Source: Pelomyxa schiedti (lineage: Eukaryota; Protista; Evosea). Taken from it: 64,000 nucleotides of DNA. The notes beneath the pieces were generated by a model. It did no database searches. It worked only from the letters and a program-made list of their open reading frames with translations, and was not told where the DNA came from. The stretch is taken from the NCBI GenBank assembly GCA_020536535.1, contig JAHLWZ010000872.1, forward strand, positions 1 to 64,000, given 5' to 3'. A program made the position numbers and the translations under genes. Shown here one piece after another: positions 1 to 64,000 of this stretch. The number at the start of each line of letters is the position of its first letter. Positions within the stretch are counted from its first letter, which is position 1.

Positions 1-736
1 GTATCTCTCCAACAGTGTTGTTGTGGAAATGCCATTTGTGGAGTATACTGTGCCCATACGCTTCCAACTGTACCTTGACAAGTCAGTCGACAGTGAGGTC
101 ATCGTGGTGCTGAGTCCCCATAATTCTTACTCTGGGAACAGAGCAGATATATTCGTTGTTGACATGGAGCAGACATACAACACAAAGAGCCTGACAATTC
201 TGAGCACCACGACGTGCATGTTCCCGGAGCACATCTTTGAATCTCTCGTTGTTCTGAGGAACTGGCTCCCTCGTTCCCCTGATTATGGTTCCCGTTCATT
301 CTTCGTGAATGCTGTGGTGGCCGATGGTGTGTCTTATAGGCGCAACAAGAAAATGTGCCGCAATGAGTTGTTCCACGTGGAGGAATCAACAGGGACACTG
401 ACACACATGGTCTCCCACATGGTCGATGTGTTCCGAGTGTGTGACTCACTGCTCGGTGTGTCATTTCGCGCAAACAAACAACAGGAGTTGATCAAGTTCT
501 ATCACCGTGACAACCCAACACAACCTCTGAATCTTCCAGGGGGCATGCTGTTCAAATCACACAAGGGCAAAAAGGTGAGGAGATTCTACATTGATTCAGG
601 ATTCATGCTCAATGTGTTTGGCAACTTGATTGATGTCATTGAGCCAACAACAGGGTTCCTCGTCCTCAGCATCACATTTCCTTGTTTCCACTTCATCCAC
701 CACCTCACTCACTTCTCTTGCTTCTTCTCCAACTAA
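1..736 (+). CDS. Family-A hypothetical protein, copy 1 (C-terminal part; 5' end lies outside the window)
   Basis: ORF 23..736 is closely similar to the C-halves of 3292..4650 and 4743..6062 (shared LDKSVDSEVIVV, VDMEQTYNTK, LVVLRNWLPRSP, VFRVCDSLLGVS, KFYHRD, IDV.EPT.GFL). Intronless, stop TAA at 734-736. Confidence 0.85.
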   Translation, partial: YLSNSVVVEMPFVEYTVPIRFQLYLDKSVDSEVIVVLSPHNSYSGNRADIFVVDMEQTYNTKSLTILSTTTCMFPEHIFESLVVLRNWLPRSPDYGSRSFFVNAVVADGVSYRRNKKMCRNELFHVEESTGTLTHMVSHMVDVFRVCDSLLGVSFRANKQQELIKFYHRDNPTQPLNLPGGMLFKSHKGKKVRRFYIDSGFMLNVFGNLIDVIEPTTGFLVLSITFPCFHFIHHLTHFSCFFSN

Positions 737-961
737 TCAGATGATCTGCCATTGAGGCACCTGTGTGCTAGTCAATTTTTTATTTAGTGAGGCAGGGTGA
801 AGCGGCCCGATTTTGCAGGGATGTTTCATTATGGCACGACACATGGCCTCTGATCGTCACTGGGACGGGACGAGACGACGAGGGGAGCCTCGTTTCGTCA
901 TGACGGTAGAACTGCTGCCAGCGTTGTAGGAAAAAAATTGTATTGCAATTTATTGTGCAAG

Positions 962-3230
962 TTAAAAGGTTGAGTTCCTCCAAATGAGGGGATCATGGTC
1001 TCTCAACCACAAACGAGTGGCAAGAGGGAATTGGTAGTGTGGTGCACTGGAACAGAATGCCAGGATGTCATCCATGGTCAGTTGAGGGAACCTCTTCATG
1101 GCCACCTGTGCAATGACTGGTGACTTGCACACGAGTGGAAGGAAACTCTCTTTGACCATGCCTCCTATGAACCCTGGGAACACCTGTTGTATCATTTTCC
1201 ATGTGAACAAATCAATCCACATGAAGGAGTCCTTATCCCACTTGAAGTGAACAATCTGCAACAAAGGCTGTGAGGAATGAATCTGTGTTGTGCATAGGGA
1301 AACGGAAGTGAGAGAGGGTGTTGAGTACCTCATCAAGTGTGATGTGGAACTTGTTGATGAGCCACTCTGCACAGCTCCATTTACCCCCTGAAATCAATTT
1401 CAACAACATTCTGTTGTTGTGGTGGGCAATGTGTTGGTGTTCAAGCTGGAAGTGGTTGATGAGCCACTTGGCCGTTTTGGTGGATTCAATTCCGAATGAA
1501 TTGACCAGGCACCCGGCAACAGACTCTTTGGAGAACTCACCCATGGAAACGATCTTTACAATCTGTGAGAGGGTGCCATGTCGCACACCTTGCTTCAGGA
1601 TGCGTACAAGAAGTCGAGACCTCTTTGGTTCGGAGATGTGGAAGTGTTCCATCAGGAGGATTGCAGTGCTAGATGATGGATTGTTCCCCCAGGATTCAAT
1701 GCACTCCACAATCACCGATTCATCCACACCTTTCATTGAGGAGTGCTTCAGAAACCATTCCATTCCCTCTACTCTTGTGCAATGAATCTTAACCTTCTTG
1801 CACAACTTGACAAAAATGGAACAGGAGATCGTGAAAAGCTTGAGGCTGTTGGAGTTTGGGGGATTCAAAATGTGAAAGGTCTCATCCAACCACGATGCAA
1901 TTGAGGTGTGGTTGCAGGCCAACGAACTGATGAACGAATCGGAGATAACCTCTGGTGAAAGTGACGCCCTTGTTGATAACCACTTGGCAGTCTGCACGTT
2001 GTCTGTTGAGTTTCTGCAGGCTGATTGAAACATTGATGGTGTTGGTGTGAAAGACCGCTCCTCAACGAGCCACTTACAAAACTGAAAACCTTCTGCTCCT
2101 GAACAAAGCCTCTCCAGGTTTTCTTTTGTGGGAGTTGTGAATGAAGGGAATGCGGACATTGCCCACTTCAGAACAGCAAGATTGCAGATACAGATGAATG
2201 GAGGGTGAGGAGGAAAAGAAATTCGTTCGCTGATAACCTGGCACACTTCCACACTCTTGCTTGATTTTCCGCCAAAGCAATACCCAAATATTCTGTAAGA
2301 ACTCGTTTCACCCGCCACAGGAAATGTTTCCAGGCACCACTTCACAACTTCCAGGTTCTCACTCCGGCATGCTCCAGTGTGCAGATCCATCCAAGAACAA
2401 CCCCTCAACTTTGGAACCAAATCAAAGGTGTTCACCAACCACTGAGCCAACTCCAAGTGACCCCCCGTCACAGCGGCTGAAAGTGGCCCAGCAAACTCCC
2501 AAGTCTCCCTCACCACGAACCTCTCGACCACCCACTTTGCCACCTCCACGTGGCCCTTCTCACACACTCCCTTGAGCAGGTCAGAAGACCTCACGTGGTC
2601 ACCCAGACTGCTGTTGTCCACCACACACCCCCCATCGTCATCATCGTCATCCCACCACACCAAACCAAGACCTGCTGCCCAGTCACCACCACAACCACCA
2701 TCACCACGGTCAGGATCCACGAGGCACTGAGCCATCCCCAAGTGGCCACCAACACACAGCCCCTCCAGCACCCGCATAAACACCTTGTTCCCCCTCCTCC
2801 TCAGTCTCCTCCTAGTCTCTTCACCACCCTCGCCGCCACCAACACCATCGGCAGCGGCGGCACACGCTTGTTGTGGGCCCCCTCTCCTCCTGTTCCTCAG
2901 AAGCCAGCCCACGCACAGCCTGCTCCCGGCCTCCGCCGCGCACCTGGCGGCCATGCCCCAGTGCTCCAGCCAGGCCAGCATCGACGTGCACGCGCGCCCG
3001 ACGAGGGGGAACATGGCCTCCGCGACCCCGCACAGTTCCACGCAGTGCTCGAGGCCCACGTGCGCGTCGTCGCTGGGGTCGGGCGACACGACGAGGGACT
3101 CGGGGAGCAGCCAGGGGAGCACCCACTCCCACACGACCATCGACGTAGAAACTGCTCGCGAGACAGACGCCGCTCGGGGCAGCTGGAGGAGGGCCAACTC
3201 GCTCGCATCGTTGGTGCTGCTATGCGTCAT
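962..3230 (-). CDS. Ankyrin-like/alpha-helical repeat protein with degenerate N-terminal family motif; 2 exons (3230-1329, 1255-962)
   Basis: ATG at 3230 (MTHSST). Degenerate ankyrin-type units: LCVGGHLGMAQCLV, VCEKGHVEVAKWVV, AVTGGHLELAQWLV, ACRSENLEVVKWCL. A 73-nt GT..AG intron (1328-1256, phase 0) joins LDE|IVHFKW in frame with ORF 962..1372. Confidence 0.8.
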
Positions 3231-3291
3231 CTTCCGATTTCGGAGAAATCTGCTTCCCACAGTGTGATAACAAGTTGAATTCGGAATTTTG

Positions 3292-4650
3292 ATGACGGGC
3301 TGCACGTCTGCCACAGCAGCAGTGACGACGCGGAGCCAACTTGGAGCACTCGCGGCAGGGGCGACGATCAGTCGGTGCGGGGCCAACAGCGCCATGGTGG
3401 GAGCCATGGGCCACGGCCACGCGACCTCGTTCGTCCGCATGCTGTGGTCCGACTGGGTCCGTCCCACAATCCTGTTCTTCGTGGTCGACGTGAAGGGCTG
3501 CCCGAGCTGGGCCGCCACCAGCTGCGCCGGCCAAGCGGAGTCGACCACCACGGTGTCCTTTGCCCTCTCCCCGTTGCTCCTCAGCGTCGCCCTCGCCCCC
3601 GCGCCTCCCCCTGCGTGCATCGAGCCCACCGCGTTTAACACCAGGAGGGTCGACAGCGGCCGCGTCGCCGACGTGCGGTTTCATGGTGATCAGTATCTTC
3701 CCGTTGTGTGGGTAAGGGACGTGCACTCCTCTCGCCTCCCCGGAGGAGCAGGCGGGGTCGCGGTGGCCCGCGGGCGCTATGGGCGGCCCTATGCGTATGA
3801 TGTGAACTCCAAGTGGGCTGCCATGGTGTCATTTCCTACTTGCAAAAGAGGGGCTGACGCTGGGAAGGCGGAATTGACTGTTGCGTCATTGAGCAGGGCG
3901 AGATCTGTTGATGACCACACAGGCATGGAGTTCCTTTCCCACAGTGTTGTTGTGGAAATGCCATTTGTGGAATCCACTGGGCACAACCTCTGCCACATGT
4001 ACCTTGACAAGTCAGTCGACAGCGAGGTTATCGTGGTGCAGTGCATCCACGGGGAATACTCTGGGAACATAGCGGTGATATTCGTTGTGGACATGGAGCA
4101 GACATACAACACAAAGAGACTGACAGTTCTGAGCACCACCACGTTCAAATTCCCGGCGCACTACTTTAGATCCCTCGTTGTTCTGAGGAACTGGCTCCCT
4201 CGTTCCCCTGGTTATGGGTCACGCACATTCTTCGTGACCACGTTCCACAGAGATAGTCTCAGTTCTAGCCACCTTAAACCAAGCCACAATGAGGTGTTCC
4301 GCGTTGAGGAGTTGACAGGAAATTTCACGCACGTGATCTCCAACGTGATTGACGTGTTCAGAGTGTGTGACTCGCTGCTTGGTGTGTCATACAGATTAGA
4401 CGAAGAGCAGGAGTTGATCAAGTTCTATCACCGTGACGACCCAACACGACCTTTGCATCTTCCAGGGAGCATGAGTTACGAATCACACAAGGGCAAAACG
4501 ATCTCAGCAGGTTCGGGGTTCGTGTTCAGTGCGTTTATCAACTTGATTGATGTGTTTGATCCAACATCAGGGTTCCTCATCCTCACCATCACTCTCAGCA
4601 GCCGCGACAACATCGTGTGTGTCACACACTCCTCTTTCTTCTTGAACTGA
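3292..4650 (+). CDS. Family-A hypothetical protein, copy 2 (N-terminal RCG motif plus beta-rich C-terminal domain)
   Basis: Intronless ORF of about 452 aa, ATG 3292; paralogous to copies 1 and 3; GC-rich 5' half. Confidence 0.85.
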   Translation: MTGCTSATAAVTTRSQLGALAAGATISRCGANSAMVGAMGHGHATSFVRMLWSDWVRPTILFFVVDVKGCPSWAATSCAGQAESTTTVSFALSPLLLSVALAPAPPPACIEPTAFNTRRVDSGRVADVRFHGDQYLPVVWVRDVHSSRLPGGAGGVAVARGRYGRPYAYDVNSKWAAMVSFPTCKRGADAGKAELTVASLSRARSVDDHTGMEFLSHSVVVEMPFVESTGHNLCHMYLDKSVDSEVIVVQCIHGEYSGNIAVIFVVDMEQTYNTKRLTVLSTTTFKFPAHYFRSLVVLRNWLPRSPGYGSRTFFVTTFHRDSLSSSHLKPSHNEVFRVEELTGNFTHVISNVIDVFRVCDSLLGVSYRLDEEQELIKFYHRDDPTRPLHLPGSMSYESHKGKTISAGSGFVFSAFINLIDVFDPTSGFLILTITLSSRDNIVCVTHSSFFLN

Positions 4651-4742
4651 AAAAAAAAAGAACCGCGGATCTTCAAAGAAAAGGGAATGACTAGGAAATT
4701 GATTTCCAAGAACCAGTGCACTGGGCACCACGGAACTCGAAG

Positions 4743-6062
4743 ATGGACCAAGTGGCAGCAGTGGCAGCGGTGACGACGCGGAGCCAACTTGGAGCACTCG
4801 CGGCAGGGGCGACGATCAGTCGGTGCGGGGCCAACAGCGCCATGGTGGGAGTTATGGGTCACGGCCACGCGACCTCGTTCGTCCGCATGCTGTGGTTCGA
4901 CTGGCTCCGTCCCACAATTCGGTTCTTCGTGGTCGAAGTCTCCGACGACACCTCCATTTCCTTTGCCCTCTCGCCCCTGCTCCTCAGCGTCGCCCGCGCG
5001 CCGTCGCCGCCCCCGGCCCGCGCCTTCCCGACCCCAGGAGACTTATGGGTCGACATAAGCCGCGTTGCCGACGTCCGCTTCGGCGTTCTGAGGCTCAGGC
5101 ACGTGCAATCCGGCCGCGGAGGCGGCGTGGCCGTGGCACAGAGCCCCCCTCGGTGTACATTCGCGTACGGGGTGAATTCCAAGTGGGCTGCCATGTTGGC
5201 CGAGTCTGGCTTTGGGCATTCTTGTTGCGGCGCCACGTTGACTGTTGCGTCACTGGCTGGGCTTGAGTGTCAGCCTTCTGTCAATGACACAGGCTCGGAT
5301 TTCTTTGCCTACCGAGGGGGCGCTGGATGGCCACTTGTCAACAGCTTCGCTGTGGAAATACCATCTCTGCAGTCCCCTGGCCCCCGCCAGGTCCGGATGC
5401 ACCTGGACAAGTCAGTTGACAGGGAGGTTATCGTGGTGCAGCAAGCACAGAAGAATCATTACCAGAACATAGCGGTGATACTCGTCGTTGATATGGAGCA
5501 GACATACAACACGAAGAGCCTGGCAATTCTGAGCACCACAACGTGCACGTTCCCAGTGAGCTACTCCTTCGAATCTCTCGTTGTTCTGAGGAACTCGCTC
5601 CCTCGTTCCCCTGGTTATGGGTCCCGTTCATTCTTCGTGACCATCGTCCATACAGAAAGTGTCTATTCAAGCCACTCTCAGCCAAGCAACAATGAGGTGT
5701 TCCGCGTTGAGGAGTCGACAACAAATTTCACAAACATGCTCTCCAACGTGGCTCATGTGTTCAGAGTGTGTGACTCACTGCTCGGTGTGTCATACAACAT
5801 AAACAAAAAGCAGGAGTGTATCCAGTTCTATCACCGTGACGACCCAACACGACCTCTGAATCTTCCAGGGAGCATGATCTACGAATCACACAAGGGCAAA
5901 AAGGTGCGAACATTCTCAGCAGATTCGGGGTTCGTGTTCAGTGTGTTTGGCAACATGATTGATGTAATTGAGCCAACCTCAGGGTTCCTCGTCCTCACCA
6001 TCACATTCAGCAGCCTCGACAACATCGCGTGTGTCACGCACTTCTCGTTCTTCTTGAACTGA
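4743..6062 (+). CDS. Family-A hypothetical protein, copy 3
   Basis: Intronless ORF, first ATG 4743 (MDQVAA). N-terminal ~50 codons nearly identical to copy 2; C-terminus ends VTHFSFFLN like copies 1 and 2. Confidence 0.85.
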   Translation: MDQVAAVAAVTTRSQLGALAAGATISRCGANSAMVGVMGHGHATSFVRMLWFDWLRPTIRFFVVEVSDDTSISFALSPLLLSVARAPSPPPARAFPTPGDLWVDISRVADVRFGVLRLRHVQSGRGGGVAVAQSPPRCTFAYGVNSKWAAMLAESGFGHSCCGATLTVASLAGLECQPSVNDTGSDFFAYRGGAGWPLVNSFAVEIPSLQSPGPRQVRMHLDKSVDREVIVVQQAQKNHYQNIAVILVVDMEQTYNTKSLAILSTTTCTFPVSYSFESLVVLRNSLPRSPGYGSRSFFVTIVHTESVYSSHSQPSNNEVFRVEESTTNFTNMLSNVAHVFRVCDSLLGVSYNINKKQECIQFYHRDDPTRPLNLPGSMIYESHKGKKVRTFSADSGFVFSVFGNMIDVIEPTSGFLVLTITFSSLDNIACVTHFSFFLN

Positions 6063-6240
6063 AAAAAAACATGATGAGATCTTCCTGCGCTTCGGCGTTG
6101 ATTCTGTTTTCGAAAAAAGCAAAAGGGATAAAAACAACCCGAAGGTGCTGCGACTCAAAAATATCGTAGTGTTCGTGGGGGGCAAAGTCGAGGAGCAAAA
6201 TAAAACAACCAAACCAAGGCACGCACACACAGATCTGGGG

Positions 6241-9200
6241 ATGTGGGCGCAGTACTACGCGTCGGCGTACGGGTACGGGGCGCCGATGGGGGTGATGTCT
6301 GCGATGGTGCCGCAGGGGATGCACGGGGGCGTGGGGATGCAGGGGCACGTGGTGGGGCACGCGCAGACGGCGGCGATGATGTACCCGCAGCCGCCGCCGC
6401 CGCCGCAGCAGCACCCACAATCGGTTGTCGGGGCCTCCGCCGTGCAACAGCAACAGCAGCAGAACTACGGGGGGTTCGCCCCTGTGCGCCGCCAGATGGA
6501 TTACTTCGAAGACCCATCTATCATGGTTTGTATTATATATATATATATTTTATGTTGTTGGGCTGTTTGTTTGTTTGGTTTCTAGAAGGGTGTTTTTTTT
6601 TTAATGTTGGTTGGTTGCTGTTTTTCTTGTTTTCTTTCTTTGGCTTTTGTTTGTTTGTTTGTTTGTTTGTTTGTTTGTTTGTTTGTTTGTTTGTTTGTTT
6701 GTTTGTTTGTTTGTTTGTTTGTTTGTTTGTTTGTTTGTTTGTTTGTTTGTTTGTTTGTTTGTTTGTTTTGGCTATGTATTATCGTCATTCTGTTTGTAAA
6801 GAAAATGAAACAGAATCCATATGGTGAGCCGGAAAATGATGAAAACGGTAGTCTGAATGATGATGGAACTTATGCAAACGAAGAAGACTATTCTCTTCCT
6901 CAGCCCCAACTGTATGATGACTACCAATTCGCCGTCCCCCCTACACGGCCCTCGCCACCAGGGTCACCACCACTTTCACCTAACAGAGGCTATCCATACA
7001 CACCTTATCGCGCACATCAAAACGGGAACATCACTTCAAATCAACCACTTTCACCACAGCGAATTACCTCCCCCCCAACATCGCCGACCAGAGTGGGATC
7101 TCCCAATCCAACAACTGTAACAAGAGGAGCTTACCAATCACCTCAGCGGCTAGATTCGCCTAAATCCCCCAGCGCCAATTCTAAAACAGCAAGTCCTCTC
7201 TCCGCATCAATGAAATCTAAGTACCCAAATTGCAAATTTGACCAGAATCTAACTGAGTCGGACACCTGGACTGGTATCGACTTGAGGTTCCTCCACACAA
7301 CCAAACTCAGTTATCTAAAAAGTTGTGTAGTTCTTGTGGGCTCTATTCTTTGAGCAAATCAATTGCCAATTATGTACATTTGACAGCCCTTTTCCTCCAG
7401 AAGAATAACTTTTCATCACTTCCAGGTTCTTTTGTAAAAGCTTTATCACCCTTTCTCAAACCAACTTATCTAGAATGGGTCACTATGCTAACCAACTTGA
7501 CGCATTTAGACGTGTCACATAACCAGCTACAGGTTGTGACACCGCTAATCGATAGATTGCAGCACCTCACCCACCTCGACCTATCTCACAACAAATTGAA
7601 TGCACTTCCTCCTGAAGTTGGCCACCTGTTCAGGTATTTATGAATAACCAGTAGTAAGAATTCACAAGCTGCAATAGACTAAAAAAGTTTGATGTTTCGG
7701 ACAATCCCATGAATATCGTGCTGAGAGATACCTCCTTGTTTGTGCATTTCAGAGATAGACTTCCAGGTCATTTTTCAACCATGAATCTGTGTAATCTGAG
7801 ACGTTACAGCACCTCCCCCACCTCCCACAAGAGAATGGCTAGTTTCTGACAATATTATCAGAGAACCAAATAAAGAACTCGAGTCATTCACAGTAATGAG
7901 GCACCTTTCTCTAAAACGAAATTGTCCACAAGCTCAATTCTTCTCAGCTACAATATACTTGCTGATATGTATGCTTCTCCGGAAACGTACCGCTATTGTC
8001 CACCATGGGCACTTGATTGGAACAACCGGAAAAAACTAGTACTAGAGCAAATAAAAGCACTGTCCCCCGCAGTAATCTGTCTTCAAGTAAGCTGTTATGC
8101 AAACATTCCCTTTTCTAATATGTTTCCAGGAAGTAGAGACAAAACAATTCGTTGATTTCTTCCTTCCAAGTTTGACTGCGGTATCTCCCACAAAGAACGT
8201 CTCATAATATTGACTTTTTTACCAGATTGGCTACACTGGTGTTTTTAAACCTAAATCGAGAGCAAGACATGTTATAGAGAATTCCAAGGTCGATGGATGT
8301 TGTATATTTTTCCAAACAACAAAGTTGGCTCCCCAAGTCAATATGCTTATTTAACAATCAACCAGATTCTCTCTTGTCGACACGATTCTCATCGAGTTCC
8401 AGTCTCTCAGCATGACCCACTTCGGCAGCTGCTCTCCCACTACAGTGCCTTTAACACCGGATGTCTTTGAAAGAATTTTATCACGGGACAATATCGCTTT
8501 ATTAACTGTACTCAAAGTAACTCTCAGAAGGGATTTTTTTGGGTACTTATTTCTTTACTAGTCGAATAAAACTGGAAGACTTATAATTGTTTCCACAACT
8601 CACATTCACTGGTACCATTCGCTCTTTACTTGCAATTTTTTCACTGTCAATCTCAGGGACCCAAGCAGTAGTGATGTGAAACTCATTCAATCACAATTCC
8701 TGGTTGAAGAGATTGCATCTGTAAAGGCAAACATAGAAAAAGTTGTCTCTGCAAAGCAAATACAAGAGTCTAACCATCTCCACAGTCTGGTAACATGGAT
8801 GTCCCTGTCATTGTTGCAGGTGACTTCAATTCCACCCCAGTATCGGGTGTATATTCTTTCCTTCGAGATGGGCATCTTGCTCCAAGTAAGTGTCATACCT
8901 TTAAGTAGTTCCCACAGAGGCGTAAATAAGATCATCCTGACTTCAATGGATTTAAGTACGGTGACTATAGTATCAAGGGATTAACTCACAATCTCCAATT
9001 CGCTTCGGCTTACTCCAATTTCGGGGAACCTCCCTACACGAACTTTTCATCTGGTTTACAAACCCCTGAAAAAAACCTACTCCCGCACCTAACACCACCA
9101 CAGAATTCTCCGGCTGCATTGACTACATATGGCACACCACACCAAACACGGCTGTCACCAGCGTTCTTCCGGTTTTATCCAAGGAGGTAGTGTCACAGCA

Positions 9201-9495
9201 AAAGATACCCTTCCCGAATGCCGTGACACCATCGGACCACGTTTTCATTGCCGCGAACTTCTCCTGGCTGTCATCATCCCCCGGCACCACCGCTCCCAAT
9301 TCAACAGCACCCCCCAAACCCGTCACATCCACATCCGCTTCTACATCCACAAGCAACAGTAACAGCAGCAGTAATAGCGGCGGTACTGCCGCAGCACCAA
9401 CAACTACAGCAACTGCAACAAATTCCGATTCGACTTCCGAGAAGTCCTCTGGCACCGCACCTGCACCCGCACCAACGCCCTCATCATCGGAGTGA
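6241..9495 (+). CDS. CCR4: CCR4-NOT deadenylase subunit CCR4/CNOT6 (low-complexity N-terminus, LRR, EEP nuclease domain), multi-exon
   Basis: LRRs (LTHLDVSHNQL, LTHLDLSHNKLNALPPEVG) followed by EEP motifs SYNILADMYA, WALDWNNRK, ICLQ|EV, GDFNSTPVSGVYSFLRDGHL, CIDYIW and PSDH. Confidence 0.93.
6649..6768. repeat. (GTTT)30 microsatellite in the first CCR4 intron
   Basis: Direct count of perfect GTTT units. Confidence 0.95.
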
Positions 9496-9701
9496 GCACT
9501 CACTCTACTGTGAGTGAGCCTCCGCTTCCCGAAGCTGTGACTCTACGATGCCATCATTGTGGGCGTAACCTCCCCCCTTTGCTCAGCAGCTCACTATCAC
9601 CTGCTCCCACAATCCGCTGTGCCCGTGCCTGCCTCTTGTAAATTTTTGTCCTGATGGTAAAAAAGTTGCTCTTCATGGTTTGTGTACAAAAAAGAAAAAA
9701 A

Positions 9702-9801
9702 NNNNNNNNNNNNNNNNNNNNNNNNNNNNNNNNNNNNNNNNNNNNNNNNNNNNNNNNNNNNNNNNNNNNNNNNNNNNNNNNNNNNNNNNNNNNNNNNNNN
9801 N
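9702..9801. other. Assembly gap (100 N) flanked by the same 121-bp sequence (9581-9701 = 9802-9922)
   Basis: Direct sequence comparison. Confidence 0.95.
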
Positions 9802-9953
9802 GCTCAGCAGCTCACTATCACCTGCTCCCACAATCCGCTGTGCCCGTGCCTGCCTCTTGTAAATTTTTGTCCTGATGGTAAAAAAGTTGCTCTTCATGGT
9901 TTGTGTACAAAAAAGAAAAAAACATTTCTGTGAGCGATTTTTTCAGGCTAGGT

Positions 9954-10042
9954 GGCTGAATAAAAAAAACACCAGACCGCCGATCCTGAGCGCTGACAAA
10001 GAAAATGACAGCGTTCCGGTCTGTTGATTATTTTATTCAGCC
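9954..10042. mobile_element. Candidate 89-bp MITE-like element or structured hairpin (12-bp TIR GGCTGAATAAAA, 4-bp flanking direct repeat AGGT)
   Basis: 9954-9965 is the reverse complement of 10031-10042; AGGT at 9950-9953 and 10043-10046; two further internal helices. No second copy seen in the window. Confidence 0.4.
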
Positions 10043-10240
10043 AGGTGAAGAAACAACGGGGCAACTGCAGTTTTGGGAACTTCCCATCAAAAAAATAGGG
10101 TTAATTTGTATACTCCTTGTTCCTTGTAGTACCTTTATGTGGTATGTAGTTATGACGCTTATGGAACAAACAAAAAGTGCTTCCCAAACAAGCTCTTCTT
10201 TCTCATTTACTCCTCCATGTTGGGGTTGTGGCCAACGAGT

Positions 10241-11365
10241 TCAGCAGCAGGAAGTTTGAGGTGGTGGTGCGTGCCTGGGGACTGTGGTGGGGAAATGATG
10301 AGGGTCAGGGCCTCGGCCAAGAATCCCTGTAACCATTTGTGTGAGGGCAGCTTCCACGTTGTTGCCGGTCAGGGCCGAACACTCTCTGTTGAAATTCAAT
10401 AGAATTTCTATGAGCTGAATGAGAGATTTTTAATTTGGAGATACATATAGGGCATCTGGAATTGGTCTGCAAAGGTTTGTGCTGTCTCGGTTGGAATCAA
10501 TCGGCGGCTCTCTAGGTCACACTTGGTGTTGTAAGAATATTGAAATTAACAACGCCAGATACCTTGTTTCCAACGAGCATGTAGCAAACTTCTGGGTTAT
10601 TATCGATTCCTTTCAGCCATTGCAAGCAATGGTCAAAAGAATCCTGAGATGTGATATCACTGATTTTATGATTAATAACAGGGTAGTTACTGCGAACCCC
10701 ACAATACAATGAAAATGCCAGATGCATTTCTGGTGTCTATATTGAGTCATATTCTCTACAGTACAAAAGAAATAATTACACATTGGCGGCATTGCGCGAT
10801 GTGCGATATATCTGTGAGGTAGTTAGTGGTTTTATGATGTATTTAGAACATACCTCTCCTGCCCTGCAGTGTCCCACTAATTATATATGTCATTCCTAAA
10901 TTAGTTGAGGTCAATCAAAATGGCAGGGTGAAACAAGTTCCAGTGTAACAGGCTTTGAGTCAACAACCAGTTTCCGGGGTGTCTATTATAAGTAGAGTTG
11001 ACACATAGGTGAGAGGAAGGAAGCAGGAAAAAGAGTGAGCACGTAAGTAGATGATACACAGTCATCCCTCTTGTACGCTGTTCCATACTGCAAAATCATA
11101 AGCAACTGAGAGTGTAAGAAAGTATCCCCCGCATACAATGCTTCTGGTGTACAAAGATGCTTGTGTTTTAATGAGTTACAGTGAGTAAACACAACAAAGT
11201 GACACACAGTGTGCAACCAACGACAGCTACAAGCACCAACTTACTTTTTCCAACAGAACAGTCCCCAAGATAAACCACCTTGGCAGAAAATTCCCTACCA
11301 ACGTGTTACTCCAAACTGAAACACAAAGTGATGTCATCACAGTCTACCCGACACCCACGCTCATC
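10241..11365 (-). CDS. Rab-family small GTPase, divergent, paralogue 1 (multi-exon; start approximate)
   Basis: Spliced motifs KVVYLGDCSVGK, VTLEL|WDTAGQER, YTRNASGIFIVF|DITSQDSF, MLVGNK|CDL, ECSALTG; C-terminal CC prenylation motif (TSCC*, stop 10241). Confidence 0.9.
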
Positions 11366-11425
11366 GTTCGTGATGATGGGAAAAAATACAAAAGTGATGG
11401 TGCTGTTGGTTCAAAGAAAGTGCAT

Positions 11426-12453
11426 TCAAAAACATGAGCTTTTTTGTTCTGGGGGAATTGAGGCTGATGGAGGGGGTCCTTGGTCAAGTATTAGTTTTGC
11501 CATTTGTGTGAATGCCAAGTCAACATTGTTGCCATTCTTGGCTGAGCATTCGCTGTGTTTGTTTGTTTGTTTGAATTGGTGAGTGAGAAGGTATTGGGAA
11601 ATACATGTAAGGCATCTGCAATTCGTCAGCGAGTTTTTGCGCTGTTTCTATTGGAATGACTCGCTCAGTTTCTAAGTCACTCTGTGAAAAAGATTAGACT
11701 CCACTAACGAAGTGGAACTTACTTTGTTTCCAATCAGTATGCGGCGTCCAGTTGCTGACATGGAATCAAGTTCTTTAACCCAATCACGGCACCGGTCAAA
11801 GGAGTTCTGAGAAGTTACGTCACTGTAAAGCATGTGAATGATTGATGAAGGAGAGGCAATGCCCACAATACAATGAAAATCCCATGTGCTCCCCGGTAAT
11901 CTAGGTAACATATTCTGTGTTATCTACAACAACGGCATTTAAAATTAAGGCATACAGCCTGCCATAAGGGACCGGAATCTGGAATTTAAGTTATAAACGC
12001 AGTGGGGATTGAGTGCCGCGATAGTTACCTCTCTTCGCCTCCAGTGTCCCACTATTACCAGGAATTGAATGTTACTAGGTAAAGAGTGTTTCAACAGAAT
12101 ACACAACAATTTGCAGCTTGATGCTCGTTGTATCAATGGTTATTTCACGTACTCTCTGACACAACGTTTGCTAATTAGCCAAAACAAAATACTAGGGATT
12201 ACACACGAAGTCTACACCAATAGTGCAGCAAGGGTAATCAAAAGTGTTAAGCTGCAATTGGGATGTAATTATTCAACACAATGGTTTGATTTTAATAAAA
12301 AAAAGGGGGAATGTGCCGTGAATCTGATACTCAACATAGCTAAAAGAAAGTTGAGTTAGTCACACTAAATCACATTCAATCGATCAACACACTTTTGCCG
12401 ACGTTAGTCTCACCAACCGACGTAATTTTGAACATCCACTCGCTAATCGACAT
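11426..12453 (-). CDS. Rab-family small GTPase, Rab1-like, paralogue 2 (multi-exon)
   Basis: MSISEWMFKITSVGETNVGK, TIGVDF, IKLQI|WDTGGEER, YRGAHGIFIVF|DVTSQNSF, ILIGNK|SDL, ECSAKNG; ends KSSCF*. Confidence 0.9.
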
Positions 12454-12643
12454 TTCGATTGATGCATGGGATCAACACTCATTAGCAACAAACTAACAAC
12501 AAAACGCACCACGGCCTGCTGCCGCTCATTTTTTCTTCTTTTCTTTCGGTTACGAAATTCTACCGTTTCTAAAACCCTCTTGTTATATTAAACAGAGGTG
12601 GAAAACCCACAATCCCTCCATCACTCCATTCCTATTCACAACA

Positions 12644-13500
12644 TCACTTAGAGGAAGCGTAGCTGAACAAGTACTGCTGTTGCTCAGTGAGTGCGGCTGG
12701 TGTACCCACAAGGAACATGAACAGCTGGGTTCCCACACCAGACGCCGGAGTGCCCGCGTTGTTGTACCGCCACGCCATTTCCACTGTCATCCAGGCCTTG
12801 AGGCACCCTGTGGCTGCCCAGAATGCCAGCGGGGCAGCCGGCGGCGAGTGAGGGGTTCCAGTCTGTGAGGCAAGGAATATGATGCACGGGCACTGCACAA
12901 GGGCTCCGCTAAGTGCCGCACGGTGCTTCATAAGTTCGATACTATCGAATTCTCTTCCGTCAATTCCTTTGGCCTGGTTGCATGTTAGTGCTTACGGGAT
13001 TGTAACCCCTTTTTTTTTTTTTTTTTTTTTTGAGTTAGGGGCTTCTTGTGTCGGTTATTCGCTAAATAGTGTGCAAACTATTTAAGTGTTTGAATAGGGA
13101 CCCATACCGCGCTGAGCTTCATGACCATTCTCTTGACGTCCTCCAGCACCTTCTGTGACAAGCCATTGGACGATGTGACGTCGAACCTATCCCACTGGAA
13201 CTCGGCCCTCGAGGACATCGCCAGCCTGCCCCACGCCCCGCCGCCCCACACGGCCGGGTCCGGCTCGCCCTGCCTTGCCCCCTCCCCCTCCCCCTCCCCC
13301 ACACCCTCCGGCCGCGGGTCAGCCGCCTCGGTTGTGGCCGCGGTGTTGGCGGCGGGGGTGGTGGCGGCGGGGGTGCCGCGGCCCCACAGCGACTGCATGG
13401 ACGCCGTGGTGGACGCGGCCGACGGGGGAGGCGGTGGTGTCTGCGAGGCCGACGATGAGGACGACGAGGCGGGTGGTTGGTTACCAGTGGGTCTCCCCAT
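12644..13500 (-). CDS. Hypothetical protein, multi-exon, low-complexity N-terminus
   Basis: GC-rich first exon from ATG 13500 (MGRPTGNQPP) and splice-site-bounded downstream exons; no recognisable domain; 3' end uncertain. Confidence 0.45.
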
Positions 13501-13650
13501 GCCAGGCCTGCTCCTTGTTGTTGTTGTTTGTGTTGGCTTTTGTTTTTTTCCCCCCTGTTACGCGAAGTTTTCGTTTCGTTTTTTTATTCACAAAGGTCCA
13601 AGGGGGTTATGTTTGGGCATTGGGGTTCCTTTCGAGGAACTCTGTAGTAT

Positions 13651-14465
13651 CTAGCTCGTCTTGAAGAAGAGTATGGTGGTGTCCTTGGTAACAGCACATT
13701 GTATGAAGGTGTAGCCTTCTGTCTCTTTGGCGTTTATGATGCGTTGTAGGGCCTCATCGCGTAGGGTGGAGTTTTTGAGTGTAACAACTTCAGTGTGGTA
13801 TTCGGATTCCTGCGTTTTTTGATATGCTATGTGAGACAGTGGATTTTTAAAAAAGTTATATGACCTTCTCAAATATCTTTCCTCTCGGCAATAGGACACC
13901 GTAGTGCGCAGCTTCTTTATAAATGGCATCCATGTGGATGTGAGCTGGGACGTGGAAGTTCCCAGTACGCAGCCATTCAAGGACGTATCTTAGCGCCTGG
14001 TCAGGGAATAAAAGGTACAGAGAGGAACGGAAAGAGGAGGAAAAATGCATACTCGAATAAAGTGGGGTCTCGATCAATAAATATATATCCTTTAGCATCA
14101 CGAACACAACGAATTCTTCCAGACAATACACCAGTAAAGTAATTGTTTCGCTTAGCCCCTGTAGTTAACATCTATTATTTAACGAGCGGATGAAGAAAAT
14201 ATAATAACCTGGTTCCGGGGACACCCTCCTCAGAGATGCCGCTGTAGTTTCAAATCTGAGTGTGCGTTTTAGACGCGAACAACCGGAAAAGAAAGAGAAA
14301 GATCCAAAAACAAAAACAAAACAACCACAACCTCCTGCCGCCAACGTTGAATTTTACAATGTCGTCAGGAGAGGGTATCACATCGTCATCCTCGGGCCCC
14401 CCTGGTGTCGCCACAGCCGACGATGTTGTCAGCGGCGTCTCCGCATCCCTCTCCCTTCGCGACAT
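13651..14465 (-). CDS. KCTD-like BTB/POZ (T1-type) domain protein
   Basis: DDIVKFNVGG in exon 1; downstream LRYVLEWLRTG and IYKEAAHYG match the KCTD BTB pattern. Confidence 0.8.
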
Positions 14466-14779
14466 ACCGTCGTTTGTTTCGTTTTTGTGTTTTTTTGGGA
14501 AATGATCAGATCTCTGAATTGATCAATTCTCAAGTTCAGATGCCACCCTGGGTGGCAGTAATTGCCCGCAAACAATGTGCCATGTAACTCCAGAAATACA
14601 ACTTAATTTTCCAAACAACTCACTGTCCGATAATGAACTCGGACTTCCCCATTCGGAATCAACATCATCAAACTCACTTAAGCCCACTGATTGAAGTGGT
14701 AACGCGTTGGCGTCCGTTGCCACATTTTGCTAGCTCCAGAGCTGTACAAGTGGTTGCGAGGAGGAGTGCGCAGCGAGGG

Positions 14780-16075
14780 ATGACGTTGAGTGACTCGCAA
14801 CAAACCGTGATCCTCGGAATAAGGATCGCGAACTCCTTTCTGTCTCTGTTTGGCACGTGCTACGTGCTGTTTAGTTCGCTGGTCTTCAGGCAGTTCAGGG
14901 GGCTGTCATCGCGTCTCGTTTTGTATTTGATGGCCTCGTCTGGGGCTGCTGCCGCTGTAAATTTGATGGGACTTGGTATTTTTTTTACGATTTAACCCCT
15001 CTTTGCGCTAATGTGAAATAGGCATTGGCATAAACCCAACTGAGACGCCATTGTGTAAGGCCCAAGGGGTCACCCTGCAATTTTTTCAGCAGGTAGATGG
15101 ATAATTTCAGGGTTTCCACCAATTCAAACAACAGGCACAATTCTTGTGGGTTTGTGCAATCGCTATACACCTTTTTATTGGACTTGTGCTACACAAACAC
15201 CCAAAGCGTATTTATGAAATTACCTGTCATATTGTAATTTGGACTCTCGCATCCATTTATACCATCCTTCCTGCAACCACTAAGTAATTCATCCTTTTAG
15301 ACCCTCTTCACTTCAACTAATCCTTTTACGCAGAGACTATGGCCCAGCAGGAGTCTGGTAACAATATTAATTCCTAAAGCAGTATCCTCTTTAACTAGTA
15401 TCTCACAGGTGCTGGATAAAAGGAGAAGATGACGATAAGTCAGGATTCATATGGCGGCTTGCAGTTTTTTACATACCACTCTTTAGCTACGTTTTACTTG
15501 TATTCGTTATTTACGGAATGTCATTCCGGGCTGCCCAACGAGTTTTCCGGAAAGTCTCCATTGGGGATATTCTTTGTTCCAAGAAAAAGACTCCTGGCTT
15601 AGCTATACTACAACGGCTAGCAATCTATCCATTGATTTTTGTTGTTGTTTGGCTTTTCCCTGTTATAAATAGGATTCAAGTAAGTCTTTGTCTCTTGAAA
15701 CTTTTTTTTTAATAATTGTTTATTTTCATTAAAAGAACTGGATAAACCCCGACGACGAGGTAGCCTTTTCTTTGTCTCTCAATACACTCACTTTGCCAGA
15801 TATTCGGACTAGTCTTGATGCAAGTGCTTACAGCACCACTGTTTGGGTTCTGGAACAGTGTCTTTTACTCTCTAGACATCGCACTCGGCACGCGGTACCT
15901 CAATGCCCTCCGAAGAAGAAGGATATGTACATGCTGTGTTGGCACCGAACTAGAGATGGTAGAGCAAGATGACTTTGCAGACAACTATCTCGTTGATATG
16001 GACCTTACATCAGCCTCCAGTGCTACTGGTGACACTCCCAAATCCTCTGTTGTACCCAGCATCAGTGTAACATAA
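14780..16075 (+). CDS. 7TM GPCR, cAMP-receptor-like (cAR/Crl/Git3-like) family, multi-exon
   Basis: SFLSLFGTCYVL, SRLVLYL, LCKAQG, FLWVCAIAIHL, YGPAGVW|CWI, FYIPL, RLAIYPLIFVVVWLFPVINRI, GFWNSVFY; seven hydrophobic segments. Confidence 0.88.
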
Positions 16076-16388
16076 ACGTCCAACTGCTTCAGCACCAGCA
16101 CAGCAAACTATGTCCTTTCCTGTACACACTACCACTGAATCCATGTAAAAAAAAAGGCACAAGAATGCCAACTGCAGTTTCATTAAACTATTTCTCCCAA
16201 ACCCTGGTATTTGTCATTCCCACAACCCAGTATTCAGGGGAAAAACGAACTCGGAAAAGAAACGAAACACAGTTGAACGTGGTGGTGGTGGAAGGGCCAC
16301 GCACAAGTCCCACCCTCTGCAACATTGTGGGAATTTAAGTTACGCAACTTAAAGGCTTTTTTTTTTCCCTCACTATGTTGGGGTTTCG

Positions 16389-18126
16389 TTAGAGAGCCTC
16401 TATGTTGAATTGCCACTTGACATTCCTGGCTCTCATTTGTTCTGTGTAGTGCAGGAACAGGTTCTCGTGGAATCCAATACATTCAGGAGGGTGAACTCCA
16501 GGAACGGCATATTGTCCCATCAGAACCATTCGTGCAACAACGGCACATGTGCAACCTGTGGTAACTGACATGGACGACCGCGGGAATGGGAGCGCGTAGT
16601 CAGTTGTCTGGTACAGGTCGAAGGTAACTTTGCAACGGCGGCCTGGGAAACCACTTTTATCGTTTCCGGTACCAATCAGTTGAACCCGCATTATCTTTTT
16701 GTGGTATAAGAATATGAACACCAGGGAATGGGGCATACTGTGCATTCCGGTTCTGTGACAAGATTCTGTTTCCAATGAGGAAGCAAAAGATGTGAAGTGA
16801 AATCGTCCGGAATGATAGTTTGACCCTATTGTTAGGTTAATTGTGAGGGTAGCACTGAGTCGGGTGTCAACCGTGCTTGTGATCGTAATTGGTTTGCTAC
16901 TAAGGAAACCTGCTTCGCGCAGGGAAAGAACAAAGTTTTGGTGTCCAGGCCATCTTAATGTCTTCTCTTTCTTGACGAGGTGTGAGGAAAAGGTCATAGT
17001 AAAATCCTTAGTTATACCATGTTCTTTGCAATTGGATTCTTGGCAATGGATCGGAGGCCATCTGTAATGAATGCCTCCATTTCTCTATTTCCAGGAACCA
17101 TGGGGAGGCGTATTGTTTCGAGCTCCGACAAAGCTGGCACTTGGACAGCCTGTAGAAATAAAAAGAAGCTCAAAGAAGGAACGGGAAAGTACTTTTCCGT
17201 TTTGGATAATGGTAGACTCCCGAGTGTACTCTGAAAAGACATCGTGAGGGCACCAAGGAGCCTTGTAGTTAAATGGTGGCTTGGGGTTCTGTGGAATTCC
17301 ACCAATGTACATGACACACTCTTCGCAGGCATCTGGCAAGAAAAACATCGATCCGTAGGCACTCACTTTTATGGTAAGAAGGTAGGATAGGAAAAAGGGG
17401 ACAACTCATATGAGACATTCCAGGGGCAACTCCACAGTCGCAGATTACTGTAATGCCCTTGGCTTTTGCCTTGGAGTCAAGCTGTGTGTAGTCTTGCTGT
17501 TCCCAGAAATGTCAGATCACGGAACAAGAAGCAGGAGTAAACCTCCATGAACGAAATGTCGACATAGTTCTTCCCAGCCTCCACAACAGCGTTAAGTGCA
17601 TTAAAACCTAAGCCAGATGGTAGAGCACCAACAACCATGTCAAATGGCTTTGCCGCAGCCACAATTGCAGCTCTATTGGATAGATCCATAGGCAATTTGC
17701 GAATCCGGGGATAAACTGATGCAATGTTAGATAGAGTCCTAATCCAAAAAAAAAAAAAAAACCCCACAACAGCTATCAACCAAAAAACCTCAAACAACAT
17801 CCCATTATTTAAAACAACATATTCGTACACATACGTTTTTGCAAAGCGGACAAAGTGTCAGGCCTGCCATCAGCAACAGTAACAGATATGAGGGGGTCGC
17901 GGCTGAGATCCCCAGCCATCACTCCTCCCACAAGTCCCCCGCCCAGAACAAGAACGTTCTTGGTCCCTACTCAAACCCCGTCAACATGCGCGAAAGTTGA
18001 CGCTTTGTTTCGTCTGCCGAAACCACGCTAAAAGAATGCCGCGAATTGAAGTGTAGTTTAACCTGTGATGTGTGCCCCGATGTTGTCCACCCGCCGTAGC
18101 ACCGCCGATTCCCTCGTCGCTGCCAT
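16389..18126 (-). CDS. Saccharopine dehydrogenase / lysine 6-dehydrogenase family oxidoreductase (prokaryote type) with N-terminal PTS2-like peptide
   Basis: Exon 1 18126-18063 (MAATRESAVLRRVDNIGAHIT) splices in frame via a 96-nt intron to G-TKNVLVLGGGLVG (Rossmann); then VVGALPSGLG, YVDISF, DCGVAPG, YIGGIPQ, YKAPW, EAFITDGLRS, KTLRWPGH, GVHPPE. Confidence 0.88.
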
Positions 18127-18363
18127 TCTTTGTTTTCTCTGATTTCTCTTTCGCCGAAAGCCCCCAGATCGGACAAAACAGAATCTCTGCAGGACTCCTC
18201 GTCGACGACGTTACACACTGTTTGGGAGAGGAGGAGCACTCGAAGCAAATATAACTAACTTTAGAGTTCCAACAGACCGACAGTTCCAGAGGAGAAACCC
18301 CCATCAGAACTCAGGCGTCTTTTCACCGTGGTTTCGCCGAAACAGAACAAAAGAAAAGGACAG

Positions 18364-20431
18364 ATGTCGAGCAGCTGTGCTGTCAGCGGTGGGGCGGCGG
18401 CGGTGGCGGTGGCGGTGGCGGTGGCGGTGAAGACGCGAATGTGTTGCATTGGTGCTGGGTACGTCGGCGGTCCCTCGTCCGCCGTCTTCGCCGACCGGTG
18501 CCCCGACGTCGACGTCGTGGTAGCCGACCTCAACGCGGACCGCGTGGACGCCTGGGTCCGCGGCTCCCGCATCGCCGCCGACGCGGTCTCGTCGTCTGGC
18601 ACCAAGGAGGACGTGGGGCGCGGGCTGGCCGAGGCGGAGGGCGTGCTGCCCATGTACGAGCCGGGGCTGGCCGAGGTGGTGGGGCGGGCCACGGTGCGAG
18701 GCAACCTGCGGTTCACGACGGAGGTGGGGCCCGCCGTCGCCGGCGCCAGGATCGTACTGCTGTGCGTCAACACCCCAAATAAGGAGTACGGAACATCGGT
18801 GTGTATGATGATGACGTTGTTGTTGAGCGAACAACTTGTTATTATGGGATTATGAGTTATTATTGTTGTGTGTGTAAGTGATGGGGAAAAAAAAAATCTA
18901 AGTAGGACAGTGTATTGCGCAAAGAAATACTTATGAAAATAATATAACAGTAAAAAAACCAAGGAGTAATTTTTAAGTATCTGTTGAATGGAATTGTGAT
19001 CATACTAACTGGGTTAGGGAGTGGGTGGGTATGATCTCACGTCTTACGAGTCGGCAGCCAGGTGTGTTGCGCAGAATGCCGTACACGATATGATTGTGGT
19101 GGAGAAATCTACTGTGCCTGTGCGGACAGCTGACGTCATCGAGACGGTATTGGCGGCAAACGTTAGGGACAAGTCCATCAAGTTCGATGTACTTTCAAGT
19201 CCGGAATTTCTTGCTGAAGTAAACGCACCCACTTTTTTCTTACAATTATGGGCTAACAACTCAAAAGGGTACTGCAATACACAACCTTGAAACTCCGGAT
19301 AGGGTACTTATTGGGTGCCATGATACCCCATCTGGCCACCTAGCTGAAGAAGAGCTTGCTGCAGTTTACAGGTTTCGAAACAAACATACATTCAACCACT
19401 AATACCTGATAGGAAATGGATACCCCAGGAAAAGATAGTTGTTACCAAAATTTGGAGCAGCGAACTTAGTAAACTGGCTGCCAACGCACTTCTTGCGCAA
19501 AGAATTTCCTCGATCAACGCTTTCTCTGCCTTATGTGAAGCTTCTGGGGCCGACGTTCAAGGTTTCCCCGACAATTTTTGTTTTCTTCCCAACAAAAACC
19601 AGAGGTTGCTAGGGTTGTGGGAATGGATACACGCATAGGACCGTACTTTTTGAATAGCAGTGTGGGATTTGGTGGTTCATGTTTTGGAAAAGATTTGCAA
19701 GGTCTTATATACCTCTGTGAATCCTACCACCTCCACGAGGTTGCCGAGTATTGGAGACAGGTCGAGGTTACTGACAACTTACCTATGTTAAGCTTGTTTT
19801 AGGTTCTGAAAATCAATAACTACCAAAAGAAGAGATTTTCCGCAAAAATCATTTCTACAATGTTCGGGACTGTGAGAAACAAAACTGTATGAGAGATTGG
19901 TTTTTTTTTCCTTTCAAACGCACTGACTCTCTCCTAGATATGTATCCTTGGGATGGCTTTCAAGAAGAATACAGGAGATACCAGAGATAGTGCTGCATTA
20001 GATGTCATCCAGCACCTGCTTGCTGACCACGCTAATATAGTAGCTTATGACCCCAAGGTACAGTTTAATACCAATTTTCGGTATTAAGCTCATATAGGTT
20101 CCTATTAGCGAGATAAAGACCATGTTTCCTGCAGTCAAGTGCACCACTGACCCATATGAAGCTGCTTGTGGTTCTGATGCTGTTGCGGTCTTAACTGAGT
20201 GGGATGTTTTCAAGGTAATCACACCACTACCTCCATTCCTATCTCCAACTTTCATTGATTTCCAAACAACAGACCTTAGACTACACCCGCATATACAACT
20301 CAATGAGGCGCCCGGCATTCGTATTTGATGGGCGGAATATACTCAACCACACCGCACTCCGTGATATAGGGTTCACAGTCTATGCAATTGGTAAACCCAC
20401 AACAACAGTAGCATGCACACACAGTTCGTGA
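18364..20431 (+). CDS. UGDH: UDP-glucose 6-dehydrogenase, multi-exon
   Basis: [83 protein letters not shown]. Confidence 0.96.
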
Positions 20432-20559
20432 AGAATTCGGCAACCAAAACCCATAGGGTACCACACAACCAATCACAGCCAAAACAAAATAAAATAATTG
20501 TATGAGGCAATGACTCGTCAACACAAACAAGATAACATCAACAATAGTAGTAACAGTCA

Positions 20560-22480
20560 CTGACCCTTTTTCTCTTTGGAGCTTGCAAAGTCCATGTACC
20601 CACTTATCCAGGTGATGGGGTTCGTCACTCCTCACAAAAAATACCTGCAAAACAAAAAAAAAACATACACGCACTAACCTTGCGTACTTGTGGGAGACAA
20701 CAAAAAAAATGTTTTTTATGGGGGGAAGAAATCTCCGATGTGGTTGGGTTGGGGGTGACTGTTTGATGATATATTGGAGGTAGTGGGTGCGGTAGTATGT
20801 ATTGGATATTGGATTGGATTGTTGTTGTGAACTTGTTGTTGTATTCATATCATCATTCCGCAGAGTGCCATTGCATTCCAAATCATCCCATTCAATCAGA
20901 TATCTTATCTGTGCGTTGAAANNNNNNNNNNNNNNNNNNNNNNNNNNNNNNNNNNNNNNNNNNNNNNNNNNNNNNNNNNNNNNNNNNNNNNNNNNNNNNN
21001 NNNNNNNNNNNNNNNNNNNNNGCCCCATTGATTGCTTGCTCTTTGGGACAGCAGGCAGGGCAGGGATGCCATTCGGCTGTGCACCAAAGGTGGCACAAAT
21101 TTCTCGAGGTTGCTTAAAACCCCCTGCACACTGCCCCCATCATGATGACATGGTCACACCATGGGCCACACACTCTCATATCTGCGTGGGAATAATCAGT
21201 GTGCTGTAAATAGCAAGGGGCACACACACCTTACATGCTGCAATGGCAAAATCCCCCAAATCAGTAGGTAGTAACAAAGCCGGTGGTGTTGTTGATGGGG
21301 GGAAGAAATCTCCGATGTGGTTGGGTTGGGGGTGACTGTTTGATGATATATTGGAGGTAGTGGGTGCGGTAGTATGTATTGGATATTGGATTGGATATTG
21401 GATTGGATTGTTGTTGTGAACTTGTTGTTGTATTCATATCATCATTCCGCAGAGTGCCATTGCATTCCAAATCATCCCATTCAATCAGATATCTTATCTG
21501 TGCGTTGAAATGAGTGAAAGGTTTGGTAAAAAACGGCACACAGCTTTGTATAGAGAGCCTGCCTCATGTTGAATCATGCCCCATTGATTGCTTGCTCTTT
21601 GGGACAGCAGGCAGGGCAGGGATGCCATTCGGCTGTGCACCAAAGGTGGCACAAATTTCTCGAGGTTGCTTAAAACCCCCTGCACACTGCCCCCATCACC
21701 GTGACTCGAGCATAACAGAAGGAGTGTTGGTGACGAAGAGAAACAGACCACTGCCTTGTACCGCTGTGTTGTATTTATTGCCTTGTGTAGGCGAAAAACC
21801 GGCGGCGATTTGTGGTGTTTATTGTGTCGTACCTTTTTTTTATTTTTTATGCGAGCTTACGTTGTCGTACATCCGGCTGTTGTAGTGCGATTTTTTTTTA
21901 TTTTTGTTTAATAATTCTTAATTTTAATTTAGTTTTTTTTTAATTTTTTTTGTTTAATAAAAATTATTCCTGAAGCAGAATGGACAGCGTCTATTTTTAT
22001 ACTGCAACGACTTTGCAACTCGAGCCAAAACCATTTCTGAGTGTACATTTCTCCCCCACCTCGATAATGGGAGCAGAGAACACGGATTGTAGTTGGCCAA
22101 AGAGTTGTGGTGTTTTGGTGTGTTAGTGCTGTGATGTTAGCGTAATCGTTTATGTATTGTAGTCGACTACTGGACATTTCCCAACTCCCATGATTCGTCT
22201 ATGTTGTAATAGTAAGTTAGACCGACTGCGTGGGTATATAGCGGTATTACTATTTAAAAAAAACAAAGAAAGCAAGTGAGTGCCGGGTGTTTAGAACACT
22301 GCGTTTAGAACATACCTCAGTGTCAGAACGGAACAACTGTAATAACTGAGTGACTAAACAAATACGAGCGTCGCCGTGTGCAATGTGTGTCATTGGGCAT
22401 CTCGGTCGTCATACATTTCAAGAGTTTTCAAAATACACTGGGCTCTGGATTTTCGGTTACGGCAGCATAAACCCTGGAAA
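20560..22480 (-). CDS. Possible multi-exon hypothetical gene containing an internal tandem duplication
   Basis: GT-AG-bounded exons, e.g. SLYKA|IRYLIEW, and VFFVRSDEPHHLDKWVHGLCK, which resembles a PH-domain C-terminal helix. Boundaries are poorly defined and a gap interrupts the region. Confidence 0.3.
20717..21698. repeat. Tandem duplication, period about 560-590 bp (about 20717-21142 vs 21296-21698), spanning the 100-N gap at 20922-21021
   Basis: 20801-20921 and 21022-21142 each match the second copy exactly; the second copy has an extra 12-bp GGATTGGATATT unit. Confidence 0.85.
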
Positions 22481-22619
22481 CAAGTTCACACACCCACTGT
22501 ATCACATTTAATACAAAATCATAAGGATAACCATAAAAATGGCCAAAAACAAAAAAAAAAAAAATAACATAAAAGAAAAGAAAATAAAAGCAACGCAGTG
22601 CTGCGGCTACAAAAACAAC

Positions 22620-25265
22620 ATGTCGGACGAACCGCGCGTCATGTTTGTACCTGAGCCTGTGCCGGTGCCGGCAGCAACACTGCGTGCTTTTGGCATTCCC
22701 GAAAACGCGACACCAATAGAGATCTACGAGTTCCTCTATCCCCACGCGTACGTTTTATTGGCAACGATCCACACCAACAAACCACGCACTCCTTCCCTCG
22801 GTTTTTGTTTTTTTGTTGTGGCACTTCTCGAAAATCTCCTATCTTCCTTACGACGAGTAGAAGTGCAACCCACATGCCACTCTACAATTTTTGTTTAATG
22901 TGAAGTAGAAATCAATACAAATCTTTTCTCTTGTGTGATTTGTTTACACACAATTAGAGCGACTGTGGTTACTGTTGGGCAGCGAGAACGAGTCATCTAT
23001 GTCACTTTCTGCACACAGGAAGAGGCCGATGATGCTAAAAATTCCACGCTGAGGCGCGAACTTGTTTTCAAAGGCGCCGCAATTTGGCTCGTCACGCCCG
23101 CCTCCGAATTCGTCTGGAGCAAGAAAAAAATCGACGTCATGCCACACCCGTGGTACTTCGTCATGCAGCAAAATGTTTACAGGGTGTTCATGGTGCCATA
23201 TTACGCGAAGGCTGAGCACGTCGCCGAGCACTGGCGCTACTATAAATTCCCAGTGTATGCGTTGACTGTTCCTTCCTATCTATTCTACGAATAACTGACA
23301 TTCTGCCTTTGTTCTTTTTTTCTCTCTACAGTGTTGACTGTAAAAGATTTTGTGGGCACTGGTATGTCAAGTTCTTGTCCAATACTGAGGAACCGCCTGG
23401 TTCCACCAAGTGGTATGCCAACAACAAAACTGTCTACACGGCTCCGGCATGCCCCTTGTATTCATTTCTGACACTATCCTTCTATTCACCTCATCCTTTG
23501 AGTGATGGTAATTCTTCATTCTCATTTTATCATTACTAACTTGCTTCAACCTGTAATCACAGAACCCCTTGCATGTGATTCGCCAATTGACACCCCAGAT
23601 TCCCCATACCCTCCCCAACAACCAGAACTACCTGTCACATGTGAAGATACAGAGGGCAAACGTGGAGCTCCCCAATTGTTTAATCTTTACAGCTTATGTT
23701 TCTCTTTTAGTTGCAGGGAAAAAACGGTAAAGGGAAGAAGCTTCAATAAATGTACAAGAGGTAACACAAGGTTTGTTTTACACCCACTTCTCTATGGTTT
23801 TCGAGCGTAATTGGCATAAATAGCTCCTTTCAGAGGACCTGATCAATTGGGGTCACCTATGACTTACACAGAACAACAAGGTGCAACAGATTCTTGTCTT
23901 TTCTCTGCTGTAACATTTCTCTTTAAGTTCCACAAACCGCGAGACCAGCACGAGTTTCTGCCAGCGGACCAGATACCCAACACTCTTCAAGTAAGCCCAC
24001 TTCTCAATGATGATTTTCTGACTAGTTTGTGATAAGTTGCTCCACCTGACCCGATTTACTTCCCATGTGTGCCTCCCAACACTTTCCTCTTTTGAGCAGT
24101 AACACAAATCCCTGCAGTTAAAAGTAATCTCATGGGAAACTGGGAGCTCTTATTTTCTCCTCTCAGAGATAGCACTCACATCGCTTATCTCTACACCAGC
24201 CACAAGAAATTTATCACAGAGGCCACCGATCTCCTCAAGAAGCGATCCTTGCTGAACGAAGTTGCAGTAACAAGGAACGTTTCATCGATAAACATTGTTG
24301 GGGATTTGCATGGAAGCTGGGACTGCCTAAAAAAGTATGTTTCCATCTAGATGGATTGCCTCTCTCTGCCCTTTTTTCCAATTTCTTAAGAGCCATTGCT
24401 ATCGGAGGAGAACCATCTGATTCCAATTTATGGATTTTCAATGGTACTGTTACAATACGGACTATTTTTTTTGTTACACCTGTGTACAGGCGACTATGTT
24501 GACAGAGGTGCCTTTGGGGTTGATATCTTGGCTGCCTTGTGCCTTCTTGTGACCGCATACCCACGAAGTGTGTACCTGAACCGCGGCAATCATGAGTGCC
24601 CCAGGATCAGTTCTCATGGCCAAAACAATCATTATCAGTGCCTGGAAGAGGTGTATGGCAGTAATGGCATGAGGTTGTGGGAGGCATGTGCTGAACTGTA
24701 CAAGCACCTCCCCCTGGCCACTCTGGTCAATTTTCCCGAGGACCCAGAAATGAAGGGTTGGTTTGTGTGTCACGGTGGAATAGGCAGTTATGTGACATTG
24801 GAATCCATCAGGCAGTCAGAGCGATGTGATTGCACAAGTGTGCCACTTACTTTCTTGTGGTGCCAACTCACTCACAAGTCTCCAGATGCAACCCCTCTGT
24901 TGAAGGACTTGCTGTGGACTGACCCTTCTGAAGTGAATGGCATGCAGCCCTCATTAACACGCCGCGGTTTGGAAACCTGGGGTCCTGATGTAACTGAAGC
25001 CTTCATTGCTGCAAATAACTTGAGATGGATAATACGAAGTCACGACCACAGCAGGGGAGGCTGGGCCACGACGCACAATGGCAATGTTGTTACTGTATTC
25101 TCCACTGCGGAACAGGTTGCCAACCCTGTGTTCTTCAGGATGGAATTGCCCTCGCAAAAGTATGGGCCTGTGCCTCTGGAGGGTGTACAACCAACAGTAA
25201 ACAAGCTTGCAAGTTTCTACACATCAAAACAAAACACAACCACTGCAGCCCCTCCACAATCCTAA
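22620..25265 (+). CDS. PPP-family Ser/Thr phosphatase (PP5/PPEF-like catalytic domain) with a long N-terminal region containing an RRM-like segment; may be two genes
   Basis: IVGDLHG, GEPSDSNLWIFN|GDYVDRG, LNRGNHE, CHGG, LLWTDP, WGPDVT, IIRSH, VTVFS. The catalytic exons at about 24180-25265 are secure; linkage to the upstream exons is inferred. Confidence 0.8.
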
Positions 25266-25575
25266 GAATACCCAAAGAATACCCACGGCAACCAGCCAGT
25301 ACCCACCCAACAACCCTGTTGTGCAATAACAAATAAGTCCTTTTTACTGTGTTGCCTGGGAGGCAAACCAGCATTCTCCTAAGTCGCCTTGTTGTTTTTC
25401 TTTGTTATTTCAAAATGAAAGATACAAAACTTGGTATCTTTCAGGCACTATGTGTCGGGGTACATCCACAAATAGACGACAACCAAGCCGTTTGCATACG
25501 GTGATAGCCTATCAGTGGTGTGAGTCGTTTGCATGACCAAAAAGGAGCGGACCTTATTGAAGGTGATGCTGAGCA

Positions 25576-26030
25576 TTATGACCTGCCCGGGGGTGCCTTC
25601 ACACCGGCCGATAGTGCGAGCTTCTTGAACTCACCCAGTGACAAAACTCCATCGTGGTTTGTATCACACTGTTCAAACAGCAGCCTGGACTTGTCATCGG
25701 TCATATTTATCCTGCATTCTTTCCCAACATCCTACGGCAGTTCGTAGTTAAGAAATGAGTAATAAGGTGTGACACATAAAGCAACGAACGATGCCCCAAC
25801 ACACACACACAGGCACACAACAACAAAACTGTTGTTACAACTACACACACACATACAGCGAGGAAGTGCTTGGCCTCGTTCCACTCGAGTGTGCCGTTGT
25901 GATTTACATCGTACTTTGTGAACAGCACCTGGACTCTCTCGAAGAAGAACCCCACGCCCATGCAGTTGATCGCCGCCACGTCATTGTGCAACTCCCTCCG
26001 TGCCTCACTGTATGCTGCAACGTTCCCCAT
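25576..26030 (-). CDS. Small two-EF-hand calcium-binding protein with predicted N-myristoylation (MGN...), 2 exons
   Basis: EF loops DVNHNGTLEWNE and DTNHDGVLSLGE; ATG 26030, stop TAA 25576-25578. Confidence 0.85.
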
Positions 26031-26170
26031 TGTGTGTGTTGATGTGTATTGAATGGGTTGGGTTCTTTTTGTTCTTATTGGATGGATGGATGGTGTAACA
26101 CTGTTGCTTTTGATTGTGTTTATGCGATTTTTCTCAGGGGTTGGTTTCTGGTAAGTTGTGGGTGGGGGTG

Positions 26171-29100
26171 TCAATTGAGTTGTTTGTTGCCGAGAGGTTG
26201 GGGTGCTGTTGTTGTTGCTGTAGTTGTGGGGGGTTGTTGCGATGGAGTTGTGGGTTGTTGGGGAGTGTGATCGGCGTCGTCTTGGAATGGTGTTGCGGTG
26301 CTGTAAAAGGTTATCAGGCTGTTGAGGAATGTGATGAACTTGTGGAGTGTTGGTGGGAGTTCCGGCATTTCCGGGGTTATCAGAGACAGCGTCTGGTTGA
26401 CGTGGTCAACCGTCAATTGAAGGTATTGCAGCCTGCGTTTGTTACTGGTAAGAAAACGGGAAAGACGCGGTCGCGGGGCATACCACACAGAAAATGGCTC
26501 GGTGGTCAGGAGCTCCTGCAATTTTTCTGGGTTATTTGCGTTTGCTTTCAGCGACTCCGAAATATGCTTGGAACCGATGCGGAGTAATTGCTCGACGAGA
26601 ACCAATTCCTAAAAAGATAATCACCATAAAAAAGCTAAGAAGTGTGTGACCATGGCTGGTAAAATAGCTGCCCACTGAGAGATTGTGCAATGAGTTTGCA
26701 AGAATATATAAACCGCTGCCACAGCTTGTTCACAGGTCACCTGCTTCGTTAATACATGAAAAACATCTTCACAGAGTGTTGCCCTTTCCGGAAACTGGAA
26801 GCTGTGAGAATGCGGTAGATTAAAATTTATACTACCTCCTGGGTGAGGCTGCAAAACAAGTGCAAGTTGCGAATGTACACAGTGGCCAGTGCAAATTGGT
26901 ATTGTGGCTGGAGCACTTTGAGACTTCTCTTGAAAAGACGAGCTCCTTTCCCAATGCATACCATGTCAAAGAGTGTGTCTTTACCACTGAAAATGGCAAT
27001 TAGTAAAAAATTGGACTCCGGGATAGTGCTACTTGGAATTAGACGCTAAAACTCCAAAGAGAGTCGCTCCAATTTCAGCGTTTTTCCTTTCTAGTTTGGC
27101 ATGCTTTGTGGTTTCATCCCTACGCGCATTAGAGCCCTGTCTGTCAGCATACTGGTACACACAAGTCATCATGGTCGTATGGAAGAAGCTTCAGACGTGC
27201 AATGTCTTCGAGGTCTAGCAAGTGATTGTAGGCGTTTTCAATTTGTAAAAGCAGTGAATGCTTGGAAGAGGAAGCCATTGAACCCTGGAATATTTGGAGT
27301 TGGAAAATGTTCTAATGGCATTTTAACGTAAACACCATTCTCTCGACAATCTCATCTTAGGAAAGTCAGTCAGTTTTAAAGGAAATCAGCCATACAATTC
27401 TTATAAAGTTGCAGCATCAACCTTGGGGCTTTGGAGATTGGTTCCAATTTTCCGAGAGTACCTTTAGATAATTAGCATCTGGGGAAAAAGGGAGGTAATA
27501 CCTGAAGGAATTCGCACGGGAGGAGAGGGAATACAGTCAAAAAGTGGCCTGTGGCTATAATACGAGACAACACTATCGGGAGTTTCATTTTTTGTTTCTG
27601 TATTGCTGTGACAAGAAATAGAGACTACTGGGGCATACCAATTTCTCGACATATTCTGTAGTACTCCTCAAGGAAGGGATAAAAAGGAAGAACTGTTGTA
27701 CAAAGTTGAACGCTGAGATTTGATAATATTCCTGATAACTCCTCCGCAGACATGAACTTGTGAGTAATGCGATAATAAACCATGTCCCCAATTGAGTGAG
27801 GTGATGGTGGAGGGGGGACTGACATTCTCCAATTTGGTTGGACCATAACCTGGCGTTGATGCAAAGGTGTTCCCCGGCCAGGTGGTGTTCCTCTGCGAAG
27901 ATATTACGAGAGAATAAATAACCAAAAACTCAACCTTTCAAAGCGCACAGGGACAGATTTACCTGGGGATTGAGCGGACTGCTGTGCAGAAGTCTTTTGT
28001 TGCTCACGAGAATGGCTCATTTCTGGATTCTTCAAGATAGTTTTTACTGCCACATGCTCCTTGTCGGGGCTCCCAAGTAAGGTACGAGCAGGAGAGGCAG
28101 AAGTGTTGTAATCTGCCTCAACTTTTCCTTCAAGGGTTTCCACTTGTTCGTGTTGTTGATGCTGCAATTGGTCAGATAATGAACCTGCATTTTCTGAGAG
28201 GGCTGTGGGGACATGGTTTGACTGAGCTTCTGGATCCTGAGTTTGTTCTAGATCTTGCAGTGTTTGTACAAAAAATTTTTGTGGGCCTGTAAGTAGGGAA
28301 TTGAGATGCTGCTGCTGTAACTGCTGAAGAAGCATTTGCATCTGTATACTCGAATGCAGGGGCGGTTGTGGCTGCACAGGTGGTGTTGCCTTAGTAAAAT
28401 CGGATTCCAAGTCTTCAACAGACACCATGGCAATAGGAAATGATGTTTGTTGAAGAGACTCAGGAGTAGAACGTGCCTGTAACACCTCGTGAGCATTCCT
28501 GATTGAGAGTCAGAAGACTACAACAACATATGTTGCACATACAAAGTGTCTCTAGGAATTGGTCTCTTCATATCTAACCATCAAATTAAAAAAAAAGGGA
28601 TAACTTGATAAAATTTTACCAGGAGGCGATCCCCAGGTTCTGGCTTCTCCCCACAGTGATGAATTCCAAGGAATTTGAGGTCTTTCTTGTGGAGGTGCAG
28701 TGGCCATGTTAGGAAACATGGTTAAAGGCTTCTGCCATTTTGCATCATTTTGTGCTTGCAGGGTTGTTTGGGAGTGTGTATCTGTTGTTGAAAAACTGTT
28801 ACTAACAGAAGATTCATGGAACAGTACCATATTGGGGTACTCCAAAGAGAACTCTGTCTCCTTCCACCAGTTTACTTGCTGTGTAGTCAGGTTTCCAGTC
28901 GTTACCTTGAGCTCTTAGAAAAGCAGGGAATTATGTCTTACTCTCAATTTACCAATAACAATTTCTGATCCAAATGTTTCAGAATTCACCTGATCATCAT
29001 CTGCATTAGGTTGTTCGTTCAAGTCATCACAAGCTTCTTCAGCGAATCCAGAATCACTTTCGGCAGCAAACTCACTTGTGCTTGGCAAGAAATTGAATTG

Positions 29101-29590
29101 GCCGTTGGTTTGATAAGGATAAGCAATATCACCTGTACGGTACAGGTAAGTTGCAATCTCGCAGGGTGCCAACTACACACACACATACACAGACACTACA
29201 ATACACACACACACACACACACACCAGTTGCTATGCGCTGGACCATGTCGGACTCCTCACCGTAGTACTCCTCCTCCTGGTCCCCCTCGTCGCCCACAAT
29301 AGTAACCTGCTCCTCCGTGTCGTCGCTATCCCCGCCACCATCCTCCTCGCCCCCGCCCCCTCCCCCTCCCCCGCCCCCGCCGTAATTGAGCCGATACTGC
29401 CACCCCCCCCCGCCTAGCACTGCTGCCCCCGCCCCCTCCCCTCCGTCCCCGCCTCCTTCCCCCGCCTCTGCCTCGCCCTGTGTCAAGTCGTACTGGTCCG
29501 TAGTCCCGTCGGAGCCACTAGATGATGTCGATGTGGTTGTTGACGGCGGCTGTTGCGGCGGTGCATGTGCCTGCGTGAGAGTGAGTGTGC
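26171..29590 (-). CDS. Large multi-exon hypothetical protein (acidic/Gly-rich N-terminus, Q-rich middle, globular C-terminal part)
   Basis: Chain of GT-AG-bounded open exons (ORFs 29196..29753, 27904..28485, 26171..26605); no domain identified; start uncertain. Confidence 0.45.
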
Positions 29591-29980
29591 GTCGGGTTCG
29601 GTGTAATATATTACTTAGAACTATTCCATTAAACGACAACGACAATGGCGTTACAAAGACGCACCCCTGATGACATTCCCTTTCTTTTGTTGAATGGATT
29701 GGGATCTTTCCTGGTGAATGAGATTCTCTCTGTAGAGAACTCTCTTCCTGCAAATGCGGAGGGGATCAGAGGAGGAGGCTGGGAGCAGGATGCGTGAGCT
29801 CTCTGATCAAATATCGGTTCGGAATTGGAACGTCGGTTTATTTGTACAAATTGATTTGGGGTGGTAGACGGGCATAGAACGATGTCATCTAAAAGTGCGT
29901 TGTGCATGCTCCTCCACGAACAATTAATAAATATGAACTAAGAGGGGAGAGATCTTTGTGCGTGACACTGACGGCGATCT

Positions 29981-31549
29981 ATGTCAATAAAAGAGGGAGG
30001 ATGGAAGGCAGCCGCTCCACGCAAAGAGAAGTACGCACACATTTTTGTTAAAGTTCATTTTCCGTCGCCGACGTGGTGCTCTTTCTGCGGCGCTTTCATC
30101 TGGGGTATTCATTTTGTCTCGTTTGTTAGGTTTGTAAATTTTTTCGTGCAGGTCTTGGCAAACAGGGATTTTGTTGTACACGTATGTTGGTACCATTCTT
30201 GCTGAAATTCTTATATCTCTAGAATGTAGATATCCGGCACACAAGTATTGCATGCCAAAAGTACCGAATAATTGCGAACCTTCTAAAAAGCCTCCAAAGT
30301 TTTCAGAGTATTCCAGAACAGAGTACGCTATCAACCTTGTTTGCGCATTCACTAAATATTCTTGAAGGAAGGAATTATCTCCAGAAGAGATCGAAAGGCA
30401 AGAAAAAGTACGTAAATTTCTTGCAGCAAAGGTGTGTGCAGGAGGTACTGTTGTAGATGAATCCCAACTCCTTGCTGACTCGAGAAGGCTTGCTTATTAA
30501 TCTATCTTTCCCCCATAACATTCTTTCAGGGAAGAAGAAGCGAGACTCCATCAAAGTCAAATAAAGAGGTCAAATGAACTCCGGAGGAGTATGGCTCAGA
30601 AGCCGACCAAGAGAATGGGTGAGTTGTGGCTGGAACAACAAAGGCAACAACAGGAGGTATTGCTCAAATCCGGAGCACGTACTCACAGGTTTCCAGGCAC
30701 AGAGTAGAGCCACGGCAGTAACCAAAGCAGCTCCACCTCCCACGCATCAACAACGAAATAAGCTGCAAGACAGTTGGAAGACCAACGTTGAATCTTCAGC
30801 TGTAAGTCTGGTTACCCTAAAGCTCTCTCACAAATGGGCAGCCAAAAGATACCAAGCCAAAAAGAGATGATGTTGTTGTGGCGAAATTATCCGAGGAAGA
30901 AAGGGCAGCCAAACGCCAACAGGTAAAGACACCCAGTCGAATTCCCTAACTTGAAAGCAGGTTGCAGCCATGGTTATGAAGGGAGGAATGGGTCCAAGAC
31001 CAAGGCCAACACCCACAACCACAGAAAGCCAAGAGCCCACGGGCGATAACCCGGAACCTGATGCCACTGATGAGCCCCCGGCCTCAACCACATCACCAAC
31101 AACTACACCCTCGCCACCACCCTCGCGGTCTTCCTCTTCACCGCCGCCGCCAATTCCTCCACGCTCCACATCCAGCACCACTCTCACCACCCCTGCGACA
31201 GAGGAGTCCGCACAAAGTACAAGCTCCTCAGCCATTGCTACGACGACTTCAACATCAAGCACAAGCACAAGCACAAGCACAAGCACAAGCACAACCGCAA
31301 CCACGTCAACAGCCTCCTCTTCCCTTTCCACAGAAATTACTGTATCGGAAAGTGATGCTATTGCAGAAGCAGAAGAGCTTGCTTTTGACCAATCTTTGAC
31401 GCACGAGACCGACATAGGAATTAAAATTTCCACAAAGCCAAGGCTAGAACATGTATGTGTACCACTTGTTTTAATGCACCGATTTCACCTTCCCATAGTT
31501 TACCCGAACCGCCGGACCAAGAGGACGACGGCCTCCCCAAAGGCACTGA
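29981..31549 (+). CDS. C1 (DAG/phorbol-type zinc finger) domain protein with Pro/Thr-rich tail and C-terminal CPI-like motif
   Basis: Spliced HIFVKVHFPSPTWCSFCGAFIWG|LGKQGFCCT|ECRYPAHKYCMPKVPNNC fits the C1 H-x12-C-x2-C...C-x2-C-x4-H-x2-C-x7-C pattern; last exon after a 46-nt intron (31453-31498). Confidence 0.8.
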
Positions 31550-31693
31550 CACCCACCACAAACTCAACAAAGTAACTGTGATTTACAATGTACGTGAAGA
31601 ACAGTTGTCAAAAAGCAAAAGAATGTATCAAGAGAACAAAACAGTCTTTTTTTTTTTAATTTATGAGTAGAGGAGATAAGTCAGCCTTCCCTA

Positions 31694-33321
31694 TCAGGAG
31701 CCAAGAGAGTACTTGATTTGGTCTGTGCTGATTGGGGGTGCAATGAGAACAGCGGAAGGAAGCCTCTGCGTCACAACGTCAACTACCTCGGGCCACTGCA
31801 TGGGAGCCCTCTTCTTGATGCCCTTGGCTAGGTCCTCGGCCTCTTTCTTCTTCTTTGCTTCCTCCTTCTGCTTCCTGGCTTCCTCCCTCTTGGCTTTCGC
31901 GGCTTCATGCTTCCTCTTCTTCTCCTCTCGCTTCACTTTATTGGCCTCTTTCTTGATTGCTTTGCTGCCTTCAGACATGTTGCCGTCACTGTCGGAATCA
32001 GAACTGTCGTCGGAATCGGAGTCGGGTTCCGGCTCAGACTCGGATTCTTGAGCGTCTGGTACAAAGTCCACATGTAGAACCCAATGGCATTCAGGGTGCT
32101 CCACGAGTTGGTCTTTTTTACCCTTCTGCAGCTTGACGGTCGTTTTCAGTCCGCCTTCACCTCCAAGAACGAACTTCTCCGATTCTTTAGAGTGGTCGTC
32201 GTCTTCTTCTTCTTCAACTTCAGCATCTTCGCCAGCCTCTTTTTCACCCTTCCATTTAAAGCCAAAAGCAGTGCTTACTTGCTTTGCTAGAACCTTAAAA
32301 TCGGTTTCTTTCGGTTCGCGGATTCCAAAGAGAATTTCATCTTCTTGAAGGTATTCTGTTGAGAAAAAGAAAATAATGAAATTAGGATGGCTAGGGAAAA
32401 AAAATTGGTGTTACCTAAGTGGGTCAGGAAGGACTGGAAGTCAGGAGCCAATCTGTGTACCTGGGGAGGATAAATAGAAATTCTATTTGAAAGACCGAAT
32501 TACCTCAAAGTCCCCAGCAGTATCAACGTCAGGCTTGACCTCCTCATACTCAATTTGAGAAAGAGCCACAGCCGCCGGGTTGTGTGGATCGGCGCGATAA
32601 TCTGCAGTAATTCAGAAAGTAAGTCACCCAGGGGCCAAACACACCTAAAGCGAGCCATTCATGGCCATCGCCGCATAGAAGCAAGAAGTCCTTTGTGATT
32701 CCCCACTCCTCATATGCATCCTTGCTCAAGTTAGAGTAGGAGAAGGGAGTTAGGGCGTACCTTATTATCAAGCAACGAGTTAGACGAGGCTTCCTCCTCC
32801 GACTCATCATCATCATCGCTATCCTCATCACTAGACCTCTTTGACTTCTTCTTTTTTGTGCTTTTGTCAACGCCAACTCCAAGGATTTCACCCACAGAAG
32901 CATAAGCCTCCTCGCCAGGAGGAATAGGAGCAGCAGCACTGGAAGAAGTAGTAGTACTAGACGCCGCCGCTGTTGTAGTAGTTGTATTTGACTCAATAAA
33001 AGCAGAAAGAGGAAGGATCTTTTCAGCGCGCTCGCCGGGAACTCTTATATACTTCTTTCGCAGCGAGCAGCCGTTGTGAACCCTAAGGAGCGCGAGATAC
33101 GGCTCGGGAAGAACCAAGCCAAGCTCCTTGTGCACGAGCTCGGCCCTCTTGCGCAACTCGTCGCCGTCGATCGGCGCTCGGTTTTCGTCTTTGTCAGGGG
33201 AGAAGATCTCGCGCGGGGGGGAGAAAACAGGGACGGCCACAGCGGCAGGAGTACTGGTTGAGTGCGCGGATGCAGATGCGGTCGTTTTGTCCTTGACCAC
33301 TTTACGCTTCTTTGTCGACAT
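31694..33321 (-). CDS. SMI1/KNR4 (SUKH) domain protein with acidic and Lys/Glu low-complexity inserts, multi-exon
   Basis: LPEPYLALLRVHNG ... VGEILGVG ... EEWGITKDFLLLCGDGHEWLAL|DYR ... VHRLAPDFQSFLTHL follows the SUKH motif order. Confidence 0.8.
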
Positions 33322-33558
33322 TCCGGTGACACGGCTCCTCGGCAACAACCAACAAAGTTTGATGATGTCTTTTTGTTTTTGAAAATCAACCGGAGATACA
33401 AGATTTCTGAAACCCACTCTCAAGAACAACATTGTTTGAAGAAAGGCCATGCAGGCAAGTGATGCCTTAATCCCACATCACGAGTTGTACTTAACTTCAA
33501 GCGGAGTTGAGCTTCGTTCGAAGAACTTCGCAGAAGCGGGTTCCACACAACAAAACCA

Positions 33559-36500
33559 ATGTCACAGCAGCAGCCGGCGCAACTCCCTCCACGCCGGCGA
33601 GCCCCCTCTCCCCAGCCATCCAAGCAGCCGCAGCCCGCCGACCCAAAACAACAGCAGCCCGCCCCCCCTTCGTCGTCTTCCCCATCCCCATCCCCATCCC
33701 CTGCCTCTTCTTCCACCACCGGGGTGGCGCCGCCGGCTCCCCCGCCGCCGCCCATGCGCCACGCGCCGGTCCCCGCGCCCGCGGCCGCGGCCTCGACTCC
33801 CCCCTCGCTGCGCAGCGGTGCGGTCTCGCCTACCCAGCAGCAGCAGCCGGGGCAGGGGCAGCCCCGCCTCATCATCACCAAGCCCCCCGCCTGCCTGATC
33901 TCCTCACTACAGCAACTGCAACTGGGACCGCCGCAACCACAGCCGCAACAACAACAACAACACCAACAAAGCACCACTACCGCAACGACGACCGCGTTAC
34001 GCGAATCCCCGGGCGCCGGTTCGTTAAATGAACCGTTGTCACCGCCCTCGCTATCGACAACGAATTCCTATTCATCTTCGTCGTCATCTTCATCATCAAC
34101 CACAACAACTGCAAATAATACACTCACGCCTACAACTACAAATTCTACTACTACTAACACTCCGACTACTAACTGTACTAGTACTTCTACTGCCAACTCT
34201 CACCCTCCTTCTCCCTCTTCGTCACCATTGACACTATCCTCCAGTGGTGGTAGTGGTGGTGTTGAGACCGAGGAAAAGCAAGGGTCTACAGTCCACCATG
34301 AAGGGGACAAGGAACCTTCTTCTGTAGTGGATGACGACATTATGTTGATTGCTCCACTGGCCCCGGATGACGAGGCTCCTAGTGTTCCTGATGCCCCGGA
34401 CGAGGAAGCACCCTCTCCGTCTCTGCCCGATGACGAGGCACCGTCACTTCCACCTCAGTCCATGATACTATCACCATCGGGCTCTTTGCAGGCAGTTAAT
34501 CTGTGCGATGGTGATACAGAGGAGGGAATGGACGGGGATGATTTGCCGGCCCCAGCTCCTCCTGTTCTTGCTTCACTGCACCCTAACGTGACTCCTGGGG
34601 AAAACCTCATTACGGGGAAGACTGCAGTAAATACAAGTATTAGCTGCCGTGAAATCCCTAACAGTATATCCCCTGTTGCGGTAGGTGGGCAAGAACGGGT
34701 CAATGGGAGCCCTACATTACTCTCAAACAGTAACTCTGAATTGAATTCCAGAACTCCCCCAACGAAGCAACCACCAAATCACACGGAGGACTCTTTTCCT
34801 AGTATTCCAGATCAAGTCATTGATCTTCCGCCTCCTTTAACACTGGCCCCTGTCCCTGCTGTGCAAGCTCCAGTTCCATCCACTCCCCCTGCACAATTGC
34901 CTCCTCCTGTGATTCCCGCTCATACACCAACTTCTCAGGCAGCAGTACAACCGCCACTCATCACTCCCGTTGCACCTTCCCCAACTCCACAACAACCTGC
35001 GGCAACAGTGGCGGCCCCGGCCGAGCAGCAAACTGTCCGCCCCTGCATCCCAACCCCGATTCTCCCAAGCATCCCAATGCCTGTCCTTCCTTGCATTCCA
35101 ACACCAATTCTTCCCAAACTACCTTCTTCAGTTCCGGTGGTCCTTCCAGTAATACCTGCACCTTCCCCCACAGTACTACTGCCAACTCCAGCCCCAAAGT
35201 CCCCCCCAATGGTAGCCACATCACCCACTGCAGCACCACCCTCTTTCATGACTCTATCAAAACCTCCTCCGCTCCTTCCCACTACATTACCCCCATCTAC
35301 ACTGGTGTCACCGACGATTCCTACAGTATCATTGCCCCACCCTCACCCCAATCTGCCACCCCCACCACCACCTTCTTCAGGTTGCAGCCCTACTCTACAT
35401 CCTTCAGCTCCAAGCAAGGGATTACCACCTCCTTTCCTACATCCACTTGTTGCGAGATTCGGTGCTCATTTAGAACCAGAAGCCCCACCAAAATCCACCC
35501 CTCCAACAACTGAGCCAACACAAAAACCTCCAAAACGGACACTCTTTCAGCTCTCTTCTGATGATACTGTGTGCAAATCCTCTTTGGTTTTATGTGCTAC
35601 TTACTAGCTAAAACTTCCTTAGTGTGATCCACGGATAGTTGCCTCACAGAGAATAATAAGACAATGGATTTTCCGAAGATGGATGGGTATGCACAGATGA
35701 ACTGAAATTACGTCTAACGGTTTTGGGTGTGGAAAAAAGCCAACATTAAAAAAACTGGCAAACAATCTTCGTTTAGGAGATTGTTGTATAGTCAACGTGA
35801 ACTAGCACACAAAATGTCAGTTCTTGCATCGTCTTACCTTATTCCTCTTGAGAGAGATGCTGGAAAGATGGTTGTTGGCACATTCTTCCTTCATTCTCTT
35901 AACACAAATAGTGGCCTGAATTGCTACCTCAACACATTGTAACGTTATTGTCATCGGTAATGATGATTCAAGAATTGCACGCCCAGATTGTTGATGGCCT
36001 TAATAAGGTTGGAGAGTTTCTTTGATGTTGCTAATAAATACAGATTCTTCTATCATGGCCTTGCATCAAGGGTGTTGGTGCCATTTTTTGTGATTCGGAG
36101 ATTCGAGGCAAATTTAAAGTATACAGTACGCAGCCATATTTTACAGTTCCCTCCTGGCTGAGTTCCATTAGGTGTATACCTCGATTCTCTTCATATTGCA
36201 GATTCAATACAGAAATTGCAAGATAATTCTCTCCCATTTGCTGTGTGGCACAATCAGGTAACTTATTGTTAACACATTATCAAATAAACCCAAAAATATA
36301 CAGCAATTTCTAACTTGTGGTTCCTTGTTTGATGAATTGGTTCACCTGCCGGAGAGTTCACTGCACAACATTCCCACGTTCCTCAAGGGATTATGTTCCG
36401 GACCGGCAGAACCTGCAATGCCAATGGGGGCTGAAACTGAAAGCCTTGATCTGGTTCAACTGAATGAAAGTGTTCAGTTTTTCCAGCAATTCTGCAAGGT

Positions 36501-38064
36501 TTTTTCCTTCGTTGGTTGGTTTTTGTAACTTCCGGAAGGTCTTCTCTGAAAGTCAACACCAACGCCTGGTGAAGAAATATTTCACAGATACAGTAACCAA
36601 ACTTGGTGGATTCTCTTCTGTGTGAACCACAACATATTTTCGTACTTGTAATCTAATAGAATCCAGCAATTCCCAGAGGATATTGGCCGAATCCTATTAT
36701 ATGAAATTGAAGTTCAGCAAGTAAAAAAAAGGAAATCTACTGTGACACTGTATGACAAAAAGATAGGAAGATAGGGCCTCACTCCTTCCATCTTTAGGAA
36801 AGCAGTTGTTTTCAGTGATCAAATTATCCTGGTTACTGCAAAAAAAATAAAGCCAAAGGTGGAGATATACGAGAAGACCACGGTCATTAAAATGACAGAT
36901 GTAGTAGATGTTGTGGATGTAGAGGGTGCAGGTTTGACGGAATTGTTTTTTATGCCCGTATACTAAAATTCCCAACGCAGATCCAATGCTTCAATTCAAT
37001 ATCAAGTCTGCAAATAAAATCAAGAAAATTACACTCAAAATGGGGCTACGGGATAAAAACCGAGCCTTTTCTGCTCTCAAAGACCTTTTGGAACGACGGA
37101 AGAATCACATAGGTCGGTAATTTCATTCTGATAGCAAGTTTATCTAACCTTCTCAGTTTTTGGGTCTAAGCTCAGTGACCTTATTCACAACGAATATCGC
37201 GAGCAAATAGGCATCCCGCTACTAGTAGAAAAAGGCTTCTCTTTCCTCGAAAAATGTACCATCAATACTACAATCACTCAGATAGCAACATCCACTAACC
37301 CGGTCTTAGCTTTAAAGATACAAGGTCTTTTCAGAGTCCCGGGGCACAACCTCGAGATTACGGCACTAAGGAAGCTGGTGCAAGGTATAATTTTACTTTT
37401 TTGTAGTAGATATCTCACTCACACCGACTGTTACAGAGAACTACGAGTATCAGTTCAAACCGGACCAAGATGCATTCTCTGTATCTTCGCTTCTGAAAGT
37501 ATACTTCCGGTACGAAAAATTCTCCCATTTCCAATCGGCTCATATCAAAACAGTGAAATGGCAGAACCCATTTTTCCCTTTGATTTGTACGTCCCCATGA
37601 CGGATCTGCATGACACAGGTTTTCAGAAAATAGAAACAACAAAACAACCACACACAGTACCGGAGGAGGTACTTATAATCATACAATGCACAACAGAAAA
37701 AGAGGAATTCATAACGCGAGTTACGCCGATGCTGAGGGCATTACCGGAATACAACCGCATCACATTGAAGTACACAATGGACTTCTTCCAGAAGCTCATT
37801 GGGCACAGGCAAACAAACAAAATGGATGGTATCATTATTATTACATCACACATACCGCTACCCCTTTCTAACATACAAACATACAATTAATCCTTCTGCA
37901 CGGTAATTGAACTCAATTCAGCCAAGAATTTGTCTATAGTCATAGCACCTAATTTTCTGCGGCCTGCTGTTGAAACACTGGACACTACAACTCAGCTTCC
38001 AAAAGTGAACTCTGTATTCGCTAAACTCATTGACTCCTACCCGGAACTATCCCAGCTATTCTGA
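33559..38064 (+). CDS. Pro-rich N-terminus + degenerate DH (RhoGEF) + PH-like + RhoGAP protein, multi-exon
   Basis: 2-kb Pro-rich first exon; DH-like segments (RRLLYSQRELAHKMSVLASSYLIPL, IQELHAQIVDGL, VGAIFC..FKVY); RhoGAP with arginine finger GLFRVPG, SSLLKVYFR, LPEYNRITLKY, NKMD|AKNLSIVIAPNFLR. Confidence 0.88.
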
Positions 38065-38215
38065 TTCCTTCAAACAGTAGTCTCACATTTCCCTCAGTTC
38101 TGGCAACTAGAGGGGTTGTGTAAGTGAAGAGAAGTACATAAGCAATAAAGGCTTTTTTCTTTTTGGACTATCGATTTGGTGATATGTCGTTCTACACAGA
38201 ATAAATGTTCAAACT

Positions 38216-40837
38216 TCAAACGTTTGTGGAGCCTGGGTTTGAGTTAGGGATTGTAACAACAGAGTGAGGCTGCACACTGTCGGTAACTGTCAGTTCAAAC
38301 AGTCCGTATTCAGATTTCCACCCAGAAACCAAGATGTAGTAAGGGGTACCGAGTTCTGAGTCCCAAGATACCTGTGATTGTACCCCGCAGGTCGGCCAAT
38401 CGTCACTCCAGACTATGCAGTTGTCTGTGATCTCGGCACATGATCGTGCAACAGCAATGATTGTGTCGAACTCTGTGTATGAAGTGCAAGTACTGGCGGT
38501 GATCTGATTACCGGTGCCCAGAACAGAAAACCAGAGCCCTTTGTTTTCTTAGAAAGCGGAGATTTGCTATAAACACATACCTGTTGTGCCAATCAAGTTG
38601 CACGGTGAGAATGACATACAGGCATTGGTTGTATCGCCTTGGTAAGTTTCGGGAACAACCAGAGGATAGGCAGTAGCACATTCACAATATGGATCCGGGG
38701 AGACTGTGCCCTGGTTAGTGACAATATGAAATGATGTTGTTTGAGGTGAAACTTTCAGAAAAATCTACACGGAAGTCTCCAGTTACATTGACTCCTGCAG
38801 TGACAAAAATCCAGTACGACTGTCCTCCAAGCGCTTGGAACTGTACTGAGCCTTTCCCAGAACACTCCAAGGGATCGCTACAACAGCTGAGTTGCAAAAA
38901 AGAGTGATAAAGATAACCTTTGTCGTACACAATGCTGGGGGGAACACAAGTTGTAGACTTCAATGGAAAAAGGCAGGATCGTGTCGTCGTTACATACAGT
39001 GGCGAGGATATTACTCACACTTGTGGCGAATGAGAGACTGAACCAACGTCCTGGATGGAGGCTTGGTCAGGGCGGAGTATGGAGTAGAAGTTCAAAAACC
39101 TTGTCGTAGTGAAGAGTCAGTGGCACAATCCCCTTCGGTGAATTCAGCGTTTGAGGTTGTCTGTGAAAAAGTCATCGGAAGGGTGGTGACAGGCTCAGCA
39201 TTCCAGCACACAGAATTGTCAACATTGGAAACTGTGGGAATGAGAAGCGAGGAAGATTGCTAGAGAATTTCTCTACGTGTATCTACAGAAAGGGTAAAAG
39301 CTACACCGTCGCTCCCAGAGCGGTAACCCGAAACAGCAATGTAGTAGTACTTGTCGGCTTCAGCACTCCACTCAACCTGGAAATGTGGTGAGTTGTAGTA
39401 CCCTAGAGCCACAGTACTTTCGAGTGGAGCCCGCAGAAATCGTCGTTGGCCGTAACACATGATTGAGCAACTGCATTTTCATCACACTCCTCGTAAACTT
39501 GAAGAGTAGTATCTCCACTCTATTCATTCAATAGTACTATAATGAAAAGAATACAAAGAAAAAGCATACAAGGTTATCAAGCACACAAGTCCAGGCAGTA
39601 AGTGCTTCTCCAGTTCCAGCTACGACATACCACAGACCTGGCTTATGGTTAGCTTTGTTTACAGAACCAGTATCTAACTGTTGGTCTGCACGCTGAAGCA
39701 GGAGCTGTAGGTGGAGGGAGTGTTGGCCGTGGACGCAGCAGTTGTATAGGGAAGGCTGATAATTTTTTCAGCAACTTTGCAGTTATACCAAGTCGGAGAA
39801 TCCGCTATAAACAGTGAGGGGGTGCTGACACAATTTGTGTACCATCCATTACTGACAAAGTGAACTGTCCGCGCAGCAGACCTGGTGATGACACAAATAT
39901 ATAATAAGGTACTCCCTCAAGGGTGGGCCAAACAATTTCAGACTGCCAAAGACAAGTATCGTCAACCTAGATGTGGTCAAAGTGGGGAGGAAACAACATG
40001 TCACCCACAAAATTAATGCAGGTTCCAGAGCAGTCGGAATAAAGCTCTATAATAGTGTCAAGCTGCGAGTTTTCACATGTAGATGCTTTGAGGTCTTTTC
40101 CAGTACCAAGAACCACGAACCAGAGGCCTATTGTCCCCTTTAGCTTTGAAGATTTCTTAATAGTAACGCACCTACAGCGTCCATATTACGACAGCCGGAA
40201 GTAACTGTTTCTGATTTATCATTGTCCCCAGTGAAAGTAAAAGGAAGGGAAGAAATTTCTTCAGCCAAAGTGCAAAGGTCATTTTTTTCTCCTGGCTAAT
40301 CTGAGAATCATTTAAATGTAAAAAAGAAGTGAACCTTCATCTGTCAGAGTGAATGAGAAGTCACCAGTGACTTTCCCAAAGCCTGTAACAAAAATATAGT
40401 AGGTTTCCCCAGCGGTAGTATTCCAGCGCACTTCACTTGAAGTTCCACACGAGTCGTCGTTGTAGGAAAGGCACTGTTGTGCTATGCCTTTGTAGCACTC
40501 CGTGAAGACATACAAAGTTGTATCGAGAGTGGTTTCTCCACAAGTGGAAGCCGCCAATGTTGTGTCCATTGCTGGAGTATACATATAGTATACACCTACG
40601 AAGCAAAGTCAATTTTAGTGTGTGCACTGCACCACACCAACCTTTTCCAGCAGTATAAATAGGGCTAATAGAGCAGTAGAACTGCGAGATCTCTGAAACA
40701 GTGGTAGTTGAATCCACTGTGAACGGCAGTTTCTGAATACTGTAGGCAGAATCACAGCTGTCGTAGATTTCCTCAGCCGTTACACCCAACAGCACCAGGC
40801 ATAATATAATGCAGATCTGCCTTACCCTTATCGTCAT
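38216..40837 (-). CDS. Secreted protein with five tandem Cys-containing beta-sandwich (PPC-like) repeats
   Basis: Signal peptide (MTIRVRQICIILCLVLLGVTA). Five ~130-aa units with pattern C..A..I..LP.T...W....G....ASTC...DT....C...C....D.C....V.W....G..YYI.V.G....G.F.L.V. Confidence 0.82.
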
Positions 40838-41438
40838 CGTTGTGTTACTCTGTCAGTTTCGTTTTTTTTTTCTTTTTGTTGTTCGTTCGTTTTGTTCGTG
40901 TTGTTTTGGCATCTTAAAAGCCGCTCCGAGATCTGTACAACCACGCGTTATGATTTTAGTCAAATAGGGACACGGCATGTTACGCACTTTGATTGAATGG
41001 GAAACATGGGGCGATGAGTGAGGACGTGTTGATATTTTTCAGATTTGATTGGTGGACGCGGTTCTGAGGAGACTCGGCTTGTCACTCACCCAGGGCTTCT
41101 TGTACGGTACAACTGAAGAGTGCTTGTGCCTGTCTCTTGCCACTGTTTATGGTATTCGAAGCATGCACCGCATACCGTATGTACAAGCACACGGTCCCTT
41201 CTATGGTTTGTGATTGGATCGCCGAAATCCCAGTTCCGGTGGGCATGAGAGCTGCCACCTCAGAACACCGTGGGGGGAGGGCGAGGGGCACAATCAGGGT
41301 GGCTCGGCCAAGGTGTTCTGTCAGTGTTTGAGTTTGAGTTTGATCTCTCTGTAGTGCGCCCGAACGGAAAAACCCCAGAAACAACAAAACAAAACAAAAC
41401 CAAAGCGACGAGAAGCAAGCCGGGGAATTGGGTCAAAG

Positions 41439-42493
41439 ATGATGCGCATAATTATGTCAGGGCCTCCCGCGTCGGGCAAGGGAACTCAGTGCGAAAAAAT
41501 AGCAACAATGTACGGCGTCAAGCACCTTTCGTCCGGGGATCTACTCAGGGCCGAGGTTCGCCTTTCGTTTGTTTTTGCCTTTTTCTTCCTTGTTGTGTTT
41601 TGGGTGTATTTATAAATTGTACTTAATTAAAATAGGAAACATAATTGTTTCTAATAATAATAATAATAATAAAAAAGGTCGCAGCTGGCACTGAGATAGG
41701 ACTGAAAGCCAAAGCATTTATGGACGCCGGAAAACTTGTTCCTGATGATATTGTTGTACCTCTTGTTGCTAAGCAGCTAATGACATTCTCAGCGGTAAAT
41801 GGATTGATTTTAGTCTATGAAATGGTCCTATTTAAAACTTAACACAACTCCATTTCACAAGGGGTGGCTCCTTGATGGATTCCCAAGGTCAGCAGACCAG
41901 GCTGCAGCACTCACAAGGTTGGTTTCTCCTCACGTTGTGGTTGTACTTGATCTCCCTGATCAAGTAGCCATTGAGAGGATCACTGGCAGGAGGACTGACC
42001 CTGTAACAAACAAAGTGTGTAATTGTAGTTGTACCACCAAATCACAAATGCTACATAAAAAATGGTGTAGTCGGAATTTGAATTATGATTAATGTTTTAC
42101 CAGTGCCTCCACCTACATTCCAATAATCAACCCCTGACCAAATCCAGGTGTATCACGTCAAGTTCAACCCCGCAACAGACCCCATAGTTACTGCCCGCCT
42201 CGTACAACGTGATGATGACACAGAGGTCACAATGACCCGCAGGCTTGCTCTCTACAGGTTGTTCACTAAAACCCAAAACCGCTAGCTATCTAATTTAAGC
42301 GGAGTTTAATCCAGTGCCCGCTACATACATCTATGAATATTAATAACATTAACCACTATCACACAGGGCAAGTGAGGCAGCCTTGTGCGCTGCGTTTGGT
42401 GGATTGGTTCACCATGTCAATGCCAATTTACCCATCCCTGATGTGTTCAACCAAATCTCAGGGATACTTACACCACTCAAGGCTTCCCTGTGA
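41439..42493 (+). CDS. adk: Adenylate kinase, multi-exon
   Basis: [58 protein letters not shown]; ends LKASL*. Confidence 0.95.
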
Positions 42494-42618
42494 GGAAGTT
42501 TTTCACATACACCACTGGGGAAAAAAAAAAGAAGCCGTACCCAATAGGGTATTTATTTATCCTTTTATTGTTTCTTTTTCTTTGTGAAAAAGGGCATTTC
42601 ACTTAGATAGCCATTCAA

Positions 42619-45244
42619 TCAAGAGAGGAGGGACTTGGCACGGGTCAGTACAGCTGAGGATGTCAATCCAAACTCGCGGTACAGTGTGAGGTATGGTGCA
42701 CTGGCTCCCCAGTGGTCCAAGCCAATGCAGGCTCCTTGTGACCCGGTGTAGTGCTCCCTGTTGGTTTGTGTTAGTGAAAGGTGGAGGAAAAGGAGGGTAA
42801 AGACCAGCCGAGAGTTCTGCCGGCCTCAATGGAAAGCTTTGCAGCTTTGGGTGGTAGCACATAGTTCCTGTATTCTGCTTGTTGGGCATCAAACATTTCC
42901 CAACACGGCATTGAAACAACTCGGGCAGGAATATCCTACAATGGTTGGTTTACCTCTTTCTAACGGGGTGTTTACCTCTTTGGCAAGAAGGCCTTGTGCT
43001 TCTACTGCAATGGAAACTTCTGAGCCCGTTGCGATTAGAACAACCTTTGGCTCGGGAACATCAATCAGGATGTACCTGTGGATCCATTAAATGAAGTGCC
43101 AAAGCAGACGAGAAACAAACCCTCCTCGTGAGACACCACAATTTACTGGCGATTGGGTGGGAAGATTTTGCCGGGAAAGAATAATAGCAGTAGGCCCATT
43201 GTTACGAGAAAGTGCAAGTCTCCACGCTTCGGCAGTTTCATTTGCATCACAGGGCCTAACAACAGCGAGATTTGGAATGAGGCGCAGAGAAGCAAGCTGT
43301 TCAATGGGTTGGTGAGTAGGACCATCTTCGCCAAGTCCAATGCTGAATGTAAAAGCGTTAAACAATCTCTTTCACTTCGAAGAGAAGGAGGTACCTGTCG
43401 TGTGTCCAAACGTATACGACAGGGAGATGCATCATGGCAGCGCTCCGTACTGGAGGCCTCATGTAATCAGAAAATACCAGGAAAGCACCACCGTACGGCC
43501 TGAGGTAGTGTAAGGCAAGACCATTCATAACTGACCCCATTGAATGCTCGCGAATGCCGTAGTGGAGGTAATTTCCATTGAAATTGTTCCTGAAAAGGGG
43601 AATTAGATGAATACAGGCATTTTGGTAGTACTTTGTAATAGATGCGGAGCCGGTGGCAAAAGTGTTGTTTGATGGTGTTAGATCTGCGGAACCACCAATC
43701 ATGTTTGGAATCTTTGGTAATATTACGTCAAGGACCTTCTGTGAAGCAACTCTTGTTGCAAATGATGAGCCTGGTGGGAATGCAGGGAAATCTGGCTGGA
43801 GTGAGGTTGCATGATTTGAGGAACTTTAAACCTGTTGGAATTGGGACATGGCCCGAAAACATTTGCTCTGCAATGACACCAAGTTCGGGAAAAGCTGACT
43901 TGTACCGTGCAAACAGCTCGTCCCATTCCCTTTGCTTTGCGGCTCCACGAGCGCCTATCTGCCGGAAAGGTGAGCTTGAGAAAGAAAGAGAAGCTGCTTA
44001 CCAAGCCATACTGTGCCCTCACTGCATCAGGGACAGAGAATTTGGCTTCTGCTGGCCACCCAAAGGCTGCCTTGGTTTTTCGGAGTCCATCATCACCAAG
44101 TGGTGTGCCGTGCACCTTGGTGGGCCAATTATTAGGATGAATAATAGCTTTTTAAAAGTACCTTGTTGGTGTCCTGAGCAGGACTCTTAAGCCCAATGTG
44201 TGTCTTGCAGGCAATAAACGAGGGTCTGTCAGTAACTGCTTTTGCAGAGTTTATTGCGGCTTCGATTTCAGCTGTGGCGGAATTAGAAAGGAAAAATAGT
44301 CGAACTAATGAACCAATGTTATGTCCATCTACTGTCTGAACGTGCCACCCATAGGCAGCGAACCTGGCTGGAGCATTGTCAGAGCAAGTAATATCGGTGC
44401 GGCCGTCAATGCTTATGCCATTGTCATCATAGAGAGCAATCAATCTTCCAAGGCCAAGATGACCAGCCCAGGAACCAACTTCATGTGAAATTCCTGAAAA
44501 GGGAGGTGAGACGTTCAGAAAAATGCCATAAGAAAGACCTTCCATAAGGTCACCATCAGACACAAGGACGTAGGTGAAATGGTCCATAATCGGGAAGTCC
44601 GGTTTGTTCAACTTCCCTGCAACAATGCGTTCAGCTAGGGCAAGACCAACAGCATTGCCAAAGCCCTAAGTACGTGAGAAACTTGGTAAGGGCGAAAGAA
44701 AGTAACCTGTCCAAGGGGACCAGTGGTTGTCTCGATGCCCATCTCCACATCCCGCTCTGGGTGTCCTGGAGTGAGGCTCCCCCACTGTCTGAAGTGTTGA
44801 AGCTGTTCCAACGTCAGCTTTGGGTAACCAAGCAAATGCAACAACGAATATAACATTGCAGAGCCGTGTCCTGGGAAAAAAAAACAATATTAATTTCTCG
44901 AGTGAAAAAGAAGTGAAGGGAGGGCAAAATCACCACAAGATAGGACAAATCTGTCCCTATTGGGCCAAGCAGGAGACGCAGGATTAATATTCATGAACCT
45001 CGAGAAAATAGTGTACACAATATCGGCAGCACCCAGTGGTAGCCCTTATCAATGAATAAATAGGTATATAAGGAAAAACCCCACAAATCAACATTAACAC
45101 ACATTTTAGATATTAACAAGGAACAAGGGAAAACAAAAGCAAAAAAAAAAAAAAACGAGATTTACCAGGGTGGCCGGAATTAGCTTGTTGGACGGCATCG
45201 ACAGCCAACAATCTCAGTGCCGTAGTACACTCCACGTCCACCAT
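42619..45244 (-). CDS. TKT: Transketolase, multi-exon
   Basis: [21 protein letters not shown]-like exon, [59 protein letters not shown]|[23 protein letters not shown]. Confidence 0.96.
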
Positions 45245-45499
45245 CTCCCCCTTTCCCTTGGTTTTTTTTTCTTTTTGGTCTCTGCTAAAGCTTTGATTAT
45301 TCCTGAAAATGTACACCGGAAAACCCAATCGTTTGGGACGGTACTACCTCCCCTGTTGTCTGACACACTTGTACTCTGGCTCCACTACCTCATCTGTATC
45401 CAGCTGTGTTCAGCTACTCCCCCCCATCTACTTACCCTCATCATCAGTCCACATCTCAACCAACAAAAAAAATTGGAATTTGGGTGATAGGGCGTGTGA

Positions 45500-46615
<1,116 letters not shown>

Positions 46616-46745
46616 ATTTAGTACTATACTGAAAAAAAAAAAAAACAAAAGAACACTCTGTTTTCATTTCAATTGAAAACAAACAAAAATGAAATGAACC
46701 CAGGGCCTCCCTCTTTTGAAGAATAATGAAATTGCCACACAGCAC

Positions 46746-47329
46746 TCAAGGTTTCCTCTGAGGCACACATTCCAAGTAAATGTTTGCATCCCCAACCACG
46801 TGAAGTGTCTTTGTCGACGTGATTGCCGGTGCCTGTTGTGTGAGTTGTTGCTGTGAAGGTGATGAAGGGCAAGAGGACACAATCGCCATTGGCTGTGCTT
46901 GTGATGGTGATGATGGTGGTGCTGATGCTGTTGTTGGTTGCTGTTGTTGGTTAGGTGTGATATCAGATATGATGGTGTTTGTTGTGGTGTTGTTGTCAAC
47001 AGCAACCACTGGGCCGAACAGCAGGCTGTTTGACGTCTCCACTGACTTGATAGTGTAGGTGCCCTTGCTGGTGTGTAGAATGGCCTGCCCTGTGGAATCC
47101 CCCTCAATTCTGAACCTATATATAACAAATATATATAGGTATTTGGATTTGCATACAAACACTGGGAGTCACACACATACGATTGTTCGTTGATGGCATC
47201 AGGGTAAGGCAGTTCCAGCAGCCTCATTGTGGGACAGCCACCACGCCCGCCGATTGTTGTTTGCGGCGGTGGTGGTGCGGCGGGGGTTTGGTGCTGATTA
47301 TGGGATGATGGAGATCGTGGGGCAGACAT
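46746..47329 (-). CDS. DCC1: DCC1 (DSCC1) N-terminal domain only (start approximate)
   Basis: RLLELP ... FRIEGDSTGQAILHTSKGTYTIKSVETSNSLLFGP ... VVGDANIYLE matches the recalled DSCC1 N-terminus (LLEL..., IRGD..EQAVLCSKDKTYDLKIADTSNMLLFIP); stop at 46746. Confidence 0.75.
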
Positions 47330-47717
47330 GAGGAGTGTGGGGGTTGCAACTATGTACACGTTGTTTGCAGGGGGCCACCGCCCCGTGTCCTTGCTCCCCG
47401 CTGTGGGTGACCACGACATGTCGTGATGAGATTGTACCAAGAAATCATTCTAGAGAATCCAGCTCACCAGTATTAACTGCACTACTGGGGAAAGGAAGTT
47501 GAAAGGAAGTTTTCGAGCTCTTCAGGGCGGTTACAAATGGAGAGCAGGAGACCCTGTGTGATGGGAAGATGATCAGAATTTGGGGAACAGATAAATAAAT
47601 TTGTTTATCTTTCCAAGGCGTGAGGACGCGTGTCCGTGGAGTGGGTGAACAAGTTCGTTGACCAACAGTTTGAGCCCCATAATTCACACAACGACAGGCA
47701 CATAGCGTACATTAGGG

Positions 47718-47855
47718 ATGATATCCGACACCAGCCTCTACGTGTTCAGTAACCTCGTTGGCGTGAGCGTGATGGTACTCATTGTGGCATACCACTACGT
47801 CGTCCCACAATTTGTTTCGTCCGCGCAGCGCGGCCCACATGAGAAGTCAAACTGA
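47718..47855 (+). CDS. OST4: Oligosaccharyltransferase subunit OST4 (45 aa; below the ORF-track size cut-off)
   Basis: MISDTSLYVFSNLVGVSVMVLIVAYHYVVPQFVSSAQRGPHEKSN*: MI[ST]D..L...N..G.....L.V.YHY is the OST4 signature. Confidence 0.9.
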   Translation: MISDTSLYVFSNLVGVSVMVLIVAYHYVVPQFVSSAQRGPHEKSN

Positions 47856-48091
47856 TGAGGCGCGATCCCTATTGTTCAGGTCAGATCTCATACACTACCC
47901 CATAACAACAATACCAGTGTGAATGCTAACTTCCATCCAGAGCTGCTTTTGACATGTCAAACAGTGGCCACCATTCCCCCTGCCTTGTTTTTGTTACAAT
48001 AAGAAATATGCCGATTTCCAATAAATGGGTGGGATATGATGATGTTTCGGTGCTCTGTATAAAATAATTCTTATGTACTTGTTTTTGGGGT

Positions 48092-51000
48092 TCAGTGGGA
48101 GGCTCTTGGCTCTATTTCAAGGGAGCGGTTGTAAGCATCCTGTTCACTTATTCCGGGCTTGGTTTCTATGTCCGATATCTTGTATTGAGTGGTCAAGATT
48201 TTGTGCCGGTTGTTTGTTTGTTTGTATACATACAAATGCTTGTATCGAAATGACCGGCAGAACCGCAAACGGAACACTTTGGTGTTGTTGGATTTCCTTG
48301 ATAATTTTCGCTGTCATTGTCATCTTTAACCAATTGATGAGTGCCGGTGAGTCCGGTAGTGTGTTGGGATTCCCATCCTGGATGGAACTGTGAGTATTTT
48401 TTTTTGGAGAGCTTTCGAGCTCTTTAGAGAATAGAAAAGCATTACCTCGATGAAGGTGAGGTCCGAAAGAAAGATTCCGATATCTTGGAACAGTGTGAGA
48501 GTGTGAACAAAGTGTGGAGATTTGGTACGCTACAAGGAAGGCATGGGGATCTATTTACAGTCAGGTCCCGTAGTGTCTTGAAGTTTTTTTCCATGAGGCA
48601 TTCGAATTCTTTGTATTTCTCTAGCAATTGGGACTACTTTTTGTAAGTTGCATAAAAAAATCGGAATCATACAGTCCAAGTTTTTTTCAATCTCCTGTAA
48701 TAAGAGTGAGATTGTAAGCTGTAGGTATTTCGGTATTACGTTATGGCAGAATTTCCTAAAGCGGCAGTTATTTCCATCATCCCATTGAAATTTCCAAGGT
48801 CTTTACATTCCTAGTTCCCATTAGATGGCCCCATCCACGCCCTAACATAAACCTTGGCAATAGATATAAAATGGCGAATAACGCGTTCTCTTTGTTTTGG
48901 AGTGTCCCCTTCGAGCACTGAAGCAAGTACCCACTTGCCAACCTTAGGTACCATGAGTTGTGGCTATTTGCGATTCCTTCATACCTTGTTAAACCTTGTA
49001 ATAAATCTACAAATGTTCGGTGATTTGATAGCTGCTTCCTATATTTTTACGTAAGGTGAGGAAAATGAGGAAGCAATACTTTTTTTTGCCAGGCAAGCCC
49101 AAAGCATTCCCTTGGTCTGATATTACGAAATCCCTCCCATTCTAAAAGAGTAATTTGTCTTGCAGCCTCAAGGGGATGCACATCGAGAATAGTCTCTATT
49201 CTCCCTGCCGGGAGAATACTCTTTGGGGCGTTGGCAGGAGTAAGAGACAGTCTGTGACCTTGCGATTGGCCCTGGTATGCATTAGGAGAAGCGGAATCAA
49301 ATGGGTTTTTATGGTGCAAATGTACCTTGCGAATAAACATTTTCAGTTGGGCACCTTCTCCCTGGGCACCCATTGTGTGCTCTACAAAGTCCATCAGTGT
49401 GTCCAGTAAAGTTTTGTCTTCGGCAAAATCATAGAAGTGATTTGTGACCCATTTCGTCAAAACAAAAGAGACCCTGAATGAGTCAGAAATCAAACAAAGG
49501 AGTTTACGGGTATACATCTTTTTAATGGAATCTTCTTCAATTAATCCAGGAGGTGTGTTGTATCGTAAAATCAATAAACGGAGAAGAGTTGGGGGGTCCG
49601 TAAAGCTTCGGTAAGTCAGGAGAAAATCCAACATGAAATCTTTTTGGTTTGTTGGAAGGCACCTAACAACACATTCAAAATACCTGTGCTCCCAGGCCTT
49701 GGAGGACCAGTAAGCTTCTCAACTAGTTTCACAAGAGTAGCTCCAGATAAGGTTTGTAGGGCTGGCTGTATTTGAGAAGGCGAAGGGGTTGCAGAAGGAG
49801 GGGGGCTAGAGGGTGGCCCAAAATCATCGTTTGTTTGGGGAAGTGAAGGTGAGATAGGTTTGAGTGAAGGAGAAAGAGGTGAAGGTGAGACAGGTGAAAG
49901 TGGGAGAGGTGAAGGTGAAAGTGGTCTCATAATGGGAGTAGATTGGGGAGTGGTGCCTGTGTATCGAATATTGGAAGGCACATCAGGCTCGAGGAAGGGA
50001 TAAGTGTCCATTTCTATTACGGGAGGTGGAGGAGGGATATCCACAGAGGGTGGCGGGGGTATATCTGTTGATGATGGGGGAGGGATACCCTCTTTGAAGA
50101 AATTACTGAAAAATGTGACTTTGCTTAGTAGAAACCTGAATTGGAGAATGCACTTGTGCCGGCTTGTGCCTGCCACTTCATTAAGGTGTTGCCTGTTTAA
50201 AAAAAAATTTATGTAGGTAGTAAAATGAAATATTTCAAACTTACAATCCTTTTGGTTGTAATCCATCAGAGAAGGATCTGGTTGTACTCAGGATGGCTGT
50301 ATAATAGATAGTTTTTAGCTTACCGAGGAGTGGTACATTTCTCGATCCAATACTTTCTGCATCTCTACTGCGGAGGTGAATAGCAGGAGAAATTGGGGAA
50401 GACGGAGATGTGAAGCTTGCACTCATACTCTGATCTATGCGAGGGAATCGTGTATCAATGGTATATGACCGGGTACGCTGTGGAGAGACCACTTTGGAAG
50501 TAAAAATAGGAGTACGCAAGTGGTAGTTCTTACCTTTTCGAAGGGAATCCTTGAGGGAAACGTAATTGCTTGGAAATTCACCAAACTTGCCATTCGTTGT
50601 AGCACCATACCACCATTGCCCATCCTGATGCAGTGTTATTGGTGGTTATAAAACGAATACCAGCTACCTTATTGATTACGTATATAGTTTCACGTCTGGT
50701 GAAAGACAACTCTGCCTCAGATTTTGCTGCATAAGAGTATATGGCTGTACACTGAGGGTATCTTGGGAGTGACTCCACTGGTTGCGGTGCTCGTGCAGTG
50801 GAAAGTGGTGCGTGAGCAGCAGTGGCTTCTACCTTCTGCTGCACATGTGGAGTGAGGGTGGTAGAGGGAATTTTACAAGAAAGAGTTAGTGGGGGAAGAG
50901 ATTCAGCTGGAGACTTCGTTGTGAATGAAGGTGAGAGTGGATAAATGGAAGGTGATGTTGCGGGGGAATTCGAGGGGGATCGTGAGTGTAGTGCATCTGG

Positions 51001-51402
51001 TGTCTTCGGTTCTGCTCCTGGAGGTAAAAGTCAAGGAATAAAAATCAAAAGGGTAACAGATAGGATTCAAATACCACCAACTTCCGACCTCCTCACGAAA
51101 TTAGAAGGAACCTTGCCAATCTTTCCATTTAGTTCACCAGTCCACCACTTGTGGTTCTACAAATTGTAGAGAAGGAATGTGAGAAGTGACTACTAACAAC
51201 TGTGTCCAAAGTTGACAGTTGGAAAAATTGCCCAATGCAATAAGGAGAAGGGCCACACACGTACCACATTGAATAGGGTGATGACGTCACCTTTCCTGAA
51301 CGACAGTTGCTTTTCCTTCCTCGCTTTGTACGAATACATCGCAACGCAACGTCCAACGACCGGGTGCTCCACTCCATTTGACGGCGGCGCCGACGACGCC
51401 AT
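48092..51402 (-). CDS. SH3-SH3-REM-CDC25 RasGEF, multi-exon
   Basis: SH3 #1 VAMYSYKARKEKQLSF..WWTGELNGKIGKVPSNFV; SH3 #2 TAIYSYAAKSEAELSF..GWYG..GEFPSNYV; REM GATLVKLVEKL, FLLTYRSF, VLTKWV; CDC25 AARQITLLE, NFNGMMEI, ends SLEIEPR. Confidence 0.92.
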
Positions 51403-51866
51403 TTTCGGTATTATGGGTCAGCCGAGAGAGGACGAGGATCTTTGACGCAAACGACCCAGGCAATGAAGGTACGTGGCCCCGATTATTTATGCCTTTTCGG
51501 GCCCGCCGAAGTTGCGTTGATCTTCTTCATCAGTGGCAGATTTACGGGAACAGGAATTTCCTTGATGGTGATTGAAGTGTCAGTGACTGCGACCTGACAC
51601 CACCGACAGAACTAGCCACAACCCCCAAGAAAAAAAAAAGTCATCACACAATTCTTTTTCGGATCCTTCCACCCTGAATCGAGGGAGGCAGGGGCCAAGT
51701 TCCGAGAGCAGTGAGAACCAGGGGTACTTCACCCTTGCGGCCTGGACATGGTCGCCAAACGCCGCAATGGCTTTCCCCCTGGCCTGCTCCTCGTACGAGG
51801 CCTCCTCCCAGTCCCACTCGCGAGTGCATGGTACCCCATTATATTTTCGTTGTGTTCATTGGACAA

Positions 51867-52469
51867 TCAATCCATATTCCACAGAATGGGGGAAAGCAGC
51901 TTCCCGGCATTTTCCACCACATCTTTGCAGCGCGTTGGGGGTGTCACCATGTACACGGCGCCTTGCTCTTTTGTCTGGAACACAACCACAACGCACTGCA
52001 AAGATGTGGTGTGCGTTGTGGTTGTGTTCCAGACAAAAGAGCACGGCGCCGTGTACATGGTGACACCCCCAACGCGCTGCAAAGATGTGGTGGAAAATGC
52101 CGGGAAGCTGATATCCTCCATTCTGCATGGAATTACGCGCCAAAAACAGCATCCCAGAGGCGACATGTTCCTATCTGACGACGAGGGGCAGATCTGGGGC
52201 GGTGACTCAGGCGTCGAGCAGCAGCGCTGAGTTGGTGTGCCAAATATCAGCCTTTGCCTGCCTCGAACATCGTAATCAACAACGTCATCGACCGGCTGTG
52301 ATGTGCAGATGGGAGGGTGTGAAGGAGGGAGGCGATTACCACGAGGACGAGGAGGAGGAAGTGAGGAATGAGGTGGGGGTGAACGGGGCGGCTGGGAATT
52401 GTGGGATGGTGGCGCGGTGTAAGGCAGCCCACGGGGTGGTGCTGTCGTGGCAGCTGCGGCCAGGAGCAA
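51867..52469 (-). pseudogene. Probable decayed member of the N-terminal-motif superfamily, disrupted by the inverted duplication
   Basis: ORF has no ATG start; DVRGRQRLIFGTPTQRCCSTPESP...FWRVI...DISFPAFSTTSLQRV loosely parallels DARAQFCALSLASVVPRCGCHSP...LW.W...SISFALSPLLLSV. Confidence 0.35.
51876..52133. repeat. Long inverted repeat: 100-bp arms (51897-51996 / 52011-52110), one mismatch, 14-nt loop, with degenerate outer extension
   Basis: Base-by-base reverse-complement comparison; the only mismatch in the core is T51963 vs C52044. Confidence 0.97.
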
Positions 52470-52740
52470 CTACTCCCGCACTATGCGGCTTCACCACCAC
52501 TACTTCTCTAATTTACGGCGGGTGTTTCAGGTCTTCTGATAGAGGAAGCCTGGAACGCGTCACTTGGGATTTGGTGGGAAAAAGCGCTTGTTTGCTCAGC
52601 CAGGGATTCTGGGTCAAATCTAACGAATAGCTCGAATTCCTGGGATAGCCCAAATTTCTAACCGAGGTACCTTTGACTCCAATGGTTGTTTTAATTGAAC
52701 TTGTTAACCCTAATTGTGGTGAGAAACTTTTTTTTTTGTT

Positions 52741-53840
52741 TTACTCTGTGTGCTCATTTACATGGAGGATTTGGATTTTGGTTCGGGTTTTTTCTGCCTG
52801 ATTGTGTGCGTTTGTCACTTCACAGTTGGATGTGGTTAGTTCCAGGGAGGATATTGTTGGTATGGCTGTTTGTTGGACTAGGGTAAGGGTTGCCTGTGTG
52901 TCGAAAGTGCAGTCGCTAGTGTTGCACTTCACTGTGTGTTGTACTTGTATGTCCGTGTTACCAAGGACTGTTACTTGCACCTTGTGCGAATCGGCTGAAC
53001 ATTCCACCTTGCAGCCTGGTTTCTTGTTAAGTTTGATTTACGGAAGTGTGTTCTTTTACCTAGTTTCGAAGATAGAACTTCGGAGAACAAGGTCTGCATA
53101 GTTGGAGAGCAAGCTTCAAGAACGTAAGTGACTGGGGATCCTTTACCAATGGTATCTCTCAGTAGTCCGGCCACATGTGTCTCCATTGAACCACTAATGG
53201 CACCCATTAGGTGTGTGTTGACGGGAAACTTACTTACATAGATGGGCTCTCACGGATTTTTTGTATCAGGCACTTGGAGATATTGGGAAGGCCAAGTTTA
53301 TTTGCCAAAGAACACAAAGTAACGTAGGCAGCAATCCCCCCACATGCTAATAGAGTTTGGTTGGCAGCGTCATCACCTAGACAATACCTTGTTCAAAACG
53401 AAACTTTAATTGTAAGTAGTTTATATACCTACAATGGAGATGACCTTGGAGCTGAGAGCACGAGCAATTCTCTTAGTTTCTTCCTTATCTATGCTTATTT
53501 TGCAGTGCAGTTCCCTGGGGAAGAAAGTAAGAATGTGTACCCCACAGCATTACAAAGTTAAACTTTGTCTTTAATTTAAAAGTAACTTAACATTAAGGAA
53601 AAACCCACATTGACAACTCAACAACAATAATTCGCAAAACGCGTACTTTGCGGCGGCCAACGGCGGGAGTCTCCTCGGCGCCGGCTTTTTGCAGTACATA
53701 AAATAAATGGTGACGAACAGCACGATCCACATCACCCCGGCGACCGCCGCTGTCCCCCGCCGGTCGACCTCCACCCCGACCCCCGCGTCCCCGTCGCCCG
53801 CGCCGTCGTACCCCGCCCCATCCCCCCCCACCGCCATCAT
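52741..53840 (-). CDS. Hypothetical single-pass membrane protein, multi-exon
   Basis: GC-rich first exon MMAVGGDG... with TM segment AVAGVMWIVLFVTIYFMYC followed by basic KKPAPRR; several open GT-AG exons downstream. Confidence 0.45.
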
Positions 53841-54016
53841 CGTCGCTGCCGGCAGTGATTCACGCTTTCTTATTAGGAATAAATTTTTTTTTCCAAAGGA
53901 GCTACAGGGGATTTGCTGTAGTCTCAGCATTAGGAAGCCCCACACTTATGAATAAGTACGAGGGTGAAAAGAAAAAAAGGGCATCGCGGAGGAGGTATGA
54001 GGATTTTTATAATAAT

Positions 54017-55501
54017 TTAATCAAAATGAGGAAGGAAGGAGAAGTGGCGTGTGGTTCGGCACAGAGGCCTGAATAACTTGAAGGTGATGACGTGGTCACC
54101 AGAGCACTCTTCACTCACATGTATTTCTTTGTGTGATTCGCTCATCTGGAACATGAATCCACCATCAGCAAAAGACTCAGTGGTGGTGAACCCAGGCTGT
54201 AACTTGCATTCCCTCACTGGTTTGGCTGGGTCATTGATATCCCACACGTTGTAGCCATAGCTTCCTTCAAAAACACAGAACTGTGACATTCTCAGTTGTG
54301 AAACCACTTCTGGGAATCTTAACATTTTGTATCTCTTGTGGCCGATTGGGTTCACTTTCCCAGTTGCATCGTCAATGGAAATGAGATCTCCAACTTCGGA
54401 CATGGTGACAAATTTGATGGCACCACTCTTTGTGGAACAGGCAACACAGTCATTGGTCAGGAAATCGTCGCATTCAAGGTAATCTAACGATGTACCTTTC
54501 ATAGAAGTGGGGGAGGCAACAGCTGAGGCCACGGCCACCAGTTTTCCTGATGACTTTGTTTGTGCGAGGTCGATCAGAATGAATTGCACACGAGTAGGGC
54601 TGCCAAAGGAATCAGAGAAGCGAACCAACAGGTGGTCTTCATTGAAACTGCAAAAGGAATGTGTCAACACATTCCATTTTTTCTCAACAGAGGAAATTGG
54701 AACCACTGTTGCTGGTTTTTCTTTTGCTGTGCTTGGCTCTCCCCTCTTTGGCAGCTCAATGACAAACAATGAGTCTGTCGAAAAGCACACAAACCACTTC
54801 CCATTTGTGCCCTCTGTGCCAGAGGACTTGTTGATGGAAAACAGAGGTTCAAGGTGCCCAGTCTCTCTGCCCTTCAAGTAATAAACCCCTCCTCTTGCGT
54901 ATTCCCTCCCCACCAACTGGTGCTCATTTGCCCCCAACACTTGTTCACCCGCCCACCACTTCAATTCATGAGTGAGTGTCAACAACACCGAGGAGACACC
55001 AAACGTGATCACCACACCGTACTTCTTGCAACGCCAACACACGCAGAAGAGCCTCTCAGTTCCCATCAACCACTTCCACAGCAGCCTGAGCACCAGAGTG
55101 CCGTCACAACAACAACAACAACAAGAACCACAACCACCGCCAGCAGCAGCAGCAGCAGCACTAGTGGTCATCATCGATGGTGCGGTCATCGACCACAGCA
55201 ACAAAGGCGAGAGCGAGGAGCGGGAGCCACAGCGGGGGTGCGATGCCATGGCCAGCGACATCATCTGGTCCGCCATCGTGTGTGGCTGGTATGTCGTCGT
55301 GGTTGTTGTCACTGTGGTTGTTCCTCTTCGTTTTGTCCTTGTTGTTGTTTGGTTTGTGGACAATGGGGCGACGGTGACCACTGTGCCGATACCGAATTGT
55401 GGGTTGTGGCGACGCTGCTGTTGGGGGTTGTCGAGTGACGTCGGTTGCAGTGGATAAGAATCGTCATGTGGGTTTTCCTGTTGTTGCCGCCGATCGTCCA
55501 T
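54017..55501 (-). CDS. N-terminal-motif superfamily member (beta-rich C-terminal domain), intronless
   Basis: ATG 55501 (MDDRRQ); ADQMMSLAMASHPRCGSRSS ... RLLWKWL ... ITFGVSSVLLTL; C-terminal IHVSEECSGDHVITF parallels family-A IDVFDPTSGFLILTI. Confidence 0.85.
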   Translation of the reverse strand: MDDRRQQQENPHDDSYPLQPTSLDNPQQQRRHNPQFGIGTVVTVAPLSTNQTTTRTKRRGTTTVTTTTTTYQPHTMADQMMSLAMASHPRCGSRSSLSPLLLWSMTAPSMMTTSAAAAAAGGGCGSCCCCCCDGTLVLRLLWKWLMGTERLFCVCWRCKKYGVVITFGVSSVLLTLTHELKWWAGEQVLGANEHQLVGREYARGGVYYLKGRETGHLEPLFSINKSSGTEGTNGKWFVCFSTDSLFVIELPKRGEPSTAKEKPATVVPISSVEKKWNVLTHSFCSFNEDHLLVRFSDSFGSPTRVQFILIDLAQTKSSGKLVAVASAVASPTSMKGTSLDYLECDDFLTNDCVACSTKSGAIKFVTMSEVGDLISIDDATGKVNPIGHKRYKMLRFPEVVSQLRMSQFCVFEGSYGYNVWDINDPAKPVRECKLQPGFTTTESFADGGFMFQMSESHKEIHVSEECSGDHVITFKLFRPLCRTTRHFSFLPHFD

Positions 55502-56031
55502 TGGGCCTAGGATTGATCCCTTGAGGGAAATGGTTCTGGGAAGATCAAAGTGATGGTTTGTTGAGCTCAATCCTTGGTCTAAAAAGCGAGCACTGCAGAG
55601 TTGAGACTGGATTCTACCCACAAAACCAGAGGGGTTCCGGAACAAACAACAAGGATTTTTTCCGTTGGGTGGAATCTGGGGACTTGATCAGATGCCCAAA
55701 AACGGCTAGAGGAAAGCCCAGAGAATTGCCTTTGTGGGCAACCGGATCATCAAGCCCAGATTCCAAAGCCTGGAAAAAGGGGAGAACGAAAAGCGGAGCT
55801 GGGCGACTTTTTATTGGTTTCTCTGACAGTGAGCAATTTGTTCGTTACTCGAACGGCAAACTGGCTGCCTTTATAAACAAGCCTTTTGTCGTGGTAACTC
55901 AAAATATAATATAAAAAAGTGAGCTTTAAAACCCAACAAACAAACAGCCAAACCAAACCAATACCGGCACAGCAGCCAGCACAAACAAGCAACAGCAAAA
56001 CAACAAACCAAAAACAACCTATAAAATACAA

Positions 56032-58896
56032 ATGACAATCACAAACCTGGTTACAGTGGTGGTGGCGTTCTGTTTGTTCGGAATGACATCAGCAAGGTTC
56101 GGGACACAGCTGCCCACAGCATCAATAACAGTGGACACCAACCTGCAGGCAATTGGAAACACTTGGGGTGTTACCTCCAATACTTCTGCTGACTCGTATG
56201 CTGTCCTTCTCATCTTTCTGACTTGTTTATCATGCGTTGATCAATGCACAGGGGGTTCTTCCCAGTGAAAATGGTTGACAGCAGCCTTCCCGACGGGATT
56301 GCATACTTCCAGTCATCAGCCGGAGACAGTTCGGCTGTTTGCCGCCTTACAATTGACTTGCTCATTGAGAGGAACATCACATCAATGCTGCTTTTCCCGA
56401 TGGGTGCCACTCCTACATCATATTCTATGGCCGGTGCTGACGCTTCTGCTGTGGTCGGGCCTATTACTTACCCTGTTGAACTCCTCCCTGGTATGTAGTT
56501 GAGCCGTTTTTCGTTGGTTGATTGACTTGTTCTAATGCAATACACAGAGTGGACAAGCGGAAGTATGGCCAGCATAACGACGCCTGTTGAAGTGTTTGTG
56601 AACCGGAAGGTCAGGTATCTGACGGTCAGCTTGCAAAAGCCTGTATCGGAGTTGATGTTTTATATGGGAAGAATGCACTTTTACAGTATGTTTGTTGCTC
56701 GCTCTTTCATCATGGTCAATAACCGATGACAGCTTGTGCGCCGTGTGATTATGAATACATGATGAACCCCTCAACTTGCGCCTGCACACTATGTGAGCGG
56801 AAAATTAAAAAAAACAAATGCATTACTAATACCACCGCAGTGCCGCAGTGTGACAGATATGTTCACCCGATGGAAGTAAACGAATGGAGCACATCTATTA
56901 TTGGAGGTGGAAGCGGATTCTTAGCTCCAGATACTCTCACAGTCACGTTCTCGAAGCCGATCGTGAATGGCGAAGGTCCCATTTCAATCCTTCCTGCTGG
57001 AGGTAATGTGTCACGCAACTCAATTTCATTAGATTATATCTAATTAATTAATTAATGCAGAAACGAACGTTGGATGTGGGTGCCCTTCAAGTGCTTGTTC
57101 AATGGTTGTGTCTGGGTGTAACATGGTTTACACATACACGGTCAACTGGCAGTATTTCCTCAACAACTGCGGCGTACAATTGCTTCCATCGGATTCCTCT
57201 GTTTTATATTACCGGACTGTTTTCAACTGTATGTTGTCACCCCTTCACTTTTATGCTCACTTTGCACAGATAACTTTGATACCTTGGTTGTCAATTCCTC
57301 TGTGGTTCAATCAACGAGCGAATACACGCCCCTCTATGTATGTTGTGAGTTGTGTGCTTGGAGCGGGACACTAAAACTATCCAGATCGCCATTCCAACTG
57401 TGATCGACTTGACGCTTGTACAAATAAATCTTGTGGATCCATATGTCCCAACGGTTGTCACTGGTTATGTGAGTGGCCACTTAATTTCAATCTCCAGCTT
57501 GATTTCTAAACAAATATCCATAGGTTACTGTGAAGAAAATCATTGACAGGAAACTGCACCTCGAGTTCTATACTACAACATTGAGCCCATACAATCTCAA
57601 TGTCCTAAGGCTCGAACCAAATGTGAAATTCTTCAACCAGACTTTCACAGTATGTCTTCCCTCCCTCACATGGAAGTCGCTCTAACGAGGACTATCTCGC
57701 AGCATGTGAGCACCAGCTGCTCATTGACAGATGTTACATGTTATCAGTACTGGCAGATTGACAGTTACCTTGCTCCGGATGTCTGTATCTTCCAAGGAGA
57801 GCCTATTTTGATCCCCTTCCAATTCACTTGCCTCGATGGAGCTTCCTGTTCATACCTGGTCGGCGGTGTTGACAAGCAGAACGGCACCTTCTCGGTTCCC
57901 ATGTGGTCTTCGGATCTCTGTGGGTCAATTCAGGTACCTGAATTATCATTTTCTTAATAAAATTGCTTTGAATTGGCATCGCATACCTTGGCTTTTTTCC
58001 CGGAGATAAATCGATGCATGTCCTCCCATAAATACTCACTCAACTTCTCATCTAGTTGAACGCCACTCTGACTGGAACGTTTGACATGTTCAGTGACAGC
58101 GCATGCTCTGTTCCGAGCAAATCTTTCAAGCTTGTTCCTCCTACAACTGCATACCTTTTGGTAATTTCCTTCTCTCATGTTCCGGCTGTTGAATTCTCCT
58201 TACCTGTAATAAGATTGACTTGACTTCATCAGTTTCGATCAACACAGCCACTCTTGTAAACTTCTATGTGTTCGTGAATGGCACACTCAACGCAGTCATG
58301 TACGCTACATTTTTATGCACCTCCAAGTTCCAACTTACCCATTTTTTCAGATTCAACAAAGCCGTTCAAGCACTTGCAACAACAGCTCACTTCGTAGAGA
58401 CCACTCCATATGACTCTGATGTCACTAAAATGCTCATGGCAATCGAGTTCAACACCAACTGGTTGTCAATTGGTATGCGATTCATTTCATCCTCCTTCCT
58501 CTCTCTCTCTTTTCCCCCTCCCTCCACAATTCAATTCAATTGCTTTGATGTGACTCACTTTCAACTGCAGACATGGGCGAGGTCGCGGACATCAAGTTCC
58601 AGGCGGATCTCAGCGTGACTTACAAGAGCTCAGCCAAGAGCCCAATGTTGCCTCGCGGGGTCGCTACTCGCGCGGACGACTACCCCGAGAGCGTGACGGT
58701 GCTCCAGGCAGGCCTGGTGACCAGGGACCCCGCAGCCGCGGCGTCTGCGTCGTCGTCGTCGTCGCACGGCGCGGCCTCGTCGCAGTCAAACGCGCACTCG
58801 GCCATCATCTCGCCCCACACCTCGGGCGCGTCCCATGCCTACGCTGCTTCCCTTGCCGCCCTCGCGGCCCTCGCTCTTGTGTCTGCTGTTGTATAA
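56032..58896 (+). CDS. Secreted, probably GPI-anchored Cys-rich surface protein, paralogue 1 (multi-exon)
   Basis: Signal peptide MTITNLVTVVVAFCLFGMTSA; exon-by-exon similarity to 59681..62484; Ser/Ala spacer and hydrophobic C-terminus (AYAASLAALAALALVSAVV*). Confidence 0.85.
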
Positions 58897-59052
58897 TTGC
58901 AAAATTATGTGAACATTTCCTTTGTTTGAAAGTGATGCGGGCAGACCCTTAAGCCTCAAAAACCAGGCTCCACACTGACCACATCATTCTGTTAGTCTTG
59001 GGAGTAGACGGGGAGTGACAGATGCGTTTGTACTTGAAGCTGGATAAGTTGG

Positions 59053-59660
59053 CTACGGCCAGTTTGGGGAGGAGGGTCGCGGTGTCGTGGTTGTGTTGGG
59101 AGTTTCTTTTGTGTTGGTCACATTCTGGGTGTGTGTTAGGGTAAACAGAACTCGGCCTGTCTCAACATCCTGGAAATTCTGCCTCACAGTGTGAACTCCA
59201 CCACTGGTGAAGGCAACAAAGCCCAAGGAAGGATACAGTGCGACTACATTTGTTTGCTGGTACAGGGGCTCACTCAAGTTTGAGGTGCAGTACACATCAT
59301 AACAGCCCTTGCTTGTTCGTGCAAGTAAGTGTGATGGCTGAGACAACCCCAAGATTGAGTATTTTGGGTATGGGAATAGTACTGTCGCACTTGGCACGTT
59401 GCCGTGTACAACACGCTGCAACGTAGTGCCACTTTTCCTACCATAGAGAAGGAGGAATTCATAATTGGACAACCAAAAGGAATCACAGGCTGTTCCCTCC
59501 TTATCTCGCTACAAACGTGTTCGTCCCTCCCCGTCAGGGACACCACTCACAGTTTCAATAAGGTTCAGCGGGCATTGCACCCACGACTGCACTGCAATTT
59601 GTCTCTGGAGTCGCCGCCGTGAAACGATAAAGCCCAATCCTGAGAAGTAAAAATCGGTTC
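59053..59660 (-). pseudogene. 5'-truncated relic of a motif-superfamily gene with an in-frame TAG (59509-59511)
   Basis: Frame reads WVQCPLNLIETVSG...RL*RDKEG...FQDVETGRVLFTL, matching family C-terminal segments (LIDLAQTKSSG; DV.EP.SG.L.LTI); no room for an N-terminus before the neighbouring stop at 59681. Confidence 0.55.
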
Positions 59661-59680
59661 TTGGTTTATACACACGTGTT

Positions 59681-62484
59681 TTACAGATGACATAATGAAA
59701 CAGCCACTAACAAAACAATACTCACAAACCACACAGGGTATACCATGGCAGCCACAGACGATTGCATTACTGAGGGTGATGTTGTTTGGGAATTGTATGC
59801 AGGTTCTAGTGAAGAAGCGTGGGAGGAGTACGAAGCCTGGTCATCAGCACTCCAGGATACAACACTGTGAGCCACAACACTGAGGCTGCGTGGGTAGTTC
59901 TCAATATCGTCATGGTGCCTCAGGCTGTTGGTGTTCCCCTGTCTGGCTGTTGTTTCCTTGTATTCCACAGTCAAATCAGCCTGGAATTTGATGTCCGCAC
60001 TTTGTCCCATCTCTGTTTTTGTATAAGTTAGAACTATTTGGAAATGCAAATGGGAGCACCTAGAGAGAGCCAATCTGTGTTGAATTGCAGAGAGAGGTGC
60101 ATTTTCGTTGCATCAGAGTAATAGGGTGTTGTTTGTTGGAACAGGGAAGTTACGGCTGCAGGTTGTGATACCATGTCAAATCTTTTCAGGTACAAATTTA
60201 GCATTAATTTCCATTAATTTTCAGCTTACATGAGAGCATGGAGACTGTCATTGACAAATACAAAGAAGTTTATCAAGTTTATGTGGTCTATAGAAGTGGA
60301 CGATGTCAGGTCTATCTGTACAATAGTGAGTGGCTAGGAAGTGAGTTAGGTTTCATGTCAATTAATACCAACGATATAGCATATGTCGGAGGAACGAGGC
60401 TAAATGACGTGCTTGGTTTGGAGCAGTCACTGTCACTGAACATGTCAAATGTTCCGGTCAGAGTTGCATTCACCTGGAAGAAAAGCGGTGAGATTTAAAG
60501 AGGAATTCTTCAAGTACTTGTACTGTTCCACAAAGGTCGCCTGACCACAGAGGGATCGAAAAAGTTCCGTTTTGTTTGTCAACATCACCAACCATGTACG
60601 AACAGTAGGCTCCGGTGAGGCAACTAAACTGGAAGGGAACCAAAAGTGGTTCTCCTTGGAATATACAAACATCTTTGCAGAGATTTAAAAATAACGAAAA
60701 CTAATTTCGGAAAAAGAAACCGGCGGAAAGGTAGCTGTCAATATGCCAGTACTCATAGCATGTTGTATCGAACACTGTGCAGGGTGTTCCCACGTGCTGT
60801 ATGTATATACAATTAATTTAGGATTTGATTTTCACATATTTACCGTCAGTGTTTGATTGAAAAACATATGGCTGGGCTCGATTACATAGAGGAAGATGTC
60901 ATATGGGCTTAATGTGGCCGTATAGAACTCAAGATGGAGCTTCCTGTCAACTATTCTTTTGACTGTGACCTGACAGTAGTATTATTTCACCTCAAGATAA
61001 TATAGGAGAGAACGTACATATCCAGCAACTGCAGTTGGGACGTAAGGATCGATCAGGTTTATTTGAACAAGCATCACATCTATCACCGTCGGAATAGCAA
61101 TCTAAGGTGTTCGTCAACTGCTTCTCTTTCTTTTAATAGTATACATATAAGGGAGTAGCTTCTATTGTCGCTTGCACAACTGAGGAATTAACGATATAGG
61201 TATCAAAGTTATCTGTGCACAGTAAACCATAGTGCGGGAATTGGTTGTTACAGTTGAAAATGACTTTGTAGTATAAAACAGCCGAATCAGACATGAGACC
61301 ATGGGCGCCACAGTTGTTCACGAAATATTGCCAATTGACAGTGTAAGAATAAATAATGTCACAACCAGAAACTGTCATCGTACATGCGCTTGATGGGCAC
61401 CCACAACCAACGTTTGTCTCTGTGGTTTAGTTATGGTGGATTTAATATTTTTAAAACAAATTACCTCCCCTTGACAGAATTGAGATAGGGCCCTCTCCAT
61501 TAACGATAGGTTTGGAAAAGGTTACTGTTAGAGTGTCCGGAGCAAAGAACCCACTTTGAGAAGCCACAATGGAAGCACTCCACTGATTAACTTCCATTGG
61601 GTACACATACCGGTCACACTGTGGCACTGATACAGATGTAAGAAATTGTTTATAATTTTGCAGTACTTACAAGGTATACATTTACAGGTGGCGGAGTTCA
61701 TCATATACTCATAATTGCACGGGGGACAAGCTAATATTTTAAGTTGAAAGTTGACTATAAAAGTAGCCAAATACTGTAAAAATGAATTCTCCCCATGTAA
61801 AAGCTCATTTCCAATGCAGGTTTTTGTAGACTGACCGTCATATGTCTTATTTTCCGGTTCACAAACACCTCAATTGGTGTGGTGATATTTGAATTACTTC
61901 CGTTCGTCCATTCTGCCATTTGATTGAGTGAGGAAGTATATACAGTTAAAAGTAGTAATATTACCAGGGAGCGCAGAAAGTGTGTATCCAGTCATTCCAT
62001 TGACAGCAGTTGCATTTACTTCAACTATGGAATAAGAGCCAGGAACTTTCCCCATTGGGAAAAACAGCACGGATGTGATGTTCCTCTCAGTTAGCAAGTC
62101 AATGGACAGCTGACAAATCTCCTTTGGGTCATCTCCCGACGCCATGAAATAGGAGAGACCATCAGGAACACTTGAGTTCAGCATTTTCTCAGGCCAGTAG
62201 TCTCTCCTATTTCATAATAGGAAAGGAGTTACCATCAGACCATATTATTATTGGCAATTAGAATTCTAAAGTTCAATCCAAATAAACAAACACACGCACG
62301 AGTCAGCGGGGACATTCGATGTTACACCCCAAGTGTCACCGATTGCCTGCGCGCCAGTGCTCACTGTTATCGACGCCATGGGCAGCTGTGTCCCAAACGG
62401 GGCAGATAGCACACCCACCAAACAACAACAACCCACAACAAACACAACTGAAACACCATCAGTCACTGATGACGCCATCGCCAT
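59681..62484 (-). CDS. Secreted, probably GPI-anchored Cys-rich surface protein, paralogue 2 (inverted relative to paralogue 1)
   Basis: Shared blocks FGTQLP.ASITV, SS.PDG..YF, C.L.IDLL.ERNITS, ACPPC.YEYMMN, YTVNWQYF.NNCG, ADIKFQADL.V.YK; hydrophobic C-terminus VWFVSIVLLVAVSLCHL*. Confidence 0.85.
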
Positions 62485-62835
62485 CACAACTCCTTTCGTT
62501 TATGCTTTTTGGTTTGAGTATTAGGTGCTCGATGTGCATTTTTTGAGCTGGAGGCCTAACCCCCTTTTTATGCCAATCGTTTTTCGCTTCTGAAGCTGTT
62601 CGTGGAATTGATGATCCAATACAGCCAGTTCTGGAAGAGGGAGCATGACCTTGTGATTGTGGGGGAAGCACTCATTCCTGGGAAGATCCACATTGCGAGT
62701 TTCTCTTGGCCTAACTGGTCCGTTTCGATCTCAGTTCAGAAATTTTTGTGACTTGGCAGCAGTGACTCACCAACCGACCCAATCAAATGACATACCCCCC
62801 AAAAAACACAACAAACATCAACAAATTGTCATAAA

Positions 62836-64000
62836 ATGCTTGCCCGAAGACGATATCAGTGTGAGCCTCTGCCGTCGTCGTCACCTCTGTTCGAGGTCGT
62901 GCGTGTCATCGACGCCCGAGCCCAGTTCTGCGCCCTCAGCCTCGCCTCCGTTGTTCCCCGCTGCGGGTGCCACAGCCCCGCCCACGTCTTGCCACCGTGG
63001 GTCTCGCAGGCCCTGCTCGGCCGGCCCTGGTTGATGTGCCCCTGCAGGCAGGTGTGCCTCGAAGTCGTCACGAGACTGAGGGACTCTGGGGGCTGGAGAG
63101 ACCCAAAAAAAGGCAGGAGGCGGCGCAGGGCCCGGCTGCCTTGGGGCGGCCGCATGGGCAGCGATCCCGACAGACTCACTTATGGGTTCTTGATGGTGTT
63201 TGGAATCGGGGTGTCACACACTGGTGGTGTGGCTTCATTGGAGTCAATTGTGCTCAACAATGTGAGTANNNNNNNNNNNNNNNNNNNNNNNNNNNNNNNN
63301 NNNNNNNNNNNNNNNNNNNNNNNNNNNNNNNNNNNNNNNNNNNNNNNNNNNNNNNNNNNNNNNNNNNNGGCCGCATGGGCAGCGATCCCGACAGACTCAC
63401 TTATGGGTTCTTGATGGTGTTTGGAATCGGGGTGTCACACACTGGTGGTGTGGCTTCATTGGAGTCAATTGTGCTCAACAATGTGAGTAATTGCTGCTGT
63501 TCCACTTGGAATACTGTGTTGGATGAAGGGAGGTGCTGGGAGTCTGACCAGGCTGATGTCACTAAGAACAAGGATGGATGCAGGCCAATTGGCTGGATAG
63601 GGAGAACGAGTGCTATCTTGAGGAGGTACAGGGATAATGCTCTTCTCGTGTATGACACTCGTGATCGTGAGGTGTTGTCAATTCACCACTGCATTCATAA
63701 AAGTGGCAACTTTTTACTTTGTAATGACCACTGGATGGTTGCAGTAAATGAGAGGAAGAAGTGCTTGGAAATTTGGAAAATCAAAGGAGGGAAACCGCTG
63801 GAGCCCGGTGTTCTTGTACCACTAAAAGAAGACCTCCTTGAGTGCGGCAGTTACTTCCACCGACAGTGGAAGTTTACTTCAATACTGCAGTCACAAGTCC
63901 CTCCTGGAGCTGAAGTATCAGTGATGTACATGAGGACTGAAATGCTCTCCTGGGCCTGGGCCTTTGAACAAATTGATATCTCGAAGTGTTATTCAGAGGC
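62836..64000 (+). CDS. N-terminal-motif superfamily member (runs off the window; crosses the gap at 63269-63368)
   Basis: VIDARAQFCALSLASVVPRCGCHSPAHVLPP ... VFGIGVSHTGG. Collapsing the duplicated 121 bp around the gap gives an uninterrupted frame to 64000 (..LNNVSNCCCSTW..CNDHWMV..). Confidence 0.8.
63269..63368. other. Assembly gap (100 N) flanked by the same 121-bp sequence (63148-63268 = 63369-63489)
   Basis: Direct sequence comparison. Confidence 0.95.

Follow-up and report, generated by a model that had tools for sequence, protein, structure and literature searches.

Intronless genes of Pelomyxa schiedti form a lineage-specific family with a conserved helical front and a predicted seven-bladed beta-propeller

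Does the N-terminal motif repeated along this stretch of Pelomyxa schiedti DNA mark a module in its own right, and what kind of protein does it head? The window, by which we mean the whole stretch of 64,000 nt analysed here, lies on contig C872, and the first-pass annotation had counted in it up to eight loci, relics included, in which an F-box- or SOCS-like module was thought to sit on interchangeable C-terminal scaffolds. We find five loci of a single family (copy 1 and genes A, B, C and D), together with one ankyrin-repeat gene (E) and no coding relic. The sole additional tblastn match, at 53518–53712 (−), was rejected as a relic because it contains stops and resembles the non-propeller tail of one gene model.

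An N-terminal HMM made from paralogs outside the window only, and run on the 935 six-frame open reading frames of the window, matched A (7.7e-33), B (1.3e-32) and C (9.4e-23) strongly and D weakly (0.002), which bears out the claim of a common N-terminal motif in the genes at 3292, 4743, 55501 and 62836. The motif HMM and the genome-wide count had been specified beforehand; A to C are recovered as a coherent group, with D weak, and all 150 scored genomic matches, of 1304 candidates, are significant. Genes A (3292–4650, +; HMM E 3.5e-127) and B (4743–6062, +) belong to subfamily I and lie in tandem about 90 bp apart, with B downstream. The helical module of A, which precedes a predicted seven-bladed propeller, occupies 3325–3471 (+) and reads TTRSQLGALAAGATISRCG...LWSDWVRPT, while that of B lies at 4773–4919 (+; residues 20–68 counted from 4716), with its invariant R-C-G at 4821–4829. 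Copy 1 (2–736, +), also of subfamily I, is truncated by the contig start and keeps the C-terminal 244 residues, blades about 4–7; it is 62% identical to B and matches positions 221–445 of the full-length family HMM (E 1.9e-69). Gene C (54017–55501, −; HMM E 1.3e-126) is of subfamily II (ADQ..HPRCG type), which is matched at least 110 times in the genome; its N-terminal module, delimited at 54965–55300 (−) with the first blade strands included, has a Cys/Gly-rich loop within the helical part. A cDNA contig of 517 nt, bearing a template-switch-oligo tail, matches A exactly at 4116–4632, and gene A is probably transcribed.

Gene D is interrupted by the assembly. Its first piece (62836–63268, +) carries a divergent R-C-G module at 62905–63066, recognised by the helical-module HMM (2.7e-6) and by BLASTP against family N-termini (down to 1e-9), and is followed at 63269–63489 by an artefact consisting of a 100-N gap and an exact 121-bp repeat of 63148–63268. 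Because 63148–63268 is identical to 63369–63489 and the frame is kept when the duplicate is discounted, D is continuous across the gap; its beta-rich continuation (63490–64000, +) extends to contig position 64490 and ends in ...LLQVTDIFGARPSQPLLQITL. With each piece of D searched on its own, no homology of the body of D to the family propeller was detected by hhalign (probability 1.2%). The gaps at 63269–63368 and 9702–9801 each have an exact 121-bp duplicate at their flanks; the gap at 20922–21021 has none and overlaps no family gene.

The body of the protein was identified by structure prediction. The AlphaFold2 model of B (mean pLDDT 81, pTM 0.82) has 28 strands forming seven four-stranded blades, and aligns in VIA with Z 15–16 over 270–300 residues to the propellers of Vps11 WD40, coronin, prolyl-oligopeptidase and MADH; Foldseek likewise returned propeller matches at E 1e-8. 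Each family protein is predicted from this model to be one seven-bladed beta-propeller with a conserved helix-loop-helix ahead of it. At the sequence level, no Pfam family of any kind, WD40 and Kelch included, was found at E<=1 in copy 1 or in genes A, B and D, C gave only a chance-level match, and PDB profile searches with full-length and N-terminal alignments were empty save for a chance match to VEGF-B (E 0.38). Hydrophobic stretches are common, with 31 of 57 proteins exceeding 1.6 in a 19-residue Kyte-Doolittle window (six of the 57 have one within their first 35 residues), and those top-scoring stretches that were compared with the model correspond to predicted propeller strands. Two further motifs noted in the first-pass annotation, SFALSPLLLSV/TFGVSSVLLTL after the first motif and DV.EP.SG.L.LTI at the C-terminus, are indeed conserved, but neither is a separate module: the model shows them as first-blade and last-blade strands, respectively. 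Nor are the scaffolds interchangeable, as one architecture accounts for the family. Every family protein that the full-length profile retrieved has the helical module immediately before one predicted seven-bladed propeller, and a word-based search limited to the N-terminal region returned no more than five proteins, all of them Pelomyxa propellers, with no second scaffold among them. A feature search of the ESM Atlas with the module gave no usable match, and literature searches, on Pelomyxa family expansions as well as on HPRCG, HxRLG and related forms of the motif, found no description; a similar 'HxRLGxxS' motif that may occur in other protists was given no weight.

The family is large, fast-evolving and lineage-specific, as had been supposed, its N-terminal part being conserved and its body variable. 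A search of 1.84 billion representative proteins retrieved at least 444 protein clusters at E<=1e-3; all ten sampled from the best 150 of the 444 are from P. schiedti, so that no relative outside Pelomyxa occurs among those ten. Set against 19,876 predicted proteins (PMC8887013), at least 444 clusters amount to about 2% of the P. schiedti complement. The family reading frames are uninterrupted and almost all intronless, with few stops across more than 200 genomic matches, in a genome that ranks among the most intron-rich of any protist (a reported 7.43 introns per gene; PMC8887013), and here the earlier observation stands. The genes constitute a Pelomyxa-specific, intronless multigene family of hundreds of members. 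Pairwise identity among members is 20–45% with frames intact, and propeller dN/dS in close pairs is 0.4–0.9, though relaxed constraint would also be consistent with a value near 0.6.

Variation is distributed unevenly along the protein. The module is a helix-loop-helix with a helical part of ~48 residues, in which R, C and G are invariant across 52 aligned modules; mean column identity in subfamily I is 0.71 in the module versus 0.24–0.32 at residues 98–235, making the helical piece the best conserved part of the protein and blades 2–3 the most variable. Between A and B, nucleotide identity runs at 82–94%, then about 50–60%, then 80–87% along the gene, and the maximum chi-squared at four-fold sites was reached by only 2 of 300 permutations (for the pair of gene C and locus L032 the test fell short of significance, at 57 of 300). 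Genes A and B are mosaics that exchange segments, and neighbouring copies arise via tandem duplication. Spread by retroposition, suggested at first, is not supported: an A10+ tract within 200 nt of the stop is present in only six of 50 genes (A itself has A9 after its stop), and A and B stand in tandem.

A conserved front, a variable body and a mosaic pattern are typical of recognition repertoires. We tentatively favour the view that the family is a diversified binding repertoire, in which Pelomyxa-specific intronless propellers share a conserved helical front for a putative common partner. The variable propeller face would bind diverse ligands, and the constant helical hairpin, perhaps with its W-x-W helix, would tie all members to one putative common partner or site; the proteins would then work in the manner of substrate receptors while belonging to none of the F-box, SOCS or BTB families. 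Such systems have parallels. The DCAF substrate receptors that serve CUL4-DDB1, such as DDB2, have a helix-loop-helix ahead of a WD40 propeller, and the Pelomyxa proteins resemble them in placing a helix-loop-helix directly before a seven-bladed propeller, although Pfam detects no WD40 repeats in the Pelomyxa proteins. The nematode F-box and MATH-BTB families and the plant F-box families are expanded, fast-evolving and diversified by recombination (PMC8665587, PMC3719486); they share with the Pelomyxa family copies in the hundreds, arranged in tandem clusters, and the contrast between an adaptor end that is conserved and a binding end that varies, whereas the Pelomyxa family is so far confined to a single species. 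Should the constant module dock on a common partner, it would be a new adaptor domain and would offer a route to target recognition in an anaerobic amoeba whose obligate symbionts are prokaryotes; should it not, the family would still represent a striking case of lineage-specific gene birth.

The module may, however, be structural only; it continues directly into blade 1. The helical piece would then be a cap or a blade 1 insertion, conserved through folding and 5' gene conversion, with the propeller alone functional, an explanation that we regard as somewhat doubtful but that several features favour. First, one strand (residues 13–17) precedes the helices in the model and 27 follow, so that seven blades of four strands are obtained only if the former is counted, in which case the helical piece would be a propeller insertion. 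Judged from secondary structure, the short strand appears to complete the first blade, and several structural alignments cover model residues 10–448; the helices were placed on the propeller from secondary structure and these alignment ranges, not from coordinates. Second, synonymous divergence in the module is below that in the propeller (dS 0.08 versus 0.46 for A and B), and homogenisation at the DNA level therefore contributes to the conservation of the module. A fall in GC content from 65% in the first gene quarter to 48% in the last, and a module never found without a propeller, point the same way. Against a purely structural role, the invariant R-C-G is placed by the model outside the packed core, in a low-confidence loop (pLDDT below 50), within an N-terminal part that is itself modelled with moderate confidence (pLDDT 50–80). 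The loop between the helices also tolerates insertions of widely differing length while the flanking helices stay conserved, and a similar W-x-W helix heads an unrelated ankyrin family.

That ankyrin family is represented in the window by gene E (Pelo_13164; 965–3230, −; main reading frame 1236–3230), which lies head to head with A, 61 bp apart. E matches Pfam Ank_4 (26.2 bits versus a cut-off of 22.7), is covered by RNA contigs at 1070–2375 and has a 73-nt GT..AG intron at 1256–1328, the joint of 1255 to 1329 being seen in an RNA contig. Its close matches all come from Pelomyxa, with Ank_2 and Ank_4 among the paralogs, for which at least 70 loci (708 first-look candidates) occur in the genome. 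E had been credited with a degenerate copy of the motif, but the family N-terminal HMM misses it among the 935 reading frames and the R-C-G part is absent; E belongs to a separate large Pelomyxa-specific family, outside the propeller family. An hhalign comparison of the two families aligns 15 columns only, 'VRlLWdWv.P' with 'SRvVWdWVlP' (probability 8%, score 22.7), a score reached by none of 140 column shuffles (maximum 19.2). We rejected a single superfamily of propeller and ankyrin genes because the HMM misses E and the profile alignment is confined to this 15-residue W-x-W helix. A bolder extension of the binding repertoire, unlikely as matters stand, would make the R-C-G hairpin and the W-x-W helix a new docking module that plugs propeller and ankyrin binders into one machine, for example a ligase or endosymbiont surveillance; the blade 2–3 cassette would be hypervariable through segment exchange, giving an innate-immune-like repertoire.

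We consider it most improbable that the module represents a strongly diverged F-box, SOCS box or BC-box recruiting Skp1 or Elongin C, with the family as cullin-RING ligase substrate receptors, as the first-pass annotation would have it. The outline is suggestive, as F-box-WD40 proteins (Fbw7/Cdc4), plant F-box-Kelch proteins and those combining an F-box with a b-prop_At3g26010-like domain (PF24750) also have a short helical N-terminus and a seven-bladed propeller, and such families have likewise expanded greatly in particular lineages, the front being conserved and the body variable. Of ten ESM Atlas rows, one is a plant cluster combining an F-box with a beta-propeller and similar in overall shape to the Pelomyxa model (TM 0.51), but bacterial propellers do equally well (0.50–0.54); at least five Skp1 loci, intron-split, are present in the genome (C76, C911, C832, C165 and C1244). 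Unlike F-box-propeller proteins, however, the Pelomyxa family gave no F-box signal in sequence or fold searches and its genes are intronless, and its helices, instead of being attached through a linker, appear in the model as a first-blade insertion. Pfam assigns no F-box (PF00646, PF12937), SOCS or BTB family at E<=10 to any of 52 N-terminal modules, full proteins give no Pfam F-box match (E<=1), and the PDB sequence searches offer none. By comparison, PF12937 recognises at least 147 ordinary F-box loci in the same genome, none of them at a listed family locus. The isolated module, a short and moderately confident model (pLDDT 69) in which a three-helix F-box fold could go undetected, reached at best Z 3.7 in VIA and E 0.8 in Foldseek, with no F-box, SOCS, VHL or BTB chain among the best 50 of either search, and the top 50 fold matches of the full model are also free of F-box, SOCS and BTB folds. 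The F-box consensus is LP.E..I and V.K.W, a pattern that the module lacks when aligned with it. SOCS, BC and VHL boxes were rejected on the same Pfam and fold searches, and BTB/POZ (about 95–120 residues) additionally because the helical part spans only ~48.

A selfish or foreign origin, as mobile-element cargo or from a giant virus, would explain why introns are missing, why copies are so numerous and why GC is raised (coding GC 56%, GC3 64%, versus about 45% in flanks), and many copies do lie on short contigs, but it is most improbable given the absence of a transposase, integrase or reverse-transcriptase partner, of a common promoter or flank motif and of a regular poly(A) tail, the intact frames of members only 20–45% identical, their position adjoining ordinary intron-bearing genes, the lack of a non-Pelomyxa relative among the ten checked, and viral structure matches limited to generic WD propellers at TM below 0.5. 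Among the latter, Mimivirus BTB/POZ plus WD-repeat proteins such as R739 (Foldseek TM 0.46) also join a small N-terminal domain to a propeller and likewise form large families of paralogs in a genome associated with amoebae, but their BTB fold of about 100 residues has no sequence similarity to the Pelomyxa helix-loop-helix of about 50. As regards annotation, many deposited gene models merge adjacent members of the family.

A profile HMM built from the first 90 residues of 54 paralogs encoded elsewhere in the Pelomyxa schiedti genome was run on the 935 six-frame ORFs of the window, where it recovered genes A (3292–4650, +; E 7.7e-33), B (4743–6062, +; E 1.3e-32), C (54017–55501, −; E 9.4e-23) and D (62836 onward, +; E 0.002), the hit ranked next being a low-complexity chance match. 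The open frames of A, B and C comprise 453, 448 and 542 residues, respectively, and a further member, copy 1 (2–736), is a C-terminal fragment truncated by the contig start. Across 52 aligned modules (the N-terminal helical piece with its R-C-G loop and W-x-W helix) the R, C and G never vary, and almost the same holds for Q, A and W. Recovery by a leave-out HMM, together with the invariant R, C and G, confirms that the motif which the first-pass annotation had assigned to the genes at 3292, 4743, 55501 and 62836 is real, and that A–D form one coherent group. The module of D is divergent (E 2.7e-6), and the body of D is beta-rich; weak motifs in it are co-linear with the family propeller, but hhalign against the family profile (probability 1.2%) gave no support for homology of the two. 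In subfamily II, to which C belongs, Cys/Gly-rich loops of widely varying length lead from the R-C-G turn to the W-x-W helix, as seen in C (54965–55300, −; for example GGGCGSCCCCCCDG) and at loci L037, L045 and L056; these loops might function in metal binding or lipid carriage. Some 300–500 nt downstream of C, the stretch 53518–53712 (−) resembles the tail of P0109, the gene model of another family member, but is interrupted by stops, and probably represents conserved 3′ flanking DNA and not coding sequence.

An AlphaFold2 model of protein B, computed from an alignment of 57 paralogs (mean pLDDT 81, pTM 0.82), consists in order of a strand (residues 13–17), three helices (21–33, 42–47 and 51–67) and 27 strands (69–446), and B is thus predicted to form seven four-stranded blades, with 28 strands if strand 13–17 is included. 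Foldseek and VIA-align returned generic seven-bladed propellers only (Z 15–16 over 270–300 residues), including Vps11 WD40, coronin, prolyl-oligopeptidase, DPP4 and MADH, none of which stands out as a family, and F-box-WD40 proteins were absent from the top 50 fold matches. The strand count and the structural alignments covering residues 10–448 suggest that the first blade carries the helical piece as an insert. In the model, R-C-G (residues 36–38) sits in a loop joining helices 1 and 2 (pLDDT <50). The second motif (SFALSPLLLSV) and the C-terminal motif picked out in the first-pass annotation are both present, and in the model they correspond to propeller strands, 79–97 of blade 1 and 414–431 of blade 7, respectively. 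The module runs straight into the propeller in each of the 153 family proteins retrieved, 78 of which show the plain module–propeller arrangement, and a search with the N-terminal region alone gave propeller proteins only; the notion of a module on interchangeable C-terminal scaffolds is therefore unsupported. Arrangements in which module and propeller alternate twice, and similar ones, are gene models fusing neighbouring genes, and whatever else the long models contain comes from neighbouring genes unrelated to the family (Sel1, RING/Sina, kinase, RhoGEF, ankyrin). Many deposited models of 800–1150 residues (P0031, P0032, P0063, P0072, P0074 and others) are two or three fused family genes.

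A word search of 5.8 billion proteins found relatives of B only as hypothetical proteins of P. schiedti. Exhaustive profile searching of 1.84 billion representative proteins yielded 444 clusters at E≤1e-3, of which 173 reached E≤1e-30, and all 10 clusters sampled, spanning the best 150 of the 444, were from P. schiedti. Within the assembly (52.4 Mb, 5337 scaffolds), six-frame searches gave at least 109 matches for B, at least 110 for C and at least 125 for the 87-residue N-terminus of B, while all 150 scored hits of the N-terminal profile were significant (worst 6e-16; 1304 first-look candidates). Stop-free frames of 400–585 residues hold nearly all of the genomic matches. The genome paper, which puts the proteome at 19 876 proteins and the intron density at 7.43 per gene, does not mention the family (PMC8887013). 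What is well supported is the description: the propeller family is orphan, intronless and mosaic, diversifies rapidly and has a conserved, apparently inserted helical R-C-G piece.

Conservation is unevenly distributed along the protein. Mean column identity in subfamily I (which includes copy 1, A and B) is 0.71 for the module, 0.48 for blade 1, 0.24–0.32 for residues 98–235 and 0.40–0.55 beyond, and propeller dN/dS in close paralog pairs is 0.37–0.89. From this conservation pattern alone we infer that the variable propeller face would be used for binding and that the constant module would be a docking piece. The leading alternative gives the module a structural role only, with its copies homogenised by gene conversion. 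A and B are tandem duplicates, and their nucleotide and third-position identity is 82–94% over codons 1–60, ∼50–60% over 91–210 and 80–87% over 240–420. Third positions are near random over codons about 91–210, and the 5′ 180 nt and 3′ half are 80–94% identical. At four-fold sites encoding the same amino acid, 59% differ in aligned codons 86–131 versus 22% elsewhere, with a maximum chi-squared attained in 2 of 300 permutations, which indicates segment exchange or gene conversion between A and B. Both genes are mosaics. For the pair of C and locus L032 the maximum chi-squared was not significant.

Identity of the module with an F-box or SOCS box, as proposed in the first-pass annotation, is unlikely. 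None of the 52 modules matches an F-box, SOCS or BTB Pfam model, even at E≤10, and PDB profile searches with the family alignments came back empty, so that membership of these classes finds no backing in sequence. The fold evidence is likewise negative but weak: the isolated module (pLDDT 69) reached a best Foldseek E of 0.8 and a best VIA Z of 3.7, with no F-box, SOCS, VHL or BTB chain in its best 50 matches. An ESM Atlas search listed one plant F-box plus propeller cluster (TM 0.51) alongside bacterial propellers (0.50–0.54), and a viral structure library gave mimivirus BTB-WD proteins (TM ≤0.46); the plant and mimivirus matches reflect the propeller. P. schiedti already has a large ordinary SCF repertoire, with at least five Skp1-like loci (C76:42663, C911:41378, C832:64983, C165:46471 and C1244:9564), Skp1 being interrupted by introns, and at least 147 Pfam-recognisable F-boxes (405 candidates), none of them at the listed propeller-family loci.

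A mobile or viral origin of the family is also unlikely, and the flanks of family genes have neither a common motif nor a regular poly(A) tail. Nine A residues (4651–4659) directly follow the stop codon of A. Of 50 family genes, just 6 show an A10+ tract in the 200 nt past the stop, hence the run after A is no family-wide mark of retroposition, and the suggested spread by this route gained no support. GC content of the family genes (L001–L059) is 65% over their first quarter and drops to 48% by the last, with flanks at a genome-typical ∼45%.

The ankyrin-repeat gene E (965–3230, −; main ORF 1236–3230) had been described as bearing a degenerate copy of the motif. It is missing from the N-terminal HMM matches among the 935 window ORFs, and is one of a second Pelomyxa-specific family of at least 70 almost intronless loci (708 candidates) with a conserved N-terminus of its own (SRvVWDWVLPWL ... 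AEAMFPLVGRAC). Profile–profile comparison of this family with the R-C-G module aligned 15 columns only, around the W-x-W helix, at a probability of 8% and a score of 22.7, and the R-C-G part was absent from the alignment. As none of 140 column-shuffled controls reached 22.7 (mean 11.0, maximum 19.2), the likeness of the short W-x-W helix exceeds chance, whereas homology to the module as such is unsupported. The two families are sometimes adjacent: A and E lie head to head with 61 bp between them, models P0017, P0024 and P0099 are apparent fusions of one member from each, but only about 6 of ∼52 contigs of the ankyrin family also bear listed subfamily-II genes.

Gene D meets a 100-N gap (63269–63368) flanked by an exact 121-bp duplicate (63148–63268 = 63369–63489). 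The gap at 9702–9801, also of 100 N, is likewise flanked by an exact 121-bp duplicate, and comparison of the flanks of 20922–21021 found none there. The two duplicated cases are overlapping contig ends left unmerged by the scaffolder, and genes across such gaps in this assembly may seem broken though intact. Since the duplicate starts exactly on a codon boundary of D, we read the gene as continuous, with residues 1–104 followed by 373 residues to a stop codon ending at position 64490 of the 64 569-bp contig C872; its two pieces were searched separately throughout and never joined.

Evidence for transcription comes from two shallow single-cell RNA-seq runs, in which B has zero coverage. An exact 517-nt contig maps to 4116–4632 of A, preceded by ACGCAGAGTACATGG, which we take to be the end of a template-switching oligo; the contig is therefore cDNA and A is probably transcribed, with some DNA carry-over conceivable. 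Contigs over 1070–2375 of E skip 73 nt that, on the minus strand, are bounded by GT..AG, giving RNA support to an intron at 1256–1328.
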